A stretch of DNA of 64,000 nucleotides from Candidatus Oxydemutatoraceae bacterium (GTDB taxonomy: Bacteria > Pseudomonadota > Gammaproteobacteria > Poriferisulfidales > Oxydemutatoraceae), in contig CBDCOZ010000003.1 in the NCBI GenBank assembly GCA_965220085.1, positions 1,664,001 through 1,728,000 on the forward strand, written 5' to 3'. A model generated the notes under the pieces. It worked only from the letters and a program-made list of their open reading frames with translations, did no database searches and had not been told where the DNA came from. Shown in pieces: positions 1-64,000 of this stretch (positions are counted from its first letter, which is position 1; the number at the start of each line of letters is the position of its first letter). A program made the position numbers and the translations under genes.

Positions 1-1
1 A

Positions 2-415
2 AACCAGATCGACCCGTTCCACCCCTTGCGCATGGCCAAACCGGAGAAACTTGTGCTGGAGAATTTGTTTGCCGAAATCCGCGCCGCGCTCGGTCGCTAT
101 CGCTGTTCGCGGGCGATCCTGACCGGTCACAACGCGTCTTTTGATCTCAAGTTCTTAAACGCCGCCGTCGTGCGCAACGGCATAGCGAACAACCCTTTTC
201 ACCGCTTCAGCAGTTTTGACACGGTGACGCTCGGCGCGCTCGCGTATCGCCAGACCGTGCTGGCCAAAATTGCCGATGCTTCGGGCTTGCGGTGGGACGA
301 ATCCAGCGCACACTCGGCAATCTATGATGCCAAGGTAACCGCCGAGATATTCTGTGCGGTATTTAATCAATACCCCGACGGGCGGCGGGCGCAACCCGAT
401 CAGAAATATACTTGA
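2..415 (+). CDS. rnt: Ribonuclease T (DEDDh), 5' end outside window
   Basis: Motifs GHNASFDLKFLNAA, NPFHRFSSFDT and AHSAIYDA match RNase T; frame is open to the window edge. Confidence 0.9.
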   Translation, partial: NQIDPFHPLRMAKPEKLVLENLFAEIRAALGRYRCSRAILTGHNASFDLKFLNAAVVRNGIANNPFHRFSSFDTVTLGALAYRQTVLAKIADASGLRWDESSAHSAIYDAKVTAEIFCAVFNQYPDGRRAQPDQKYT

Positions 416-429
416 AAGAGGCTGATACC

Positions 430-978
430 ATGAAGGCTTTGTCTCCGTTCGCGCTGTACTGTATGTTGCTGTTTGCTTCGGTCGCGGCATTGGAGTATCT
501 GACCGATGACCGTCCGCCGCCCGCTCAAGACCGCGCCCGGAACACGCAAGAAAGCAGAAACCTGTTGCAGCAAACCACGATGAGCGCTTACGCCGCCGAC
601 GGCAAATTGACCTACCGGTTGCAAAGCCCGGAGTTGTGGCACTTTTCCGATTCCGGCAATATGCGGTTTGCCAAGGTTGAATTTGAATATTACCCGCAGT
701 CCGACCCGGGCCTTCGCGCGTCGGCGGAAAAAGGCACGACCAGCAAAGCCAAAAATGAAATCTATCTGGATGGCCGCGTGACGCTGGAACGCCGGGACGG
801 GCTGACGCTGGACACGCGCGATGTAACCGTTTCTCTGACTAGAAAAGTTGCGCATACCGATCAGCCCGCTACTTTGGCACACGACAACCATACGACGCAG
901 GGAGTCGGGATGTTTGCGGATCTGGATAAGAACGAGATACGCCTGCAATCCCGCACACGAACGCGCTATGAAGACTAA
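430..978 (+). CDS. lptC: LPS export ABC transporter periplasmic protein LptC
   Basis: N-terminal hydrophobic anchor, beta-jellyroll-like sequence ending GVGMFADL..EIRLQS; first gene of the lptCAB order. Confidence 0.8.
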   Translation: MKALSPFALYCMLLFASVAALEYLTDDRPPPAQDRARNTQESRNLLQQTTMSAYAADGKLTYRLQSPELWHFSDSGNMRFAKVEFEYYPQSDPGLRASAEKGTTSKAKNEIYLDGRVTLERRDGLTLDTRDVTVSLTRKVAHTDQPATLAHDNHTTQGVGMFADLDKNEIRLQSRTRTRYED

Positions 979-1444
979 AGCCTCTCTCCGCATCGCCGCC
1001 ATCGGCCTGCTGACAGCGCTGGCCTGTGCGGCCGAGTCGCCGCCAATCAATCTGGAAGCGGATGAAGCGAGTTACAACCACGAAAGCGGCATCAGCATCT
1101 ATCGCGGCAATGTCAAGGTGACCAGCGGCGATATCACTTTGACCGGCGATACCGTCGAAGTGTTCGCCAGCGAGGGCGAGGTGACCAAAGCGATTGCCAG
1201 CGCCAAGCCAAGCCGCTTTGCCCAACGAGACGGAGACAATGTGCTCAAAGCGGAAGCGTTGAAAATTGAGTATCATCTCGTCGATAACATCATCAAACTG
1301 ACCGGCAAGGTGCGCATCATAGACAACGACAAGACCTTCTCCGGAGAACATGTCATCTACAACATCGGCAAGAAAACCTTCGTCGCCAAAAAGCAGAAGA
1401 AACGCATCAAGTTAAATTTGCGGCGCGCTCGCAAAAAAGAATAA
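968..1444 (+). CDS. lptA: LPS transport periplasmic protein LptA
   Basis: Signal peptide, PINLEAD..YRGNVKVT OstA-like motif, position between lptC and lptB. Confidence 0.85.
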   Translation: MKTKASLRIAAIGLLTALACAAESPPINLEADEASYNHESGISIYRGNVKVTSGDITLTGDTVEVFASEGEVTKAIASAKPSRFAQRDGDNVLKAEALKIEYHLVDNIIKLTGKVRIIDNDKTFSGEHVIYNIGKKTFVAKKQKKRIKLNLRRARKKE

Positions 1445-1449
1445 GGCCG

Positions 1450-2178
1450 ATGGGACATTTGCTGAAAGTTACCGATATTCAAAAGAGTTACAAGCGGCGT
1501 CAGGCCGTGAAGTCGCTGTCGCTGGAGCTGTGCGAAGGAGAGGTGGTCGGCATGCTCGGGCCGAACGGGGCCGGCAAAACCACCGCTTTTTATATGATCG
1601 CGGGTTTGATCAAGCCGGATAACGGCACGATCGAAGTAGACGGCACCGACATATCGACCTGGCCCATATCCCGTCGCGCCGAAAGCGGTCTCGGTTACCT
1701 GCCGCAAGAACCTTCTATCTTTAAGAAAGTCAGCGTCGAAGACAATATCAGGATCGCCTTGGAGTCGCTCGGCTATAAGCAGAAAGAAAAACTGGAGAGC
1801 AAGTTGCAAGAAGTGCTGGATGAACTGCGCCTCAACAAAGTGCGCGCGCAACTTGGCAATACCCTGTCCGGCGGCGAACGACGGCGTACCGAGATCGGAA
1901 GATTGCTGGCGATTGAGCCGACTTTTCTGCTGATGGACGAACCGTTCTCAGGCATTGACCCGATTTCTATCAACGAGCTGCAAAAATTAATCCGGCAGTT
2001 CAAGTCGCGCGGCTTTGGCCTTTTGATCAGCGATCACAATGTCCAAGCGACGCTGAAAATCTGCGACCGCGCCTATATCGTCCACCACGGGCAGGTCATC
2101 GCGCAAGGCGCCCCGGAGGAGATTCTGGCCGACAAGACCGTCCGAGAGGTGTATCTGGGAGACCAGTTTGAAATTTAA
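1450..2178 (+). CDS. lptB: LPS export ABC transporter ATP-binding protein LptB
   Basis: GPNGAGKTT, GYLPQEPSIF, LSGGERRRTEI, DEPFSGIDP, DHNV. Confidence 0.95.
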   Translation: MGHLLKVTDIQKSYKRRQAVKSLSLELCEGEVVGMLGPNGAGKTTAFYMIAGLIKPDNGTIEVDGTDISTWPISRRAESGLGYLPQEPSIFKKVSVEDNIRIALESLGYKQKEKLESKLQEVLDELRLNKVRAQLGNTLSGGERRRTEIGRLLAIEPTFLLMDEPFSGIDPISINELQKLIRQFKSRGFGLLISDHNVQATLKICDRAYIVHHGQVIAQGAPEEILADKTVREVYLGDQFEI

Positions 2179-4286
2179 CGCAGTCCGAAGACCTTGAGCA
2201 AAAAAGCATACCGCAACGCGACTTCTTTGAGCGAATCATAACGCCCCGACGCGCCGGCATGCCCCGCCGACATATCGGTCTTCAACAACAACAAATTTGC
2301 ATCCGTTTTTAGGGCGCGCAATTTGGCGACCCACTTGGCCGGTTCCCAATACGTCACCCGCGGGTCGCTCAAACCGGCGGTGACCAACAAGTTCGGATAC
2401 GCCCGCTCGGCAACATTGTCATACGGCGAATACGCGGCGATACGGCGGTAGGCATCAATGTCGCTTAGCGGATTGCCCCACTCCGGCCATTCGGGCGGAG
2501 TGAGCGGCAGGGTTTCATCCGACATCGTCGTCAAGACATCCACGAACGGCACATCGGCGATAGCGGCGGCAAACAACTCCGGTCGCATGTTCAAAACCGC
2601 GCCGATTAGCATACCGCCCGCAGAACCGCCGTGGATGGCCAGCTTCGCGGGCGACGTAAAACCGTTGTCAATCAGATAACGCGCGCAAGCGATGAAATCG
2701 TCAAAAGTATTTTGCTTGTGTCGCAGTTTGCCGGCGGCGTACCAGTGATAGCCTTTCTCCATGCCGCCGCGCACATGCGCAATCGCGAACACAAACCCCC
2801 TTTGCGCCAGCGACAAACGCAGCGGCGAAAAGACCGCGGGCACCGAATGCCCGTACGCGCCGTAAGCGTACAACAGCAAAGGCGAGTCGGGGCCAGGCGG
2901 CGTCGCTTTGGCATACAACACGCTGATCGGCACTTCCTCGCCGTCATCGGCCTTCGCCAGAAAGCGCTTTGCAACATAGTCGTCGGGGTCGTGTCCGCTC
3001 GGCACCCGTTGCTCCTTGCGTAACACCCGCTGCCGGGTCTTCATGTCGTAGTCGTATATTCTTTCCGGCGTCGTCATAGACGAGTAGGAAAAACGCAGTA
3101 TGTCGCCGGCGTAATCGTCATCCTCCTCGACCTCCAACTCATAACATTCCTCGTCAAAGGCGATGACATGTTCATCCCCTCGCAGATCCGTTACGACCAA
3201 CCTCGGCAGGCCGTCCTCCCGTTCGCAACGCACCAGCCAGCGGTCAAATACGACGATGTCCTCCAGCAAAACCCCGCGCGGCGGGAGATAGCAATCCCGC
3301 CATTCGCCGTCGGACAACTCACACGGTGTTTGCATGATTTTGTAGTCATGCGCGCCGTCAATATTGGTGCGCAACAGCAAACGGTCGCGCTGATGTTCGA
3401 CATCGTACTCAACCCCCGCAAGCCGCGGCCGCACGAGCGTTGGCGGCGCAAAAATATTTTGCATATCTATCAAGCGGCATTCGGTCGTATCGTGCGCGTG
3501 AATATTGATGGAGACATATCGGCGCGAGCGGGTTTTATTGAGGTTGATAAAAAAGCCGGAATCGTCTTCGCGATAAACCATGACGTCAGCGTCGGGTTGC
3601 GTACCCAAACGGTGTCGGCATACCTCCTTCGGACGGTGTTCCGAATCCAGCACAATATAAAATATGTGCTTGCTGTCCTCGGCCCAAGCGATCTCGCCTT
3701 GCGCGCGAGGAAGCGGCCGGCTGACCAAGCGCCCGCTCTGCAAATCGCGAACATACAAGGTGTAGAACTCCGAGCCGTCGGTGTCCAAGCAATAAGCGAT
3801 TAGGCGGTGATCGGGGCTGTGCTCCAAATCTCCGATAGAAAAATAATCATGTTTTGCAGACTCAGCGTTGCCGTCAAAGAGTATCTCTTCTTGTTCCTCC
3901 GCCTCGATGCGGTGGCGACAATAGATTGGGTACTGCCCGTCTTTGCGATAACGAATGTAATACGCATAATCCCCGTCCGCAACGGGTACCGATTGGTAAT
4001 CCTCTTCCATGCGCCCTTTGAGTTCGGCAAACAGCCGCCGCTGTAATGCCTCGGTATCTCGCATGGACGCTTCCGTGTAATTGTTTTCGGCTTCGAGATA
4101 TTGCCGTATGGACGGAGCGAGCGCGGCGGGAGAGCGCATCACCTCTTGCCAATTATCGGCGCGCAACCAAGCGTACGCATCATCGCGCGCAACGCCGTGA
4201 CAGCTGACCCGATGCCGCTTTGCGGGCGCGCACGGCGGCTTTTTGCGGGGCGCTGTCACCGGAGGTTTATGCATAGAGCGGGACAA
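2175..4286 (-). CDS. ptrB: Oligopeptidase B / S9A prolyl oligopeptidase family (start may be ATG at 4274)
   Basis: GGSAGG nucleophile, DPRV.YWEPAKWVAKLR, AGH.GASGR, VPFVDV..TM.D..LPLT. Confidence 0.9.
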   Translation of the reverse strand: MSRSMHKPPVTAPRKKPPCAPAKRHRVSCHGVARDDAYAWLRADNWQEVMRSPAALAPSIRQYLEAENNYTEASMRDTEALQRRLFAELKGRMEEDYQSVPVADGDYAYYIRYRKDGQYPIYCRHRIEAEEQEEILFDGNAESAKHDYFSIGDLEHSPDHRLIAYCLDTDGSEFYTLYVRDLQSGRLVSRPLPRAQGEIAWAEDSKHIFYIVLDSEHRPKEVCRHRLGTQPDADVMVYREDDSGFFINLNKTRSRRYVSINIHAHDTTECRLIDMQNIFAPPTLVRPRLAGVEYDVEHQRDRLLLRTNIDGAHDYKIMQTPCELSDGEWRDCYLPPRGVLLEDIVVFDRWLVRCEREDGLPRLVVTDLRGDEHVIAFDEECYELEVEEDDDYAGDILRFSYSSMTTPERIYDYDMKTRQRVLRKEQRVPSGHDPDDYVAKRFLAKADDGEEVPISVLYAKATPPGPDSPLLLYAYGAYGHSVPAVFSPLRLSLAQRGFVFAIAHVRGGMEKGYHWYAAGKLRHKQNTFDDFIACARYLIDNGFTSPAKLAIHGGSAGGMLIGAVLNMRPELFAAAIADVPFVDVLTTMSDETLPLTPPEWPEWGNPLSDIDAYRRIAAYSPYDNVAERAYPNLLVTAGLSDPRVTYWEPAKWVAKLRALKTDANLLLLKTDMSAGHAGASGRYDSLKEVALRYAFLLKVFGLR

Positions 4287-4301
4287 AGGGCGCGAGAACC
4301 G

Positions 4302-4817
4302 TCACGCATCGAGTTGATATTCGCATAGATTCTTGTAATGCGCCCTGTCGGAGCGCAAGGCGGATTCCGTCAACGCAAACGAGGTCATACGCCATTCGAT
4401 TTCCTGCGGCAACTCTTTTAGCGGCAACGGCGGCTTCGCATTCCGAAACAATGTCACATGCGGATAAAAGCGCCCCTTCAAACATATATCGCAAGCCTGC
4501 AAAGCGCGCAACAGGCGTTTGCGCAAAGACAATAACTCCGGCGGAACATCTGTCGGCGCGGCGACGAGCAAGCGTTGCTTTGCAAGCATCTCACAGCGCG
4601 TGAGCCGCAACGAAAAGGGCGCTGCGCGCACGCCGCTTGCGGCGGTGTGAATGCGCTCGACCATCGCGGCTTCGCACGCGCCGAGAAACGCCAGCGTCAA
4701 GTGAAGATTCTCGGGCGCGACGGCTCTGCCGCCGCAATCGATTTGCAACTGAAGATCGCACAATGCCCGCCGCACCGGCAAATCGGGATAACTTGCAAAA
4801 AAGAGTCGCTTTTTCAT
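4302..4817 (-). CDS. thpR: RNA 2',3'-cyclic phosphodiesterase (2H family)
   Basis: Two HxT motifs (LHLTLAFLG, PHVTLFR) and RLFFA N-terminus. Confidence 0.85.
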   Translation of the reverse strand: MKKRLFFASYPDLPVRRALCDLQLQIDCGGRAVAPENLHLTLAFLGACEAAMVERIHTAASGVRAAPFSLRLTRCEMLAKQRLLVAAPTDVPPELLSLRKRLLRALQACDICLKGRFYPHVTLFRNAKPPLPLKELPQEIEWRMTSFALTESALRSDRAHYKNLCEYQLDA

Positions 4818-4841
4818 TTGAGACCGCCGCCGGCAGGTCGC

Positions 4842-5489
4842 TTATGCGCTCAGAGCCCGCACGATGGACTCCCGCACCGCCTCGGCCGTCTGTCCGCCGT
4901 CAATCTCGCGGTAGCGCACTTCGCCTTGGGCCGCAAGATTGCGGTAATAGTCGGTCAATTCGGCGGTCTGTTCGCGATACGCGCGCAACCTCTGGCTGAC
5001 AATGTCCGGGTAGTCATCCTCTCTTTGCGCCAAGTCCTCGCCGGTCTCGTCATCCTTGCCCTCGACTTGCGGCGGGTTATATTCAATGTGGTATATCCGA
5101 CCGGATGGCGCATGGATACGCCGCCCGCACAGACGCCTGATCAGTTCCTCCTCGGCGACGGTGATTTCTATCACGTAATCGATCTTGACCCCGTGTTTGC
5201 GCAGCGCTTCCGCTTGCGCGCGCGTGCGCGGGAAACCGTCAAACAGAAACCCCTTGCCGCAATCGTCCTCTTTGATACGTTCGACGACCAAGGCATTGAC
5301 CAGTTCATCCGGCACGAGCCGCCCGTTGCTCATATACTCTGCCGCCTTGCGGCCGAGCGCGTTGCCGGCGGCGCGCGCGTTGCGCAACATATCGCCGGTT
5401 GAAATTTGCGGCGCCTGATAGCGAGCGCAGACAAACCGGGCCTGCGTGCCTTTGCCGACCCCGGGCGCACCGAGCAAAATAATTCTCAT
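4842..5489 (-). CDS. adk: Adenylate kinase
   Basis: MRIILLGAPGVGKGTQA, ISTGDMLR, DGFPRT, LID region GRRIHAPSGRIYH. Confidence 0.97.
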   Translation of the reverse strand: MRIILLGAPGVGKGTQARFVCARYQAPQISTGDMLRNARAAGNALGRKAAEYMSNGRLVPDELVNALVVERIKEDDCGKGFLFDGFPRTRAQAEALRKHGVKIDYVIEITVAEEELIRRLCGRRIHAPSGRIYHIEYNPPQVEGKDDETGEDLAQREDDYPDIVSQRLRAYREQTAELTDYYRNLAAQGEVRYREIDGGQTAEAVRESIVRALSA

Positions 5490-5572
5490 TTCCAACCCCC
5501 CGCGTAAATAATCATCAGACCCCGACACGGGTCTCATATTGAATGTTCGTAGGAAGAGATTATAATCTGTGA

Positions 5573-6829
5573 ATGCAAAAATATAACGCCTTGTATGCCC
5601 AATCGGGCGGTGTCACCGCTGTCATTAACGCAACCGCCTGCGGCATCATACAAACCGCCCGCAAACACACCGACCGTATCGGCACAGTATATGCCGCGCG
5701 CAATGGCATTCTCGGCGCTATCCGGGAAGAACTCATCGACACCTCGGCGGAAAGCGATAGCGCGATCGCGGCTCTGAGGCACACGCCGGCGGGCGCATTC
5801 GGATCCTGCCGCTACAAACTAAAAGACATGGATGAAAAAAGGAGCGAATACGAAAGGCTCATAGAAGTATTCAAAGCGCACAACATCGGCTGCTTCTTCT
5901 ACAACGGCGGCGGCGACTCGCAAGACACCACAAACAAGATTGCGCGGTTTGCCAAACACTGCGGCTACCCTCTGACCTGTATCGGCATCCCCAAAACGGT
6001 CGATAACGATCTGCCGCTGACCGACTGCTGCCCCGGATTCGGCACCACCGCAAAGTATGTCGCCGTTTCCGCTCGTGAGATCGCTTTGGACCTCGCGTCT
6101 ATGGATGCGACATCCACCAAAGTCTTCGTGCTGGAAGTGATGGGACGACACGCCGGCTGGATCGCCGCGGCAACCGGGCTTGCGCGCGAAGAAAGCGCCG
6201 ATGCGCCGCATCTCATCCTGTTTCCGGAAATTCCGTTTAATCGGGAAAAGATGCTGGCAAAGGTCAAACATTGCGTTGAGCGCAACGGGCATTGCGTCAT
6301 CGTCACATCCGAGGGCATCCGCAACGAAGCGGGGCAGTTTTTGTCCGAGACCGGCGCCACCGATGCATTCGGCCACGCCCAACTCGGCGGCGTAGCGCCG
6401 ATTATCGCGGAGATGACCCGCAACGAATTCGGCTATAAGTATCACTGGGCGGTCGCCGATTACATGCAGCGCTCGGCGCGCCATATCGCTTCGCGCACCG
6501 ATGTCGAACAAGCCTACGCGCTGGGGCAATACGCCATCACGGCCGCGCTGGACGGAAAACATGCCGTGATGGCCGCAATCGTACGCGACTCCGACGCGCC
6601 TTACACGTGGCACATTGACACGGTGCCGCTAGAAGCGGTTGCAAATCAGGAAAAGAAAATACCGCGCGAGTTTATTGACGACGAAGGGTTTTTTATCATG
6701 CCGGCATGCCGTGACTACCTGCTGCCGTTGATAGCAGGCGAAGATTATCCGCCGTATCAAAACGGTCTGCCGAACTATGTCCGGCTGAAAAACACAGCGG
6801 TAAAAAAGAAACTGCCCGCTCCGGACTGA
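5573..6829 (+). CDS. pfp: 6-phosphofructokinase, probably pyrophosphate-dependent
   Basis: QSGGVTAVIN and EVMGRHAGW; GGGDS and PKTVDND carry the Asp/Lys residues typical of PPi-dependent PFKs. Confidence 0.85.
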   Translation: MQKYNALYAQSGGVTAVINATACGIIQTARKHTDRIGTVYAARNGILGAIREELIDTSAESDSAIAALRHTPAGAFGSCRYKLKDMDEKRSEYERLIEVFKAHNIGCFFYNGGGDSQDTTNKIARFAKHCGYPLTCIGIPKTVDNDLPLTDCCPGFGTTAKYVAVSAREIALDLASMDATSTKVFVLEVMGRHAGWIAAATGLAREESADAPHLILFPEIPFNREKMLAKVKHCVERNGHCVIVTSEGIRNEAGQFLSETGATDAFGHAQLGGVAPIIAEMTRNEFGYKYHWAVADYMQRSARHIASRTDVEQAYALGQYAITAALDGKHAVMAAIVRDSDAPYTWHIDTVPLEAVANQEKKIPREFIDDEGFFIMPACRDYLLPLIAGEDYPPYQNGLPNYVRLKNTAVKKKLPAPD

Positions 6830-6999
6830 CTGCGGAAACAAGCGGGACTTGCGGAGACCGCAACCGGCACAGCGATGCCGAAGTCGCTGCCGAACTATGT
6901 CCGGCTGAAAAACACAGCGGTAAAAAAGAAACTGCCCGCTCCGGACTGACTGCGGAAACAAGCGGGACTTGCGGAGACCGCAACCGGCACAGCGATGCC
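6767..6999. repeat. Direct repeat of the pfk 3' end: two 113-bp copies (6767-6879, 6887-6999), period 120
   Basis: Identical text CTGCCGAACTATGTCCGG...AGCGATGCC occurs twice. Confidence 0.95.
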
Positions 7000-7036
7000 T
7001 TCGGAATATTGCGCCGCTTGAAGTCGGGACAAAACC

Positions 7037-7675
7037 CTACTTGTAAATCATCTCAACGCGGCGATTGCGGCTATATATCTCTTCGCCATCGCCGTCCACC
7101 GCCGGACGCTCTTCGCCATAACTGACCACATTGATACGCGCGCTCTCTGCGCCATTCGCCTGCAGGATGGCTTTGACAGCCAATGCGCGACGCTCCCCCA
7201 AAGCGAGGTTATACCCCGCGGTGCCGCGCTTATCGGCATGCCCTTCCAACACCAATTTCACTTCGGGATGCTCTTGCATAAACACGGCGTGCATGGCAAG
7301 CACTTCGTGCAACTCGGAATTGACATGCGCCGAGTTGAAATCAAAGTAGATAACGCTGTAGCCCAAATTAGGATTCTTTTTGACCGCCTCGCGATACGCC
7401 GGACTGTCGCCGCCCGGATCCTCGCCGTATAACTTCTCCGCGCTGCTGACGAGCGTAGACGGGTACGTGTGCACCGCAACGATTGTCTCCGGCTCTTCCG
7501 GTTCTTCCGGCGCCTCTTCCGGTATCTCTTCCGGCATGACTTCGGGCATGGTTTCTGTCGGTTCTTCCATTCCCACTTCTGCGGGGGAAAACTCAACATT
7601 CGGCGAGCCGGCACAACCAGCCAATAGAACACCGCACACTAGGATAAAAAGCGAATGGAAAAATAGAGTTTTCAT
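7037..7675 (-). CDS. pal: Pal/OmpA-family peptidoglycan-associated lipoprotein with Glu/Pro-rich linker
   Basis: Lipobox LAGC; IYFDFNS, EGHADKRGT..YNLALGERRA, VSYGEERP, NRRV. Confidence 0.85.
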   Translation of the reverse strand: MKTLFFHSLFILVCGVLLAGCAGSPNVEFSPAEVGMEEPTETMPEVMPEEIPEEAPEEPEEPETIVAVHTYPSTLVSSAEKLYGEDPGGDSPAYREAVKKNPNLGYSVIYFDFNSAHVNSELHEVLAMHAVFMQEHPEVKLVLEGHADKRGTAGYNLALGERRALAVKAILQANGAESARINVVSYGEERPAVDGDGEEIYSRNRRVEMIYK

Positions 7676-7788
7676 CGGGCGTAGCCTCCGCAAGAATTAA
7701 AATCAGCGCTAATAGTACAGCAACAAGGTTTATGAAGCAATAACGCCATTCTCAAAAACTATGCGCAGCAGTCAAACGGCGCACGGGC

Positions 7789-9117
7789 TTACATGTTTTC
7801 CACAATCGCATCGCCAAAGCCCGAGGTGGTTACCAGCTTGGCCCCCGGCATCAAACGTTGCAACTCGGTATCCAAATCTTTGCGGCTGCCGACATGGCGC
7901 CAGCCCGCGGATATGCCCCCGCGCACGCGCGCCAGATCATAGGTCACGGTTCTGGCGGCGATAGCGGCGGCGACACCTTTGAGAATCAAATCCGCGGCCT
8001 CGTCCCACCCCATGTGCCTGAGCATCATCTCCGCCGAGAGGATAATGGAGCCCGGATTGACGCGATTCTTATCGGCATACTTGGGAGCGCTGCCGTGCGT
8101 CGCTTCAAACACCGCGATCGTATCCGACATATTGGCGCCCGGCGCGATTCCGATCCCTCCGACCTGCGCGGCGAGGGCGTCGGAAATATAATCGCCATTC
8201 AAGTTTAGAGTCGCGATGACATCGTACTCATCGGGTTTCAGCAATATCTGCTGGAGAAAGTTATCGGCAATAATGTCCTTGATCACAATTTCGCAACCCG
8301 TCAGCGGATTAATAATCTGGCACCACGGCCCGCCGTCTATCGGTTGCGCGCCGAACTCATCGGTAACCACCTCATAGCCCCAGTTGCGAAAAGCCCCTTC
8401 GGTATATTTCATGATATTGCCCTTGTGCACCAGCGATACCGATGTGCGATTATTATCGATCGCATATTGCACCGCCTTGCGCACCAAGCGTTGCGAGCCT
8501 TCCTGCGACACCGGTTTGATACCGACGCCGCAAGATTGCGGAAAGCGGATTTCGGTCACCCCCATCTCCTCAATCAAAAAAGAGAGAACCTTCTTCGCCT
8601 CAGCGGAATCGGCGGGCCACTCGACCCCGGCATAGATGTCTTCGGTATTCTCGCGGAATACGATCATGTCGGTCGTCTCCGAGTCTTTTAACGGCGTCGG
8701 CGTGCCGGGGAAGTAGCGAATCGGTCTGACGCAGGCATACAGGTCCAACTCTTGACGAATAGCCACATTGAGCGAGCGCATCCCTTCGCCGACCGGCGTC
8801 GTCAAAGGGCCTTTGATGGCGACCGCATACTCCTTGATTAAGTCAAAGGTTTCTTGCGGCAACCAGTGTCCGTCGCCGTAGACCGCCACCGCTTTCTCGC
8901 CGGCGTAGATCTCCAACCATTCGATGGCGCGCTCGCCCGCATAGGCTTTCTTGACCGCCGTATCCACGACCAAGCGCATGACCGGCGTCACATCGGAACC
9001 GATGCCATCGCCTTCGATAAAAGGAATGATCGGACAGTCGGGGACTTCCAACCTGCCGTCGCCAAACGCCTTAATCGGATAACCTTGCGCCGGTCTGTTG
9101 ACCTTTTGCCGAACCAT
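7789..9117 (-). CDS. icd: NADP-dependent isocitrate dehydrogenase (E. coli type)
   Basis: [54 protein letters not shown]. Confidence 0.97.
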
Positions 9118-9162
9118 CGGTATCTCGCAGTGTCGTAAGCAAGGTAGCGCTGCGACTACAAC

Positions 9163-10455
9163 TTAGAACTGATCCTCTTCTGTCGAGCCGGATAGCGCGG
9201 TGACAGACGACGCGCCGCCTTGCACGACGGTTGTCACATCGTCAAAGTAGCCGGTGCCGACCTCCGCCTGATGGCTTGAGAAGGTGTAGCCCTTTTCCAA
9301 AGCGGCAAATTCCTTTTCTTGCACCATCTCGACATAGGCTTTCATGCCGTGCTCGACGTAGCCTGCGGACAGGTCAAACATGTGATACCACATATTATGG
9401 ATACCGGCCAAGGTGATGAACTGATACTTATAGCCCATCGCCCCCAACTCGCGCTGGAACTTCCCGATAGTCGCATCGTCCAGATTGCGCTTCCAGTTAA
9501 ACGACGGCGAGCAGTTATATGCGAGCATCTGATCCGGAAACTCCTTGCGGATGGCATCGGCAAACCGCTTCGCCTCATCCAAATCCGGCACAGCGGTTTC
9601 ACACCAGAGCAAGTCCGCATACGGAGCGTAAGACAAACCGCGCGATATCGCCTGATCCAAACCGGCCTTGGTACGGTAGAAACCTTCCGCCGTACGCTCC
9701 CCGGTGACAAACTCTTGGTCTCTGGGGTCGACATCGGAAGTCAGCAAATCCGCCGCATTCGCATCGGTGCGCGCGAGCAACAATGTCGGCACACGACAGA
9801 CATCGGCGGCGAGACGCGCCGCAACCAACTTCTGCACGGCCTCGCCGGTCGGCACCAATACCTTGCCGCCCATGTGGCCGCATTTCTTAACCGACGCCAA
9901 CTGATCTTCAAAATGAACCCCGCCGGCGCCCGCATCTATCATCGCTTTCATCAACTCAAAAGCATTCAGCACCCCGCCAAAGCCCGCTTCGGCATCCGCG
10001 ACGATGGGCGCAAAAAAGTCTTTGCCAGACTCGCCTTTTGCCCAAGCGATCTGGTCGGCGCGGGCAAACGAGTTATTGATCCGCCTCACGACCGCCGGCA
10101 CCGAGTCAGCCGGATACAAGGACTGATCGGGATACATGGATTCGGCAAGGTTCGCATCGGCCGCGACCTGCCAACCCGACAGATAAATCGCCTTCACCCC
10201 GGCCTTTACCTGTTGCAATGCCTGACCGCCGGTCAACGCGCCCAGACAGTTAACGTAAGGCTCGTCGTGTAACAAGCGCCACAATTTCTCGGCGCCGTTT
10301 TTGGCATAAGTAAATTCGGGTTGCACAGACCCGCTTAGCCTGACGACATCTTCGGCCGTATATTCGCGCCTGACACCCTTCCAACGAGGGTTTTCCGCCC
10401 AATCTTTTTCAATAGCGGCAACTAATTGTTTTCTATCCACAGTGACATACTCCAA
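9163..10455 (-). CDS. aceA: Isocitrate lyase
   Basis: KKCGHMGGK signature, [21 protein letters not shown]-terminal GSTEEDQF. Confidence 0.97.
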
Positions 10456-10965
10456 GGAAAATTAGAAATACTTTATTAACTGCGGCCTCTGGCAAACCGA
10501 TGAGGCCGACTTGCCGCATATTCTAGCAAACATACCGATATTTGTCGCCTGCCAAAATCCGACCGGAATGATATGCCCGACTCCGCCCGCGCAGCAACGG
10601 AAAAGCGCAAACCCTCTGACGACCCCGTTGCGCCGATACATCCCCGACCGCCTGTTTCCCGGCGTCGCCCCCCGTGATGCCGCCGGATTCATGCCCGTCA
10701 GACGGCTTGCCGCCAAGTTTCATCGATCGCAACAAAGCGACCGACACAGAACCGTCATGACCGCATGCTTCGCGGATGCGGCGCGACACAAACCGCGCCG
10801 ATCTGTGTGACACCCCGCCAAATTGCAAACCGGATATTCCCGGCGGTCACGACTCAACACATCGCCGCTATGGCCGGTTCCGTAATCACATCTTTCCATG
10901 ACCGTGCCGGTGCGCTTGCGGGCGGGCGCGAGAGGAGCATGTGGCGCAAGTCCCGGCGGCTCGCG

Positions 10966-12607
10966 CTACCGCAACGGGCCTTCCAGGAAAAGGCGCAGGC
11001 GCAAGCGCAAGCGTTGCTCCAGATTTATCGTGATGGTGGCGGCATGGGCGCTGGTATTGCGGGTGATGGGTTGGCCAGCGTCATCAAGGTCGCCGCTCGG
11101 TTCATCGCCATCGTCGGTTACTTTGAAGGTGAATGCGGCATAGCCGCTCTGGACGCTCTGCCCGTCCGCCGGCCAGTAGGCGATGGCGCCGATGTTGGCG
11201 GCGGCCACGCGCTGACCGACAGTGGCGTCGGCGCCGCCTACCCGCAGGGTGCCGGCATCCGGCAGGCTGGCAATCTCCACGCTGGCCAAGTTGTCGCCGT
11301 CCTCATCATCAAAGGGAAAGTCTCTGATTGCGAACCTGAAAGGCCGGTTCATCGTGGCATCCGCCGACACATTTATCGTGCGGTCCCGGGGTATGGGCGC
11401 ATCGCTGGCGTTGTGCACCCGGGCGGCGGCGGAGCACAGCCCCGTCACAGTCTCCGGCATGGCGTGAAGATCTCTATAACTGACGCAGACGCGGATGTAC
11501 AGGCCGATATGCTCCAGCATGGGGGTGAATGAATCGCCAGTGGTACCGGGTATGGCGGTGAAAGTGCCGTTTATGGCGGCGGATGACCGCCATTCCCACT
11601 CAAGTGTGCGCAAGTCTATGCCATTGGGCTCCACTATGCCCTCTCTTCTGGCAAACAGTGCGGTATCTTCGGCGTAGGTCGGGGCTTCAACAGCGGTGGG
11701 GTTGCCGGGGTTGGTGACTATGGTGGGCCTGCCGCTGGTGGCAACCTGGGCTGTCGATACCAGACGGATAAAGATTTGGTTGGTGGTTCTGGAGGCCATG
11801 TTGCTGGTGCCATCGCTGCCATCATCGGTCACACCGAAAGCGATGATATCGTACGAGGCATTGGCATCATCAGGGTCGGTGGGTTGCTGGCCCGGCTCCG
11901 GGTAATAGGTCAGAGCGCCGGCATTCAGTTGGGCCACAGTTATGGGGTTTTCGGGGACGGCGGTCAGGGCCGTGCCATTCAGGGCCAGGGTGCCATTATT
12001 GGGCACTCGATTCAGGGTGACACTGGCCAGCATGTCGTTATCGGCATCCTCAAAAGTGAAGTCGGTTGACGGGAGCACATAGGGGTTCGCGGAAGTGGCG
12101 GTGGTCGCCACCGAAATGAAGTTGGCGGTGGGCATCGGCCGGTCATTGATGTTGGCCACGGCGGTGGCTATCTGGTTGCATCGCTGCTCGTCATTGCCGC
12201 CGCTGTCGGTGAACGATGCGCAGACCCGCAGAAACTTGCCCACCTCGTCATCGCCCGGAGTGAAGGCGGCCCTGTCCGCGCCGACGATGTCGGTATAGAT
12301 GCCGCCATTGCTATCGGCCGCACTCCACTGCCAGGCCAGGGTGCCGACCGTGGTGGTTGGCGTATTGTCCGGGTCTTCTATGCCGCCTTGGGATGCGGTG
12401 ATGGCGGAGTCTTCGGTGGGAGCGGCTATGCCGCTGGCGTAGGCGACCATCGGCATGCCGGTAGCATTGTCCTGTGCCTGTGCTTGAGTAGATACGATGA
12501 GGAAAGCGAGCAACAAGAGCGGGCAGAGACCGCACCCGCTCAGGTCAATTCGGCACGGGGGGGGGGGGGGGGGGGGGGGGCATCAGTATTAAAATTTGTT
12601 GTTTCAT
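10966..12607 (-). CDS. FLEGPLR-tail family member 1: secreted tandem Ig/cadherin-like protein; frameshifted at G24 tract (uninterrupted ORF 10966-12516)
   Basis: AGGA-preceded ATG at 12607 (MKQQILILM) is 1 nt out of frame; C23 gives an open read into LLLAFLIVSTQAQA-Q. Two WQW..I.GA...FTP..DVG..RVC domains and two DF.F.DAD.D.LASV domains; ends RLRLRLRLFLEGPLR. Confidence 0.8.
12557..12580. repeat. G24 homopolymer (poly-C on coding strand) in leader of member 1
   Basis: Counted directly. Confidence 0.9.
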
Positions 12608-13126
12608 ATCTATTATTCCTATGACAGTCTGTATATCACGAATGCAGTCGTGCGATGAGTTCTGCGCACTCTGCCACAAAATGCAAGTCATCTATCAGTT
12701 TCTGTATCTCCTGCTTCTAGCAAATTTAATTATACGTTATATGTCCACAAACTGTTTGCAGACTGTTTAATATTGCACTATACCACAAGTTCGGTCATTT
12801 GCAAATTGGATTGAAATCTAGGTTTTATCTAGGTTTGTGTCGCACTATACCACAAAGTGCGAATCATGCAAGCGCTTGTTTGATGCCATGACATAGCGGA
12901 CATCTGGGGCAGACATTGTGTGTCATTGGCGCTTGCACGGTATCCATGGCAATGCAATCTCAGGATGCGTTGCCTTAAAACCCATGCCGACGCAAGGGTT
13001 CTGGAGCCTGATTCGTTATCCATGGCAATGCGCGCGATGCGCTGCCCTGAAACCCTTGCCAAGACGGGGCTTGCGGTGTGCTATGCCGCCCCCCAGAATA
13101 CTCGCCTGCTCCGCAGATTACTCGCG
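12582..13126. repeat. Upstream block, copy 1 of 3 (also 15378-15853 and 20276-about 20567)
   Basis: Near-identical AT-richer sequence precedes members 1, 3 and 7; copy 1 has an extra internal duplication of about 72 bp. Confidence 0.9.
12777..12871 (-). promoter_or_regulatory. Two tandem sigma70-like promoters (TTGCAW-N16-TATAGT with extended -10 TG)
   Basis: Minus strand reads TTGCATgattcgcactttgTGgTATAGT (12871-12844) and TTGCAAatgaccgaacttgTGgTATAGT (12804-12777); same pair at 15573-15667 and 20472-20566. Confidence 0.55.
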
Positions 13127-13978
13127 CTATCGCAACGGGCCTTCCAGGAAAAGGCGCAACCGCAAGCGTATATCAGGCGGCAACTGTGTCACCTGATGAG
13201 CGTCTGTGCTACACAGCGGCCCTTCCGATGCGGGCATGGAAAACTGATCCTTGAAAGAAACACAGGCGCGGACGTACCTGCCCAGTTGTGCGGCAGTCGG
13301 TGCGAAATCTGAGGAATAAGTAGCGCCCGCTATGTCGCTGTAAGCACTGGGTGCGGGAACACCGCTGGCGGGGGCGTCGGCCTGTTGCCACTGCCAACTC
13401 AAGGTGCTGACATCAATGCCGTTGAGGTCCGTCACACCGGTGATGGAAGCGCTAATCCGGTGCGTGTCTGTGGCGGTGGCGATTGCGGGCGCGCCGCTGG
13501 CGGCCGTCTGCGCGAGGGCCCCAATCAGATTGATGGTCATGGTGGCCTTGCTATCGACACCCCCAGTCTGTATCGCAAAGGTAAAACTGTCGTAACCGTT
13601 GGCGACAGAGATGGCAGTGACCGGGGGGGTGTAGGAGACACCCTGGCTACTACTCGTTCCGGTGAGGTCAGAGGCGAGGTATATAAATGTCTGACCATCA
13701 CCGTCACCTGCGAGTGCCACCATGATATTGGTCCGGATATCTATCAGCCTGCCATTGGCGGGGTAGGAGAAGACCAGCACAGCGCCACTGGTAAGACCGA
13801 AATCTGCGGCGGTGAAGTAATATGTGCCGCCGCCAATCGGGACATCAACACTCTGGTCTGTCGCCTGGGCATAAACATGGGTTGCGCCCAATGCCAAGGG
13901 CAGAATCAGCAGAATAAGCAACCGACGGCTAAGCCGGGTTAGTGTTCGGGGGGCAGTATCAAAAATTTGGCAGTTCAT
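13127..13978 (-). CDS. FLEGPLR-tail family member 2 (283 aa): signal peptide, variable domain, Cys-pair Ig domain
   Basis: AGGAGA RBS before ATG 13978; LLILLILPLALGATHVYA-Q signal; ends DIRLRLRLFLEGPLR. Confidence 0.85.
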   Translation of the reverse strand: MNCQIFDTAPRTLTRLSRRLLILLILPLALGATHVYAQATDQSVDVPIGGGTYYFTAADFGLTSGAVLVFSYPANGRLIDIRTNIMVALAGDGDGQTFIYLASDLTGTSSSQGVSYTPPVTAISVANGYDSFTFAIQTGGVDSKATMTINLIGALAQTAASGAPAIATATDTHRISASITGVTDLNGIDVSTLSWQWQQADAPASGVPAPSAYSDIAGATYSSDFAPTAAQLGRYVRACVSFKDQFSMPASEGPLCSTDAHQVTQLPPDIRLRLRLFLEGPLR

Positions 13979-14085
13979 AGTATTTCTCCTGATGGTTTGG
14001 GTTTCGTGAATGCGGTTGTGCAATGAGTCGCACCATCTCTTGTGCGCCTCATAACACTCTCCTTTTCCGCCGTAGGTTACTTGCA

Positions 14086-15404
14086 TCATCGCAGGGGGCC
14101 CTCAAGGAAGAGACGCAACCGCAAGCGCAGATTTGAGATGCCGCTATCCGCGCCAGTCTCTATGCCAAAGGTCAGTGTGCCTGTATCGCCGTCTGCGTCG
14201 GTGGCGGTGAGGGTATAGGCGGTCTTGGCAACCGTAGCGGTGGGGGTGCCGCTTATGGTGCGGGTGGCTGCGGTGAAACTGAGGCCCGCGGGCAAGGCCG
14301 GGGTCAGGCTGTATGTGACAGCGCCATTGCCGCCGGTCGCCGCAGGCAGAATCAAGTCGGTGATGGCCTTGCCGGTCACCCAGACCTGATCCGCCACCGA
14401 TGTATTGTCGAAGAAGGGCACATTGGATACCAGTACGCCAGTGCTACACAGCTCTGAGGATGCCGGAGCGGAGAACTGGTCCATGAATGCGGCGCAAACC
14501 CGCAGGTACTTGCTCGCGTGTGCGGCAAGGGGTGTGAAGTTTGAGGAAATTGTGCCTCTGGCAACGGTTATATCGCTGTAGGCACTGATTGCATTGGCGC
14601 CAACGCCTATCACATCGGCCTGCTGCCACTTCCAGGTCAGGGTGGCGACATCAATGCCGTTGGGCTCCGTCACACCGGCGATGGATGCCGTAAGCAGCAC
14701 ACCGGTGTTATAGGCGGTGGCGCCCATGGCGGCCGCAACAGTGGGCGCGCCGCTGGCGGCCGTCTGCGTGGATGCTCCCACCAGATTGATGGTCACGGTG
14801 GCCGTGGTATGGTTGGCACCGACATGCAACTCAAAGATGAAGCTGTCATAACCGTTGGCGACAGAGATGGCAGCGGTCGGGGGCCTGTATTCGACGGTTC
14901 CGACTCCAGTGGAGAACTCAATCGGGAAATATGCATCTGTATTATCGTCATCAACACTTGAAACGCCCACGTCTCGCACAAGACTGGTATCAAATAACCT
15001 GCCATGAGTGGGTTGGGTTTGGAACATCAGTATTTGGGAGTCAAGACCGCCGAAATCTATTTTCCTGAGCACATATCCGTTGCTTCCAATAGTGACATCA
15101 ACACTGGTGTCCGAGGCTTGAGCGTTAGCCTGTGTCGCGCCCAATGCCAGACACAGGACCAACAGGCAACGCATGAGCGGATCCGACCACAGTCCGGCAG
15201 GCAGGCGGACCGCAACAGACCGCAACCACGACAACAGACCGCGCACAGCCGGGCGGCGCGACCGCTTTGCGGATGGCGGGTTGCTATGTGCGGGTGATAA
15301 AAAACGGGTGAGAAGGCGATACGGCGAAACGCCGGCAATCCCCTTACTTACAAAGCTGCGGGGGGGGGGGGGGGGGGTATCAGTATTAAAATTTGTTGTT
15401 TCAT
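14086..15404 (-). CDS. FLEGPLR-tail family member 3: variable domain, Cys-pair Ig, He_PIG-like Ig; frameshifted at G18 tract (in-frame alternative ATG 15174)
   Basis: AGGAGAG-preceded ATG 15404 needs C16 or C19; LPAGLSF.AATRTISGTPT putative-Ig motif; ends NLRLRLRLFLEGPLR. Confidence 0.8.
15360..15377. repeat. G18 homopolymer in leader of member 3
   Basis: Counted directly. Confidence 0.9.
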
Positions 15405-15853
15405 ATCTGTCTCTCCTGTGACAGTCTGTATATCGTGAATGCAGTCGTGCGATGAGTGCGGTGTGCTCTGCACAAAATGCAAGTCATCTATCAGTTTCTG
15501 TATCTCCTGCTTCTAGCAAATTTAATTATACGTTATATGTCCACAAACTGTTTGCAGACTGTTTAATATTGCACTATACCACAAGTTCGGTCATTTGCAA
15601 ATTGGATTGAAATCTAGGTTTTATCTAGGTTTGTGTCGCACTATACCACAAAGTGCGAATCATGCAAGCGCTTGTTTGATGCCATGACATAGCGGACATC
15701 TGGGGCAGACATTGTGTGTCATTGGCGCTTGCACGGTATCCATGGCAATGCAATCTCAGGATGCGTTGCCTTAAAACCCTTGCCAAGACGGGGCTTGCGG
15801 TGTGCTATGCCGGTCCCCAGAATACTCGCCTGCTCCGTCGCAGATTACTCGCG

Positions 15854-17005
15854 CTATCGCAACGGACCCTCAAGAAAGAGCCGCAGCCGCAAGCGCAGAT
15901 TTGAGATGCCGCGATCCGCGCCCGTCTCTATGCCAAAGGTCAGCGTGCTTGTATCGCCGTCTGCGTCGGTGGCGGTGAGAGCATAGGCGGTCTTGGCAAC
16001 CGTAGCGGTGGGGGTGCCGCTGATGGTGCGGGTGGCTGCGGTGAAACTGAGTCCCGCGGGCAGGGCCGGGGTCAGGCTGTACGTGACAGCGCCATTGCCG
16101 CCGGTCGCCGCAGGCAGAACCAGGTCGGTGATGGCCTTGCCGGTCGCCCAGACCTGATCCGCCACCGATGTATTGTCGAAGAAGGGCACATTGGATACCA
16201 GTACGCCAGCGCTACACAGCGGCCCTTCCGATGCGGGCGTGGAGAACTGGTCCATGAATGCGGCGCAAACCCGCAGGTACTTGCTCGCGTGTGCGGCAAG
16301 GGGTGTGAAGTTTGAGGAAATTGTGCCTGTGACAGTGGTTATATCGCTGTAGGCGCTGATTGCATTGGCGCCAATGCCTATAATATCGGCCTGCTGCCAC
16401 TTCCATGCCAGAGTGCCGACATTGATGCCGTTGGGCTCAGTCACACCTGTGATGGAGGCAACCAGCGGCACACCGGTGTTATAGGCGGTGGCGGTTGTGG
16501 CGGCCGCAACAGTGGGCGCGCCGGTAGCGGTCATCTGCGTGAGTGCCCCCACCATGTTGATGGTCACGGTGGCCGTGGTATGGTTGCCACCGACATGCAA
16601 CTCAAAGATGAAGCTGTCATAACCGCTGACGACAGAGATGGCAGTGGCCGGGGGCCTGTATTCGACACGATGGGTTCCGCCAGAGAAATCGATCGGGAAA
16701 TATCCATCCGCCTGATCGCCATAAACACTTGAAACCGCCACGTCTCGCATATCATTGGTATTATACAACCTGCCATGAGTGGGTTGGGTTTGGTATCTCA
16801 GTGTTTGGGAAACAAAACCGCCGATATCTGTTTTCTCGAGTGTATACCCACTGCTTCCAATAGCGACATCAACACTGGTGTCCGAGGCTTGAGCGTTGGC
16901 CTGTGTCGCGCCCAATGCCAAGGGCAGAATCAGCGACCAGCGGCTAAGCCGCGTCATCGTTGCCCGCCGGTGCCGGGGGGCGGTATCAGAAATTGGGTAG
17001 TTCAT
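15854..17005 (-). CDS. FLEGPLR-tail family member 4 (383 aa), close paralogue of member 3 with a different leader
   Basis: AGGAGA RBS before ATG 17005; signal ..LPLALGATQANA-Q; He_PIG-like domain; tail motif. Confidence 0.85.
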   Translation of the reverse strand: MNYPISDTAPRHRRATMTRLSRWSLILPLALGATQANAQASDTSVDVAIGSSGYTLEKTDIGGFVSQTLRYQTQPTHGRLYNTNDMRDVAVSSVYGDQADGYFPIDFSGGTHRVEYRPPATAISVVSGYDSFIFELHVGGNHTTATVTINMVGALTQMTATGAPTVAAATTATAYNTGVPLVASITGVTEPNGINVGTLAWKWQQADIIGIGANAISAYSDITTVTGTISSNFTPLAAHASKYLRVCAAFMDQFSTPASEGPLCSAGVLVSNVPFFDNTSVADQVWATGKAITDLVLPAATGGNGAVTYSLTPALPAGLSFTAATRTISGTPTATVAKTAYALTATDADGDTSTLTFGIETGADRGISNLRLRLRLFLEGPLR

Positions 17006-17112
17006 CGTATTTCTCCTTCTGGTTTGGGTTTCGTGAATGCGGTTGTGCAATGAGTCGCACCATCTCTTGTGCGCCTCATAACATTCTCCTTTTCCGCCGT
17101 AGGTTACTCGCA

Positions 17113-17979
17113 TCATCGCAACGGGCCCTCAAGAAAGAGGCGCAACCGCAAGCGTATATCAGGCGGCAACTCTGTCACCTGAGTGCCGGCGCTACACAGC
17201 GGCCCTTCCGGTTCCGGCGTGTCATGCTGATCCATAAAAGAAACACAGGCGCGCACATACCTGCCCAGTTGGGCGGCAGTCGGTGCGAAGAGGGAAGAAG
17301 TGGCATCCTCTATGTCAACAATGTAGTCGCTGGGTGCGGGAACACCGCTGGCGGGGGCGTCGGCCTGTTGCCACTGCCAGCTTAGGGTGCCGACATCAAT
17401 GCCGTTGAGGTCCGTCACACCGGTGATGGAAGCGCTGATCCGGTGCGTGTCTGTGGCGGTGGTGATTTTGGGCGCGCCGCTGGCGTCCGTCTGCGTGGAT
17501 GCGCCCACCAGATTGATGGTCATGGTGGCCCTGATATGGTTGCCGAAGGAACGTGTCTCAAAGATGAAGCTGTCGTAACCGTTGACGACAGAGACGGCAG
17601 CGGCCGGGGGCCTGTACTCCATAGTACCGGTTCCGCCGGAGCCGGTGAAATCGGCGCTCCAGAAATGTGCATCCCCGCCATCATCATCACCTAAAACGTC
17701 CACGTCTCGGTTAAGAGAGACATTAAACACCCTGCCATGAGTGGGTTGGGAGTAGAGATACAAAGTTCCATGGGTGGATCCAAAACCGCCGAAATCTGTA
17801 CGCTTAAATACATATGCGCCGCCAATCGGGACATTAACACTGCTGGCTTGAGCTTGAGCGTTGGCCTGTGTCGCGCCCAATGCCAAGGGCAGAATCAGCA
17901 GAATAAGCGACCGGCGGCTAAGCCGGGTCATCGTTGTCCGCCAGCACCGGGGGGCAGTATCAAAAATTTGGCAGTTCAT
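17113..17979 (-). CDS. FLEGPLR-tail family member 5 (288 aa)
   Basis: AGGAGA RBS before ATG 17979; signal peptide; variable plus Cys-pair Ig domain; tail motif. Confidence 0.85.
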   Translation of the reverse strand: MNCQIFDTAPRCWRTTMTRLSRRSLILLILPLALGATQANAQAQASSVNVPIGGAYVFKRTDFGGFGSTHGTLYLYSQPTHGRVFNVSLNRDVDVLGDDDGGDAHFWSADFTGSGGTGTMEYRPPAAAVSVVNGYDSFIFETRSFGNHIRATMTINLVGASTQTDASGAPKITTATDTHRISASITGVTDLNGIDVGTLSWQWQQADAPASGVPAPSDYIVDIEDATSSLFAPTAAQLGRYVRACVSFMDQHDTPEPEGPLCSAGTQVTELPPDIRLRLRLFLEGPLR

Positions 17980-19680
17980 AGTATTTCTCCTAATGGTTTG
18001 GGTTTCGTGAATGCGGTTGCAATGAGTCGCACCATAAACAATCCGCAAACAGTTGATGGAGCACAATACTTAATTGTTTGTGCCTCATTAAATGTTGCTT
18101 GTGTACATAACTCACAAAGCGCAAGTCATCCACAAGTATCTTTGTATCCTGTCTCATCCTCTTGTGCACCTCATAACTATCCTTCTCCGCAGCTACGCAC
18201 TACCGCAACGGGCCTTCAAGGAAAAGGCGCAGGCGCAGGCGTATATCAGGCGGTAGCTCTGTCACCCGAGTGCCGGCGCTACACAGCGGCCCTTCCGGTT
18301 CCGGCGTGTCATGCTGATCCATAAAAGAAACACAGGCGCGCACATACCTGCCCAGTTGGGCGGCAGTCGGTGCGAAGAGGGAAGAAGTGGCATCCTCTAT
18401 GTCAACAATGTAGTCGCTGGGTGCGGGAACACCGCTGGCGGGGGCGTCGGCCTGTTGCCACTGCCAGCTTAGGGTGCCGACATCAATGCCGTTGAGGTCC
18501 GTCACACCGGTGATGGAAGCGCTAATCCGGTGCGTGTCTGTGGCGGTGGTGATTTTGGGCGCGCCGGTAGCGGCCGTCTGCGTGGATGCTCCCACCAGGT
18601 TGATGGTCATGGTGGCCATCGTATCGACACCCCCAGTCAGTATCGAAAAGGTAAAACTGTCGTAACCGTTGGCGACAGAGATGGCAGTGGCCGGGGGTGT
18701 GTAGGAGACACCCTGGCTGTTAGCCGTTCCGGTGAGGTCAAAAGCGAAGTATGCAAACGTCTGACCATCACCGTCACCTGCGAGTGCCACCATGATATTG
18801 TTCCGGATATCTATCAGCCTGCCATTGGCGGGGTGGGAGAAGAACCGCACAGCGCCACTGGTAAGACCGAAATCTGCGGCAGTAAAGTAATATGTGCTGC
18901 CGCCAATCGGGACATTAACACTCTGGTCCGTCGCCTGGGCATAAACATAGGTTGCGCCCAATGCCAAGGGCAGAATCAGCAGAATAAGCGACCGGCGGCT
19001 AAGCCGGGTCATCGTTGTCCGCCAGCACCGGGGGGCAGTATCAAAAATTTGGCAGTTCATAGTATTTCTCCTAATGGTTTGGGTTTCGTGAATGCGGTTG
19101 CAATGAGTCGCACCATAAACAATCCGCAAACAGCTGATGGAGCACAATACTTAATTGTTTGTGCCTCATTAAATGTTGCTTGTGTACATAACTCACAAAG
19201 CGCAAGTCATCCACAAGTATCTTTGTATCCTGTCTCATCCTCTTGTGCACCTCATAACTATCCTTCTCCGCAGCTACGCACTACCGCAACGGGCCTTCAA
19301 GGAAAAGGCGCAGGCGCAGGCGTATATCAGGCGGTAGCTCTGTCACCCGAGTGCCGGCGCTACACAGCGGCCCTTCCGGTTCCGGCGTGTCATGCTGATC
19401 CATAAAAGAAACACAGGCGCGCACATACCTGCCCAGTTGGGCGGCAGTCGGTGCGAAGAGGGAAGAAGTGGCATCCTCTATGTCAACAATGTAGGCGATG
19501 GGTGCGGGAACACCGCTGGCGGGGGCGTCGGCCTGTTGCCACTGCCAGATTAGGGTACCGACATCAATGCCGTTGAGGTCCGTCACACCGGTGATGGAAG
19601 CGCTAATCCGGTGCGTGTCTGTGGCGGTGGTGATTTTGGGCGCGCCGGTAGCGGCCGTCTGCGTGGATGCCCCAACCATG
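17875..19680. repeat. Near-identical direct repeat of about 720 bp, period 1081 (about 17875-18600 and 18956-19680)
   Basis: Starts 17979/19060 and stops 18200/19281 are both 1081 apart, with matching intervening text. Confidence 0.9.
18200..19060 (-). CDS. FLEGPLR-tail family member 6 (286 aa)
   Basis: AGGAGA RBS before ATG 19060; variable domain of member-2 type; 3' half nearly identical to members 5 and 7. Confidence 0.85.
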   Translation of the reverse strand: MNCQIFDTAPRCWRTTMTRLSRRSLILLILPLALGATYVYAQATDQSVNVPIGGSTYYFTAADFGLTSGAVRFFSHPANGRLIDIRNNIMVALAGDGDGQTFAYFAFDLTGTANSQGVSYTPPATAISVANGYDSFTFSILTGGVDTMATMTINLVGASTQTAATGAPKITTATDTHRISASITGVTDLNGIDVGTLSWQWQQADAPASGVPAPSDYIVDIEDATSSLFAPTAAQLGRYVRACVSFMDQHDTPEPEGPLCSAGTRVTELPPDIRLRLRLFLEGPLR

Positions 19681-20302
19681 TTGATGGTCATGGTGGCCGT
19701 GGTCTCGACGCCACCTCTAAGTATCACGAAGATGAAGCTGTCATAACCGTTGACGTCAGAGATGGCAGCGGTCGGGGGCCTGTATTCGATATCACCGGTT
19801 CCGCCAGAACCAGAGAAATCGCCCCAGAAATATGTATCCAAAAAGCCATCATCAACACCTGAAACGGCCAAGTTTTCGTTAAGAGAGACATCAAACACCC
19901 TGCCATGAGTGGGTTGGGTGTAGAGAAACAAACTTCTGCCGGATCCAAAACCGCCGAAATCCGTACGCTTGAATACATATGCGCCGCCAATCGGGACATT
20001 AACACTGCTGGCTTGAGCCTGAGCGTTGGCCTGGGTTGCGCCCAATGCCAGGCACAGGGCCAGCAGGCAACGCATGAGCGGACCCGACCACAGTCCGGCG
20101 GGCAGGCGGACCGCAACAGACCGCAGCCACAACAACAGACCGCGCACAGCCGGGCGGCGCGACCGCTTTGCGGATGGCGGGTTGCGATGTGCGGGTGATA
20201 AAAAGCGGGTGAGAAGGCGATACGGCGATACGCCGGCAATCCCCTTACTTACAAGGCTGCGGGGGGGGGGGGGGGTATCAGTATTAAAATTTGTTGTTTC
20301 AT
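19281..20302 (-). CDS. FLEGPLR-tail family member 7; frameshifted at G15 tract (in-frame alternative ATG 20075)
   Basis: AGGAGAG-preceded ATG 20302 needs C16 or C13; variable domain of member-5 type; tail motif. Confidence 0.8.
20261..20275. repeat. G15 homopolymer in leader of member 7
   Basis: Counted directly. Confidence 0.9.
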
Positions 20303-20642
20303 ATCTATCTCTCCTATGACAGTCTGTATATCGTGAATGCAGTCGTGCGATGAGTTCTGCGCACTCTGCCACAAAATGCAAGTCATCTATCAGTTTCTGT
20401 ATCTCCTGCTTCTAGCAAATTTAATTATACGTTATATGTCCACAAACTGTTTGCAGACTGTTTAATATTGCACTATACCACAAGTTCGGTCATTTGCAAA
20501 TTGGATTGAAATCTAGGTTTTATCTAGGTTTGTGTCGCACTATACCACAAAGTGCGAATCATGCAAGTGCCTTTGTATCCTGCCTCTCTCCCCTTGTGTG
20601 CGCCCCCAGAATACTCGCCTGCTCCGCCGCCGGGTATTCGCA

Positions 20643-20735
20643 TTATCGCAGGGGACCTTCAAGGAAGAGGCGCAGGCGCAAGCGTATATCAGGCGGCAAC
20701 TCTGCCACCAGACTGCCTGTGCTACACAGCGGCCT
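20643..20735 (-). pseudogene. Orphan 3' fragment of an FLEGPLR-tail gene (PLCSTGSLVAELPPDIRLRLRLFLEGPLR)
   Basis: Last 30 or so codons match the ends of members 2/5/6/7; upstream sequence is unrelated and lacks a signal peptide. Confidence 0.8.
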
Positions 20736-20938
20736 TTCGGGGCGGGCACCTCCGGCGGGGATAGCGCGGAAATAGGCGGTATTGCTACCTCCGCCGCTTT
20801 TGCCGTGTGAAAATAGCGATTCGGCATCGCCGTTTTGCGACACCTTCCGTTGGCCGGGTAGCGTCGGGTATGTCGGTCCCGACTCTGAGTACGGGTATAT
20901 AATGGCGATAACATTTTCCACTACGGGACATCTCAATC

Positions 20939-21421
20939 ATGGATTACAAAACTGCGGATTTATGCGACCGGCGCTCCGACACCCTCTCCGTTGCCAGCCC
21001 CGGCCGGATGAGAGACTTTGGCGGCAAAAATATTTTTAGCGGTGTTATTGAAACAGTCAAGTGTTTTGAAGATAACTCTTTTGTGCGCCGCGCGCTTGAA
21101 ACCGACGGTACCGGCAAGGCGCTGGTCGTCGATGGCGACGGTTCTATGCGTTGCGCTTTGCTCGGAGACATCCTCGCCGCGCTGGCGGTTAAGAATCATT
21201 GGCGCGGCATTGTCGTCAATGGTTGTATTCGGGATTCGCAACTGATAGGGGAGTTGCCGCTTGGCGTCAAAGCCCTTGCCACAAACCCGCTTAAAAGCGT
21301 CAAAAACAATGTCGGCGAACACAATGTCGCGGTGGAATTCTGCGATGTGCGCTTTGTGCCCGGTCACTGGCTGTTTGCCGATGCCGACGGCATCGTTCTA
21401 TCGCCGGACAAACCGGAATAA
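20939..21421 (+). CDS. rraA: RraA family (RNase E regulator / HMG aldolase-like)
   Basis: TADLCD, TVKCFEDNS, LVVDG.GS.RCALLGD, NGCIRD, FADADGI. Confidence 0.92.
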   Translation: MDYKTADLCDRRSDTLSVASPGRMRDFGGKNIFSGVIETVKCFEDNSFVRRALETDGTGKALVVDGDGSMRCALLGDILAALAVKNHWRGIVVNGCIRDSQLIGELPLGVKALATNPLKSVKNNVGEHNVAVEFCDVRFVPGHWLFADADGIVLSPDKPE

Positions 21422-21476
21422 ACTCGGACAACCGCTCCCGACCTTCGCCGCCGCCCGATTTGCCGGGCTTGATGCC

Positions 21477-22817
21477 CTAGAGGTCAAAATCGTCGCGGTC
21501 GCTCGGGTCGTCGCAATCGCGCTTGGGAAACTCGGGGTGTTCCGCCGCATATTTGTCGGCCTTTTCATTCGCGACCCGACGCGCAAAGCCGCTGCTGTCA
21601 TCTATCCAGTCGCTCGTCAGGTTCCATTTGCGCTGTTGCGCATCCCATTGTTGGAAACGCGCCAAGTGAACGGCGGCGTGATCCCGACATGTGACTTTGA
21701 TCGGAGGAACCACATCGGCCATCCCCATCCGCTTAAGATCGTCCCGGGTCAACTCAATGTTTTCAAAGCCCCAGCGCATATGCCCGCTGTGAAGATTCCT
21801 GCCAAAACGCTTCTGCGCGACACGAATCGCTTCGGTCGACATCACGGCGGCCCACACACCGAGGTTCCAGTACACACTGCCGATGCGGTTCCGGTCTTCC
21901 AGGCTGCCCTTCCCTTCGTTATAAAGTCGGGCGATGATCTCTTCGGCAATCGGGTAATCCTTGCCCGCGCGCGCTACGGTTACCGCCTGATAGCCGTCGG
22001 CCGCTTGGCCGGCGGGGATGACATCCTCGTCGGAGTTGCTCCACTCGCTGCCGATGATTCTGGATACGCTGTAGCCGTTGCGAACTGCGGTTTGCAGCGC
22101 CACCGGGTTCATAACGCCCCAGCCGCGCAAAAAGATATACGCGGGTTTGAGTTTGCGAATTGTCAGCCACTGCGCGCTTTGTTCGTTCCCCGGATGGGGC
22201 GCTTCGATCGCTTCGTGCTTGAAGCCGTACCTCTCGCCGAGCCTGTCCAGGAACGCATTGGCTTCGCGGCCGTAGGGGGAACCGTGGTGCAACGTGACGA
22301 TGGTCTCGCCTTTGAGCTTATACATGCCCCCCATCTGCGCCCCCATCCGCTTGATGGCCGCGTAAGCAAAGTCGTACGCGTTCGTGCCCAACGGAAACTG
22401 ATACGGAAAGACATCGCCGCGCTCGGTCTCGGTCAAGCCGTGGTTGACACTGATAATCGGCACTTTGTCACGCCGCGCTTGTTCGATGAGCCCTGCGGAA
22501 ATGCCGACACTCAGAGGATCAAAGTAAAGCGCATTGCCTTGGCGACTTTTCTTTTGGCGGTGATAACATGCGATGCCTTTGGCGCGGTTGTACTCGGTTT
22601 CGCATTCGTCCCAAACGAGTTTGACTCCGCCGATACCGCCATCGCGGTCATTCAAAAGCGTGAAGTAATCTATGACGCCGCCGAAATATCCGGCGCCGCC
22701 GGCTGCGTAAGGGCCGGTGCGATACACCGGCATCGGAATATAGTACGGCTCCGCAGCGGGCGCCGCCGAGGCAAGAAACATCGCGGCTATGCCGACCGTG
22801 GCTATCAACTTCCTCAT
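21477..22817 (-). CDS. ABC transporter substrate-binding protein, branched-chain amino acid (periplasmic binding type 1) family; no permeases adjacent
   Basis: Signal peptide; YRTGPYA..G, ECETEY, SPYGRE, HPGNEQSAQW, GWGVMNPVAL. Confidence 0.85.
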   Translation of the reverse strand: MRKLIATVGIAAMFLASAAPAAEPYYIPMPVYRTGPYAAGGAGYFGGVIDYFTLLNDRDGGIGGVKLVWDECETEYNRAKGIACYHRQKKSRQGNALYFDPLSVGISAGLIEQARRDKVPIISVNHGLTETERGDVFPYQFPLGTNAYDFAYAAIKRMGAQMGGMYKLKGETIVTLHHGSPYGREANAFLDRLGERYGFKHEAIEAPHPGNEQSAQWLTIRKLKPAYIFLRGWGVMNPVALQTAVRNGYSVSRIIGSEWSNSDEDVIPAGQAADGYQAVTVARAGKDYPIAEEIIARLYNEGKGSLEDRNRIGSVYWNLGVWAAVMSTEAIRVAQKRFGRNLHSGHMRWGFENIELTRDDLKRMGMADVVPPIKVTCRDHAAVHLARFQQWDAQQRKWNLTSDWIDDSSGFARRVANEKADKYAAEHPEFPKRDCDDPSDRDDFDL

Positions 22818-22960
22818 AAAATACCCCCTATCATAAAATACCCCCTGCATCGCAAATATTGACAACTGACATACTCATCATGAAGTATGATAAGACAAAC
22901 GACAAGATTATAAAACACGGCTTGGGCACTTTGGATACAAACTATACATCGCCACAGCAA

Positions 22961-24364
22961 ATGTCCCGCATTGCGCCGGTTCTCCCGCTCCTGTGCGCCC
23001 TGCTCGGCGCCGCCGGCTGTGACGGGCAACTGGAGCAGGATGAGCCGCAGCCGTCGGTCATTCGAGCGGCGGTGCGCATCAACCCCGCAAGTTACTACTG
23101 GAACAACGGTCGGGCAACGGGACTGGATCACAGCTTGCTGCGGGCCTTTGCGGAAAGATACGACAAGGAGCTCGTCGTCATACCCGTTGCGACCGTGCGC
23201 GATGCGCTGGACTTGCTTGCGGCGGGCGATGCGCACATTGCCGCCGGGTCGCTGACCGGCGCAGACGAATTGAGCGAGGAGTTTGTCGCTTCTTCGCCGT
23301 ATTACGGCCTTCGTCAGCAGGTGCTTTACCACTACTCTCCGAACGCATTGCCGCCGGACACATCCGCTCTGCCTTTGGGGAGATTTGAAATCAGCTCTCA
23401 CCCGGCGCATATGCAAACGCTCAATCAAATCAAGCGGAAAAGCAATAGCTCCGAGACTTGGGCCGTCAACTCCGAGCTTGATTCGCACCGTCTGATCGCG
23501 CTTCTCAATGCCGGTTTGATTCGCTACACCATTGCGGACTCCAACGAATTGGCGATGTCGCGCCCGTCCTATCCGTATGTCAAGGTCGCGGCCACTCTGG
23601 AAGACGAGAAGCCGGTCGTGTGGTTGCTGAAAAAGTCGGCGGATACCGCTCTTGTCGGCGCGGTGAACACTTTCTTCGCCGCCATACAATCCGATCGCAG
23701 TTTGGAGCGGATGATAGATACGCAGTATCATCCGGGAGCGGCTTTGAGTTACCCCGACAAGGTCACCCTGATTGAGCGCCGGGACAAATACCTGCCGCAG
23801 TACGAGCAATATTTTAAAGACGCCGCAAAGCCGTACGGGCTTGATTGGAAATTCATCGCCGCCATCTCTTATCAGGAATCGCGCTGGAATAAGCGCGCGA
23901 CCTCGCCGACCGGCGTCAAGGGCTTGATGATGCTGACTCTGGACACCGCTCAAAAATACGGCTTGAAAGACCGACTTGACCCGCGCTCCAGTATCTTCGC
24001 CGGCGTGAAATACTTCCATGAGATAAAAGAGCGCGTACGGCCGGATACGCCCGAACCCGATCGCACTTGGATGGCGCTTGCGGCCTATAACTTGGGGCGC
24101 GGCCATTTGCAGGACGCGCTCGTGCTGACCAAAAAGAATGGCGGCGATGCCTCGGTCTGGACGGATGTCGCAAAATCGCTTGATTTGTTGCAACAAAAGA
24201 AGTGGTATGACAAGGCGAGGCATGGCAAACCGATAGGCGGCGATGGCACCGCATATGTGCGCAATGTCCGGCTGTACCATAATCTCCTTGCCCGTCTGGA
24301 GGGGGATATTTCTACCGACATCCCCGAAGATACGGATTTGGGCGACTACACCCCGCCGCGTTAA
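22961..24364 (+). CDS. mltF: Membrane-bound lytic murein transglycosylase F
   Basis: SBP-like N-domain plus SLT domain AAISYQESRW..ATSPTGVKGLMMLT, ALAAYNLG.GH..DA. Confidence 0.9.
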   Translation: MSRIAPVLPLLCALLGAAGCDGQLEQDEPQPSVIRAAVRINPASYYWNNGRATGLDHSLLRAFAERYDKELVVIPVATVRDALDLLAAGDAHIAAGSLTGADELSEEFVASSPYYGLRQQVLYHYSPNALPPDTSALPLGRFEISSHPAHMQTLNQIKRKSNSSETWAVNSELDSHRLIALLNAGLIRYTIADSNELAMSRPSYPYVKVAATLEDEKPVVWLLKKSADTALVGAVNTFFAAIQSDRSLERMIDTQYHPGAALSYPDKVTLIERRDKYLPQYEQYFKDAAKPYGLDWKFIAAISYQESRWNKRATSPTGVKGLMMLTLDTAQKYGLKDRLDPRSSIFAGVKYFHEIKERVRPDTPEPDRTWMALAAYNLGRGHLQDALVLTKKNGGDASVWTDVAKSLDLLQQKKWYDKARHGKPIGGDGTAYVRNVRLYHNLLARLEGDISTDIPEDTDLGDYTPPR

Positions 24365-24366
24365 AA

Positions 24367-24440
24367 GGCGCTTCAAAGGCCCTTCAAAGCCGCTTCAAGG
24401 CCCCTTCAAAGCCAGGCCCCTTCAAAGCCACTTCAAAGCA
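24367..24440. repeat. Six degenerate CTTCAA(A)G-core short repeats between convergent mltF and tadA
   Basis: CTTCAA occurs six times in about 70 bp. Confidence 0.8.
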
Positions 24441-24441
24441 C

Positions 24442-26461
<2,020 letters not shown>

Positions 26462-26478
26462 GTCTGACCGCGATGTCG

Positions 26479-27948
26479 CTATTCGACATGATAGTTCGGC
26501 GCTTCTTTGGTAATCGCAACATCGTGCACATGACTCTCGCGCATGCCGGCCTGAGTAATGCGTATGAATCGGCTATTCTGATGAAACTCTTGTATGTCGC
26601 GACAGCCCAGATAGGCCATGCTCGCCCGCACGCCGCCGATCAATTGATACGCAACTTCGGCAAAATCTCCTCTGAACGGCACCCTGCCCTCAATGCCTTC
26701 CGGTACCATTTTTGCGTTCGGGTCCTGAGAATAACGCTCGCCGGAACCGCTTTTCATGGCGACGGTAGAACCCATTCCGCGATAAGCCTTATAAGAGCGC
26801 CCTTGATACAACTCAATCTCGCCGGGCGCTTCCGCAGTGCCCGCAAACAAGCTGCCGATCATGACCGTATCCGCGCCCGCGGCGAGCGCTTTGGCAATGT
26901 CCCCCGAAAAACGTATGCCGCCGTCCGCAATCACTCTGGCCTTGCCTTTGACAGCCCGCGCCGCTTCGTATATTGCGGTGAATTGCGGCACACCGACACC
27001 CGCCACAATGCGGGTGGTGCAGATGGACCCGGGCCCGATGCCGACCTTGACCGCATCGGCGCCGTGTTTGACCAAACTCTCCGCCGCATCGCCTGTCGCC
27101 ACATTGCCCGCAATGAGGGGCAGGTCGGGATATTCCTTTCTGAGAATGGCAACCGTGTCCATGACGCGAGCGGTGAAGCCGTGCGCGGTATCCACTACAA
27201 TCGCGTCCGCGCCCGCTTCCGTTAATTGCGCCGCGCGCTCGATATTCTCGGTTCCGACCCCTACCGCCGCGCCGACGCGCAATTGACCGCAGCCATCTTT
27301 GCAGGCGTTGGGATACTGAATTGATTTTTGGAAATCCTTGACGGTAATCATCCCTTTGAGTTCAAAATCATCGTTGACCACCAGCACTTTTTCTATGCGA
27401 TGCCTGTGCAGCAAGCCGCGAACTTCCTGTTTGTCCGCTCCCTCCTTGACCGTGACCAATTTCTCTTTTGGCGTCATAACGGATGACACCATCGCATCCA
27501 TTCTTGTTTCAAAACGCAAATCGCGACGCGTAACCAGACCGACCAAATCTTTGCCCGCTACGACCGGAACGCCGGAGATGTTGTGGCGGCGAATTAAATC
27601 TACGACCTCGCGAATCAAAGCGTCGGGGCCGACCGTGATGGGATCTTTAATCACGCCGCTTTCAAACTTTTTGACCTGCCTGATTTCGGCGGCTTGTTGT
27701 TCGGCGGACATGTTTTTGTGGATAAACCCAAGCCCGCCTTCCTGCGCAATGGCGATAGCCAAGGCGGCTTCGCTGACGGTGTCCATCGCCGCCGATACCA
27801 GAGGAATATTCAGGGTGATGTCGCGAGCGAGAGCAGATTGCAACACAACATCAGCGGGCAATACCGCCGAGCGGGCGGGCACTAACAGCACATCATCAAA
27901 TGTGAGCCCTTCCCGCAAGCTATCCATCAGTGTTCTCGCATTATCCAT
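26479..27948 (-). CDS. guaB: IMP dehydrogenase
   Basis: [13 protein letters not shown] pair, [23 protein letters not shown]. Confidence 0.98.
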
Positions 27949-28010
27949 TAGGGTATAGAATGGGGCTAATTTTATCACACCGCATAATGTAATGCCACAA
28001 ATAAACGACC

Positions 28011-29360
28011 ATGAACCTCGCTCCTGACAAAGACGCAATCTATACGGTTACACAGGTCACGACTGAGATCAGGCACGAACTGACAAAGCGGTTCTCCGCG
28101 GTCTGGGTCCAGGGCGAGATATCCGACCTCTTTGTCGCCGCTTCGGGGCATGTGTATCTGTCTCTCAAGGACGAAAATTCGCAAATTCGCTGTGCGATGT
28201 TCCGCAAGCAGAATCAAAGGCTCGCTTTTGATCCGGAGAGCGGCATCAAAGTGACGGTTTGCGCCAAGGCGGATATATATCAGCCGCGCGGCGACCTGCA
28301 ACTGATCATCGAACACATGGAGCCCGCCGGGTTCGGAGAATTGCAACTCAAGTTTGAGCAACTGAAGAAGCGGCTCGGTGCGGAGGGCTTGTTTGATGAG
28401 GCGCGCAAAAAGACGATACCCGCATGGCCGAGCGCGATCGGTATTATCACTTCGCCCAAGGGAGCCGCTCTGCACGACACGCTGTCGACGCTTAAAAACC
28501 GTTTTGGAGCCATCGACATCATTATTTATCCGACTCTGGTACAAGGCAGGGAGGCGCCCGCCGAAATTTGCAAAATGCTGAAAACCGCAAATGAGAGACG
28601 CGAAGTCGATACCCTTTTGCTGGTCAGAGGCGGCGGGTCGCTTGAGGACTTGCAAGCATTCAATGAGGAGGCGGTTGCCAGACAAATAGCGGCGACAGAT
28701 ATACCTGTCGTCAGCGGTATCGGGCATGAAATCGATTTTACGATCGCCGACTTTGTCAGCGATGTTCGCGCGCCCACCCCGACGGCGGCGGCGGTGGCGG
28801 CCTGCCCCGACGCACAGACGCTGCGGGCGGACTTGGGGAAATGCGAAAGGCAACTGGCGCAACTGTTGCGTAACACAGTCAAACATATGACATCCGAACT
28901 TGATGTGGCCGAAACAAAGTTAATCCGCTTTCATCCGATCACACAAATTCGGGACCTTGCGCAAAAGATTGATTCGCTGCAAAAGCAGATGACGACGACG
29001 ATTCAAAACTCCTTGCATTTGGCAAAACAATCGCTCAAACACAATCGGCTGGTGTTGATGCACTACAACCCGAATGTGTCTATTGCCAATATTAAAAATG
29101 TATTGCAGGCGCGATCTCAGAGCATCACGGCGGCCATCGATCGGGTCATCGCGAATAACAAGCGCTCGCTCCGCGAAACCGAGACACAATTAACGACGCT
29201 GAGCCCTTATGCGACACTGGAAAGGGGTTATGCTTTTGTCCGCGATGATAAGGGGAAAATCGTCCGATCATCGCGTTCCCTCCGCAACGGTATGACGGTC
29301 GATGTCAGGCTGGCGCACGGAAGTTTTGATGCGGAGGTCAAAAATACGAAGCAAGATTAG
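28011..29360 (+). CDS. xseA: Exodeoxyribonuclease VII large subunit
   Basis: SGHVYLSLKD, RGGGSLEDL..FNEE, GIGHEIDFTIADFV.D.RAPTPTAAA; divergent from guaB as usual. Confidence 0.96.
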   Translation: MNLAPDKDAIYTVTQVTTEIRHELTKRFSAVWVQGEISDLFVAASGHVYLSLKDENSQIRCAMFRKQNQRLAFDPESGIKVTVCAKADIYQPRGDLQLIIEHMEPAGFGELQLKFEQLKKRLGAEGLFDEARKKTIPAWPSAIGIITSPKGAALHDTLSTLKNRFGAIDIIIYPTLVQGREAPAEICKMLKTANERREVDTLLLVRGGGSLEDLQAFNEEAVARQIAATDIPVVSGIGHEIDFTIADFVSDVRAPTPTAAAVAACPDAQTLRADLGKCERQLAQLLRNTVKHMTSELDVAETKLIRFHPITQIRDLAQKIDSLQKQMTTTIQNSLHLAKQSLKHNRLVLMHYNPNVSIANIKNVLQARSQSITAAIDRVIANNKRSLRETETQLTTLSPYATLERGYAFVRDDKGKIVRSSRSLRNGMTVDVRLAHGSFDAEVKNTKQD

Positions 29361-29432
29361 TACTTTTCTTGCCAGACCCCTTGCATATTTAGCCGAAAAC
29401 TGATAAAAAGACACATTTTTACGGAAAATAGC

Positions 29433-30770
29433 ATGGCGACAAAGAAGCGAAAACCAGTACGCAAAAGACAACCCTCAACGAAGAAATTGACACGCGGGAA
29501 GAAGGCGGCGCGCAAAAAGGCAACCAAGCGCAAGACCGTTGCCGCTACAAAGAAGGCAACGCGCAAGAAGGTAACCAAGCGCAAGACCGTTGCCGCTACA
29601 AAGAAGGCAACGCGCAAAAAGGCAACCAAGCGCAAGACCGTTGCCGCTACAAAGAAGGCAACGCGCAAGAAGGTAACCAAGCGCAAGACCGTTGCCGCTA
29701 CAAAGAAGGCAACGCGCAAGAAGGCAACCAAGCGCAAGACCGCTGCCGCTACGAAGAAGGCAACGCGCAAAAAGGTCACCAAGCGCAAGACCTCTGCCGC
29801 TACAAAGAAGGTAGCACGCAAGAAGGTCACCAAGCGCAAGACCGCTGCCGCTACGAAGAAGGCAACGCGCAAAAAGGTCACCAAGCGCAAGACCTCTGCC
29901 GCTACAAAGAAGGTAGCACGCAAGAAGGTAACCAAGCGCAAGACCTCTGCCGTCAAAAAGAGGGCAACGCGCAAGAAGGTAACCAAGCGCAAGACCGTTG
30001 CCGTCAAAAAGAAGGCAACGCGCAAAAAGGTAACCAAGCGCAAGACCTCCGCCGCCAAAAAGAGGGTCACGCGCAAAAAAGTAACCAAGCGCAAGACCTC
30101 CGCTACTAAAAAGAGGGTCACGCGCAAAAAAGTAACCAAGCGCAAGACCTCTGCTACCAAAAAGAGGGTCACGCGCAAAAAAGTAACCAAGCGCAAGACC
30201 TCCGCTACCAAAAAGAGGGTCACGCGCAAAAAAGTAACCAAGCGCAAGACCTCTGCTACCAAAAAGAGGGTCACGCGCAAGAAGGCGCCGCAGAAGAAAA
30301 GAGCCGCATCCGGCCGGAAGGCAACGGCGGCACCCGCAAAGAAATCAAGCGCCAGAATGATTGCGTCGGCAAAGAAGGCGCGGAAAACGCATTCTCGCCA
30401 CTATATGACGCCAAAACAACTGGAGATGTTCAAAGAGAAGCTCATTGCATGGAAAAAAGAACTGATGCAAGAGGCGGACCGAACCGTCGTGCATATGCAG
30501 GAAGAGTCATCGACTTTTGCCGACTCAAATGACCGCGCAACGCAAGAAGAAGAATTCGGACGCGAACTAAAAAGCCGCGACCGGGAAAGAAAGTTGATTA
30601 AAAAGATAAATGAAGCGCTGATGCGGATAGACAACCATGAATTTGGCTACTGCGAAGAGTGCGCGGCGCCGATCGGTATCACGAGGCTGACCGCCCGTCC
30701 TATCACCACCATGTGCATAGACTGCAAGACCTTGGCCGAAGTGATGGAAAAGCAAGCCTCCCATGTTTAA
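29433..30770 (+). CDS. dksA: DksA with a Lys/Arg/Ala/Thr histone-H1-like N-terminal extension of about 320 aa
   Basis: C-terminal YM...QL..F, DSNDRATQEEEF..EL..RDRERKLI.KI and CEEC...CIDCK zinc finger. Confidence 0.92.
   Translation: MATKKRKPVRKRQPSTKKLTRGKKAARKKATKRKTVAATKKATRKKVTKRKTVAATKKATRKKATKRKTVAATKKATRKKVTKRKTVAATKKATRKKATKRKTAAATKKATRKKVTKRKTSAATKKVARKKVTKRKTAAATKKATRKKVTKRKTSAATKKVARKKVTKRKTSAVKKRATRKKVTKRKTVAVKKKATRKKVTKRKTSAAKKRVTRKKVTKRKTSATKKRVTRKKVTKRKTSATKKRVTRKKVTKRKTSATKKRVTRKKVTKRKTSATKKRVTRKKAPQKKRAASGRKATAAPAKKSSARMIASAKKARKTHSRHYMTPKQLEMFKEKLIAWKKELMQEADRTVVHMQEESSTFADSNDRATQEEEFGRELKSRDRERKLIKKINEALMRIDNHEFGYCEECAAPIGITRLTARPITTMCIDCKTLAEVMEKQASHV
29499..30284 (+). 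repeat. 51-bp (17-aa) coding tandem repeat, 15 full copies plus a partial
   Basis: Units KKATRKKVTKRKTVAAT grading into KRVTRKKVTKRKTSATK. Confidence 0.95.
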
Positions 30771-30783
30771 TCGCAAACCGTGC

Positions 30784-30814
30784 GATAGCCTTTGACGTCG
30801 CGTCAAAGGCTATC
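30784..30814. terminator. Perfect 14-bp hairpin between convergent dksA and reductase genes
   Basis: GATAGCCTTTGACG-tcg-CGTCAAAGGCTATC; no clear U-tract. Confidence 0.6.
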
Positions 30815-31889
30815 AACGGCCGCCTTTGATCGTGCTGGCGTCAAGGAACTTGTCGTAAAAAATTGCGTCTTCCTTCACCCCCGATGCGACAAGCATTTCA
30901 ATGGCCACATCTATCATCGGCGGCGGGCCGCACAGATAAGCCTGACATTCTGACGGAGTGATTTTATTCGTGTCAATATACATGGCTTTCAAACAGTCGG
31001 TCACATAACCTCGCGGCCCCGACCAATCGCTGCCGTCGGGCTCATCCGACAGAACCTTCACAAAGTCAAATGTATTGGACGGGTTCCACTTTTGCTTGAT
31101 AATCCGCATCTCCTCATCGCAATACAAATCGCGCTGCGCTCTGGCGCCAAACAGAAAATAGGCATCGCGCGGCGCCTTGGCATTGGCGGCGTGTTCCAGT
31201 ATCGCCTTGACCGCGCTGACTCCGTTGCCGCCGGCAAGGCAGATCATCGGCCCGCTGCCTTCGCGAAGCCAAAAGTTGCCGTAAGGCGCGCTGATCTCAA
31301 ATTTCTCGCCGGTGCGATCCGCGGCAAACAGCCAGTCGGTAAACTCCCCTCCGGGAACATGGCGTATAAAAAATGTTATTTCGTTAGCCTCCTCGTCCCG
31401 AGGATCTTTTGCAAAAGAATATGATCTGGGACTCTTGAATTGCGGAGAGCGCACTTCCGCATACTGACCGGCCAACATGCCCTCGGGCAGGGCCTGATCG
31501 CAAGCGAGGGTCAGTTGGAGAATATCGTGAGTCAATGAGCGAACTTTGGTTAACTCGCCCAGACAGGCGGCGGCTTGCACAAGCGGTGTCTCACTCAGGC
31601 TGACATCGACCTCAATATCACTGCGCAACTCGCTCTGGCAGGCAAGAATCATGCCCTCCTCGAGTTGATCGCTGTCTAAAACAAAAGAAAAATCGGACAG
31701 ATGCTTGACCCTGCCTTTGCGGAGATAGCACTGGCATGCTCCGCAATTGCCGGCACGGCAACCGTGAGGCCATGCCAGTCCCGCTTCCAAGCCCGCCTGC
31801 AAAAGGTTCTGGCCTGACTTAACGAGCAAGGCGGTATCAGAGTTAACCGTCGCGTTGTAATCTTTTTTGCGACTGAGAAACCAGTTCAA
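30813..31889 (-). CDS. 2Fe-2S ferredoxin:FAD/NAD(P)H oxidoreductase (XylA-like monooxygenase reductase)
   Basis: CRAGNCGAC..LACQ plant-type cluster, RSYSFA, GEFT, YLCGPPPMID, DKF; GGAGG before TTG. Confidence 0.85.
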   Translation of the reverse strand: MNWFLSRKKDYNATVNSDTALLVKSGQNLLQAGLEAGLAWPHGCRAGNCGACQCYLRKGRVKHLSDFSFVLDSDQLEEGMILACQSELRSDIEVDVSLSETPLVQAAACLGELTKVRSLTHDILQLTLACDQALPEGMLAGQYAEVRSPQFKSPRSYSFAKDPRDEEANEITFFIRHVPGGEFTDWLFAADRTGEKFEISAPYGNFWLREGSGPMICLAGGNGVSAVKAILEHAANAKAPRDAYFLFGARAQRDLYCDEEMRIIKQKWNPSNTFDFVKVLSDEPDGSDWSGPRGYVTDCLKAMYIDTNKITPSECQAYLCGPPPMIDVAIEMLVASGVKEDAIFYDKFLDASTIKGGR

Positions 31890-32074
31890 AAACCCCTCCG
31901 GTATTCAAAATCACGCCCCGAAAATCCGACACATTGGCGTTGCCAATCATACGCAGACTTTCCGGCCTTCCGGCGCATACTTGCAAAGCTGAAACCCACC
32001 CGCTGATAGGCAACGGATGGGGGTCAGCTTCTTAAAATGTTAAGAGATAAGAGAAATATATCTCTTGATAGCCG

Positions 32075-32254
32075 CTAGTCTTCGATAGTCAATGCGCCCG
32101 AAGGGCACTCGGCTACCTGCTTGCGAATCGACTCTTCGCTCGCACCGCTTTGGTCAATCACGAATTTGCCGTCAACTACTTTGAATACTGTCGGCAAGCC
32201 TTTCACACATTCGCCTGCGTGGGTGCAAACATCTCCATTCCATTTAACATTCAT
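32075..32254 (-). CDS. 59-aa divergent 4Fe-4S mono-cluster ferredoxin (YjdI/Fer4_19-like), absent from the ORF track
   Basis: Own translation MNVKWNGDVCTHAGECVKGLPTVFKVVDGKFVIDQSGASEESIRKQVAECPSGALTIED; C.H.G.C..GLP.VF and CPSGAL; AGGGGG RBS. Confidence 0.88.
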   Translation of the reverse strand: MNVKWNGDVCTHAGECVKGLPTVFKVVDGKFVIDQSGASEESIRKQVAECPSGALTIED

Positions 32255-32419
32255 TGTTATATCCCCCTAAATTAATAAGTAAACAATTTATTTTCTCAGC
32301 TTCCGCCGAGAGCGTAGTACTTTATCATACTATCCTGTATGGCTTATAAATCGCCGACTCAGGCGCCGATAGCGGCGGATTTGGTCGTTTCATAAGCCCC
32401 CATATGCGGGCAAAACAGC

Positions 32420-34504
32420 CTACTGTTGCTCTACCCCTTTCATACTCAAGCGGATACGCCCCTGGCGATCCACCTCGATCACTTTCACCTTGACGTTATC
32501 GCCTTCGTTCATCCTATCGGTTACTTTTTCAACGCGCTCCTCGGCAATCTGAGAAATGTGCACCAAACCATCCTGCCCCGGCAAGATGGTTACAAAGGCG
32601 CCGAAGTCAACGACTCGCGCGACTTTGCCGTCGTATATCTTGCCCACTTCGGCTTCGGCGGTCAGCTCTTCGATGCGCTTGCGAGCCGCATTTGCGGAGT
32701 CCTCATCCGCCGATGCGATGGTCACCGCCCCGGAGTCGTCCACATCGATAACCGCGCCGGTCTCTTCGGTCAACGCCCGAATAGTGGCGCCGCCTTTGCC
32801 AATGATGTCCCGAATTTTCTCTTGGCGCACGTTTAATACCAACAGACGCGGCGCGTACTTGGACATTTCCGCCCGCGGCACGGACAACACCTTGTTCATC
32901 TCGGACAGAATATGCATTCTCCCTTCGGAGGCCTGCTTGAGCGCCGCCATCATAATCTCCGAGGTCACGCCCTCAACCTTGATATCCATCTGCAAAGCCG
33001 TAACGCCATTCTCGGTGCCCGCGACTTTGAAGTCCATGTCGCCAAAATGATCCTCATCGCCCATGATGTCGCTGAGAACCGCAAAACGGCTATCCTCCAG
33101 AATCAAGCCCATCGCAATGCCCGCAACCGGCGCCTTGAGAGGCACTCCGGCATCCATCAGCGCCAGACTGGCGCCGCAAACCGATGCCATGGAACTGGAA
33201 CCGTTTGATTCGGTGACTTCGGATACGAGACGAATCACATACGGGAATTTCTCCGCAGCGGGCATCACTGCGAGAAGACCTCGCTTCGCTAATCGCCCGT
33301 GTCCGATCTCACGGCGCTTGGGAGAGCCCATAAAACCCACTTCGCCGACACAATAAGGCGGGAAGTTATAGTGAAACATAAAGCGCTCTCTGGACTCGCC
33401 CTCAATCGCATCGATGATCTGGGCATCGCGTTCTGTCCCCAGAGTTGCCACCGCCATCACCTGCGTCTCCCCTCTGGTAAACACGGCGCTGCCGTGGGTG
33501 CGAGGCAATGAGCCCGTTTCCACATAAATCGGGCGCACAGCCCTCGTATCGCGACCGTCTATGCGCGGCTCGCCGTTCATGATACGTGTGCGCATAATCT
33601 CTTTTTCCAGTTTGGCAAAAGCGGTGATTAGCTGTATCTCGTTATCTTCTTGGTCCTCGGCCAACTCATCGATGACCTGCTGGCGCAACTCCTTGAGTCG
33701 CTTTTGCCGCTCGACCTTCTCTCTGATCTGATACGCATCGGCAATGGCCGAACGGAAGCGGCTATCGCACTCTGCTTCCAACGCCTCGTCCGCAAGCGGC
33801 AGCGAGTCGTCCTCCCGCATCGGTTTTCCGACTTCGTCAGCAAGCTCCGTAATCGCCCGAATCGCAGTCTGCATCTGTTCGTGTCCGAACGTAACCGCGC
33901 CGAGCATCTGCGCTTCGCTTAGCTCCTTAGCCTCCGACTCAACCATCAGCACCGCTTTGTCGGTACCCGCAACAACCAAGTCAAGCTGAGATTCTTCCAA
34001 CTGACTCAAGCTCGGGTTGAGAATATAATGCCCGTCGCGAAAGCCCACGCGCGCCGCGCCGATGGGACCGTTAAAAGGAATGCCGGAAATAGCCAAGGCC
34101 GCCGAAGCGCCAAGCAATGCCGCGACATCGGCCTCGACATCGGGATTGAGCGACATCACCGTCGCAATCACTTGAATATCGTGATAAAAGCCCTTGGGAA
34201 ACAACGGGCGTATCGGTCGGTCGATCAGACGGGAGAACAGAGTCTCGCGCTCGCTCGGCCTGCCCTCTCGCTTGAAAAAGCCGCCGGGTATCTTGCCGGC
34301 GGAATAAGTCCGTTCCTGATAATTGACGGTCAGCGGAAGGAAGTCACGCGCCGTGTCATCGCTCGCTTTGCATACTGCGGTCACCAACACTCTGGTATCC
34401 GCCATGTCGACCATAACGGCGCCGTCTGCCTGACGCGCCAACTTGCCTGTTTCAAGGGTCACTTCGTGAGTTCCGTAGCGGAAGCTCTGTTTAATTGTTT
34501 TCAT
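32420..34504 (-). CDS. pnp: Polyribonucleotide nucleotidyltransferase
   Basis: [39 protein letters not shown] and S1 domains. Confidence 0.98.
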
Positions 34505-34552
34505 TTGTATCTGCTTTCTCTTTTGTTAAAAAATTAATCGTTAAAAAGCGGC

Positions 34553-34819
34553 TTACCGCCGCAACCCCAAAGATGAGATGAGGCCTTGATAACGATCATT
34601 ATCTTTTGACTTCAGATAATCAAGCAGTTTGCGTCTGGTGTTCACCATCCTTAACAAACCCTGACGGGAGTGATGGTCGTGTTTATGCACTGTGAAATGA
34701 CTCTGTAAATGCCGAATACGTTGTGTCAGCAACGCAACCTGAACCTCCGGGGACCCCGTATCGTTCTCAGACTGCGCATACTTAGAGATTGTCTCGGCTT
34801 TGTTTGCGTCGATTGACAT
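34553..34819 (-). CDS. rpsO: 30S ribosomal protein S15
   Basis: [34 protein letters not shown]; upstream of pnp. Confidence 0.98.
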
Positions 34820-35075
34820 TGATTTGATTTCTAAAATTTCCTAACTTATCTTTAGAGTTTGGCAAGTATTATACATCATCGCTTATTTGCTTACAAAATG
34901 CCTTTGCTACCGTGATATATCGGACATATGGGGCGCATATTATGCGGGTCATGGGCGCTTGAAGATTCAGTCCGCAGGGTAATCCGTTCGCGGCGGTGTG
35001 AAACCATAACAGATAGTCTGTCCGACGATTATTGAATGTCCCCATGTCGGTCAGCAACAAACCCGCTTCAAATCC

Positions 35076-35340
35076 CGCAAACAGTTTGCAAACAGTTTAT
35101 GGAACACAAACAACTTAAGAAGCCACAAACAGTTTATGGAACACAAACAATATAATTGTTTGTGCCTCTTATTTTTGTGCTCTTATTACTGTGCCTCATT
35201 AAACAATCCACAAACAATTGAGTATTGTTTGTGCCTCATTAAACAATCCACAAACAATTGAGTATTGTTTGTGCCTCATTAAACGTTGTTTGTGCACATT
35301 AAGCAATCCGCAAACAACTGAGTTGTTTGTGTACATACTC
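35076..35340. repeat. AT-rich cluster of CACAAACAA-N5/7-TTGTTTGTG palindromes, including a 40-bp tandem duplication
   Basis: Palindromes at 35142-35164, 35209-35233, 35249-35273 and 35309-35331; related ones at 36646-36668, 36719-36741 and 37707-37729. Confidence 0.85.
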
Positions 35341-35405
35341 CGCATCCTGTCCCATCCTCTTGTGCGCCTCATAACACTCTCCTTCTCCGCCGCCGGTCAC
35401 TCGCG

Positions 35406-36524
35406 CTACCGCAACGGGCCTTCAAGGAAGAGCCGCAACCGCAAGCGCACGGGGCGCATCGGGTCTATGGCGAAGGTCAGCGTATCGGTCTCTCCGTCCA
35501 CATCGGTGGCGGCATAGGCGTATCGGATTATGGCGGATGCCGTCGTAGGTGTGCCGCTGATGGTGCGGGTGTCGGCATCAAAGGCGAGGCCGTCGGGCAG
35601 GGCCGGGCTTATGCTGTAGGCGGTGTTATTGCCGCCGGCGGCTGCGGGCAATACCAGAGGTGTGGTCGTGCCGGGCGGCCAAATCCGGGTGCCCACCGTT
35701 GCATCGCCAAAGTCGGGCGCGCTGTTTGCCACCAGATTGATGGTTATCGTGGCGGCAGGGCCAACGCCATAAGGCCCATCCGCTCCTGCCAGGAAATCAA
35801 ATCTGGCGTAATCACTGCCGACAGTGGCATCGGCGGGCGGCGCGTATGTGACTCCCTCGCTTGAAATGAATTCGTGTCCGAACACAGCGATAGGCAACGA
35901 GGAGTAAGTATCTCCGCTGATTCTAAGAATGCCATCGGCGGGAAGACTTTCAAGGAAAAGGCTGACTTGTCCATAATCAGCGCCCTCTTCGTCCTCATGG
36001 CGAAAGTCGCTGAGGCGAAATCGCGATGTGCGGCCAACCGGGAAGTCGACGCTGCTGGGCAGGGCATTGATATCATTGAGGTTGACCACCGCCGCAGCGG
36101 AAGTCCAGCAACGGGTCTCGCGGTTGCCGGCATCATCGTCAAAGGTAGCACATACACGCAGAAACTTGCCCACATGCTCCTGCAGGGGCGTGAAAGTCGC
36201 GGCGGTGGCGCTTGCTATGTCCGCGAAGGAACCGCCGGCTGTTTCGCCCTGTTGCCACTGCCAGGCGGGGCTGAAGTTGGCTATGCCATCGGTGGTGTCG
36301 GCTATGCTGCCTCGGGCCGCGGTCAAGTGGATGTCCTCATTGGGGCCGCCGCTCACGGCGCTGCCGTCCGCCGTGACCGTGACCGCCGGTGTGCCGGTGG
36401 CGTTCTGCGCCTGCGTCGGTGCGCAGACAACAAACAGCGCCGACAGAATCAGCGCCCGGAGGCTAAGCCGGGTGAGCGCTGTCCGCCAGCGCCGAGGGGC
36501 GGTATTAGAAATTTGTCGCTTCAT
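35406..36524 (-). CDS. FLEGPLR-tail family member 8 (372 aa): Cys-pair Ig, variable domain, He_PIG-like domain
   Basis: GGGAGA RBS before ATG 36524; signal ..LILSALFVVCAPTQA-Q; ends PVRLRLRLFLEGPLR. Confidence 0.85.
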   Translation of the reverse strand: MKRQISNTAPRRWRTALTRLSLRALILSALFVVCAPTQAQNATGTPAVTVTADGSAVSGGPNEDIHLTAARGSIADTTDGIANFSPAWQWQQGETAGGSFADIASATAATFTPLQEHVGKFLRVCATFDDDAGNRETRCWTSAAAVVNLNDINALPSSVDFPVGRTSRFRLSDFRHEDEEGADYGQVSLFLESLPADGILRISGDTYSSLPIAVFGHEFISSEGVTYAPPADATVGSDYARFDFLAGADGPYGVGPAATITINLVANSAPDFGDATVGTRIWPPGTTTPLVLPAAAGGNNTAYSISPALPDGLAFDADTRTISGTPTTASAIIRYAYAATDVDGETDTLTFAIDPMRPVRLRLRLFLEGPLR

Positions 36525-36815
36525 AGTATTTCTCCCAATAGTTTGTGTTTCGCGAATGCGGTTGCGCAATGCGTTGCACTGTAAACAATCTGCAAACAGT
36601 TAATGGAGCACAAACAACTTAAGAAGCCACAAACAGTTTATGGAACACAAACAATATAATTGTTTGTGCCTCTTATTTTTGTGCCTCATTAAATGTTGTT
36701 TGTGTACATTAAGCAATCCGCAAACAACTGAGTTGTTTGTGTACATACTCCGCATCCTGTCCCATCCTCTTGTGCGCCTCATAACACTCTCCTTCTCCGC
36801 CGCCGGTCACTCGCG

Positions 36816-37622
36816 CTACCGCAACGGGCCTTCAAGGAAGAGCCGCAACCGCAAACGCACGGGGCGCATCGGGTCTATGCCGAAGGTCAGCGTATCGGTC
36901 TCCCCATCCGCATCGGTGGCGGTGAGGGTGTGTCGGATCATGGCGGATGCCGTCGTGGGCGCGCCGCTGATGGTGCGGGTGTCGGCATCAAAGGCGAGGC
37001 CGTCGGGCAGATCCGGGGTGATTGCGTAGGTGATGGCGCCATTGCCGCCGGTGGTTGCGGGCAATACCAGAGGTACGGTCGTGCCGGGCGGCCAAATCCG
37101 GGTGCCCACCATTGCATCGCCAAAGTCGGGCGCGCTATTGGCCACCAAGTTGATGGTCATGGTGGCAGTAGTACCTAATCTTGTGCCCTGAGCCTCCGCA
37201 CCGAAGACAAATCTGGCGTAATCACTGCCGACAGTGGCATCGGCGGGCGGTGTGTATGTTATTCCCTCGCTTGAAGCGAATTCGACCCTGAACAGAGAGA
37301 CGAATGTGTTTTGGCCTCCTTGGGCAATAGCTCCCTTGATTCTAAGAGTGCCATCGGCAGGAAGATTTGGAAGGATAAAGTCGGGTTGCGGATAATCAGA
37401 GCCATCTTCGGCTTCATGACGAAAGTCGCTGAGACGGAAACGCGATGTGCGACCAACCGCGAAGTCGACACTGCTGGGCAGGCTGTTAATCACAGTGACG
37501 TTCTGCGCCTGCCCCGGTTCGCAGACAACAAACAGGACCGGCAGAGCCAGTGTCCAGAGGCTAAGCCGGGTGAGCGCTGTCCGCAAGCGCCGGGGGGTAG
37601 TATTAGAAATTTGTCGTTTCAT
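36816..37622 (-). CDS. FLEGPLR-tail family member 9 (268 aa): variable domain plus He_PIG-like domain
   Basis: AGGAGA RBS before ATG 37622; signal peptide; LPDGLAFDADTRTISG; tail motif. Confidence 0.85.
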   Translation of the reverse strand: MKRQISNTTPRRLRTALTRLSLWTLALPVLFVVCEPGQAQNVTVINSLPSSVDFAVGRTSRFRLSDFRHEAEDGSDYPQPDFILPNLPADGTLRIKGAIAQGGQNTFVSLFRVEFASSEGITYTPPADATVGSDYARFVFGAEAQGTRLGTTATMTINLVANSAPDFGDAMVGTRIWPPGTTVPLVLPATTGGNGAITYAITPDLPDGLAFDADTRTISGAPTTASAMIRHTLTATDADGETDTLTFGIDPMRPVRLRLRLFLEGPLR

Positions 37623-37798
37623 AGTATTTCTCCTAATAGTTTGTGTTTCGCGAATGCGGTTGCGCAATGCGTTGCACTGTAAACAATCTGCAAACAGTTA
37701 ATGGAGCACAAACAACTGAGTTGTTTGCGCACACATCTGGTATCCTGTCCCATCCTCGTGTGCGCCTCATAACTCTCCTCCGCCGCCGGTCACTCGCA

Positions 37799-38750
37799 TT
37801 ACCGCAACGGGCCTTCAAGGAAGAGCCGCAACCGCAAACGCACGGGGCGCATCGGGTCTATGCCGAAGGTCAGCGTATCGGTCTCCCTATCCGCATCGGT
37901 GGCGGTGAGGGTGTATTCGGCGGCAGCGGATTCCGCCATGGGTGTGCCGCTGATGGTGCGGGTGTCGGCATCAAAGGTCAGGCCGTCGGGCAGAGCCGGG
38001 GCGACTGTATAGGTGATGGGGCCATTGCCGCCGGTGACTGCGGGCAATATCAGAGGCGCGGTCGTGCCGGGCGGCCAAATACGGGTGCCCGCCGTTGCAT
38101 CGCCAAAATCGGGCGCGCTGTTTGCCACCAGATTGACGGTCACGGTGCCCGTGGTATGGCTGCCACCGACATGTAACTCAAAGATGAAGCTGTCATAACC
38201 GTTGACGACAGAGATGGCAGTAATCGGGGGCCTGTATTCGACGGGTCCGACTCCGGCGGAGAAGTCACTCGCGACATATGTGCTTAGCTGACCGCCACCT
38301 CCGCTTGAAAGCGACACGTCTCGCTGAGGTATGGTATCAAACAACCTGCCATGAGCGGGTCGGGTTTGGAACAACAGTGTTTGGGAGACAAAACCGCCGA
38401 TATCTGTTTTCCTGAGCGCATATCCGCTGCTTCCAATAGCGACATCAATGCTGGTGTCCGAGGCTTGAGCGTTGGCCTGTGTCGCGCCCAATGCCAAGCA
38501 CAGGGCCGGCAGGCAGCGCATGAGCGAACCCGACCGCAACCCGGCGACCGGGCGCACCGCAACAGACCGCAGCCACAGCAACAAACCGCGCACAACCGGG
38601 CGGCGCGACCGCTTTGCGGATGGCGGGTTGCTATGCGCGGGTGATAAAGAACGGGTGAAAAGGCGATACGGCGAAACGCCGGCAATCCCCTTACTTACAA
38701 AGCTGCGGGGGGGGGGGGGGGGGGGTCAGTATTAAATTTTTTCTGTTCAT
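37799..38750 (-). CDS. FLEGPLR-tail family member 10; frameshifted at G19 tract (in-frame alternative ATG 38521)
   Basis: ATG 38750 (MNRKNLILT) needs C18 or C21; leader and variable domain like members 3/4, He_PIG-like domain like members 8/9. Confidence 0.8.
38707..38725. repeat. G19 homopolymer in leader of member 10
   Basis: Counted directly. Confidence 0.9.
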
Positions 38751-38960
38751 GGTATTACTCTTAAATGGCAATCTGCATCTCGCGAATGCAGTTGCGTAAT
38801 CAATGCCGGTACTCTGCCACACAGCGCGAGTCATGTGCAAGCGCCTGTTTGATGCCATGAATCCGGAATGTTTCCGGCATGATTCAAACGCCTTGCCTGA
38901 GAGAAACAAGATGACTTCGCTATGACCCGCCGCCCGCTGTGAATGCCCATTCGTTCCGAC

Positions 38961-39902
38961 TCAGTAGTACTTGCTCAAATCCATGCCGGCATACATTGCG
39001 CCGACTTCTTCGGCATAACCGTTGAACATCAGCGTTTTGCGTTTCGCAAATTCGCCGATACGGCGCTCTCTTTTTTGCGACCACCGCGGGTGATTGACTT
39101 GCGGATTGACGTTAGAGTAAAAACCATACTCCGACGGCGCCGAACGCCCCCACGATGTGGGCGGCTGCTCCGCGGTAAATTTGATCTCAACAATGGACTT
39201 GATGCTTTTGAAGCCGTATTTCCACGGCACGACCAAACGCAACGGCGCGCCATTCTGATTGGGCAACACTTCGCCATACAAACCCACCGCCAAAATCGTC
39301 AGCGGATTCATCGCCTCATCCATGCGCAGGCCTTCGCGGTACGGCCAGTCCAGCACCCGCCGCGCTTGTCCCGGCAGGTTCTTGTCAACAATGGTGGTCA
39401 TCGCAACATACTTGGCGCCGGACAAAGGCTGGCTGCGCTTGATTATTTCGGCCAACTCAAAACCGACCCACGGGATGACCATAGACCACGCTTCCACACA
39501 ACGCAGGCGGTAAATCCTGTCTTCCAACTTATGCGGTTTGACGAAATCCTCAATCGCATATTGTCCCGGCTTCTCACACAGACCCGATACCCGCACAGTC
39601 CACGGATCTGTCTTCAGATGATGGGCGTTCTTGTGCGGATCCGCTTTGCCGGTGCCGAGCTCATAAAAATTGTTATACGTTGTGACGCTATCGTATGGCG
39701 TCAATTCTTCATCGGTGTTGAAACGGCTATCCGGCAAGTCGCCGAACTTCTTTGGCAAAGCGGCGGGCGCCGCGCTTGCAAACGCCATACCGGCAAATGC
39801 TCCGACCCCGTTCTTGATAAACGCGCGCCGCTCGGCATAAACCGATTGCGGCGTAATCTCAGACGATTGTATTGATAGTTTTGTACGACTTTTTATTAGC
39901 AT
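38961..39902 (-). CDS. msrP: Protein-methionine-sulfoxide reductase catalytic subunit MsrP
   Basis: SEITP..Y..RRAFIK Tat leader, [35 protein letters not shown]. Confidence 0.96.
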
Positions 39903-40070
39903 GGCGCCTCCCTCAATTGATTTATAACATTCTGAAAATAACCCTTGTTGAAATTGTCAAATCATAAGAATGCATTGATTATATACTAGCGGAACAGCAT
40001 GCCCTCAAAGACCGGCATATATCCGCGCCGGGGCTATTCTCGCGCGGCGGGCGGCGCCGACCGAAAGCCG

Positions 40071-40499
40071 CTAACTGCGCTCGCATATCTCCTCATCCTT
40101 AAAGAAAAACCCAATCTCAGCACGGGCGGTATCCGCCCCGTCGGAACCGTGTACCGCATTGGCCTCGATGCTGCGGGCGAAATCGGCGCGGATGGTGCCC
40201 GCCGCCGCCTTGGCCGGGTCCGTATCCCCCATCAATTCGCGATTCTTCATGATCGCATTCTCCCCTTCAAGCGCCTGTGCCATGATCGGCCCCGAAGTCA
40301 TGAACTTGACCAGTTCTTCATAGAAGGGGCGATCTTTGTGCACCGCATAAAACTTCCCCGCTTGCTCTTCGGTCAAATGCAACATCTTCGCCGCAACGAT
40401 ATGCAACCCGGCCTGTTCAAACCGCGCGTAAATTTTCCCGATCAGGTCTTTTTCAACCGCATCGGGTTTGATAATGGATAATGTTCGTTCGCTTGCCAT
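40071..40499 (-). CDS. ndk: Nucleoside diphosphate kinase
   Basis: [27 protein letters not shown]. Confidence 0.98.
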
Positions 40500-40526
40500 T
40501 TTTTCCTCCGCTTCTGTATAGCATGT

Positions 40527-40727
40527 TCAATCTTTTTCATCCAACCAAGCCATCTGGATTGCCTCCAGTATCTTTTCATTGGATTTCTGCGGCTCATCGT
40601 CAAAGTCATCCAAGCCGCAAATCCAGCCGTGCAAATCGGTAAACCGCACATATTGCGGGTCCGTATCCGGATATTTCTCGTCAAGCGCCAGCGCAATATC
40701 CAGACTGTCAGTCCACTTCAATCCCAT
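40527..40727 (-). CDS. iscX: Fe-S assembly protein IscX
   Basis: [33 protein letters not shown]. Confidence 0.96.
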
Positions 40728-40751
40728 TTTTCCCTCCTCTTATAGTATCGC

Positions 40752-41090
40752 CTAGTGTGCCTCGGACACCAAGTTAATTGTATATTTTGGAATCTCAACC
40801 ACGAGATCCTCGTTGCCGACTCTGGCCTGACAACTCAGACGCGAATCGGGCTCCAACCCCCACGCTTTGTCCAGGTAATCCTCTTCGCCCTCGGTCGGCT
40901 CCGCAAGCGAATCAAAACCTTCGCGGACATACACATGACAAGTCGTGCAAGCGCAAGCCTTCTCGCATGCGTGTTCCAGCTCTATGCCGTTGTCCAGCGC
41001 GACATCACAAATGCTAACGCCCGACTCGACATCCGCTTCCTTGCCGCTCGGGCACAACTCTTCGTGAGGGAGAAACGTTATCTTCGGCAT
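40752..41090 (-). CDS. fdx: ISC-system 2Fe-2S ferredoxin
   Basis: EHACEKACACTTCH, SRLSCQA, EIPKYTIN. Confidence 0.97.
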   Translation of the reverse strand: MPKITFLPHEELCPSGKEADVESGVSICDVALDNGIELEHACEKACACTTCHVYVREGFDSLAEPTEGEEDYLDKAWGLEPDSRLSCQARVGNEDLVVEIPKYTINLVSEAH

Positions 41091-41099
41091 CGCGCGCTC

Positions 41100-42992
41100 C
41101 TACCCTCGGCCGATCTCTTCCGCGCTCTGTCCGCGCAAGGCGCGGCGGATACTCCGATTCATGCGCCGCTCGACATAGAACTCGCTGCGCGATTCGAGCT
41201 CGGTCATCGCGCGCCCTATCGCATCGCTATCGCCCGTATCAACTTGCTCGCGCAAGGCATCTCTTGCCGCACAAATCGTGTCGTATTCCTCCGCGCTGAG
41301 CAACGCATCGCCGTCTTCGGCCAATGCCGACTCGATGGAATCGAGCAAGCGCTTCGCATCGACCAGCTTTTCGGCGCGCGCGCGCGCGTCCATATCGTCC
41401 GCCGCATGCGCGACCGAGTCTTGAATCATGGCCGTAACTTCTTTTTCCGACAGACCGTATGTCGGCTTGACCTCGACCGAAGCGGCCGCATTCGTTTCCG
41501 TCTCTTGCGCTTCCACGGTCAGCAAGCCGTCGGCATCGATGCGAAAGGTCACCTTCACACGCGCCGCGCCCGCAACCCGCGGCGGTATGTCTTTCAGTTC
41601 AAAGTGCGCCAAAGACCGGCAATCGGCCGCTAAGTCGCGTTCGCCTTGCACGACATGAAAAGAAATGGCGGTCTGCCCGTCACACGCGGTCGTAAACTCT
41701 TGCGATTTTGCAAAAGGAATGACGCTATTGCGCGGAATAATCTTCTCCGTCAAGCCGCCCATTGTTTCCACTCCGAGAGACAGCGACGCCACATCCAATA
41801 ACAGCAGATCATCGCATATGCTGCGGTTGCCGGACAGCGTATCCGCCTGTATCGCGGCGCCGATGGCGACGACTTGATACGGATCGACGCCCTCCAGCGG
41901 CTGACGCTCAAATATCTCGGACACCCGCTGTCTTATGGCCGGAATGCGGGTGGAACCGCCGACCAGAACCACATCGTCGATGTCCGACGGTTTGAGATCG
42001 AGATCCGCGAACACATCGGCGCCGACTTTGGCGACTTTATCGACCAACGGAGCGATCAGCCGATTAAACTCGGCGCAAGATATTTTAAGCTCCCAATCAT
42101 CGCCGCCGGTCACCGCCAAACAGGCAGCGTATGTTTCGCGCCCGTCGCAAATCGCTTCCTTTGCGCGGCGGGCAATGCCCAACAAGCGCCTTTGTTCCGT
42201 ATCGCCGAGGCGGCGGTCGTGCGCGGCATTGTCCGTCCAGTAATCCGCCACCGCGCGATCAAAATCATCGCCGCCGAGCAACGTATCGCCGCCGGTCGCA
42301 ATCACCCGCAACACGCCTTTCTCAAGTTTCAACACCGATACGTCAAATGTCCCGCCGCCAAGATCAAACACCGCTATCGTCTCCCCTTCGCTGCCGCGTT
42401 CAAGCCCGTAAGCCACCGCCGCCGCAGTCGGTTCGTTGATCAGACGGTATACATGAATGCCCGCCAGCCGCGCCGCATCGCGCGTCGCCTGCCGTTGCAC
42501 ATCGTCAAAATACGCCGGTACCGTAATGACCGCCCCGTCGATGGATTCCGCCCGCAACGCGTCTTCGGCGCGTTTTTTGCAGACGCGCAGGATCTCCGCG
42601 GATACCTCCGCCGCGGTCTTTTTGCCGGCGCGAGTTTGCAATCTGGGAACGCCGGATTCGTCATCGGCCAAACGGCACCCGAACAAATCGGCGAAGGAAG
42701 CGACCTCTTCGCGACCGCGCCCCATGATGCGTTTGACCGATGCGATGACACTCGAAGAATCATCGGCCGGCATCTCTGTGGCATCGTAACCGACCGCAAC
42801 GGGAGCGCTATCGCGATAGCAAACAACGGACGGTATGGCGCCGCGCCCTTGCGCATCAAGCAGAACCTCCGGCTTGGCATCGCGCACGGTCGCCACAAGC
42901 GTGTTCGTCGTGCCGAGATCTATGCCGACAACCGCTTTGAGGCCGTCGGTCGGTTGCGGCTCTCCCGGCTCAACCAGTTGCAACAAGCTCAT
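41100..42992 (-). CDS. hscA: Fe-S assembly chaperone HscA
   Basis: [36 protein letters not shown]; isc context. Confidence 0.95.
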
Positions 42993-43518
42993 CTTTTGCT
43001 CCCATCCGCTTGGCCAGTCCGGCGGCTTTGGCCCGCGCCTTATCCAGAAACTTCATCTTCAACATCGCTTCGCGCGCCGCCTCCAAATCACGCGCTTGCC
43101 ATGCCAGCTCAAAGCAATCCCGCATGTCGGTCAGGCGTTGCGAAATATCGTCCAGCAGTTTCGCGGCATCCGCGACAGAGCCCTTGTCAGCGGCCGCTTC
43201 AATCGCCTCCTCCAACTCCATCTGCCGCAAAAGAAATTCCCCGTCAGCGGTCGTGTCTTTCTCCGAATCAAGCGCCAGGCCCGCGGTCTGCAACAGATAA
43301 GCCGCCCTGCTGCACGCATCGCTGAGCACGCGATAGGCTTCGTTCACAGCGGCCGATTTGACAGCCATCAAACGTTGCTCGCGTTCGCCGGCATTGATAT
43401 GACGGTCCGGGTGTAGCAACGCTTGCAAACCCAAATACCTGCTCTCGAGCAGGCTTTCGTCAATACGAAACGCGACCGGCAACTCAAACAATTCAAAGTG
43501 ATTTTGCGCAACCGTCAT
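42970..43518 (-). CDS. hscB: Co-chaperone HscB
   Basis: NHFELF.LP..F.ID, HPD motif, EFL..QMEL.E. Confidence 0.93.
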
Positions 43519-43522
43519 CGCA

Positions 43523-43548
43523 CATCCGCCGAAATGAAGCGGCGGATG
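43523..43548. terminator. 9-bp GC hairpin between iscA and hscB (attenuator or mRNA-stability element)
   Basis: CATCCGCCG-aaatgaag-CGGCGGATG. Confidence 0.4.
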
Positions 43549-43554
43549 CGACTG

Positions 43555-43881
43555 TCAAACAGAGAAGCTCTCACCGCAACCGCAACGAGCCTTTTCGTTG
43601 GGATTGATAAACTTAAACCCTTCATTCAGGCCTTCCTTAGCGAAATCAAGTCGCGTATCCTCGGATAAATACGCCAATGTTTTCGCATCGATGACAAGCG
43701 TGACTCCTTTGTCTTCAAACACCTTGTCATCGACACGCACCTCATCGGCGTATTCAATCGTATACGCAAGCCCGGAACAGCCGGTCGTTTTGACGCCGAG
43801 GCGCACCCCGATGCCCTTGCCGCGCGACTCGATATGCCGCTTAAAACGATCAGCCGCGCTGTCAGTCAGAGTAATGGACAC
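43555..43881 (-). CDS. iscA: Fe-S assembly protein IscA
   Basis: [19 protein letters not shown]. Confidence 0.96.
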
Positions 43882-43892
43882 AATGCGCGCGC

Positions 43893-44288
43893 TTACTCGC
43901 TTTCAACAACCGCCTGCTTGTCGCGATAGTCTTTGACCGCGGCTTTGATTGCGTCTTCGGCCAGTATCGAGCAATGAATCTTCGCCGGCGGCAAAGAAAG
44001 CTCATTGGCTATGTCCGCATTCTTGATCTCTCCCGCCTCGCTCAAGGTCCTGCCGCGCACCCACTCTGTCAACAAGCTGGATGAAGCGATTGCCGAACCG
44101 CAACCATAGGTTTTGAACTTGGCATCTTCTATCACCCCTTCGTCATTGACTTTGATTTGCAGCTTCATGACATCGCCGCACGCCGGAGCGCCGACCATGC
44201 CGGTGCCGACGCTGGTGTCGTCTTTGGCAAAAGAGCCCACATTTCTCGGATTTTCATAGTGATCCAACACTTTTTTTCCATATGACAT
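43893..44288 (-). CDS. iscU: Fe-S scaffold IscU
   Basis: [39 protein letters not shown]. Confidence 0.97.
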
Positions 44289-44310
44289 TTTTCTCCCCCT
44301 GTTTGTAAAT

Positions 44311-45534
44311 TTAATGCGCCGCCCACTCGATTGAAGCGAGGTCAACGCCGTCTTTGTACATCTCCCACAACGGCGAGAGATCCCGTAATCTGGCAACCGA
44401 TGATTTTACCAAATCAATCGTATAATCAATTTCTTCGGCAGTCGTATAGCGTCCGACAGAAAAGCGGATGGAACTATGCGCCAACTCATCGTCGCGGCCC
44501 AAGGCGCGCAACACATAACTCGGTTCGAGTGACGCCGAAGTGCACGCCGAACCGCTGGAAACCGCAATCGTCTTCAGCGCCATGATCAGCGACTCGCCTT
44601 CGACATAGTTGAAGCTGACATTCAAATTGCCGGCAACCCGTTGCGTCAAACTGCCGTTACAATACACTTCCTCAATGCCTTTGAGACCGTCCCACAAGCG
44701 GTTTCTCAACTTCAAAAGACGCGCGCTCTCCGCAGCCATCTCCTGCCCGGCAAGCATAAACGCTTCGCCCATGCCGACAATCTGGTGCGTCGCAAGCGTC
44801 CCCGAGCGCATGCCGCGCTCGTGTCCGCCGCCGTGCATCTGCGCTTCCACCCGCACCCGCGGCTTGCGTCTCACATACAATGCGCCGATTCCCTTGGGGC
44901 CGTATGCCTTATGCGCCGAGAAACTCATCAAATCGACTTTCAGCTCTTGCAAATCTATCGCTATCTTGCCGGCGCTCTGCGCGGCATCAACATGGAACAA
45001 AATGCCTTTGCTGCGCGCAATCTCCCCGATCGCCGCAATATCTTGTATGACGCCTATCTCATTATTAACGTGCATGACAGATATCAGAACGGTGTCCTCG
45101 CGCAAACTGTCTTTGAGAACATCCAAGTCCAACAGGCCGTCGGCTAAGGGCTCCAGATAGGTCACCTCGTATCCTTCCTTCTCAAGCTGGCGGCAGGTAT
45201 CCAGCACCGCCTTATGCTCGGTCTTGACCGTGATGACATGCTTGCCTTTTTTATGGTAGAAATGCGCCGCGCCTTTGATTGCCAAATTATTGGATTCGGT
45301 CGCGCCGCTGGTGAAAACGATTTCACGCGCATCCGCATGAACCAGCTTGGCAACTTGCGCGCGCGCGGTGTCGACCGCCTTTTCCGATTCCCACCCGAAG
45401 GTATGGCTGCGCGACGCCGGATTGCCAAATAGTCCGCCGATGGTCATGTAGCGCTTCATCTTTTCGGCGACCCGCTCATCCGTGGGCGTGGTCGCGCTAT
45501 AATCAAGGTAAATAGGTAATTGAACTTCGGACAT
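44311..45534 (-). CDS. iscS: Cysteine desulfurase IscS
   Basis: [33 protein letters not shown]. Confidence 0.97.
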
Positions 45535-45553
45535 GGTGTAACCTCCTCGCAGA

Positions 45554-46024
45554 CTATGCCGTGTTTGCCGAACCGGCGTTGATTTCCAGCAGGCGATCCT
45601 GCCTTTTGGCAACGGAACGAACGCGACTTTGCGAAATAATATCAAATAAGCGAATGCCGTTAAACACACTGTCAAAACGATCATTCAAATCCTCCCATAA
45701 CGCGTGCGTAAGACACACTTCGTTGTTCTGACAATTTTGTTGCCCGCCGCAACGCGTGTTGTCAACCTTCTCTTCCACCGCATTAATGATATCCGCCAGC
45801 GATATCTGATCATGGCTCCTGCCGAGACGATAGCCGCCGCCGGGTCCTCTTTGGCTGCTGACCAAACCGCATTTGGACATCTGCGCAAGCAAATGCCCGA
45901 GATAAGAAAGCGGAATATTCTGGCGCGTCGCGATAGCGGATAGCGAGACCGCTCCCTGACCCTCGTGCAAAGCCACATCGGCCAAGGCGGTTATGGCATA
46001 TCTCCCTCTGGTTGTTAGGTGCAT
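45554..46024 (-). CDS. iscR: Fe-S cluster regulator IscR (Rrf2)
   Basis: [17 protein letters not shown]....NC.....CLTH.LW. Confidence 0.95.
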
Positions 46025-46043
46025 ACTTTTTAACTCCCAAGTA

Positions 46044-46068
46044 ATAATTGACCATTTTACACAAGATT
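46044..46068. promoter_or_regulatory. Probable type-1 IscR operator
   Basis: ATAATTGACCATTTTACACAAGATT, 20 bp before the iscR ATG, resembles the ATAxxTGAC-core type-1 IscR site; IscR autoregulation is established. Confidence 0.6.
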
Positions 46069-46312
46069 TAGATATTGTCACTCCCGAGTGCCGAAACCGT
46101 TGTAATAGCAGGGATATTCATTGCTTTGCGGCATCCGCAAAGCGGCGTAAAAAGCATCTCCGACAGGCGGACATGCCCCGATACCGCCCGCACAACGAAC
46201 CCCGCCGAGCATAAACCGGCGCATGCGATAGGCCGATGCGTCACATGCTGTATCGGTAACAAACTGTTGTTATAATACAGCCCTATGTTCCAAGCTTTAG
46301 TCACCGCAACAA

Positions 46313-47290
46313 ATGGATAACTCTGCCAAAATCGCTGTCATCATACCGAACTTCAATCGCAAAAGCATCATTATCAAAACACTCGATTGCGTGAAAGCGC
46401 AAACATTGCCGCCGCATCGCCTCATCATCATTGATGACGCATCTACCGACGGCAGCGAACAAACCATCGACACCTGGATCAAAGAGAGCGACATATCGTT
46501 TGAGACGCAACTGCTGATCAACGAAAAGAATATGGGCGCGCCCGCATCAAGAAACCGGGGATTACAACACATCGGAGATTGCGAATTCGTCTACTTTCTT
46601 GACTCAGACGACTATCCGCCGGACTCGTTTCTGGAAAAAGTAACGGAGAAAATGGCCTCAGACCCCGAATTGGTAGCGGTCAGCAGCGATAGAACTATGT
46701 ACTATGAAGACTCTCAAGAAACCATCTGTCAGTCGGCGATAAGCGATAACCCTTGGGAGTGGTTTTTGTGCAACGGAGCGGGCATCGCCTCGTGCACTTT
46801 GTTTCGGGCGCATGCCATCAAAGAGCTCAACGGCTTCAACCCTACTCTGCCGACGGGACACGACACCGAACTTTTTACCCGCCTCGCCGGCATGGGCAAG
46901 TGGGGTTATATGCCCGACTGTCCGGTGTCATTCCTGTACAGAAAGCAAGGACATCTGCGCTCCAAATATCATGATTACCTGCGCAGATGGGCGCTGATTT
47001 ACGAAGACTGCATCAACAACTTTGGCGGCAGAGAGCATATATCAAAAGACACCTATGGCGCGTTATTATCGTGGCGCTGGTTTGTGGCGGGAGCACAACT
47101 CCTGCGACACGGAAAAATCGCCGAAGCGAATGATTGTTTTCGCAGATCCTTGGCTTGGAAATTCAAAAGGAACTGGTCGCTCGTTTTCCTCCTCATCGTA
47201 TCTCCGGTCATCAGAGCGCTGCCTTCCGCCGCCATTATGCGCATGATGGATTCTTCGTCATGGATTAAATCCATCTTCGCAAAGTTATAG
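46313..47290 (+). CDS. Glycosyltransferase family 2
   Basis: VIIPNFNR, IIIDDASTD, SRNRG, FLDSDD. Confidence 0.9.
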   Translation: MDNSAKIAVIIPNFNRKSIIIKTLDCVKAQTLPPHRLIIIDDASTDGSEQTIDTWIKESDISFETQLLINEKNMGAPASRNRGLQHIGDCEFVYFLDSDDYPPDSFLEKVTEKMASDPELVAVSSDRTMYYEDSQETICQSAISDNPWEWFLCNGAGIASCTLFRAHAIKELNGFNPTLPTGHDTELFTRLAGMGKWGYMPDCPVSFLYRKQGHLRSKYHDYLRRWALIYEDCINNFGGREHISKDTYGALLSWRWFVAGAQLLRHGKIAEANDCFRRSLAWKFKRNWSLVFLLIVSPVIRALPSAAIMRMMDSSSWIKSIFAKL

Positions 47291-47319
47291 CCCCGCAGAC
47301 AACCGAAAAGCGACATCTC

Positions 47320-48156
47320 ATGCAAGCCTCGCCATATCCGATTTTCGTCATCAACCTGCCGCGCTCGCGGGAGCGCAGAGAGTATATTGACAAACAGCTG
47401 CGGCAACTCGGCATGAACTACGAGTTGGCGGAAGCGGTGGACGGTCAGCGACTGACAGAGCCCGAGATGCGCGAACGATATGGCGAACAGCTTTTTAATG
47501 TGAACCCCTATAACCAACAGATCATGACGCCCGGCGCCGTCGGTTGTCTGCTCAGCCATCTCAAGCTCTATGATGTGATCATTGAACGGGATATTGAAAT
47601 CGCTTGTATTCTGGAAGACGATGCCAAAATATTGCCCGGCTTCGCTCAAATTATGGAATCGTCGGCTCTGCGCAACAGCGCCTGGGAAGTGTTGTTGCTG
47701 GGGCATTACTCCATGCGCCATCGGTCGCTTGAGCGCGGCGCCGAGACCGGGTTCTGGAAAAGCAAGGTCTGCGCAGACCACTACATCGCCAAACCCGCCG
47801 AATTTCCTTTCCTGACCCTCGGCTATATGATCAAGAAATCGGCGGCGGAGAAACTGAGACGGTTTGCCTACCCTTTGCGCATGCCCGCCGACTGGGTGAC
47901 CGCCAATGCGGAATTAGCCGGAGCGCGTTTGCGCCTGATCACGCCGCCGTGCCTGCTGTGCGAAGACAGATACAGGGATAACTCTCTGGTTGGCAGCAAA
48001 CATGGCGACAAGGCGAAGCCGCCTTGCCGAAAAAAACTCCCGTTCATCGTTCTGCTGCTGAGAAGATTGGCCGGGAAAGCATACTATGAGATACAAAAAA
48101 TACTGGTAAAGACAAACATCACCCCGAAATCATACACCCGGAGAATTAAGCCATGA
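47320..48156 (+). CDS. Glycosyltransferase family 25 (LOS biosynthesis-like)
   Basis: VINL.RS.ERR, AVDG, GAVGCLLSH, ILEDDA, PADW. Confidence 0.9.
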   Translation: MQASPYPIFVINLPRSRERREYIDKQLRQLGMNYELAEAVDGQRLTEPEMRERYGEQLFNVNPYNQQIMTPGAVGCLLSHLKLYDVIIERDIEIACILEDDAKILPGFAQIMESSALRNSAWEVLLLGHYSMRHRSLERGAETGFWKSKVCADHYIAKPAEFPFLTLGYMIKKSAAEKLRRFAYPLRMPADWVTANAELAGARLRLITPPCLLCEDRYRDNSLVGSKHGDKAKPPCRKKLPFIVLLLRRLAGKAYYEIQKILVKTNITPKSYTRRIKP

Positions 48157-49112
48157 GTACCGAACCCTCCAATATAAGCATCGTCACCCCGATACTAAAC
48201 CGGGCGCCTTTTATACCGCCTTTGCTATCCGCTATGGCAAACCAGACTCTGTTACCGGACCGAGTGATTATCATCGACGACGGTTCCGACGACGCGCCCG
48301 ATGCCGCCATCCGCGAGTGGCAAAACGCCAACCCGAAGTCATTTGACATCGAGTATGTTCGCCATCCCCGAACGCTCGGCGTATCGCAAGCTCGCAACAG
48401 CGGCATCCAAGCGCTCGAAGGAAAGAATTGCGAGTTCGTATACTTCCTTGATTCGGACGATATGCCCCCTCCGAAGTTCCTCGAAGCAACCCGCGCCGCC
48501 CTCGCGGCGGATGCGAGCGCGGTCGCCGCGACCACCGACCGGATTATCATCTCGGATACCGATGAGACCTATCTCGATCAGTCGGAAATCATGCAAAACC
48601 CCTGGCGATGGTTTTTGATTCGCGGTGCGGGAGTCGCATCATGCACCTTGTTGCGTATGGCAACGGTACGCGAAGTCGGAGGCTTCAATACCACTTTGGA
48701 AACAGCCGAAGACACCGAATTCTTCTGCCAAATTGCAAACCACGGCAAATGGGCGTATGCCATCGGCGCCCCGGTGAAGTACCTGCAAAAGAGCAACTTA
48801 GTCCACCTGCGCAACCTGCACAACGATTATCTCAGACGGTGGGCGCTGGTTTTTGAAAATTGCATTGAGAATTTCGGCATGAGAGAAAACATAGAACTCC
48901 GGCTCATACGCAGAGAAATGGCCAAAAGGTGGCGCCACGCGGGAGAGCAACTCTTTACCCAAGGGCGGTACGACGAATCGGAAGAATGCATCCGCCGGGC
49001 GCTGGCATGGAGCATCGTTGCGCGCAGGAATCTCGCATGGATGGCGGTACACATCTTACTGAGACGGCTGGTAAAAAACTGGGTCTTAACGGTCAGGAAA
49101 AGCGGCTATTAA
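48153..49112 (+). CDS. Glycosyltransferase family 2, paralogue of 46313-47290
   Basis: IIIDDGSDD, ARNSG, CEFVYFLDSDD; shares NPW.WFL..GAG.ASCTL and DYLRRWAL with the first GT2. Confidence 0.9.
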   Translation: MSTEPSNISIVTPILNRAPFIPPLLSAMANQTLLPDRVIIIDDGSDDAPDAAIREWQNANPKSFDIEYVRHPRTLGVSQARNSGIQALEGKNCEFVYFLDSDDMPPPKFLEATRAALAADASAVAATTDRIIISDTDETYLDQSEIMQNPWRWFLIRGAGVASCTLLRMATVREVGGFNTTLETAEDTEFFCQIANHGKWAYAIGAPVKYLQKSNLVHLRNLHNDYLRRWALVFENCIENFGMRENIELRLIRREMAKRWRHAGEQLFTQGRYDESEECIRRALAWSIVARRNLAWMAVHILLRRLVKNWVLTVRKSGY

Positions 49113-49161
49113 CCGACCGAGGTTCTCCGCCCGCAACGCATCAACTCAGGAAAACGCTGCC

Positions 49162-49962
49162 ATGTCCCCCTATCTCAGAATCGCCCAAGAAACCGCCCTT
49201 GCCGCCGGCCGCATATTGCGCCATAGCGCCAGACAAGGACACAAAATCCGCGTCTGGGAAAAAAACAAAAATGATCCCGTCAGCGAAACGGATTTGGAAT
49301 GCGAAAAAGAAATCGTCGACAGACTGACCCGCGCCTATCCCGATCACGGCATCCTGTCGGAAGAAGACACGACCGCCAACCGACAAGCCGACATGCGCTG
49401 GGTGATAGACCCCATAGACGGCACCAGAAACTTTGCCAGCGGCATTGCGCATTTCGCCATATCGCTGGCCCTGACGAACAAACAAGACATTCTGGTCGGC
49501 GTCGTATACGACCCGATCAAAGAAGAAATGTTCTGTGCCGAGCAAGGCGGCGGCGCGCACCTGAACCAAAAAAGAATTCGGGTCGGCGCCTATAAAACCA
49601 TCGCCGGATCGATGCTGGCAACAGGCATCCCGTATTGCGAAAGTCACGATATAGATGCCTACATGAAAACGCTGAACACCGTCGTACGACAAGGCGTCAA
49701 TATCCGCCGCATGGGAGCGGCGTCTTTGGACTTGGCATATGTGGCATGCGCAAGGTTTGACGCCTTCTGGGAATTCGGGCTTCAGCCGTGGGACATCGCA
49801 GCCGGCATCCTGCTCGTGCGCGAAGCCGGCGGCCTAGTCAAAGAAGCGAGCAAAGCCGGCAAAGGGGCGCTTGACTCCGGAGACATACTCGCGGGCAACC
49901 CCGACATGGTGGAAAAAATGTCGGCCGCGCTGGCACAGACACCGCGACCGGCGCGGATATAA
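49162..49962 (+). CDS. suhB: Inositol monophosphatase SuhB
   Basis: WVIDPIDGT.NF, RRMGAASLDLAYVA, WDIAAG.L.VREAGG. Confidence 0.93.
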   Translation: MSPYLRIAQETALAAGRILRHSARQGHKIRVWEKNKNDPVSETDLECEKEIVDRLTRAYPDHGILSEEDTTANRQADMRWVIDPIDGTRNFASGIAHFAISLALTNKQDILVGVVYDPIKEEMFCAEQGGGAHLNQKRIRVGAYKTIAGSMLATGIPYCESHDIDAYMKTLNTVVRQGVNIRRMGAASLDLAYVACARFDAFWEFGLQPWDIAAGILLVREAGGLVKEASKAGKGALDSGDILAGNPDMVEKMSAALAQTPRPARI

Positions 49963-49992
49963 TGACTGCTTCCGTCATCAAAACTTTGTAAC

Positions 49993-51159
49993 ATGGCAAA
50001 CATCATGGCAAACATCATGGCAACAGCGAAACAAAACACCGTCATGCGCGACTGCATCCAAAAGGTCGCGACCGGCCCCGAATACAGCAAAGACCTCAGT
50101 TTTGACGAAGCCCGCGCAGCGATGAGAGAAATCCTAAAGCCCGGCAGCGACCCGGTACAAGCCGCCGTCTTGCTCATCGGCTTGAGAATGAAACGCGAAA
50201 CACAGCCGGAAAACAGAGGCGCCCTGAAAGCAATCTGCGAAGTCATCGACTGCCTGACCGCCGATGCCGACCAAGTGATAGACATCGCCGACCCCTATGA
50301 CGGCTTTGCGCGCGGCTTGCCGGTCTCCCCCTTCCTGCCGGCGCTGCTTGCGAGCTTGGGTCTCGCAGCGTTCGCCCACGGGGTGGACAGCGTTGGCCCG
50401 AAATACGGGGCGACGCACCCCAAAGTTCTGCGCGCAGCCGGCGTCGCTGTCGACCTGTCGCCGCAACAGGCGTTGGCACAGTTGAATGACATTGGCTGGA
50501 CCTACATTGACCAGAGCGCGTTCTGCCCGCCGCTGTACGCGCTCATCTCATTGCGCGCGCGCATCGTCAAACGCCCCCTTTTAACCACGCTTGAAGTCCT
50601 GACCGGCCCGATCAAAGGCCGCCGCAGCACGCGCCTAATCACCGGTTATGTCCACAAAGCCTATCCGCCAATCTACCTTGATCTGGCAAAATGCGCCGGC
50701 TTCAAATCCGCCGCCGTAATACGCGGGTGCGAAGGAGGAATCATTCCTTCGCTACAACAGCGATCAAGACTGTTTGAATACACCGCCGAGAGCGCCGTAA
50801 GCGATGACGATATCGAGGAACAGATGCAAAAACGGGAGTTGGACCCGACCGCGCTTGCTATCCGGCAAGACAGCAGAGCGGTGCCGATTCCGGACACGCT
50901 GACCCCGCGACAGGCCGTCGGCGACAAGATAGAATCCAAGATAGATGCCGACAGCCTCGCACAGTGCGCGGCGCAAGCGGGGCTCGAAGCATTGCAAGGC
51001 AAAGCCGGCCCCGCGCGCGATAGTCTGCTCTACGCCGCCGCCATCGTGCTGACGCATATCGGCCGTTGCGACTCCCTGCCGGAAGCGTATCGGGAGGCCG
51101 AAAAGAAGGTAGACAAAGGGGAAGCCTTGGCCTGCTTTCAAAAAGCCCTCGCATCCTGA
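49993..51159 (+). CDS. Anthranilate phosphoribosyltransferase-like (TrpD/YbiB fold) protein; start among 49993/50005/50017
   Basis: IQKVATGPE.SKDL, LRMKRET..E, GPKYGAT, TGYVHK.YP; canonical TrpD GTGGD motif absent. Confidence 0.7.
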   Translation: MANIMANIMATAKQNTVMRDCIQKVATGPEYSKDLSFDEARAAMREILKPGSDPVQAAVLLIGLRMKRETQPENRGALKAICEVIDCLTADADQVIDIADPYDGFARGLPVSPFLPALLASLGLAAFAHGVDSVGPKYGATHPKVLRAAGVAVDLSPQQALAQLNDIGWTYIDQSAFCPPLYALISLRARIVKRPLLTTLEVLTGPIKGRRSTRLITGYVHKAYPPIYLDLAKCAGFKSAAVIRGCEGGIIPSLQQRSRLFEYTAESAVSDDDIEEQMQKRELDPTALAIRQDSRAVPIPDTLTPRQAVGDKIESKIDADSLAQCAAQAGLEALQGKAGPARDSLLYAAAIVLTHIGRCDSLPEAYREAEKKVDKGEALACFQKALAS

Positions 51160-51201
51160 TATAATGAGACTTATGCAAACAACCAACTTACAAACTTAAT
51201 A

Positions 51202-51402
51202 ATGGACGATTTATACAGAAACACTACGACCGCGATGGAAGAAGCCGGAGCGGACTCGGATTACATAATCGGATGGCAAGGAGGCTACCTCGGTCATCCC
51301 GCCCGTGAAAAACAGCGCGCATCGGAAGCCTATCTTGCGGGATATGCCGACGGACAGGAAAAGAACACTGCCAACTACGAGAAATGGGCTGACAACAAAT
51401 GA
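51202..51402 (+). CDS. Alvin_2107-like small sulfur-globule oxidation protein, copy 1
   Basis: ME..G.D.DYI.GWQGGYL..P.RE.QR..EAY.AGY.DG pattern, recognised from memory of that family. Confidence 0.7.
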   Translation: MDDLYRNTTTAMEEAGADSDYIIGWQGGYLGHPAREKQRASEAYLAGYADGQEKNTANYEKWADNK

Positions 51403-51620
51403 ACCCGCCCGCTTCAAACAGACCTCCGGATTGCCATTGCGATGACAACAGCGCGAGTACCGCGCGGCGGAGAAAGAAAGTGTCAGAGGGAACGCAAGAG
51501 GTGCGACAGGATACGAAGTCACTTGCAAGTGACGCGCACTGTGTGGCAGGCTACGGCACTAAGAGTAGCAACACGCATTGCATAAGTATTCGCTAAACAC
51601 AAACCATGAGGAGAGATACC

Positions 51621-53547
51621 ATGAAACGAGAGTCTTTTAATACCCCCCCCCCCCCCCCCCCTGAACGGGCGGGCAACACTAACCCGGTTTAGCCTCCGGT
51701 CGCTCATTCTGCCGACCCTGTTTGTTATCTGCGCTCAGGCACAGAGCGCGCCTGTGGCTCAGGACAAAACCATCGATGTTCAGGTGGGCGATACGTTTTA
51801 CACCTTCACGGCGGATGACTTCCCGATAACCGATGCAGACGGTGATGATGGTCTGGCAGTTGGCAGTCGCATATACGTGGAGAGCTTGCCTGTTTCCGGC
51901 AGTAACGCACGAGGTAACTTGGTCACTGCGCCTCTTGGCGCCCGCGTAGTTTTAAGCACGGGAGATTTCGCCACCGAATCCCGCCTCCGGGCAGGCGAGT
52001 TCAGGTACGAGTTGTCCCCCGGTGCCACGAATGTTGTCAGCGGTTATGCCACTTTCACCTATAGCTACTCGGCCGATGAGGGCGCTACCCGTAGCAACAC
52101 CGCCACCATCACCATCAACCTGGCGAGGATGCAGACGCAGATGCCGGCAACCGGCGCGCCCACTGTGACGGCGCCGATGGGCAACACAGTCTGGGACGAG
52201 GATGCGCTCCACACCGCCACTGCTCGCGGTATCAGAGACCCCAATGGCTTTAGCGTCACAGAAGTCACCTGGCAGTGGCAACAGGCCGTCGTCGCCGACG
52301 GGGCAACCCCGGCGGACAGCGACTACGCCAATATTGCCGCGGACACCGCCACCTTTCTCTCCACCACATTCACACCGCTACAGGCACATGTGGGGAACTA
52401 CATACGGGTGTGCGCATCCTTCCCGGACAGCATCGTACCGGCCGTCCGCGAGCGACGTTGCACCGCAGGCAATGTCATCGCCAATGTCAACGATGCCCCG
52501 GTTGCGCAGAACAACACCATCTTTGTGCCGGTAGGCAGCAGTTATGCCTTCTCGGCGGGCGACTTCCCGTTCACAGATGAAGACGACGATGCGTTGGACG
52601 GAGTTGTCCTACAGACCATACCCGCCAACGGCGCCCTGAGCAGGGGTAGCACGGCTTTGACTGGCAGTCAGGTTCCCAGAACTGTAGCGCTGGATGATAT
52701 AGGCGCCATCAGCTACACAGCGACCGGTCAGAACCCGAGCGCAGGCTACGCCACTTTCACATTCAATGTGGTTGACGCCGGCAACGATGGTGTCAGCAAC
52801 AAGAACAGCACCAACACCGCCGCCATGACCATAGACCTGGTGCCGTCCGCGCCATCGGCGGCAACCGGCGCACCGACGGTGACGGCGGCATCGGGCGCCG
52901 CCTACAACGAAGGCGCGGAACTGACCGCAGCTATTGGCGACGTAGCCGATGCCAACGGCATCCCTGCCCACGGTCAGATGACGTGGCAATGGCAACAGTC
53001 CGCCACCACGGCCACCGACACATACGAAAACATAGCCGGAGCCACCGGCGCCGCCTTCGTGCCCGGGCGGGAACATGTCGGCCAATACATCCGCGCCTGC
53101 CTCGGTTTCACCGACGGCATAGGCGCCGCCGAGATGCGCTGCTCCGCCGGCAACATCATTGTCAGAGTCAATTCGGTGAGTGTGCCGATTACCGCCGACG
53201 CAAACGCGCCCTATACTTTCAAGCTATCCGACTTTATATTTCCGGGCGATGACATTGACAATCTGGTCAGCATCACCATAGTCACCACGATAGCATCGGG
53301 CAAGGGCATATTTCGCAACGACGGCGCCGCAGTAACCGCCAACACCACAGTGACCGCTGCCGGCCTGCGCAACGGCGACCTCACTTTCTATCCCCCGGCC
53401 AACACCGCCGCCGCCGATAGCTTTGCCAGTTTCACCTATACCGTGAACTATGGAGGCGCCAACACCGCCACCCGCACGATGAACATCAATCTGGCGGAGC
53501 GCCTGCGCTTGCGGCTGCGCCTGTTCCTCGAAGGGCCGTTGCGATAG
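51621..53547 (+). CDS. FLEGPLR-tail family member 11, five-domain Ig/cadherin-like; frameshifted at C19 tract (uninterrupted ORF 51754-53547)
   Basis: GAGGAG RBS before ATG 51621; C18 restores MKRESFNT-Pn-LNGRATLTRFSLRSLILPTLFVICAQAQS signal; C19 stops at TAG; tail motif. Confidence 0.82.
51643..51661 (+). repeat. C19 homopolymer in leader of member 11
   Basis: Counted directly. Confidence 0.9.
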
Positions 53548-53714
53548 CGCGAGCGCCGCCTCGCAGGATTTGCGCCTAGCACGCTCCCTCGCGGGAAGCG
53601 TATCGGGAGGCCGAAAAGCAGATAGACAAAGGGGAAGCCCTGGCCTGCTTTCAAAAAGCCCTCGCATCCTGATATAATGAGACTTATGCAAACAACCAAC
53701 TTACAAACTTAATA

Positions 53715-53915
53715 ATGGACGATTTATACAGAAACACTACGACCGCGATGGAAGAAGCCGGAGCGGACTCGGATTACATAATCGGATGGCAAGGAGGTTA
53801 CCTCGGTCATCCCGCCCGTGAAAAACAGCGCGCATCGGAAGCCTATCTTGCGGGATATGCCGACGGACAGGAAAAGAACACTGCCAACTACGAGAAATGG
53901 GCTGACAACAAATGA
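53715..53915 (+). CDS. Alvin_2107-like protein, copy 2 (identical protein)
   Basis: Same 66-aa translation as 51202-51402; one synonymous GGC/GGT difference seen. Confidence 0.7.
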   Translation: MDDLYRNTTTAMEEAGADSDYIIGWQGGYLGHPAREKQRASEAYLAGYADGQEKNTANYEKWADNK

Positions 53916-54133
53916 ACCCGCCCGCTTCAAACAGACCTCCGGATTGCCATTGCGATGACAACAGCGCGAGTACCGCGCGGCGGAGAAAGAAAGTGTCAGA
54001 GGGAACGCAAGAGGTGCGACAGGATACGAAGTCACTTGCAAGTGACGCGCACTGTGTGGCAGGCTACGGCACTAAGAGTAGCAACACGCATTGCATAAAC
54101 ATTCGCTAAACACGAACCATGAGGAGAGAGACT

Positions 54134-55460
54134 ATGAAACGAGAGCCTTTTAATACCCCCCCCCCCCCGGCGCAGGAGCCTGCACCACTTATGGTCGCTG
54201 GCACTGCTCGCCCTTTTCATCTTATCCACCCAGGCCCAACCGCACAGCAACCACGCTCCCGACAGCCCGGTTGTTCTGGGTCTGATTAAGCCGAACGCCA
54301 GCAATAAAAATGTATGGGTGTTGCCCACTGCCACCGCCGACAGCCCGTACACTTTCAAGACGAACGACTTTCCTTTTTTTGACCGTGACGGCGATACCCT
54401 GACCAGGGTCACCATAAAGAGCCTGCCATCCGCCGGAACCATGCTGGTGGACGGTTCCGCCGCCACTCAGGGGCAGAATGTGGCAACCGCCGACATCGGC
54501 ACCATCAAATACTATCCGGCACCGGGACAGTCCGCACAGGCCAACTACGCCAGCTTCACATTCAGCGTCACGGCTGGCGGTCAGGAATCCGGCAATGGCA
54601 CAATCACCATCAATCTTATCGCAACCGAGCAAGTCCCAGCCACCGGCTCGCTCGCACTATTTCTACTGCACGGCAGCGATACAAGCGCATTAGATGAGGA
54701 TACGCCATTAGAGGAGGATATACCATTAGGCATATCAGGTTTTTTCAGCATTGTCGACCTCAACACCATACCTAGCGGCGCACTGACAAGCCTCAAATTT
54801 AAATGGCAACAATCCGCCACCCGGGGCGGCCAATTCACAGACATCACTGATACCAGTCTCGGAAACCCCAATTTCACCCCTCTGCAAATCCATGTGGGCA
54901 CATACATACGCGGCTGTGTCGTCTTTCTGGACGGACATGCCACCCCCAACCTTGAGACGGTGTGCTCCGCAGCTGGTCAGGTAACGAATAGAGGCGACCA
55001 GCCCGTGGGCGGCCCCAGCACTGTTAAGGTGCCAACTAATGCCATACCCACTAAGCCGCACCGCTTTGCGCGGACGGACTTTCCCTTTTCCGATGAGGAT
55101 GGCGACACCATCAATGGCATTCGCATAACCGCCCCGCCCACCAGAGGCACCCTGGTGGTGCGGGCGGGCGATTCCAGCACCGCCATAGCCATAGGCGCCG
55201 AGCTGACCCTGGCCCAGATGAATGCCCTGGCATACTATCCGGAACCCAATGCCCCCGCTGGTGCGGGCTATGCGACATTCACATACAGAGTGCGGGATAC
55301 TGGCACTGTAAGCACCCAGGTCTTAAGATGCATAGGGACTGATTGCAGTCAATATGCTGGCAGCACCAACGAGGCCGACACCGATTCCACCCTCACCATA
55401 GACCTGATAAACACAATCCGCCTGCGGTTGCGCGTTTTCCTTGAGGGGCCGTTGCGGTAG
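54134..55460 (+). CDS. FLEGPLR-tail family member 12; frameshifted at C13 tract (uninterrupted ORF 54318-55460)
   Basis: GAGGAG RBS before ATG 54134; C12 restores ..RRRSLHHLWSLALLALFILSTQA-Q signal; ends IRLRLRVFLEGPLR. Confidence 0.82.
54156..54168 (+). repeat. C13 homopolymer in leader of member 12
   Basis: Counted directly. Confidence 0.9.
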
Positions 55461-55640
55461 CGCGAGCAATTCTCGCGAGGCGGGTGCCTAGCACATTCCC
55501 CTCGCCGCGAGAGTCGGCAGGAATAGGGCGAAGCCGCCGCCATTACCATGCGTGAAACGGCAATGTTTGAGCGCGATGAAACAAGCGATGAAACAGCGCC
55601 GTTTCACAACACCCTCCGTCGCCGGTCAGGCGGAGTCAAG

Positions 55641-56062
55641 CATAGAATCCCCAAGCTGCTCGCCGCCCTTTACAGACTTAGATAGAATCACCCAGCCGCT
55701 TACGCATAGAATCCCCAAGCTGCTCGCCGCCCTTTAACAGACTTAGATAGAATCACCCAGCCGCTTACGCATAGAATCCCCAAGCCGCTCGCCGCCCTTT
55801 ACAGACTTAGATAGAATCACCCAGCCGCTTACGCATAGAATCCCCAAGCTGCTCGCCGCCCTTTACAGACTTAGATAGAATCACCCAGCCGCTTACGCAT
55901 AGAATCCCCAAGCCGCTCGCCGCCCTTTACAGACTTAGATAGAATCACCCAGCCGCTTACGCATAGAATCCCCAAGCTGCTCGCCGCCCTTTACAGACTT
56001 AGATAGAATCATCCAGCCGCTTACGCATAGAATCCCCAAGCTGTTCGCCGCCCTTTACAGAC
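55641..56062. repeat. 64-bp non-coding tandem repeat, 6 full copies plus 37 bp
   Basis: Unit CATAGAATCCCCAAGCTGCTCGCCGCCCTTTACAGACTTAGATAGAATCACCCAGCCGCTTACG at 55641, 55705, 55770, 55834, 55898, 55962, 56026. Confidence 0.97.
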
Positions 56063-56108
56063 AGGGAAAAATCAGGATACTAATAGGCTTGAACGAACGT
56101 TTCGCACC

Positions 56109-56684
56109 ATGCAACATCTTGAGCAAAAAATTCTGCGCGTTGATATTGGCGGCATGCCGATCGATTGGATCGGCTATCAGGATGCGGTTAAATTCCACTG
56201 CGCCGGACACGCGGCCTACAGTCTGGGGCGGCGCCTGTTCAACATTCGCGGCGGCATCAATGCGATTACCGGTCGCCGCAGTGTGATAGAAATTAATTCT
56301 ATCCTCGCGACCCGCGGCAAAAATCCGCACATTGAAAAATCGTATGTGCCGCCGCTCAACAACCTCGCTCTTTTTCGCCGCGACTCTTTCATCTGCATGT
56401 ACTGTGGCGAGCACATGCCCCGTTGCAAACTGTCGCGCGACCACATTATCCCGCTGCGCCAAGGCGGCACGGACGAATGGAGCAATGTCATCACCGCATG
56501 CAAACGCTGCAACAACCAAAAAGCCGGTCGCACGCCGGAACAAGCGGAGATGAAATTGCTGGCCATCCCGTTTGTGCCGACCCACGCCGAATACATCTAC
56601 TTGCAAGCGCGCAATGTCCTTGCCGACCAAATGGATTTTTTGAAAGCGCACTTTCCGAGAACCAGCCGTCTGCGTAACAGCTGA
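56109..56684 (+). CDS. HNH endonuclease (McrA/HNH_5-like)
   Basis: LFRRD..CMYCG, DHIIP...GG.D.WSNVITAC..CN..K..RTPEQA.M. Confidence 0.9.
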   Translation: MQHLEQKILRVDIGGMPIDWIGYQDAVKFHCAGHAAYSLGRRLFNIRGGINAITGRRSVIEINSILATRGKNPHIEKSYVPPLNNLALFRRDSFICMYCGEHMPRCKLSRDHIIPLRQGGTDEWSNVITACKRCNNQKAGRTPEQAEMKLLAIPFVPTHAEYIYLQARNVLADQMDFLKAHFPRTSRLRNS

Positions 56685-56701
56685 GGCAAGTCCGGCGGCA
56701 A

Positions 56702-57784
56702 GTGACTTACATCAACGACAAATACTACAACCACTTATCGCCGTTGCGCACCGGAGCGCTCCTAGTCAACCTCGGCACGCCGCAAGCCCCGACGACATCC
56801 GAGGTCGGGCGTTACCTCAAAGAATTCCTGTCCGACCGACGGGTGATTGAGGTTCCCCGCATGGTGTGGTGGCTGATTCTGCGCCTTGCGATACTGCCGT
56901 TTCGTTCCGGCAAAAGCGCGCGGGCATATGCAAAGATTTGGACTCCGGAAGGGTCTCCGTTGCTGGCGCACACGCGCAACATCGCCCGCGCACTCGAACA
57001 AAAGCTCAAACAAACGCGCCCCGACATCATCGTCTCTGTCGCCATGACCTACGGCTCTCCCGACATCGCCGGGGCGCTGGACGCATTGCGCGAAGCCAAT
57101 GTCCGCAAGTTGCTCGTATTGCCGCTCTTCCCGCAATACTCCGCGACCACGACAGGCGCGGTGTTTGACGCCGTGACCCGCGCCCTGCGCAAACAACGTT
57201 GGCTGCCGGAACTGCGCTTCATCAACAGCTATCACGACCACCCGCAATACATCGCCGCGTGCGCAAAACAGATTGCGGCGCAGCGCAACAACAAGCACAA
57301 CGACAAGCTGATCCTGTCCTTTCACGGCTTGCCCAAGCGCAACCTGCTCAACGGCGACCCGTATCACTGCCAATGCCACAAGAGCGCGCGCCTGATCGCC
57401 GAAACATTACAACTCGCGGATGACGACTGGACTGTCACTTTTCAATCGCGCTTCGGTGCGGCCGAATGGCTCAAACCCTATACCGACCACACGCTGATTG
57501 AGTTGGGCAAAAAATCCAAGCGGTCGGTTTCTGTTTTCTGCCCCGGATTTGCCGCCGACTGTCTGGAAACACTCGAAGAGATTGCCATCCAAAACCGCGA
57601 TGTCTTTGCCGATGCGGGCGGCAAGGAGTTTCAATACATCCCGGCCCTAAACGACTGCGAGGAACACATCGCCGCGCTGGACGCGCTCGTTCGCGCGCAT
57701 CTACAGGGCTGGGAAACCCCCGACAACGACAGCGCCATGCGCGCTATGCAGCTGGAACGCGCACAAGCGCTCGGCGCCGACTGA
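56702..57784 (+). CDS. hemH: Ferrochelatase
   Basis: [44 protein letters not shown]. Confidence 0.97.
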   Translation: MTYINDKYYNHLSPLRTGALLVNLGTPQAPTTSEVGRYLKEFLSDRRVIEVPRMVWWLILRLAILPFRSGKSARAYAKIWTPEGSPLLAHTRNIARALEQKLKQTRPDIIVSVAMTYGSPDIAGALDALREANVRKLLVLPLFPQYSATTTGAVFDAVTRALRKQRWLPELRFINSYHDHPQYIAACAKQIAAQRNNKHNDKLILSFHGLPKRNLLNGDPYHCQCHKSARLIAETLQLADDDWTVTFQSRFGAAEWLKPYTDHTLIELGKKSKRSVSVFCPGFAADCLETLEEIAIQNRDVFADAGGKEFQYIPALNDCEEHIAALDALVRAHLQGWETPDNDSAMRAMQLERAQALGAD

Positions 57785-58108
57785 CTCAATCTCCGCTCAA
57801 GGTCCGCGCCAACCCTCGGCACTGACGCCGCCGACTGCCTGGAAACACTCGAAGAGATCGCCATCCAAAACCGTGATGTCTTTGCCGATGCGGGCGGCAA
57901 GGAGTTTCAATACATCCCGGCCCTAAACGGTTGCGAAGAACACATCGCCGCGCTGGACGCACTCGTTCGCGCGCATTTGCAGGGCTGGGAAAACCCCGAC
58001 AACGACAGCGAAACGCGCGCCATGCAACTGGAACGCGCACAAGCGCTCGGCGCTGATTGACTCAATCTCCGCTCAAGGTCCGCGCCAACCCTCGGCACTG
58101 ACGCCGCC
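57551..58108. repeat. 276-bp tandem duplication spanning the 3' ends of convergent hemH and the exonuclease gene
   Basis: Copies start at 57551 and 57827 with GCCGCCGACTG; several substitutions between copies. Confidence 0.95.
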
Positions 58109-58976
58109 GCCAATCGCCAAAAGCGAGGCGGTCTAAGAACCGCTCCAGACGCTCGCCATCAACCGCCCCCACGGCGGTTGCGCAATCGGCGGGGATATCC
58201 ACATCGCAATATATCTCGGTCAAACGGCGCGCCAAGCGCACCGTCTCGCTATATTCCCGCAGCGATGCCTCGATGCGCTTTGCGCCGCGTATCTTGAGCG
58301 TGCCGACCTCGTCCGGATTCTCAAAGATTTTGCTCAGAGAGCCGAAATGTCGCAACAAACGGACAGCGGTCACCGTACCGATACCCGGCACACCGGGGAT
58401 ATTGTCCACCGGGTCGCCGGCCAAGGCGAGCATATCCGCAATCTGTTCGGGATAGACGCCAAACTTTTCGCAGATGCCGTCATAGTCCAACAATACCCGC
58501 TGTGCGTAATTCCAGAAGTAATCGCCTTCGCCCACCACCTGCGCGAGGTCTTTGTCGCCGCTAACCACCACGATGGAATGCCCCTTCGCCTTCTCGCGCG
58601 CCGACAAGGTGCCTATCAAGTCATCGGCTTCATAAAGCGGGTCGGATATCTCGCTGATACCGAGCGCCGCGACGAATTCCCGGCACATTTGAAACTGCGC
58701 TTTGAGTTCGGCCGGCGCGGGTTCGCGGTTCGCCTTATACGGCGGATATATCTGATTGCGAAAAGACGTTTCAAAGCTTTCGTCAAAAGCAAAAACGATG
58801 GGACACGGGGCTTTCTCGCGCAGCAGGCGGGTTACGAATTCGCAAAAGCCATAGACCGCATTGGCCGGATTGCCGTCGCAGTCGGTAACAGTATCCGACA
58901 CCGAGAACCACGAGCGAAAGACATAGATGCTCGCATCAACAAGATAAACAGGCTGCTTGTCGGTGTGCATCGTCAT
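58062..58976 (-). CDS. Stand-alone 5'-3' exonuclease / flap endonuclease (PolA N-domain-like)
   Basis: YLVDAS.Y.FR, YKANR, EADDLIGTL, SGDKDL.Q, LAGD..DNIPGVPGIG. Confidence 0.9.
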   Translation of the reverse strand: MTMHTDKQPVYLVDASIYVFRSWFSVSDTVTDCDGNPANAVYGFCEFVTRLLREKAPCPIVFAFDESFETSFRNQIYPPYKANREPAPAELKAQFQMCREFVAALGISEISDPLYEADDLIGTLSAREKAKGHSIVVVSGDKDLAQVVGEGDYFWNYAQRVLLDYDGICEKFGVYPEQIADMLALAGDPVDNIPGVPGIGTVTAVRLLRHFGSLSKIFENPDEVGTLKIRGAKRIEASLREYSETVRLARRLTEIYCDVDIPADCATAVGAVDGERLERFLDRLAFGDWRRRQCRGLARTLSGD

Positions 58977-59066
58977 GAATTCGGAATCGTTCTGGCCGGC
59001 GCTTCCCGAACGAAGTGTCAGCCCATGCGGCCTCGCTCGAACGAGAGCGGCGCAAGCGACGACAAC

Positions 59067-59282
59067 TTATGCCTTCGCTTTCTTGCCGTAGCGCTTGCGG
59101 AATTTGTCTACCTGACCTACGCTCTCCAAAATCTTCTGTTGCCCGGTATAGAACGGATGGCAGGCGGAACAGATCTCAACTGCGAGCGTATCCTCGGCAT
59201 AGGTGGAATGGATAGTCATACTATTGCCACAAGTACAAGTCACCTTGACCTCGTGATATTTCGGGTGGATATCGGTTTTCAT
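59067..59282 (-). CDS. rpmE: 50S ribosomal protein L31 (zinc-binding type A)
   Basis: MK.DIHPKY, CTCGN, CSACHPFYTG.QK. Confidence 0.97.
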   Translation of the reverse strand: MKTDIHPKYHEVKVTCTCGNSMTIHSTYAEDTLAVEICSACHPFYTGQQKILESVGQVDKFRKRYGKKAKA

Positions 59283-59548
59283 CGGATTTGCAAACTTTCA
59301 AATATAACTCTGTCAGGTGGCGCATGATAATAGAAAGCCCCTCGCCATGCAAGAACATCGCCATTTCCGCGCCGCCTCGGGTTGCCGACAAAGGGCTTGT
59401 GGACAATTCTGTTAGTAACTCCGCATCTGCGGGCAAAATTTGCGATTATCAATAACATATAAAATAATGTCGGTATTATGCGAGTTTAGCCGTAAGGTCA
59501 TGATATACCTGTGGAAACAATAGCCCCCCCGATGATTATCCGGCTTGC

Positions 59549-60793
59549 CTAACCGCCATCGGGCCCAAATGCGCCAACCTGTGAATAGACTATCTCGGTT
59601 GCCTCCATATTTTGTGACAGGGCAGCGCCCTGAGGCAGACATTCCTCTAACAGTTGGTCGAGAAACCAATACGAATATTGGGTCGTCCGAAGACGCCCCG
59701 CATCGTATCGCAATTTGCCCTGCTCCGCCAAGAGGGAAACCTTCCGCTTGAGAGACTCGGCGGGCAGACCCGTATGCCGCTCAAATGTGGCGAGCTCCGC
59801 GCCGTCACGCAAGCGCAACGCATTCATCAGGAACTCAAAGACCATGCTATCGCGATCGACGACCCATTCCTGCGCACAGCAATCACCAGCGCGCGCGCGC
59901 TCCATATACGCTTCGGGCATGCGTGTCTTACGCCGACGGATAACCTTATCGGGCAAGGAAATACTCAATTTGCCATGCGCCCCGGCGCCTATGCCGAGGT
60001 AATCTCCAAAGCGCCAATAATTCAGATTATGCCGACATGGCTTGCCGAACGCCGACACTTCGTAACGCGAATATCCGCCGCTTTGCAACAAAGACATCGC
60101 GGCTTCCTGAAACCGAAACACGTCATCGTCGGCGGGAAGCGACGGCGGAAACTTGTAAAACACCGTATTCGGCTCAAGCGTCAGTTGATAGTAAGAAATG
60201 TGAGAAGGCTTGAGACGTATCGCACAACGCACATCGGCCAAAGCTTCTTGCGCTGTCTGTTGCGGCAAACCAAACATCAGGTCGAGATTCAGGTTATCAA
60301 ACCCCGCCTGCTGCGCCAGCGCCGCCGCCCGCCGCGCCTCGGCGCCATCGTGAGCGCGGGAAAGCCGCCGCAAAGCGGCGCTGTCAAAACTCTGAACACC
60401 GATGGACAACCGGTTGATTCCGGCGGCGCGAAAGCCCTTGAAGCGCTCCGCATCGGCGCTATCCGGATTCGCCTCCAGCGTGATCTCGCAATCCCCCGCC
60501 AACGGAACAAGGCGGCGGATTCCCGATAGCAACCCGCGTATGGCATCGGCGCCAAACAAACTCGGCGTGCCGCCGCCGATAAAAATACTCGCCAAAGAAC
60601 GCCCGCCGACATAGGCGAGTTCCGATTCCAAATCCGCAAGCAACGCTTTGACATACGCCTCTTCGGGCAACGCGCCGGCGGCGGCGTGCGAATTGAAATC
60701 GCAATACGGGCATTTTGATACGCACCACGGCAGATGCGCATACAGAGCAAGCGGCGGCAAATTGCTTGCGGACTGCGCTTGCAAATCGCTCAT
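59549..60793 (-). CDS. hemW: Radical SAM heme chaperone HemW
   Basis: Y.HLPWC..KCPYCDFNSH, GGGTPS, HNLNYWRFGDYLGIGAGAH; ATGA overlap with rdgB. Confidence 0.93.
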   Translation of the reverse strand: MSDLQAQSASNLPPLALYAHLPWCVSKCPYCDFNSHAAAGALPEEAYVKALLADLESELAYVGGRSLASIFIGGGTPSLFGADAIRGLLSGIRRLVPLAGDCEITLEANPDSADAERFKGFRAAGINRLSIGVQSFDSAALRRLSRAHDGAEARRAAALAQQAGFDNLNLDLMFGLPQQTAQEALADVRCAIRLKPSHISYYQLTLEPNTVFYKFPPSLPADDDVFRFQEAAMSLLQSGGYSRYEVSAFGKPCRHNLNYWRFGDYLGIGAGAHGKLSISLPDKVIRRRKTRMPEAYMERARAGDCCAQEWVVDRDSMVFEFLMNALRLRDGAELATFERHTGLPAESLKRKVSLLAEQGKLRYDAGRLRTTQYSYWFLDQLLEECLPQGAALSQNMEATEIVYSQVGAFGPDGG

Positions 60794-61377
60794 GACAAAC
60801 AACGCTTATACAAGCCGGAAAATGCCTGTGCCCGATGGCTGCGGCGGTTCTTCTCTTGCGCCGACAACTCTGCGGCGGTACAACCGCACTCGGGCAAATA
60901 AAAAACGGGATCATAACCAAACCCGCCCGCGCCCGCAGGAGCGGCAGCGATCCTGCCCTCCCAAGATGCGCTGACATGCGCCGGCGCGCTGTCTTCGCCG
61001 CCGCGAAGGCACACCGCAACGCAACAAAACCTCGCCCCGCGCCGCTCATCCGGCACTCCCCGCAGGGCAAGCAACAACTTGTTTACATTGTCGGAATCGG
61101 CGGCATGCTCCCCCGCATAGCGCGCCGAATATATCCCCGGCGCGCCGTCAAGCGCGGCCACTTCCAAACCCGAATCCTCGGCAATCACTGGCAAACCCGT
61201 CGCCGCCGCCGCATGCCGCGCCTTGATCAGCGCGTTTTCCAAAAAAGTCGTGCCGGTCTCGGGCGGAGACACCAGATCAAAGTCCGATTGCGGTCGCAAA
61301 TCGGCGGCCAACTCGGGCAATATATCGCGAATCTCATCCAACTTGTGTCGATTACCGCTTGCAAGCACCAACCTCAC
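60790..61377 (-). CDS. rdgB: dITP/XTP pyrophosphatase
   Basis: GGAGG then GTG; LASGNRHK..E, ENALIKA, EDSGL.V.AL.GAPGIYSARY, FGYDP, SHR. Confidence 0.95.
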   Translation of the reverse strand: MRLVLASGNRHKLDEIRDILPELAADLRPQSDFDLVSPPETGTTFLENALIKARHAAAATGLPVIAEDSGLEVAALDGAPGIYSARYAGEHAADSDNVNKLLLALRGVPDERRGARFCCVAVCLRGGEDSAPAHVSASWEGRIAAAPAGAGGFGYDPVFYLPECGCTAAELSAQEKNRRSHRAQAFSGLYKRCLS

Positions 61378-61566
61378 CGCCGTCCTCCCGCCAGAGCGCG
61401 TTCGTGCGACGCTCCGGAGCCGCTTGCGAGCGCCAACTTCACCGCCGTCCTCCCGCCTACGACCCGAGGCAATTCTTTTGCAATGCTTGCAAGCACCAAC
61501 CTCACCGCCGTCCTCCCGCCCACAACCGCCCACAACCGCCTACAACCCGAGGCAATTCTTTTGCAA
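61357..61566. repeat. Interleaved duplications of the rdgB start (3 x 36 bp) and rph end (2 x 28 bp)
   Basis: GCTTGCRAGCRCCAACYTCACCGCCGTCCTCCCGCC at 61357, 61422, 61485; CCTACRACCCGAGGCAATTCTTTTGCAA at 61456, 61539. Confidence 0.9.
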
Positions 61567-62265
61567 AGCGACGATCTCCGCCGTCCCCCGCCGCGCGAGT
61601 TTCAGCATCGCTTCCAACTCATCTTGCCGAAAAGCATGCCCCTCGGCGGTACCCTGCACTTCGATGTAATGCCCGGCATCGTTCATGATGACATTGAGGT
61701 CGGTCTCGGCATGGCTGTCCTCTTCGTAGTCAAGGTCCACCACCGCCGCCCCCTTGTATATCCCCGCAGACACCGCCGCCACCATCCCGTGCACGGGATT
61801 GCGCGCCGCCACATCCGGCGGCAAGCTGTCGATCGCGCCGCGCAGGGCGATATACCCGCCGCTGACAGCAGCGGTGCGCGTGCCGCCATCGGCCTGCAGC
61901 ACATCGCAATCCACCGTAATCGTGCGCTCGCCGATAGCGGCGAAATCCAGACACGCCCGCAAGCACCGCCCGATCAAGCGCTGAATCTCCTGACTGCGCC
62001 CGGTCTGCTTGCCGCGCGCGCTCTCGCGGCTCATGCGCGACAGGGTGGAACACGGCAACATCCCGTACTCGGCCGTCAGCCAGCCGCGCCCTCGCCCCTT
62101 GAGAAACTGGGGCACGCGTTCTTCTATCGTCGCGGCGCACACAACCCGGGTATCCCCGTAACCGACCAAGACCGAGCTCGTCGCGTTCTTGATATAGTCG
62201 AGTTCAAAAGAAATCGGGCGCAACTCGTCAAAAGCGCGACCGCTGGGTCTGGTTATTACATCCAT
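61540..62265 (-). CDS. rph: Ribonuclease PH
   Basis: [49 protein letters not shown]. Confidence 0.97.
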
Positions 62266-62334
62266 GAGCGTATTATCGGAAAATATTCTGGTATTATAAA
62301 CAATTCCCGCGCCCCGTGACGCGGCCATCAAAGA

Positions 62335-62838
62335 ATGCCCGATAAAACCACAACCGCATTGCCGCAACCATCCGAGGAGAACGCCTTTTTGGCCGGCCAC
62401 ATCGCCCTCCTCTGCGACAGCTACCAGCGCCACACCGGACGCACATTGATCGCGCCCGGCAACGACGGCTATGAGACCGCAAAAGCGATATGGCACGCGC
62501 CGTTTGTCGTCGCATCACACAACACCGATGCGAACCCGCTGTTCGCGTATGCCAACCGCATCGCGCTGGAACTGTTTGCGATGGACTGGCGGCAACTCGT
62601 GCGCACCCCCTCCGCGCAATCGGCCGAAGCGGCACACCAGACCGAACGCGCGCGCCTGCTCGAGCAAGTCAGCGAGAAAGGCTATATGGACAATTACAGC
62701 GGCATCCGCATCTCGGCGCGCGGCAGGAGGTTTCGCGTCAAAAACGCGATTATCTGGAACCTAAAAGACGACAGCGGGCGGTATGCGGGGCAAGCGGCGA
62801 GCTTTTCGGATTGGGAATTTCTTGACGCGGCGCGCTGA
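62335..62838 (+). CDS. MEKHLA (PAS-like) domain protein
   Basis: APFVVASH...P.F.YAN..ALELF.M.W..L...PS..SAE...ER..LL..V...GY...YSG.RIS..GRRF. Confidence 0.85.
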
Positions 62839-62904
62839 GAGCAGGAGTTGCTATAATGGCGGAACATACGCCCCGTGACGAAGCGGGCGACTGAGGCAAA
62901 CATA

Positions 62905-63105
62905 ATGACGAAACAGGAAAAAATCAAAAAACTGATTGCGATGCAAAAAAACTTCCTTGAAAAGGAGAAGCGCGAAGGGGTTTCCATGCGCGAATACTTT
63001 CTGCCCGAAGAAGGGTCGGAGTTGCACAGCTACCGCGAAGAGTACATCAACACCGCGATGGACGTGGTCGCAGACGCGCACAAAGAAATCGGCTCAAAAG
63101 GCTGA
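62905..63105 (+). CDS. Small hypothetical protein
   Basis: GAGG before ATG; protein-like composition; closely spaced with the next ORF. Confidence 0.65.
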   Translation: MTKQEKIKKLIAMQKNFLEKEKREGVSMREYFLPEEGSELHSYREEYINTAMDVVADAHKEIGSKG

Positions 63106-63114
63106 GCGAAACGC

Positions 63115-63468
63115 ATGCTGTTGAAGCTGGCGGTCGGCGAACAAATCTACGCGGTTGAAGTCCCAGACTCCCTCATCGCCGAAGCCGAAGACATCTTCAA
63201 AAAAATAGACGCCGACATGGATCGCGGCTGGCAGATGAGCCGCACTTGGGCGGACAATCCCGACACGTTGCAACGCTGTCAGATTCTCGCCGACAAGGCC
63301 CTCACCGCATTACACAAACAGAACCGACAGATGGTGCAAATATCGGCGGCGTACATATTGTCGCGCCTGCCGGGCGTGACCCGCGTAGATATCGCAACAG
63401 ACGGCGACATGACGCAAACCCACTTTGAAATGAGCGAACACCGAGACCAAACGCGGCGCGGCCCTTGA
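63115..63468 (+). CDS. Hypothetical protein (KIDADMDRGWQMSR.W..NP..QRCQI.ADK)
   Basis: 117-aa ORF 9 bp after the previous gene; protein-like composition. Confidence 0.7.
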   Translation: MLLKLAVGEQIYAVEVPDSLIAEAEDIFKKIDADMDRGWQMSRTWADNPDTLQRCQILADKALTALHKQNRQMVQISAAYILSRLPGVTRVDIATDGDMTQTHFEMSEHRDQTRRGP

Positions 63469-64000
63469 CGCTCAGGCACCGCAAACCCGCTTTGAAATGA
63501 GCGAACACCGAGACCAAACGCGGCGCGGCCCTTGACGCTCAGGCACCGCAAACCCGCTTTGAAATGAGCGAACACCGAGACCAAACGCGGCGCGGCCCTT
63601 GACGCTCAGGCACGCAAACCCACTTTGAAATGAGCGAACACCGAGACCAAACGTAGCGCGGCCCTTGACGCTCAGGCACCGCAAACCCGCTTTGAAACAA
63701 GCGAACACCGAGACCAAACGCGGCGCGGCCCTTGACGCTCAGGCGCCGCAAACCCGCTTTGAAATGAGCGAACACCGAGACCAAACGCGGCGCGGCCCTT
63801 GACGCTCAGGCACCGCAAACCCGCTTTGAAATAAACGAACACCGAGACCAAGCGCGGCGCGGCCCTTGACGCTCAGGCACCGCAAACCCGCTTTGAAATG
63901 AGCGAACACCGAGACCAAACGCGGCGCGGCCCTTGACGCTCAGGCACCGCAAACCCGCTTTGAAATGAGCGAACACCGAGACCAAACGCGGCGCGGCCCT
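63414..64000. repeat. 67-bp tandem repeat derived from the 3' end of 63115-63468; 8 full copies plus a partial, running off the window
   Basis: Units at 63414, 63481, 63548, 63614, 63681, 63748, 63815, 63882, 63949; the first overlaps the gene's last codons and stop. Confidence 0.97.

Follow-up and report, generated by a model that had tools for sequence, protein, structure and literature searches.

What joins some 200 secreted proteins of a sponge-symbiont-like bacterium that share the same 13-residue end? The question was raised by a window of 64,000 nucleotides (the whole stretch of DNA that was analysed), in whose six-frame translation FLEG occurs 13 times, each time three residues before a stop and with RLRLR[LV] directly ahead. 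All 13 frames thus end in RLRLR[LV]FLEGPLR-stop. The first-pass annotation had described 12 genes and one orphan tail in three arrays with all three stop codons in use, and the translation returned the same picture, with arrays of 8, 3 and 2 frames, the first two on the minus strand and the last on the plus strand, and with TAG, TGA and TAA each occurring (Table 1). Among the 10 members tested for Pfam domains, He_PIG was found in 6 and Big_9 in 1, and 3 had no domain.

Table 1. Tailed genes of the window and the features at their starts
Feature	Position	Strand	Tail codons	Description
Tail gene 1	10966..12607	-	10969-11007	~516-540 aa; two Cys-pair Ig + cadherin-like units; no Pfam match; stop 10966-10968; conserved ATG ~12607-12605
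Tail gene 1, poly-C	12557-12580	-		24-C tract (G on plus strand), after ATG
Tail gene 2	13127..13978	-	13130-13168	283 aa; ATG with AGGAGA ribosome-binding site; signal peptide ends ..THVYAQA; first row of alignments A2 and A4
Tail gene 3	14086..15174	-	14089-14127	362 aa from ATG at 15174; He_PIG
Tail gene 3, upstream leader	15360-15377	-		ATG and 18-C tract (position of tract)
Tail gene 4	15854..17005	-	15857-15895	383 aa; He_PIG
Tail gene 5	17113..17979	-	17116-17154	288 aa; TGA stop overlaps ATGATG of next frame
Tail gene 6	18200..19060	-	18203-18241	286 aa
Tail gene 7	19281..20075	-	19284-19322	from ATG of MRCLLALCLALGATQANAQA
Tail gene 7, upstream leader	20261-20275	-		ATG and 15-C tract (position of tract)
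Orphan tail	20643..20936	-	20646-20684	97-aa frame; just Cys-pair unit end and tail
Tail gene 8	35406..36524	-	35409-35447	372 aa; He_PIG
Tail gene 9	36816..37622	-	36819-36857	268 aa; He_PIG
Tail gene 10	37799..38521	-	37802-37840	from ATG of MRCLPALCLALGATQANAQA; He_PIG
Tail gene 10, upstream leader	38707-38725	-		19-C tract
Tail gene 11	51621..53547	+	53506-53544	~640 aa; ATG 51621
Tail gene 11, poly-C	51643-51661	+		19-C tract; body in +1 frame relative to ATG
Tail gene 12	54134..55460	+	55419-55457	~440 aa; Big_9; ATG 54134; tail codons encode RLRLRVFLEGPLR
Tail gene 12, poly-C	54156-54168	+		13-C tract; body in +1 frame relative to ATG

The tail across the genome

The first-pass annotation had suggested a genome-wide pattern search, and this found the tail far beyond the window. 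In the whole genome (G000), 215 stop-to-stop frames end in FLEG[PAS]Lx (136 with TAG, 51 with TAA and 28 with TGA) and together make up 19.8% of its 2.49 Mb, and the back-translated tail DNA pattern gave 214 matches against 0 for the same pattern read backwards. Signal peptides, for which visual inspection and a crude rule took the place of a dedicated predictor, were accepted in 167 of the 186 tail frames of at least 150 aa. An AF2 model of a complete tail protein (mean pLDDT 52.7, tail region below 50) was of too low quality to show whether the tail stands clear of the domain ahead of it.

The tail peptide is under purifying selection. The 215 frames contain 189 distinct 39-nt sequences, which encode essentially one peptide. 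Its final residue, left free in the pattern, is Arg in all 215, its codon varying synonymously 96 times and non-synonymously 0 times; the Arg at the fifth tail position is equally constant (215 of 215, 42 synonymous variants). Since the selecting pattern itself fixes F, L, E, G and the penultimate L, an independent definition of the family, LR[LIVM]R at positions -12 to -9 with the tail end left unspecified, served as the fair test. It gave 213 frames, of which 200 end in [LIV]FLEGPLR, 6 carry 1-3 substitutions and 7 are unrelated. With variation concentrated at synonymous sites and a perfect end in 200 of about 206 family members, the earlier view of the peptide, not a DNA site, as the target of selection holds, and a dN/dS far below 1 across genera is strongly suggested. 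The tail also proved independent of the preceding domain, as had been supposed, because the 60 aa ahead of it fall into 11 clusters of unrelated context (the largest with 80, 42, 36, 10 and 10 members), and neither NCBIfam nor Pfam gave a match that would make it a known sorting domain.

We find it hardly credible that the tail has no function and merely survives from a C-terminal module since lost, or belongs to a DNA repeat found where genes end, and that recent duplication and gene conversion, not functional selection, keep it uniform. Such a reading would fit the recent paralogue expansions among the tailed genes (database homologues of a window member came nearly all from G000), the tandem 156-nt units, each with tail and stop, at G000:C3:513720-514211, the degenerate second tail copies 3′ of some stops, and the partial conservation of the first 6-8 nt past the stop. 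However, column entropy reaches background within about 9 nt past the stop and immediately upstream of the tail, and the peptide is kept across genera that differ in codon usage and GC content, such as G011 and G015 (48.5% GC at the G015 locus vs 55.8% in G000). The many DNA versions of one peptide, the mostly synonymous variation, the perfect ends and the unrelated contexts described above likewise speak against it.

The module in fused and split form

Sequence comparison makes the tail a homologue of beta-strand 1 ('lnLKvFLEGPf') in a widespread module, whose beta domain is covered by no Pfam or NCBIfam model. A profile search for this module found 14,686 cluster representatives, and in most homologues it forms the C-terminus of large secreted proteins; in some proteins of other phyla (P0024, P0027, P0045 and P0135) it stands in tandem or N-terminally. 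The domain start of fused homologues has the consensus NLKVFLEGPYxxGxMxTxL..IPLxQPY..VVDWVLVELR..HRNHL (alignment A3), and the strand-1 motif [LV]x[LV][KR]x[FLY]L[EQ]G[PAS][FY] opens the domain in all 17 fused proteins that were fetched. Among 89 domain instances from 71 loci in other phyla (Bacteroidota, Ignavibacteriota, Chlorobiota, Calditrichota and others), 88 had strand 1, of which the pattern caught 82 and inspection by eye 6 more; 6 of the 80 loci, in which the pattern detected no domain, were excluded.

The AF2 model of the fused homologue P0164 (mean pLDDT 77.2, about 90 or higher from residue 71 on) places strand 1 at residues 67-74. Its best structural matches were two X-module-dockerin dyads, 3kcp_A (Z 11.1, rmsd 3.6, 150 residues aligned) and 5g5d_B (Z 10.4, rmsd 3.7, 150 aligned of 156), and the best match after them reached only Z 5.4. 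Foldseek again placed 3kcp and 5g5d at the top (E 1.5e-3). The C-terminal half of the module gave weak dockerin sequence matches, and some homologues also contain a cohesin domain (P0160 with E 2.9e-9; P0023 with 22.1 bits, under the 24.1 cut-off).

The remainder of the module occurs as separate Sec-exported proteins of 260-370 aa, here called acceptors. G000 has a single-copy acceptor gene with its own signal peptide, outside the window at G000:C3:469169-470137. P0001 had no match in Pfam or NCBIfam. Of 22 matches in the acceptor search (the query's own protein excluded), 21 had no strand 1 and P0023 was fused. In most strand-1-less acceptors the signal peptide is followed directly by 'xxMxxxLxxxxIPxxDPYC', which is just the point at which strand 1 would be complete, two sequences being partial, and the Porisulfidus-titled loci showed strand 1 in 0 of 5 domain instances. 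The earlier suggestion that the partner might be a C-terminal domain of Bacteroidota type, minus its first strand, went with the strand-complementation option that these data support.

In the sister genomes G015 (twice), G017 and G002, a tailed giant gene and its stop are followed after about 20-40 nt by an acceptor gene with its own ribosome-binding site and signal peptide, an order also seen in G012 at a distance of about 1 kb; this looks like fission in place. The relative G001 has 25 domain matches in open frames of up to 17,496 aa, and these fused giants, which have repeats in common with the tailed giants of G000, carry the strand in cis ('IRARVFLQGAYDG', 'VDARVVLQGALLAG'). Both states of the module, fused and split, are therefore present within one bacterial family. 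A co-occurring protein, which the first-pass annotation had proposed to look for, was found in the acceptors: at least one is present in every genome with at least 5 FLEGPxx-stop tails (G000 with 214 tails, G007 with 34, G011 with 16, G002 and G015 with 15 each, G017 with 12 and G012 with 5). Of five further acceptor-bearing genomes that were searched, four (G010, G006, G003 and G005) have variant tails on giant proteins, ending in FLEGAVIP, FLEGALQ or FLQGALQ; the fifth, G013, gave a weak tail-like match (E 0.06) and no clear tail. The domain was detected in 16 of 18 genomes of the family vs 0 of 12 genomes of the order's other families.

Predicted docking and its alternatives

Computation shows that tail and strand 1 are homologous, that the gene structure is split and how this split is distributed phylogenetically, and we consider it likely that the tail is strand 1 of a fissioned module which docks in trans into a shared acceptor. 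Since the tail would be a detached strand 1 and the remainder is one separate secreted protein, the peptide most likely plugs each cargo protein into a shared adaptor. According to this proposal, an X-module-plus-dockerin-like ('XDoc-like') anchoring module would have undergone gene fission in this bacterial family. The cargo, Sec-exported adhesin-like proteins whose lengths run from 200 aa to over 15,000 aa, carries strand 1 only, its chain stopping 1-2 residues past the FLEGP turn. Outside the cytoplasm, the tail would take the place of the core strand that the acceptor's beta-sandwich lacks (fold complementation in trans), so that any tailed protein would be linked to one common adaptor, whose dockerin-like half would attach the complex to a putative receptor, borne either by the cell surface or by another protein. 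Inferred are the binding in trans itself, its place in the envelope and its purpose, surface anchoring or display. In the G000 acceptor the dockerin-like half is degenerate, and a cohesin search of G000 gave none at the curated cut-off (best 14.4 bits, E 0.056), so that no partner was found for the step after docking; the ratio of one acceptor gene to about 200 cargo genes and the lack of a clear tail in G013 also count against this explanation.

The first-pass annotation had offered two options, a strand read by an outer-membrane translocon or strand complementation in a shared partner, and complex prediction as a check. Prediction placed the tail in the acceptor with an ipSAE of 0.78 (runs of 0.81, 0.77 and 0.78), the best of 3 controls reaching 0.00, a score that may simply reflect the model's knowledge of intramolecular contacts in the unsplit domain and would then mean that the tail fits, not that two chains bind in the cell. 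In the benchmark of the tool, 58 of 80 solved complexes attain this ipSAE mark, as do 2 of 110 mismatched pairs, counts that apply only roughly here because own alignments were supplied. The runs shared at least 82% of their contacts, and partner pLDDT was at least 54. The predicted interface comprises tail residues 29-45 (PPDIRLRLRLFLEGPLR), which contact contiguous acceptor stretches at 170-175 and 211-219 and alternate residues in 104-111, 127-133 and 188-196, a pattern that we read as a core strand probably hydrogen-bonded on both sides. The tail is also predicted to touch acceptor residues 30-34, the first mature residues, as expected from chain continuity in the unsplit domain. Acceptor pLDDT was 59-63 with the tail vs 48-49 with unrelated partners. 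Together with the fused strand-1 homologues and the strand-less acceptors, these models favor complementation, and at the level of prediction tail and acceptor are structurally compatible. The translocon option, a pilus subunit and the idea of adhesin tips gained no support.

The X-module-type II dockerin (XDoc) dyad at the C-terminus of C. thermocellum CipA binds type II cohesins of anchoring proteins. The module resembles this clostridial cellulosome dyad (reference structures PDB 3kcp, 5g5d, 2b59 and 4fl4) in its two-part fold, where the 150 aligned residues of the P0164 model include strand 1, in its weakly dockerin-like C-terminal half, in the cohesin of some homologues and in its usual position at the C-terminus of large secreted proteins. 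It differs in having just 12-17% sequence identity to solved dyads, in belonging here to Gram-negative, non-cellulolytic organisms, in the lack of a G000 cohesin at the curated cut-off, and in the split of the X-like module between two genes, which to our knowledge is undescribed for any XDoc. Donor-strand complementation and exchange are known from chaperone-usher pili (PapD/FimC), and strand exchange from Bacteroidia type V pili. As in these systems, an incomplete Ig-like beta-sandwich would be completed by a strand of another polypeptide, inserted in the sheet core with alternating hydrophobic residues, whereas here the missing strand is the acceptor's first, the donor is the extreme C-terminus of an unrelated cargo, one acceptor would serve about 200 donors instead of forming a homopolymer, and the fold family is different (X-module-like).

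Like PEP-CTERM/exosortase, GlyGly-CTERM/rhombosortase, LPXTG/sortase and the type IX C-terminal domain, the tail is a short, genome-wide and lineage-specific C-terminal signature on many Sec-exported surface proteins, whatever domain precedes it. Unlike the first three it is followed by neither a transmembrane helix nor a basic cluster, and its 13 residues contrast with the folded 70-100 residues of the type IX domain; what is proposed to read it is a soluble acceptor, one part of a split domain, and no membrane transpeptidase. SpyTag/SpyCatcher, a split CnaB2 domain, and split GFP, which uses strand 11, are laboratory constructs in which one beta-strand, taken out of a beta-sandwich or barrel, becomes a short tag able to dock back into what remains. 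The tail would be a natural, genome-wide use of this principle, and nothing points to a covalent bond between tail and acceptor like the isopeptide bond formed by SpyTag.

Docking could also be short-lived, and the tail an export or targeting signal bound transiently in the periplasm by the acceptor or another factor, acting as a chaperone or pilot that passes cargo to an outer-membrane translocon like the type II secretion system, with no lasting anchor. Cargo and acceptor both have Sec-type signal peptides, so both would reach the periplasm and encounter each other; a gspA-B-E-F..J-K-L cluster is followed about 3 kb downstream by the G000 acceptor gene, and a type II secretion pilotin (5wec_B) is among the weak fold matches, with a Z of 4.8 that is within the noise range. 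PapD-type chaperones work by strand complementation, so the predicted binding would suit a chaperone role equally well. We regard a transient signal as unlikely, however, because the module of other phyla is covalently part of the cargo, sometimes in tandem or N-terminal, which fits a structural or binding module; moreover, the fold match is to an anchoring dyad, and the acceptor is near secretion genes in one genome only, with intervening genes. Quite improbable is a tail that acts without any acceptor, its Arg/Leu strand binding the outer membrane or lipopolysaccharide or cross-linking cargo by tail pairing. The alternation of R and L over six residues in G000 is indeed an amphipathic-strand pattern, but it varies across genera (IRVRIKVFLEGPLR, LLRVKLFLEGPFR, FVHVRVLLEGLLP, LTVRIRVFLEGAVIP), and the part that is conserved is the [FL]LEG turn, likewise conserved in strand 1 of the fused domain. 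Strand-1-less acceptors that co-occur with tailed genes and adjoin them would also be left unexplained.

Gene starts and poly-C tracts

The first-pass annotation had to be corrected on one point: six window members have a poly-C tract that separates a conserved ATG from the signal peptide or leader, and the 5 scorable ones are all out of frame in the present assembly. The body of tail gene 1 is out of frame with its conserved ATG, and tail gene 11, with its body in the +1 frame, reads 'off' as assembled. Across the genome, poly-C tracts lie just 3′ of the start codon in 84 of the 215 tail genes.

Tail frames and poly-C tracts in the window and the genome

Six-frame translation of the window showed FLEG 13 times, each three residues ahead of a stop codon and preceded by RLRLR[LV]. 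The 13 frames fall into three arrays (see table) and use TAG, TGA and TAA stops, in agreement with the first-pass annotation, which had described 12 genes and one orphan in three arrays with the same C-terminal tail and all three stop codons. It had also proposed searching the whole genome for the tail pattern, and in the genome holding the window (G000; 2.49 Mb, three contigs, 55.8% GC) 215 stop-to-stop frames ended in FLEG[PAS]Lx, with TAG (136), TAA (51) or TGA (28) as the stop. The tail pattern back-translated to DNA gave 214 matches in G000 and its reversed control gave none. The 215 frames carry 189 distinct 39-nt tail sequences and total 164,241 residues, corresponding to 19.8% of the genome; 181 of them are at least 200 aa long, 15 at least 1000 aa and eight at least 4000 aa, with the largest at 15,193, 14,215 and 13,255 aa.

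Pfam called He_PIG in six of 10 window members and Big_9 in one. A window tail protein had 74 homologues, mostly on G000's own three contigs, and the tail was absent from the end of all six foreign homologues of a window member whose sequences were fetched; some He_PIG homologues from Bacteroidota carry PF18962 instead. The AlphaFold2 (AF2) model of a whole tail protein had a mean pLDDT of 52.7, too poor to place the tail relative to the preceding domain.

Homopolymer runs are a second feature of these genes. G000 contains 90 C/G homopolymers 9-28 nt long and just two A/T homopolymers, each of 9 nt, and a C run of at least 8 nt is located at the 5′ end of 84 of the 215 tail frames, typically in the order ribosome-binding site, ATG AAA CGA CAA ATT TTT AAT AC, C run and signal peptide. 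Where the ATG and ribosome-binding site were recognisable (53 frames), the start was in frame with the rest of the gene in 12 cases and out of frame in 41. The six tracts in the window, 13-24 nt long, each follow a ribosome-binding site, an ATG and the conserved 'MK(R/Q)QI..' start of a tail gene or its leader, and all five that could be scored are out of frame. Phase-variable contingency loci are marked by a long homopolymer inside the 5′ coding region and by genes in differing frames, and the G000 tail genes have both, so that by its sequence this layout looks like the signature of such loci and of a very large phase-variable gene set. Any single gene may be affected by homopolymer assembly errors. 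One raw read covers the stretch, a 19-C tract is reproduced in other contigs, which may come from the same source data, and assembled contigs cannot reveal minority tract lengths.

Tail arrays and poly-C tracts in the window
Feature	Window position	Strand	Remark
Tail array 1	10966-20936		Eight frames, including a 97-aa orphan
Tail array 2	35406-38593		Three frames
Tail array 3	51621-55460		Two frames
Poly-C tract	12557-12580	-	G run on plus
Poly-C tract	15360-15377	-	G run on plus
Poly-C tract	20261-20275	-	G run on plus
Poly-C tract	38707-38725	-	G run on plus
Poly-C tract	51643-51661	+	
Poly-C tract	54156-54168	+	

Several other observations were made around the tail genes. Window positions 51202-51402 and 53715-53915 (+), upstream of the two plus-strand tail genes, carry near-identical copies of a 66-aa open frame (MDDLYRNTTTAMEEAG...EKWADNK) with its flanks, so that each of these genes has the same upstream module of about 450 nt. 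Outside the window, G000:C3:513720-514211 is a tandem array of 156-nt units that each code for about 50 residues with the tail and a stop at the end, and degenerate second tail ends ('..HSLEGRLR', '..LLLEGPLR') occur about 50 nt past some stops; these copies suggest unequal recombination between tails. Five longer stop-to-stop frames of G000 contain the tail internally, close to their start (e.g. ..LRLRVFLEGPLRGGSGCSSS..), which may reflect a lost stop or overlap with the frame of the next gene. The rest of the window encodes proteobacterial housekeeping functions (DksA, HscA/HscB/IscU/IscS, an OmpA-family protein, lipopolysaccharide glycosyltransferases, exonuclease VII, PNPase, IMP dehydrogenase and GMP synthase), a gene set that identifies the organism as Gram-negative. 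One 445-aa frame there (29433-30770, +) has DksA domains at residues 329-435 only, leaving an N-terminal extension of about 330 residues without a Pfam match, and AT skew is unusually high (0.22-0.28) at 28-32 kb.

Selection on the tail peptide and comparison with known signals

F, L, E, G and the penultimate L are set by the pattern that defines the tail set, so their invariance is circular. The anchor LR[LIVM]R at positions -12 to -9 alone was found in 213 G000 frames, of which 200 end in [LIV]FLEGPLR, six differ from this end by one to three substitutions and seven are unrelated. At two positions that the pattern leaves free, the last residue and tail position 5, Arg occurs in 215 of 215 frames, with 96 and 42 synonymous variants, respectively. 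Columns directly before the tail show background entropy, which is reached again about 9 nt past the stop, and the 60 residues ahead of the tail form 11 unrelated clusters, the biggest with 80, 42, 36, 10 and 10 members. Other genera have tail variants with other codons and conservative changes (IRVRIKVFLEGPLR, LLRVKLFLEGPFR, FLRVRVFLEGPLQ, VHVRVLLEGLLP, LTVRIRVFLEGAVIP and LRLRVRVFLQGALQ), which reduce the conserved core to [RK]-h-[RK]-h-F-L-[EQ]-G-[PA]-h plus one or two residues; the Arg/Leu alternation is not kept across genera, and nor is the terminal Arg. Sequence comparison thus indicates that selection on the tail acts at the level of the peptide.

Recoding or read-through at the tail stop was considered and rejected, given the use of three stop codons and the lack of conservation beyond about 9 nt downstream. 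Read-through into the acceptor, the separate secreted protein described below, was likewise rejected because the spacers in sister genomes hold several stops as well as the acceptor's own ribosome-binding site and signal peptide. A group II intron or attC-like element, suggested by 'CGCGAG' after many stops, was dropped on the same grounds.

The tail differs from known C-terminal sorting signals. In PEP-CTERM, GlyGly-CTERM, LPXTG and IPTL-CTERM signals a hydrophobic transmembrane helix and a basic cluster come after the motif, whereas the tail proteins end three residues past FLEG, which makes such a helix impossible. The type IX C-terminal domain is a folded beta-sandwich of about 70-100 aa (Por_Secre_tail / TIGR04183 or TIGR04131), compared with an element of just 13 residues here, and its models matched none of the window members scanned with Pfam (10) or NCBIfam (six). 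The BAM beta-signal is the C-terminal strand of a beta-barrel with an aromatic end, whereas G000 tails end in Arg and those of other genera in Gln, Pro or Asn; no barrel domain was called in the window members by Pfam or NCBIfam. Likewise, no sorting domain was found in 10 window members with Pfam, or in six full window proteins and two 39-aa tail pieces with NCBIfam at E values up to 1. Two statements of the first-pass annotation, that selection is on the peptide and not on a DNA site and that known sorting signals do not fit, are both upheld by these results.

A module in fused and split states

In a related genome, G015, three giants of 4974, 3519 and 3507 aa end in tail variants, and a short spacer separates each of them from a 276-aa gene downstream. 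This gene has its own ribosome-binding site and signal peptide, and in its product the motifs PLQDPYC, VVDWVLMELR, LLSNGRVVDA and VVRHRNHL occur together with a dockerin-like end. The order of tailed giant and acceptor is also seen in the relatives G017 and G002, and in G012 the two are about 1 kb apart. G000 has exactly one homologue, at G000:C3:469169-470137, outside the window, with E values of 2.6e-19 (G015 protein) and 2.7e-84 (family profile); it is 322 aa long from a TTG start, and the database entry, P0001, begins at an ATG two codons later.

A search with a profile built from the acceptors gave, in the library covered, 14,686 cluster representatives at E ≤1e-3 and 1,246 at ≤1e-30, and most of the matching modules sit at the C-terminus of larger proteins. 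In all 17 fused proteins fetched, the domain opens with [LV]x[LV][KR]x[FLY]L[EQ]G[PAS][FY], for example LNLKVFLEGPY, INLRVFLEGPF or LDLKAFLEGPF, and the fused consensus reads NLKVFLEGPYxxGxMxTxLNxxGxIPLxQPY...VVDWVLVELR...HRNHL. From 80 loci, six without a pattern-detected domain were left out. The pattern of this first beta-strand (strand 1) was present in 82 of 89 domain instances in 71 loci from Bacteroidota, Ignavibacteriota, Chlorobiota, Calditrichota, Cloacimonadota and other phyla, and in none of five instances in three 'candidatus Porisulfidus' loci. Six of the seven instances that missed the pattern show the strand by eye. The seventh, a domain at about 4033 of a locus (L062) from a Candidatus Neomarinimicrobiota bacterium, is the sole strand-1-less instance outside the family; its frame begins 36 residues ahead of DWVLVELR, and this may point to an independent split or to truncation of the gene.

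With the query's own protein left out, strand 1 is missing in 21 of 22 database matches to the acceptor, two of them partial sequences, and in most matches the signal peptide is directly followed by 'xxMxxxLxxxxIPxxDPYC'. The remaining match, P0023, is longer and has 'VVNIKAFLQGPYSSGSMTTAL' ahead of the same motifs. The cleavage region of the acceptor's signal peptide aligns at the position of strand 1, which places the cut in the domain between 'FLEGPx' and 'xxMxxxL'. The cargo proteins retain the piece up to 'FLEGPx' and the acceptor the remainder of the module.

The module was detected in 16 of the 18 family genomes sampled, and in none of 12 from other families of the order. Both states are found within the family. 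G001 has 25 module matches with strand 1 in cis, in open frames reaching 17,496 aa, and its giants and the tailed giants of G000 have common repeat units at 27-36% identity; G009 has one fused instance, within a 650-aa frame. On G001:C1 (e.g. 838839-839528 and 569255-570004), in a genome of about 2.4 Mb, frames of 17,496, 16,130, 10,864 and 10,540 aa end in the unsplit module. Tails of the form FLEGPxx-stop numbered 214 in G000, 34 in G007, 16 in G011, 15 each in G002 and G015, 12 in G017 and five in G012, and all remaining genomes had 0-1, the control level. The seven genomes with tails each have at least one acceptor. Five more genomes with an acceptor were searched: G006, G010, G003 and G005 have FLEGA- or FLQGA-type tails on giants, and G013 gave no more than a weak tail match (E 0.06).

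Predicted complex, fold and possible role

Complex prediction was run with acceptor residues 30-320 and a 45-residue tail piece, each with our own alignment (A1 and A2), and gave an ipSAE of 0.78 (runs 0.81, 0.77 and 0.78), compared with 0.00 for the best of three controls. In the calibration of the tool, 58 of 80 solved complexes and 2 of 110 mismatched pairs attained this ipSAE mark, counts that hold only roughly here because our own alignments were used. Contacts agreed by at least 82% between runs, with a partner pLDDT of at least 54, and acceptor pLDDT was 59-63 with the tail versus 48-49 with unrelated partners. The predicted interface comprises tail residues 29-45, and the expected error was least for tail residues 33-37 paired with acceptor residues 137-139, 170-173 and 213-217. 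Acceptor residues 30-34, the first of the mature protein, also touch the tail, as expected if both chains were once continuous. The models may reproduce intramolecular contacts of the unsplit domain; they show that the tail fits the gap in the acceptor, which does not by itself imply binding in the cell. The first-pass annotation had considered strand complementation as one option, with a Bacteroidota-type domain minus its first strand as the partner. The predicted fit speaks for the former, and the latter matches what was found in the fused homologues and the acceptors.

No Pfam or NCBIfam model covers the beta domain, and its fold was taken from an AF2 model of the fused homologue P0164 (mean pLDDT 77.2; strand 1 at residues 67-74; pLDDT about 90 or higher from residue 71 on). 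Foldseek placed X-module-dockerin chains of C. thermocellum on top, with E 1.5e-3 and no match at ≤1e-3. A full structural scan returned 3kcp_A (Z 11.1, rmsd 3.6 Å, 150 residues aligned) and 5g5d_B (Z 10.4, rmsd 3.7 Å, 150 of 156 aligned), with the next entry at Z 5.4. In the X-module-dockerin dyad of clostridial cellulosomes, an Ig-like X-module and the type II dockerin directly after it are packed as one unit, and the unsplit model has this arrangement; the match is a likeness of predicted fold and not proof of common descent. A profile search of solved structures gave weak dockerin chains for the C-terminal part (E 0.008-0.07). By sequence the dockerin of the dyad is defined by two calcium-binding repeats, and Pfam Dockerin_1 (cut-off 22.9 bits) scored 25.1 for the homologue P0027 and 16.4 for the G015 acceptor, with no match in P0001; the dockerin-like half of the G000 acceptor is degenerate.

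Combining these data, we lean, if only slightly, towards a natural 'plug-and-display' system that arose by domain fission. The 13-residue strand would act as a universal non-covalent docking tag, completing in trans a shared secreted adaptor made of an X-like module minus strand 1 and a dockerin-like part. This adaptor would present any tailed protein, about 200 adhesin-like proteins in all including giants of more than 15,000 aa, and poly-C slippage would switch many of them on and off individually. The topology would differ from that of chaperone-usher pili, where the pilin lacks its last strand, a PapD-like chaperone first fills the gap, the N-terminal extension of the next subunit then takes over, and an usher sits in the outer membrane; here it is the first strand of the acceptor that is missing, and the donor is a C-terminus. 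Alternatively, though less probably, the acceptor may be a periplasmic chaperone or pilot, a reading suggested by the nearby secretion genes. In locus L011 (G000:C3:455040-474257), its single G000 gene is flanked about 3 kb upstream by a type II secretion cluster (gspA, B, E, F, J, K, L) and downstream by the gene of a 1369-aa protein.

Completing a fold with a donated strand is a known principle, as is dockerin-type anchoring. As far as our searches reach, their combination, a natural fission that leaves a fifth of a genome's coding capacity with one universal tag of 13 residues, is undescribed: a literature search covering main texts found the motif strings in no publication (HRNHL occurring just as an unrelated acronym), and among the papers listed none connects X-dockerin with strand complementation. 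If docking in trans is correct, sorting and display would proceed with neither a membrane-embedded sortase nor a large sorting domain, and the tail would be an undescribed class of sorting or anchoring signal in Gram-negative bacteria. The plug-and-display reading would also account for the roughly one fifth of a 2.5 Mb genome spent on interchangeable surface proteins, and the pair would be a natural analogue of engineered split-domain tags and a peptide-protein pair for protein engineering. The lineage of the relatives, candidatus Porisulfidus, is listed among known gammaproteobacterial sponge symbionts (PMC12988363). A sponge-symbiont lineage would then use the tag to vary its surface, and the tail system and poly-C tracts together point to large-scale surface variation in a host-associated bacterium. 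The fused and split states in one bacterial family capture a domain fission, and docking in trans would give a first functional handle on a very common unannotated module of Bacteroidota and related phyla.

At the end of scaffoldins, the X-module-dockerin dyad binds type II cohesins of cell-surface anchoring proteins. A cohesin search of G000 gave nothing over the curated cut-off (best 14.4 bits). The 1369-aa protein encoded directly downstream of the acceptor gave an empty Pfam scan and scored 30.3 bits with the NCBIfam choice-of-anchor U model, below the cut-off of 32. Its leads in the atlas were sub-threshold (best 0.87; a cluster with 13% cohesin at 0.84), and an N-terminal domain in common with the G015 giants found no support (BLASTP E 0.5). 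The protein ends in a Gly-run, a hydrophobic helix and a basic end, and, linked to the acceptor by gene position alone, it is a candidate receptor or co-anchor.

Follow-up and report, generated by a model that had tools for sequence, protein, structure and literature searches.

What does a long homopolymer do when it sits just behind a start codon and leaves that codon out of register with the reading frame that follows? The question is raised by a 64,000-nt stretch of DNA from Candidatus Oxydemutatoraceae bacterium (the window), in which six sense-strand runs of C, of 24, 18, 15, 19, 19 and 13 nt as first noted in a preliminary description, are the only homopolymers of at least 8 nt (54 overlapping matches to a C10 pattern, against 0.12 expected from shuffles):

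12557-12580, minus strand: poly-C tract of 24 nt (poly-G on the plus strand), ATG 12607 lying 27 nt upstream; out of frame with the ORF 10966-12555 by one C too many
15360-15377, minus strand: poly-C tract of 18 nt, ATG 15404 with AGGAG 27 nt upstream; one C too few
20261-20275, minus strand: poly-C tract of 15 nt, ATG 20302 with AGGAG 27 nt upstream; one C too few
38707-38725, minus strand: poly-C tract of 19 nt, ATG 38750 with a weak GAG 25 nt upstream; one C too many
51643-51661, plus strand: poly-C tract of 19 nt, ATG 51621 with AGGAG 22 nt upstream; one C too many
54156-54168, plus strand: poly-C tract of 13 nt, ATG 54134 with AGGAG 22 nt upstream; one C too many

The preliminary description took these tracts for ON/OFF phase-variation switches in the signal-peptide n-regions of one gene family, and most of its anatomy stands. 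The ATG-to-tract distance is 22-27 nt at all six loci, AGGA or AGGAG precedes five of the six ATGs (the 38707 locus has GAG only), and ATG and downstream long ORF disagree everywhere by one base, -1 being needed at 12557, 38707, 51643 and 54156 and +1 at 15360 and 20261, exactly as counted earlier. Corrected reading yields M(K/N)...-polyPro, followed by a basic segment, the hydrophobic core and sites of AQA type; in silico, a departure of one base from an in-frame length shifts the frame and truncates the product. Placement in the n-region holds for three tracts and fails at 15360, 20261 and 38707, where 63 open-frame residues precede the hydrophobic core. That all six are OFF (a chance of about 0.09 under random lengths, by the earlier count) calls for no special explanation: across the genome, 61 of 80 tract genes are OFF.

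The tracts belong to genes that share the window with tract-less paralogues:

10966-12607, minus strand: tract-bearing gene, 529-codon ORF; leader MKQQILILM, polyPro and signal-peptide-like CRIDLSGCGLCPLLLLAFLIVSTQAQAQ, with the end RLRLRLFLEGPLR
13127-13978, minus strand: tract-less gene; C6 at offset 25 from its ATG, in frame, AGGAG
14086-15404, minus strand: tract-bearing gene, 423-codon ORF with a He_PIG Ig domain; 63 open-frame residues from tract to hydrophobic core
15854-17005, minus strand: tract-less gene; C6 at offset 25, in frame
17113-17979, minus strand: tract-less gene; C6, in frame
18200-19060, minus strand: tract-less gene; C6, in frame
19281-20302, minus strand: tract-bearing gene, 325-codon ORF; the array from 20302 down to 10966 has this as its first intact member
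20472-20499, minus strand: promoter-like site, TTGCAA-16-TATAGT plus TG; the ATG of a tract-bearing gene follows after about 170 nt
20643-20936, minus strand: family remnant of 97 codons, C-terminal tag kept
35406-36524, minus strand: tract-less gene; C4, in frame
36816-37622, minus strand: tract-less gene; C6, in frame
37799-38750, minus strand: tract-bearing gene, 301-codon ORF with a He_PIG domain; head of an array in which two tract-less genes follow
51621-53547, plus strand: tract-bearing gene, 627-codon ORF; no start codon between tract and signal peptide
54134-55460, plus strand: tract-bearing gene, 429-codon ORF with a Big_9 Ig domain

As the earlier reading had it, all six tract-less paralogues are in frame and carry C4-C6 (C6 in five, C4 in one), here at offset 25 from an ATG that an SD precedes. 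It is also the case that a tract gene heads every sub-array of the window. In the direction of transcription the array from 20302 down to 10966 consists of a tract gene with three tract-less followers, a tract gene with one and a tract gene by itself; that from 38750 down to 35406 has two followers, and 51621-55460 holds two tract genes. Sites equivalent to the promoter-like site at 20472-20499 lie at 15573-15600 and 12777-12804, and none was reported before the tract-less genes of the same array. Genome-wide, the tract gene stands first in 19 of the 23 arrays that mix the two kinds (8.8 expected; none of 10,000 permutations reached 19). Because an array on one strand usually opens with a tract gene and continues with tract-less paralogues, an OFF tract may lower expression of the genes behind it, by Rho-dependent polarity (a second-order step in the argument; Rho and EF-P are both encoded in the genome). 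The 64 ON/OFF combinations once calculated for the window are affected: the six tracts are real, and the gene is a doubtful unit of switching if same-strand arrays go together by polarity.

The products are predicted to be Sec-type secreted, Ig/cadherin-like and adhesin-like. By simple pattern rules for Sec (SPase I) signal peptides, a hydrophobic core is present in 80 of 81 tract genes; 78 have a basic residue ahead of the core and 74 an AxA site behind it. Three of the six window tract genes match Pfam above gathering score (He_PIG, PF05345, at 46.1 and 42.9 bits; Big_9, PF17963, at 30.1 bits), one falls below cut-off and two are without match, gene 10966-12607 having no Pfam family at E<=0.1. 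The family profile matches modules of the SraP adhesin (4m03, E=8.5e-10; 4m02, E=3.2e-06), and the AlphaFold2 model of gene 15854-17005 is all-beta, with three sandwich-like domains (pLDDT 85.7) and a low-confidence C-terminal tag. This tag is about 13 residues long, alternating R/L followed by FLEGPLR, and is too short for a helix anchor. No NCBIfam or Pfam model of known C-terminal sorting tags (PEP-CTERM, GlyGly-CTERM, T9SS CTD and the like) matches at E<=0.1.

The window is a sample of a much larger set. C/G runs of 10-28 nt number 86 in the 2.49-Mb genome, whose A/T runs reach 9 nt at most. Of these 86, 81 lie at the 5' end of ORFs of a single family (219 ORFs with the end [FL]LEG[PS]L[RK]*, ...RLRLFLEGPLR), with C on the sense strand in all 81. 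Family tracts measure 11-28 nt (median 19; bimodal, with a peak at 17-23 nt) and lie 17-148 nt from the ATG, most often 25 nt (18 loci). Before the hydrophobic core of tract-less members (n=105) the maximum is C9, and mostly C6 or less. Among the 80 tract genes that can be scored, 19 are in frame, 38 have one C too many and 23 one too few, a spread that looks near-random.

Long homopolymers are error-prone in sequencing, and one way to account for these frames is that real tract lengths are constant and in frame, the frameshifts being long-read miscalls. The distribution over frames is not uniform (chi-square p=0.023, overstated by the non-independence of paralogues); its surplus in the class with one C too many is not predicted by simple unbiased slippage and could come from a systematic +1 bias of the assembly. 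The sole well-covered data set is, moreover, probably the assembly's own source: in contigs-only set X1, single contigs cross the 51643 and 54156 tracts without a gap, and the one listed indel (38704) misses the run by 3 nt and falls at a pile-up of contigs from paralogues. Raw-read run X3 yields poly-G artefacts and zero depth elsewhere. Against miscalling, the in-frame share is alike in all tract-length classes (3/16, 6/28, 7/25 and 3/11), so that miscalled long runs cannot explain the OFF states; short tracts are OFF as often (13/16 at 10-15 nt) as long ones (8/11 at 24-30 nt). States of both signs, -1 and +1, are found, tracts of at least 14 nt recur in 25 further genomes of the order that come from other assemblies, and the prompt off-frame stops described next are a sequence feature outside the tracts. 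An artefact of assembly is highly improbable.

Downstream of the tract, both wrong frames end early, at a median of 5 codons and within 10 in 85% of cases, against a median of 21 codons and 29% within 10 for off-frame positions elsewhere in the same genes. This bears on whether the tract is leaky rather than decisive. RNA polymerase slippage, tRNA-Pro +1 frameshifting on CCC-C, or both, might yield some product at any DNA length; all genes would then be expressed at a reduced or graded level, and the frame state of the DNA would matter less. Runs of 11-28 C are far longer than the RNA-DNA hybrid. The documented cases of transcriptional slippage are mainly on A/T runs. EF-P is present, and the commonest state, one C too many (38/80), is the one that a +1 ribosomal shift would rescue. 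The CCC-C contained in the tracts is described as a classic slippery site for such tRNA-Pro +1 shifts (PMC7577736, PMC12340085). The early stops nevertheless fit real termination when OFF, and a +1 shift cannot rescue the 23 of 80 loci that have one C too few; general leakiness is unlikely.

Translation of the main protein might also begin past the tract, ATG-polyPro being a short upstream ORF and the real start lying downstream, with the tract tuning expression independently of frame (for example by EF-P-dependent stalling; consecutive prolines stall ribosomes). An in-frame ATG does lie between tract and hydrophobic core in 19 of 81 genes, including the three genes of the window whose spacer is 63 residues long. 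In these (15360, 20261, 38707) it stands directly before the core without an SD, and tract-independent expression could result; in the gene of the 15360 tract (14086-15404) this internal ATG (MRCLLVLCLALGATQANA) lacks any SD-like motif. The other 62 genes have no such ATG, however, and even a 4-nt SD-like motif accompanies a downstream ATG in 6 of 81 only. The spacer is open in the main-ORF frame wherever there is one, its RNA structure is not unusual (z = -1.06), the window gives no hit to Rfam, and tract-less paralogues translate straight on from the homologous ATG. A regulatory leader of this kind is very unlikely.

Decay is the remaining alternative: out-of-frame members would be pseudogenes of an expanding and collapsing family, and the tracts mutational debris. 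Members out of frame are in the majority (61/80), the family includes 33 fragments of less than 150 codons, and the C-terminal tag has been lost at three tract loci (C3:125814, 834349 and 1140873). On the other hand, the ORF is open from tract to tag in 81 of 81 tract genes (161-979 codons) with no second lesion, and dN/dS in 297 paralogue pairs with both members out of frame has a median of 0.5, all values being below 1. The tracts occupy one homologous position, always with C on the sense strand, rather than being scattered, and their bimodal lengths with a peak at 17-23 nt also speak against debris. There is little chance indeed that the family is simply decaying.

Slipped-strand phase variation accounts best for these observations, and the six window tracts are probably part of a set of about 81 homopolymer contingency switches in the genome. 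Each poly-C run is part of the coding sequence, with a short N-terminal leader on one side and the basic and hydrophobic part of a Sec signal peptide on the other. Replication slippage would alter the run by one or a few bases, reversibly and at high frequency. When its length put the upstream ATG in frame, the product would be leader, polyPro, signal peptide and protein; the other two length classes would run into a stop a few codons past the tract, with no exported protein. The mature protein would be unaffected because the prolines sit in the part that signal peptidase cuts off, and each cell would display a random subset of the family.

Comparison of paralogues and relatives points the same way. 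Tract length differs in six of the eight close paralogue pairs (at least 80% flank identity), by a mean of 4.0 nt against 4.6 over all pairs; the other two of the eight have equal lengths (22 and 22). Tract length thus appears to evolve faster than its flanks. It counts against the reading that MutS and MutL are intact, which means that there is no mismatch-repair defect that would raise slippage. Of 53 genomes of the order, 26 have runs of at least 14 nt. In one of them (G022), 30 tracts were sampled: 14 are poly-G on the sense strand immediately ahead of a HSPRFLTVLAGLTAV-type signal peptide and two more are poly-C before other signal peptides; in another (G001), 4 of 12 tracts precede signal peptides. 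Tracts before signal peptides appear, from these genomes, to be a lineage-wide trait. The original ON/OFF reading is partly supported: its indirect predictions hold (homologous set, frames, selection, stops, starts, paralogue lengths, relatives), and switching is what we infer from them.

A wider reading is possible, though the balance of probability is against it in its entirety: an uncultured sponge-associated gammaproteobacterium with a system on the scale of antigenic variation, about 81 poly-C switches that slip independently, each at the head of a single gene or of an array, controlling up to about 140 of 219 surface Ig/cadherin-like proteins with a previously undescribed C-terminal tag. 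Output might then have three levels: full in frame, low with one C too many (by +1 tRNA-Pro slippage on CCC-C) and off with one too few; the number of prolines could be an additional, EF-P-dependent volume control. If true, the system would surpass every known homopolymer phasome in size and be the first in a sponge symbiont lineage, with poly-G (Gly) at the same position in related genera.

Random ON/OFF switching of some 80 secreted adhesin-like genes, which is what this looks like, is of a kind known mainly from pathogens. Closest in organization are the opa genes of Neisseria, a multigene family of surface proteins in which every copy has its own repeat, located in the region coding for the leader peptide, and goes ON or OFF independently by frame. 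The Opa repeat (CTCTT/CTTCT) is listed as genic, with up to 12 copies (PMC5953494). It is a pentamer in place of a homopolymer; Opa proteins are outer-membrane beta-barrels, unrelated to the Ig/cadherin-like modules here; there are about a dozen copies at most, compared with 81 tract-bearing genes of 219; and the host is a human pathogen rather than a sponge associate. The tract of Neisseria pilC lies in the signal-peptide region. It is listed as a polyC tract within the reading frame that makes the gene phase-variable, and is in that respect alike, a homopolymer in the 5' coding region with translational ON/OFF control (PMC5953494). In contrast, pilC is one or two genes with tracts of 9-20 nt, with no large paralogous family and no array heads. 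The 'phasomes' of Campylobacter jejuni and Neisseria likewise have many poly-G/C contingency loci in a small genome, enriched in genes for surface structures. For Neisseria, with a PhasomeIt poly-G cut-off of 9, poly-G tracts (at least 9 nt) are given as a mean of 15.4-19.4 per genome, and the maximum of phase-variable loci of all repeat types as 54 (gonococcal), 47 (meningococcal) and 36-82 (N. lactamica) (PMC5953494). Here, the 2.49 Mb contain 86 C/G runs of at least 10 nt; one family accounts for 81, of median length 19 nt. Bordetella fim is switched by a poly-C promoter spacer. Neisseria opc, too, has its poly-C tract in the promoter (PMC3960869). In both, poly-C length controls a surface protein, as proposed here; they act on transcription through promoter spacing, whereas the present tracts follow SD and ATG and are flanked by off-frame stops, which indicates translational control. 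The mechanism is already known; its scale and its host are new.

Homopolymers of at least 8 nt occur exactly six times in the window, and every one is a run of C on the coding strand:

12557-12580, minus strand: poly-C tract of 24 nt, ATG 27 nt upstream
15360-15377, minus strand: poly-C tract of 18 nt, ATG 27 nt upstream
20261-20275, minus strand: poly-C tract of 15 nt, ATG 27 nt upstream
38707-38725, minus strand: poly-C tract of 19 nt, ATG 25 nt upstream and preceded only by GAG
51643-51661, plus strand: poly-C tract of 19 nt, ATG 22 nt upstream
54156-54168, plus strand: poly-C tract of 13 nt, ATG 22 nt upstream

(What this amounts to is 54 overlapping matches to a C10 pattern, against 0.12 expected from shuffles.) AGGA or AGGAG precedes five of the six ATGs, the exception being that of the gene at 38707 (tracts and their genes are named by start position). 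At all six tracts, translation from the ATG meets a stop after only a few codons, and the long ORF (301-627 codons) is in a different frame. According to the preliminary description, frame is restored by taking one C from four tracts and adding one C to two; this count is exact. The corrected products read M(K/N)xx..., followed by 4-8 prolines and a basic segment, after which come a hydrophobic core and an AQA-type site. At 15360, 20261 and 38707, 63 extra open-frame residues separate the prolines from the hydrophobic core. This spacer (minus strand, 15168-15357, 20069-20258 and 38515-38704; reading xVSKGIAGVSPYRLLTRFLSP... and found also at about a dozen other loci) is open in the frame of its gene and has no match in a Pfam search. 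Its candidacy as a structured RNA was rejected, the fold z being -1.06 and no Rfam family being found in the window.

Thirteen ORFs of the window end ...RLRL(F/V)FLEGPLR-stop: the six tract genes, six tract-less paralogues and one 97-codon remnant. The tract-less genes are in frame, as had been described: at an offset of 25 from an ATG that follows AGGAG, they carry C6, C6, C6, C6, C4 and C6. Genome-wide (three contigs, 2.49 Mb in total, 56% G+C, 99% completeness), C/G runs of 10-28 nt number 86, and A/T runs reach at most 9. Defined as ORFs ending [FL]LEG[PS]L[RK]-stop, the family has 219 members (median 417 codons, stop to stop) and takes up about a tenth of the 2.5 Mb. A 5' run of 11-28 C (median 19) is present in 81 of them; three of the five other C/G runs stand before family-like ORFs whose tag has been lost, one before an ORF of at least 3000 codons, and one is an unrelated G10. 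The longest C-run before the hydrophobic core of the 105 tract-less members is C9, and most have C6 or less (3 or fewer in 51, 4 in 13, 5 in 13, 6 in 10, 7 in 2, 9 in 2; no core found in 14), so the distribution of C-run length is bimodal. Contig C2 also carries 64 runs of exactly C7 with a 66-nt period (G000:C2:218570-222861); this is a CRISPR-like array of ~65 repeats, each containing CTTCCCCCCCAATCAAGCC.

The frame of the upstream ATG is unambiguous at 80 of the 81 loci (unique at 74, decided by the SD at 6). ATG and tract are most often 25 nt apart (18 loci), and there are several longer leader classes, up to 148 nt. Simple rules pick out a hydrophobic core in 80 of the 81 products, a basic residue ahead of it in 78, and AxA after it in 74. 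In the two wrong frames a stop follows the tract at a median of 5 codons (85% within 10), whereas in other parts of these genes an off-frame reading continues for a median of 21 codons before it meets one (29% do so within 10); the Mann-Whitney p of ~4e-34 is overstated since the paralogues are related. The tract might be part of a regulatory upstream ORF, with the true start downstream, but in 62 of the 81 genes the stretch from tract to hydrophobic core contains no in-frame ATG (an ATG there with a 4-nt SD-like motif exists in only 6). Export of the products of most tract genes therefore needs read-through of the tract, and a start downstream of it is quite improbable.

The 80 scorable loci divide into 19 in frame (ON), 38 with one C too many and 23 with one too few (both OFF). 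That all six tracts of the window are OFF is thus unremarkable, since 61 of 80 loci genome-wide are. The in-frame share (24%) is not significantly different from one third (binomial p=0.075), but the three states are not uniform (chi-square p=0.023), the excess being in 'one C too many'. Possible sources are a bias of assembly or of mutation, or tolerance of a state that +1 slippage on CCC-C could rescue. The same excess hints at leaky expression, through RNA-polymerase slippage or +1 frameshifting by tRNA-Pro on CCC-C, an unlikely account of the tracts.

An assembly artefact is a very improbable explanation. The share of in-frame loci is independent of tract length (3/16 for tracts of 10-15 nt, 6/28 for 16-19, 7/25 for 20-23 and 3/11 for 24-30), so miscalled long runs cannot be the general cause. 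To look for heterogeneity of tract length, three sequencing runs were compared with the window. In the first (X1; contigs, 0.97 of words, probably the source data), single gap-free contigs span 51643 and 54156, and the only indel is at 38704, outside the run, where paralogue contigs pile up. The second (X2; contigs, 0.13 of words) offers only short pieces with uninterpretable poly-C joints. Depth in the third (X3; raw Hi-C reads, ~1 in 100 read) is confined to G/C runs as poly-G/C loose ends and is zero elsewhere, and for that reason represents artefacts rather than coverage.

The OFF genes are maintained. The ORF from tract to tag is intact in all 81 tract genes (161-979 codons), and dN/dS among 297 paralogue pairs with both members out of frame has a median of 0.5, with all values <1; decay into pseudogenes is likewise most improbable. 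Tract length diverges between close paralogues: of 8 paralogue pairs whose 40-nt flanks share 80% identity or more, 6 have tracts of unequal length (1-10 nt apart) and 2 have equal ones, the mean difference being 4.0 nt in these pairs vs 4.6 in all pairs. Loss of mismatch repair as the cause was rejected, MutS and MutL being intact. EF-P is also intact, so defective repair and failure to translate polyproline can both be set aside. What these tracts bring about is probably classical slipped-strand phase variation, acting on translation in the leaders of adhesin-like secreted proteins.

Tract genes tend to head their arrays. In transcription order (T, tract gene; o, tract-less paralogue), the window reads T-o-o-o, T-o, T; T-o-o; T, T. 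The first gene is a tract gene in 19 of 23 same-strand mixed arrays genome-wide (8.8 expected; 19 reached in 0 of 10,000 permutations), and of the tract-less genes 56 come after a tract gene, 5 come before one and 44 are in arrays that have none. Each of the three tract genes in the first window array has a promoter-like site, TTGCAA-16-TATAGT with TG, ~170 nt upstream, with none reported before the tract-less genes of that array. A related 11-mer occurs within 260 nt upstream of 27/81 tract genes vs 2/105 tract-less ones. Rho is present in the genome. These three features (array-head position, promoter-like sites, Rho) make it plausible that the state of the tract controls whole arrays by polarity.

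Upstream of the same three tract genes (12700-12900, 15500-15700 and 20400-20600, minus strand) are two tandem promoter-like units (TTGCA-N-TGTGGTATAGTGC) and a third, degenerate one (TGTGGCAGAGTGC) that is conserved also before 38707, 51643 and 54156. A conserved upstream TGTGGCAG motif was considered as a sigma-54 site and dropped, its spacing varying between loci (by eye). The only rho gene (G000:C1:145298-145519) is on the 216-kb contig C1, which therefore belongs to the chromosome or is itself an essential replicon, and is not a dispensable plasmid.

Of the six window tract genes, three have He_PIG or Big_9 Ig-like domains above the Pfam cut-off; NCBIfam yields nothing above cut-off. The family profile matches cadherin-like modules of the SraP adhesin (4m03, E=8.5e-10). 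AlphaFold2 models one tract-less member, with 38 paralogues, as an all-beta protein of three sandwich-like domains (pLDDT 85.7) in which the tag is a disordered, low-confidence tail. Neighbours in the Protein Atlas are Ig/cadherin-like clusters only, and a lead only, since scores are 0.90 or below. Full-length relatives among 5.8 billion proteins come almost only from the genome's own contigs; one outside protein has 81% query coverage and 46% identity. The tag (alternating R/L, FLEGPLR, stop; for example at 10966-11007) ends all 13 window family ORFs and 219 ORFs genome-wide. It matches none of the known sorting-tag models and is a candidate new sorting or anchoring signal. One tag-bearing ORF has 15,193 codons, and giant tag-bearing ORFs without a tract (~18-46 kb, stop to stop) lie in G000:C3:1323205-1488230 and 1770458-1838191.

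By PNPase, the nearest named genomes are MAGs that bear the names Candidatus Oxydemutator (70% identity) and Candidatus Porisulfidus (68%), which are sponge-associated Gammaproteobacteria. Runs of at least 14 are present in 26 of 53 genomes of the order (77 here, 45 in the next highest, G022, and 14 or fewer in the others), with none in any of the 17 genomes of one family with ~1-Mb genomes. As a DNA motif, the tag has 214 matches in this genome, 16 in G011, 1-2 in each of three members of the genus of G011 (G002, G015, G017), and 0 in the other 26 relatives and in 300 further genomes sampled across the class. In G011, which is without any run of at least 14, it reads ...(I/L)RVRVKVFLEGPLR and is found on larger proteins. 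Since the tag is far narrower in distribution than the tracts, the slippery-tract habit is order-wide and its union with the tag family lineage-specific. A metagenome scan for TTTAATA followed by C12 yields >117 stretches; none of 80 loci fetched matches the genome in a blastn comparison or carries the tag.

Signal peptides follow 4 of 12 tracts in G001. In G022, 14 of 30 sampled tracts are sense-strand poly-G directly before a HSPRFLTVLAGLTAV-type signal peptide, in ORFs of ~500 codons or more, and in 2 others poly-C precedes signal peptides of other kinds. G022 belongs to another family of the order, and at loci L093-L115 a different secreted protein family has poly-G (polyGly) at the equivalent pre-hydrophobic position. 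This poly-G design and the poly-C of the present genome may be either convergent or inherited. In G016, several tracts fall at contig ends or no more than ~100 nt from them; because short-read MAGs break at tracts in this way, the trait is likely under-counted in short-read assemblies, and standard pipelines will label tract genes pseudogenes or truncated ORFs.

Slippery tracts in 81 genes of one secreted family would give a 2.5-Mb symbiont an enormous repertoire of surface states, which bears on escape from phagocytosis by host cells and from phage predation, and on strain persistence within the sponge. In the literature searched, no account of phase variation by repeats in sponge symbionts or this lineage turned up. 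Repeat-slippage phase variation is a textbook strategy of host-restricted pathogens, and the switching logic of the tract genes is that of Neisseria opa and pilC. The kind of mechanism is thus already known; the size of the set, the long tracts, the array-head position and the host are what is notable. For Neisseria, one phasome survey gives means of 15.4-19.4 poly-G tracts per genome and maxima of 54 phase-variable loci per genome in gonococcal and 47 in meningococcal isolates, with 36-82 in N. lactamica (PMC5953494); the scale here is on par with or above these figures.

Follow-up and report, generated by a model that had tools for sequence, protein, structure and literature searches.

A tandem array of mosaic, putatively switchable genes for predicted secreted Ig-like proteins with an invariant C-terminal tail

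Introduction

How do neighbouring bacterial genes come to share long blocks that are nearly identical while the domain between these blocks differs from gene to gene, and does that domain then behave like the variable part of an antibody? The question is raised by a tandem array in a 64-kb window (the whole stretch of gammaproteobacterial DNA that was analysed). A sequence-only reading had described constant blocks alternating with variable segments that encode the first mature domain (D1). It had proposed an antibody-like binding domain on a constant stalk, evolving under diversifying selection, with the constant blocks as recombination substrates.

Constant blocks alternate with variable first domains

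The array genes m2–m7 all lie on the minus strand, and each is complete: a Shine-Dalgarno sequence, an ATG, a signal peptide, the tail and a stop codon are present in every one (Table 1). The two constant blocks of 739 nt are identical at 723 of 739 positions (97.8%, 16 differences). The D1 segments that alternate with them (342–348 nt) share 65.8% of nucleotides in m5/m6 and in m6/m7 and 91.5% in m2/m6; for m5/m7 the value is 83.3% ungapped and ~91% if three in-frame indels are allowed. The alternation is real (97.8% in the blocks versus 66–92% in D1) and far beyond chance. Kilobase-long matches appear in a self-BLAST of the region, and the DNA pattern of the tail is matched 10 times against 0 expected.

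Most details of the earlier description held. All of the framework motifs listed for the first domain are present, and the second domain (D2) is nearly identical across m5, m6 and m7, with differences at 5, 5 and 9 of 315 nt. The ~16 amino-acid and ~5 silent changes counted by eye between the D1 of m2 and m6 compare with 17 amino-acid-changing and 7 synonymous-only codons of 114. The period of 1081 nt given for members 5–7, measured between stop codons, applies to m6–m7, but is 1087 nt for m5–m6. Likewise, the "constant" part is constant among m5–m7, but the D2 of m2 is in part only 58–82% identical to that of other members, and m3 and m4 carry another D2 class plus an additional He_PIG domain.

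Table 1. Features of the array and of related loci in the window
Feature	Coordinates	Strand	Description
m1	10966..12607	-	family gene at the array's downstream end; D2-x-D2-D1-tail
m1 poly-C	12557-12580	-	24 nt, in the leader; out of frame as assembled
Repeated upstream element	12563-12988, 15360-15784, 20261-20570	-	~430 bp; copies 96-98% identical
m2	13127..13978	-	type-1 leader (MNCQIFDTAPR...), D1 class A (13523-13864), D2, tail
m3	14086..15404	-	RBS+ATG 15378-15404; 18-nt poly-C at 15360-15377, not in frame in the assembly; internal ATG 15174; D1 class C (14779-15117), D2, He_PIG, tail
m4	15854..17005	-	type-1 leader, D1 class C (16550-16888), D2, He_PIG, tail
m5	17113..17979	-	type-1 leader, D1 class B (17506-17853), D2, tail
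Constant block 1	17854..18592	-	m6 D2, tail, 220-nt spacer, m5 leader
m6	18200..19060	-	type-1 leader, D1 class A (18593-18934), D2, tail
Constant block 2	18935..19673	-	m7 D2, tail, spacer, m6 leader
m7	19281..20302	-	RBS+ATG 20276-20302; 15-nt poly-C at 20261-20275, not in frame in the assembly; internal ATG 20075; D1 class B (19674-20018), D2, tail
Family-gene 3' remnant	20643..20735	-	ends in PLCSTGSLVAELPPDIRLRLRLFLEGPLR and a stop codon; array's upstream edge, adjoins rraA
Second array: b1, b2, b3	35406..38752	-	same family; head gene b3, poly-C 38707-38725 (19 nt)
c1, c2	51621..55460	+	two more family genes, RBS+ATG in each; poly-C out of frame as assembled
c1 poly-C	51643-51661	+	19 nt
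c2 poly-C	54156-54168	+	13 nt

A lineage-restricted family with an invariant tail

A family search returned 47 matches, 38 of them on a single 2,046,636-bp contig, and the same architecture occurs on independent contigs. Judged from these matches, the family is lineage-restricted. At 0.67, the GC3 of the family matches that of housekeeping genes (0.675), so the family looks native. The nearest relatives by PNPase (68–70% identity) are MAGs that carry the names Candidatus Oxydemutator and Candidatus Porisulfidus. Its proteins, which are predicted to be secreted and may be displayed at the cell surface, are shuffled Ig-like modules ending in the invariant peptide RLRLRLFLEGPLR. Module order varies widely, and the tail is terminal in 57 of the 59 proteins examined; in the collected set it is carried by 63 of 187 proteins.

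At each of the last 13 codons, synonymous variants occur among 13 tail copies, while the amino acid is invariant at 12 of the 13. We conclude that the tail is under strong constraint at the protein level. It comprises 13 residues in an alternating Arg/Leu strand that ends in FLEGPLR. Known C-terminal sorting signals were rejected as an identification: no NCBIfam model, of a sorting signal or otherwise, matched the tail in the 12 members tested, and the tail lacks a hydrophobic helix. The peptide was not found in the published literature searched, and no partner enzyme was identified within the 64-kb window. An invariant C-terminal signature on dozens of diverse, putatively secreted paralogs of one genome is also the hallmark of PEP-CTERM, LPXTG, GlyGly-CTERM and T9SS CTD proteins; unlike these, the present tail has neither a hydrophobic helix with a basic cluster nor an 80-residue domain. 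It appears to be a previously undescribed C-terminal tail with a putative sorting or anchoring role.

The modules themselves were compared with known domains. He_PIG (PF05345) matched m3 (46.4 bits) and m4 (43.1 bits; cut-off 24), as well as b1–b3; it is missing from m2, m5, m6 and m7, for which a Pfam search gave no family at E ≤ 0.1. Neither D1 nor D2 scores above a Pfam threshold in any array member. The D1-type module of c2, however, matched Big_9 (PF17963; 28.5 bits, cut-off 23.6), and our D1 profile covers the region so matched. An AlphaFold2 model of D1 is all-beta, a putative beta-sandwich, with pLDDT of ~80–90 at residues 41–158; its best Foldseek matches in the PDB are Ig-like (pilins, the PKD domain of AAVR), none at E ≤ 0.001. 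The D2 model is of low confidence (pLDDT < 50). D2 gave 1363 matches at E ≤ 1e-3, mostly as 2–52 repeats per protein, with protein lengths of up to 6600 residues. In these giant proteins the matches end before query residue 120, so the invariant tail is absent there. The best explanation is that D1 is probably a module like bacterial cadherin or Big_9 domains and that D2 is a repeat widespread among giant surface proteins; He_PIG sometimes accompanies them.

The family shares He_PIG, Big_9 and D2 matches, and a putative D1 beta-sandwich in the model, with giant repeat adhesins and with bacterial proteins built of Ig-like or cadherin-like repeats (Big_9, Cadherin_4/5, He_PIG). It differs from them in protein size (260–600 residues, one to five modules), in forming a multigene family and in its invariant tail. 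The ZirU family (NF040485) was rejected, since its best score was 30.2 bits (m1), over a D2-like stretch only, against a cut-off of 100 bits. Separately, atlas features match Big_9/Cadherin_4/He_PIG clusters (score 0.87), which we regard as a lead only.

Mosaic genes, probably assembled by exchange between paralogs

Three discrete classes of D1 segment (A, B and C) are shared between non-adjacent genes, and each gene is a patchwork whose breakpoints coincide with domain borders. The borders are sharp; one marks where the signal peptide ends (LGAT|), the other the D1/D2 junction (TMTINLV|GAS). For instance, m6 combines the leader and D2 seen in m5 and m7 with the D1 of m2. In the second array, the leader and D1 of b3 match their counterparts in m3 at 84% identity across 712 nt. 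The longest concordant runs span 40–54 polymorphic sites (permutation p = 0.0002). Among m5, m6 and m7, dS is 0.03–0.05 in D2 versus 0.65–0.80 in D1; for m5/m6 alone it is 0.039 and 0.655, respectively. This patchwork, broken at domain borders, points to paralogs exchanging sequence by recombination or gene conversion, and the proposed role of the constant blocks as recombination substrates gains support from the sharp borders, the contrast in dS and the permutation test.

The alternation would arise by homologous recombination between paralogs, as gene conversion or unequal crossing-over. Exchanges may initiate in the conserved stretches (leader, D1/D2 junction, D2-tail-spacer), which would hold these near-identical, and would halt at D1, where the longest exact matches are merely 18–24 nt between classes (43–47 nt within a class). 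Since exchanges would stop at D1, the D1 cassettes would reassort as units and remain diverse.

Evolution of D1 and competing explanations

Pooled pN/pS was 0.97 in D1 (0.95 after realignment), 0.49 in D2 and 0.15 in the C-terminal part that follows D2. The ratio of nonsynonymous to synonymous changes was twofold higher in D1 than in D2 (Fisher OR 2.2, p = 0.009). Across 19 aligned D1-D2-tail proteins of the family, mean amino-acid identity was 38.6% in D1, 65.9% in D2 and 91.6% in the tail; D1 is the most variable module of the family. Its amino-acid-changing evolution, about twice that of D2, is compatible with a ligand- or environment-facing module.

Site models, in our own implementation and on only seven recombining sequences, separated the two domains: in D1 the fit improved greatly from M0 to M1a and again from M1a to M2a, which was not so in D2. 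With an indel patch removed, the M1a/M2a test on D1 gave LRT 13.0 (p = 0.0015; omega 3.2 on 37% of sites), a statistic that recombination and multi-nucleotide changes can inflate and that misalignment of two compensating in-frame indels had inflated before removal of the patch. None of 33 null simulations reached an LRT of 13, and the D2 control gave LRT 0 with no site class of omega > 1. We conclude that some D1 sites are probably under diversifying selection. The earlier claim of such selection on the domain is thus favoured by the site models, but not by the averages: pairwise dN/dS ranges from 0.72 to 1.60, the pooled value is indistinguishable from 1, and the partition of variable sites (dN/dS 1.25) is not significant (one-sided p = 0.17).

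These averages fit neutral concerted evolution alone. The D2-tail-spacer-leader stretch would be homogenised in m5–m7 by gene conversion or unequal crossing-over of recent date, and D1, too diverged to take part, would drift under relaxed constraint, with no adaptive diversification and no binding role. The short exact matches between classes fit this account, as do the spread of the flagged sites over strands and loops and the internal position of D1-type modules in other family members. Relaxed constraint sits poorly, however, with seven intact D1 copies and with purifying selection at the D1 framework sites (pN/pS 0.39); nor does drift account for the improved fit of M1a and M2a in D1 and not in D2, or for the rank of D1 as the most diverse module in the 19 aligned proteins. 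We regard purely neutral evolution as rather doubtful, though a serious contender.

Silent-cassette antigenic variation of the pilE/pilS or vlsE type, in which promoterless, incomplete donors feed D1 into one expressed gene, would make use of the conserved recombination substrates that flank D1 and could have left the truncated remnant at the array's upstream edge. Every array member is complete, however, and we consider this model very unlikely.

The antibody analogy was not supported. D1 forms three classes and no continuum, and D1-type modules also occur mid-protein and immediately before the tail. The flagged sites show no loop enrichment (strands hold 12 of 23 flagged and 35 of 74 unflagged sites, p = 0.81), and no signature of directed mutagenesis was found in the substitution spectrum. 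A truly antibody-like process, such as targeted hypermutation of D1 by a diversity-generating retroelement, could confine variation to one domain between conserved anchors. Yet the spectrum is unremarkable, since transitions dominate and adenines are not favoured, the D1 classes are discrete and old (between-class dS 0.6–0.8), and a scan of 40 larger ORFs outside the family (ORFs below ~150 residues not all included) found no reverse transcriptase, which makes this process highly improbable. The same slight credence goes to chimeric units from a mis-joined or collapsed repeat assembly: near-identical blocks of ~740 bp are hard to assemble and homopolymer tracts are error-prone, but frames are intact in all units, the blocks differ at 16 positions, synonymous differences are many in tails and D2, and the architecture is the same on independent contigs besides this one of 2.05 Mb.

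Poly-C tracts and expression

The whole 64 kb contains only six G/C runs of at least 8 nt. They measure 13–24 nt, and each lies behind the conserved RBS and ATG of a family gene (m1, m3, m7, b3, c1 and c2). As assembled, all six are out of frame, and the frame is restorable by +1/-2 or -1/+2 nt. In paralogs elsewhere (P0036, P0043, P0047, P0078 and P0151) the leader is in frame and contains poly-proline; the post-tract frame of c1 aligns with residues 19–87 of P0036 (E = 2e-14). Homopolymer lengths are unreliable in assemblies, so the six out-of-frame tracts may reflect sequencing error. In m3, m7 and b3 an internal ATG lies ahead of a normal-looking signal peptide, and these genes could therefore be expressed at any tract length.

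The upstream element precedes the poly-C genes m1, m3 and m7, and each copy contains the promoter-like sequence TTTGCA-17-TGnTATAGT. Such sites stand only in the element ahead of tract genes; promoter-like matches in the region number 10 versus 6.3 ± 2.3 in shuffles, barely above. The transcription units are seemingly m7-m6-m5-m4, m3-m2 and m1. The out-of-frame leader tracts suggest phase variation of the family genes: in the head gene of each unit, slippage in the poly-C between start codon and signal peptide would flip the frame, and expression would probably be stochastic.

Comparison with known variable families

The Opa proteins of Neisseria, phase-variable surface antigens encoded at multiple loci, form eight-stranded barrels in the outer membrane and carry variable loops; their CTCTT repeat is located in the signal-peptide region, in agreement with a coding-repeat scheme. 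PMC13183285 describes Opa as a many-copy family in a small genome, with conserved and variable segments of several cluster types reshuffled by recombination, near-identical alleles produced by gene conversion, and a slippage-prone coding repeat that sets the frame. The likeness to Neisseria Opa covers copy number, segment alternation with cluster types, recombination and a frame-setting leader repeat. The present proteins differ in being soluble-looking Ig-like strings with a 13-residue tail rather than barrels, their repeat is a homopolymer rather than a pentamer, and their genes form tandem arrays with apparent operons. Homology was rejected, as no Opa or outer-membrane-protein model of Pfam or NCBIfam matched and the modules are Ig-like; without a sequence relationship, the resemblance is functional only.

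Homopolymeric tracts also control contingency genes, among them Neisseria pilC, with poly-G in the signal-peptide region, and the poly-G genes of Campylobacter. There as here, a long G/C run just past the start codon shifts the frame by a one-base change. The tracts of the present family are unusually long, encode poly-proline in an extended leader and head multi-gene units.

Discussion

We favour, with some confidence and with considerable doubt remaining, the reading that the locus is a tandem array of lineage-specific secreted proteins, each with a long Sec-type leader, Ig-like modules and the invariant tail, made mosaic by recombination between paralogs, putatively switchable, and diverse in D1, a module that may bind ligands.

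A bolder reading is possible, and we put it forward tentatively. A reduced-genome, uncultivated gammaproteobacterium may use dozens of genes for a new type of combinatorial repertoire at its surface: short, reshuffled Ig-like strings, which an extended leader would export and a hitherto undescribed 13-residue C-terminal signal (RLRLRLFLEGPLR) would sort or fix in place. Poly-C tracts of 13–24 nt, read as poly-proline in the leader of the head genes, would switch whole units, and recombination between the conserved flanks would keep reassorting a positively selected distal domain.

Organization of the array

Six complete genes of one family, m2 to m7, were identified by ORF listing and translation on the minus strand, with a seventh, longer member, m1, downstream of them. 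The encoded proteins share a layout of a long N-terminal leader, a first domain (D1, ~114 residues), a second domain (D2, ~105 residues) and a C-terminal tail followed directly by the stop codon; in m3 and m4 a He_PIG domain is also present, scoring 46 and 43 bits where the cut-off is 24. Leaders are of two types, one reading MNCQIFDTAPR...MTRLSRRSLILLILPLALGAT..AQA and the other ending in MRCLLALCLALGATQANAQA. The orphan 3' end beside rraA is the truncated upstream edge of the array. The same tail closes five further genes in the window, b1–b3 of a second array (35.4–38.6 kb) and the plus-strand genes c1 and c2 (51.7–55.5 kb), and its DNA pattern has 10 matches in the window versus 0 expected.

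The neighbours are ordinary chromosomal genes (isocitrate lyase, rraA, pnp, an msrP-like gene, isc genes and hemH). Codon composition gave no sign of a foreign origin of the family, with a GC3 of 0.67 versus 0.675 in 14 housekeeping genes. The window contains no Neisseriaceae DNA-uptake sequences, no tRNA genes and no Rfam match at gathering thresholds. Other repeats in the window include 15.4 copies of a 51-nt unit (17 residues each, nucleotide consensus rich in AAG/AAA and GCN codons) that encode an N-terminal extension of ~300 residues in a DksA homologue; a 64-nt repeat (6.6 copies, 97% matches) directly after c2, and beyond it an ORF that encodes an HNH endonuclease domain; a pair of 276-nt units (93% matches) spanning the 3' end of the ferrochelatase gene; and an array of 67 nt (or 200 nt) units that continues past the window end.

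Positions of family genes, associated elements and other repeats (poly-C tracts as read on the coding strand)
Feature	Position	Strand	Remark
m1	10966-12607	-	seventh, longer member
m2	13127-13978	-	ORF listing, translation
m3	14086-15404	-	ORF listing, translation
m4	15854-17005	-	ORF listing, translation
m5	17113-17979	-	ORF listing, translation
m6	18200-19060	-	ORF listing, translation
m7	19281-20302	-	ORF listing, translation
Orphan 3' end of family gene	20643-20735	-	last ~30 codons with tail; adjoins rraA
Constant blocks	17854-18592, 18935-19673		739 nt each
m1 poly-C tract	12557-12580	-	24 nt
m3 poly-C tract	15360-15377	-	18 nt
m7 poly-C tract	20261-20275	-	15 nt
b3 poly-C tract	38707-38725	-	19 nt
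c1 poly-C tract	51643-51661	+	19 nt
c2 poly-C tract	54156-54168	+	13 nt
Repeated upstream element	12563-12988, 15360-15784, 20261-20570		~430 bp, 96-98% identical
GCAAACAGTTNRTGG sites	12745-12759, 15541-15555, 18045-18059, 19126-19140, 20440-20454, 35088-35139, 36592-36643, 37690-37704		15-nt motif
DksA homologue	29433-30770	+
Repeat in DksA homologue	29499-30285
64-nt tandem repeat	55640-56062	+
ORF with HNH domain	56109-56684	+
Ferrochelatase gene	56702-57784
276-nt unit	57551-58109
67-nt (or 200-nt) array	63412-64000

Mosaic structure of the array

The sequence-only reading had described near-identical blocks alternating with a hypervariable domain. The alternation was borne out: two 739-nt blocks, each comprising D2, tail, spacer and the leader of the next gene, are identical at 723 of 739 positions and flank divergent D1 segments of 342–348 nt. 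D1 identity is 65.8% for m5/m6 and likewise for m6/m7, 91.5% for m2/m6, and 83.3% ungapped for m5/m7 (~91% with three in-frame indels). D2 of m5, m6 and m7 is nearly identical, as that reading had seen (5–9 of 315 nt differ), and the framework motifs that it listed in D1 are present. Its count by eye for D1 in the m2/m6 pair, roughly 16 replacements against 5 silent changes, is close to the 17 replacement and 7 silent-only codons that we obtained among 114.

The pattern is nevertheless a mosaic, not hypervariation. D1 falls into three classes, A (m2, m6), B (m5, m7) and C (m3, m4, b3), and is combined independently with the two leader types and with at least two D2 classes. In b3, 20 kb away, leader plus D1 is 84% identical to m3 over 712 nt. 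Over 253 polymorphic sites, m6 has an m5-like leader, an m2-like D1 and a D2 like those of m5 and m7, and the longest concordant runs span 40–54 of these sites (permutation p=0.0002). Mosaic borders lie at the end of the signal peptide (after LGAT) and between TMTINLV and GAS. Synonymous divergence between m5 and m6 is 0.655 in D1 versus 0.039 in D2; the segments are therefore of different ages, with flanks homogenised recently and D1 classes that are old. These runs, sharp borders and the dS contrast support the earlier proposal that the constant blocks are substrates of recombination.

Within D1, the longest exact match is 18–24 nt between classes and 43–47 nt within a class. As matches of 18–24 nt are poor substrates for RecA-dependent recombination, conversion tracts could stop at the D1 borders, and the short matches alone could suffice to halt them.

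Antibody-like and hypermutation readings

An antibody-like variable domain on a constant stalk, as first proposed, was not supported: D1 occurs in three classes arranged as a mosaic and, because module orders vary across the family, D1 can lie away from the N-terminus and D2 does not act as a fixed stalk. The only sequence matches of the D1 profile in the PDB were two antibody heavy-chain variable regions at E 0.04–0.06; this is chance level, and we did not take it as evidence of relationship. Foldseek returned no PDB match for D1 at E<=0.001, and the PDB sequence search with the D2 profile returned nothing. The D1 substitution spectrum is ordinary and has no adenine bias like that of DGRs, and a scan of the 40 larger ORFs outside the family showed no reverse transcriptase. 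In membership tests the array did not qualify as a silent-cassette or retroelement system.

Selection on D1

Nei–Gojobori counts, summed over three independent within-class pairs, gave a pN/pS of 0.97 for D1 (0.95 realigned), not different from 1, compared with 0.49 for D2 (p=0.0008 versus neutrality) and 0.15 for the part after D2 including the tail (p=4e-9). The ratio of D1 also exceeds that of D2 (Fisher OR 2.2, p=0.009). When D1 columns were partitioned by how conserved they are in 15 paralogs located outside the window, pN/pS was 0.39 in framework columns and 1.25 in the remainder; the latter value does not significantly exceed 1 (one-sided p=0.17).

Codon models M0, M1a and M2a were run in our own implementation. 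The first site-model LRTs, 55.8 on the full tree and 31.7 on within-class clades, were rejected as inflated: the codon alignment had been made without gaps despite indels, and the strongest sites fell in a patch where the nucleotide alignment has two compensating 3-nt indels. With this patch removed, M2a beat M1a in D1 (LRT 13.0, p=0.0015, omega 3.2 on 37% of sites) on seven sequences only, which recombine and contain multi-nucleotide changes. In 33 data sets simulated under M1a the LRT never reached 13 (largest 6.2), and the D2 control gave an LRT of 0 with an omega of 0.43. The 23 candidate D1 sites were not enriched outside strands (12/23 in strands versus 35/74 of the others, p=0.81). Diversifying selection on D1 is suggested by the site class, but with pooled and variable-column ratios of this order it is not established.

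A modular family with a shared C-terminal tail

Word-indexed searching recovered 47 relatives of m6; a single contig of 2,046,636 bp holds 38 of them, and the remainder are spread over four others. Profiles for D1, D2 and the He_PIG-type module (HP) reveal many module orders, e.g., D1-D2, D1-D2-HP, D1-HP, D2-D1-D2, D1-D2-D1 and D1-D2-D1-D2-D1. The tail ends 57 of 59 proteins, and the other two are truncated on short contigs. In the 19 proteins arranged as D1-D2-tail, diversity is greatest in D1, with mean identities of 38.6% in D1, 65.9% in D2 and 91.6% in the tail. An exhaustive search with D2 plus tail returned 1363 representatives at E<=1e-3, most of them giant proteins with up to 52 D2 repeats in which the alignment ends before the tail; only small family proteins matched through the last residue. 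D2 weakly resembles SCAB-Ig/AIR9-type Ig domains (7/29 members match, best 8e-6, below the cut-off).

Scanning one genome each of 185,579 species with the family alignment yielded 11 raw pattern matches, against ~20 expected by chance on our rough estimate, and 0 were confirmed; we conclude that the family is absent from the species representatives scanned. The nearest PNPase genes (68–70% identity) are in the gammaproteobacterial MAGs Candidatus Oxydemutator and Candidatus Porisulfidus, names that occur in papers on sponges and hydrothermal settings.

The tail reads ...RLRLRLFLEGPLR. Across 13 copies, each of the 13 final codons has synonymous variants and the three stop codons are all used, while the amino acid is invariant at 12/13 positions; the peptide itself is thus under strong constraint. 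It matched no NCBIfam sorting-signal model and, by sequence, no solved structure, and the motif was not found in the literature searched. The tail has no hydrophobic helix, and its alternating Leu and Arg suggest an amphipathic strand. We infer a putative sorting or anchoring signal.

Homopolymeric tracts and proposed expression units

The window has only six G/C homopolymers of at least 8 nt, and all follow the conserved Shine-Dalgarno sequence and ATG of family genes. As assembled, this ATG and the gene are in different frames in 6/6 cases, homopolymer lengths in assemblies being unreliable. The frame would be joined by +1 or -2 nt in m1, b3, c1 and c2 and by -1 or +2 nt in m3 and m7. No second ATG precedes the hydrophobic core of the signal peptide in m1, c1 and c2; m3, m7 and b3 have another ATG there, with no Shine-Dalgarno sequence seen before it. 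Five paralogs elsewhere (P0036, P0043, P0047, P0078 and P0151) carry this same leader in frame, with 5–8 prolines, and the post-tract frame of c1 aligns to P0036 residues 19–87 (E=2e-14). On sequence grounds, the six tracts have the anatomy of slipped-strand contingency loci and are candidate phase-variation switches. In the database, many family proteins start within the signal peptide or downstream of it, as would result from gene calling across a broken frame; since the tracts in the leader disrupt the frame, many members have probably been mis-called as truncated proteins in annotation.

The ~430-bp upstream element, which has two copies of a 'cttgtggtatagtgc' box as well as an extended -10 promoter-like site, had no Rfam match at E<=1. 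Since it stands ahead of tract genes only, and the others follow their predecessor at 108–220 nt without it, transcription units [m7 m6 m5 m4], [m3 m2] and [m1] are suggested. The 15-nt motif GCAAACAGTTNRTGG occurs in 10 copies versus 0.04 expected, all in family-array spacers and in both orientations, and may be a regulator binding site.

Relation to known systems

In Neisseria (PMC13183285), opa genes occupy many loci, their variable segments come in cluster types reshuffled by recombination, near-identical alleles arise by gene conversion, and the frame is set by a coding repeat. Functionally, the array is similar to this system, but it is not a member of the opa family. In the literature searched, no paper combined four or more of the five terms symbiont, phase variation, homopolymeric, Ig-like and paralogous.

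Collectively, the genes form a modular, lineage-restricted family that is probably phase-variable and has an undescribed C-terminal signal. The array also offers a clean natural illustration of the way in which sequence divergence can restrict gene conversion to cassette flanks, a process that can maintain diversity in a domain whether or not selection acts on it. If this reading is true, the lineage has an Opa-like or Vsp-like variable surface system where none was known, built on a different protein architecture, and 60 or more proteins have in common an unrecognised C-terminal signal that, being short, invariant and easily tested, could point to a route of sorting or anchoring that is new for Gram-negative bacteria.
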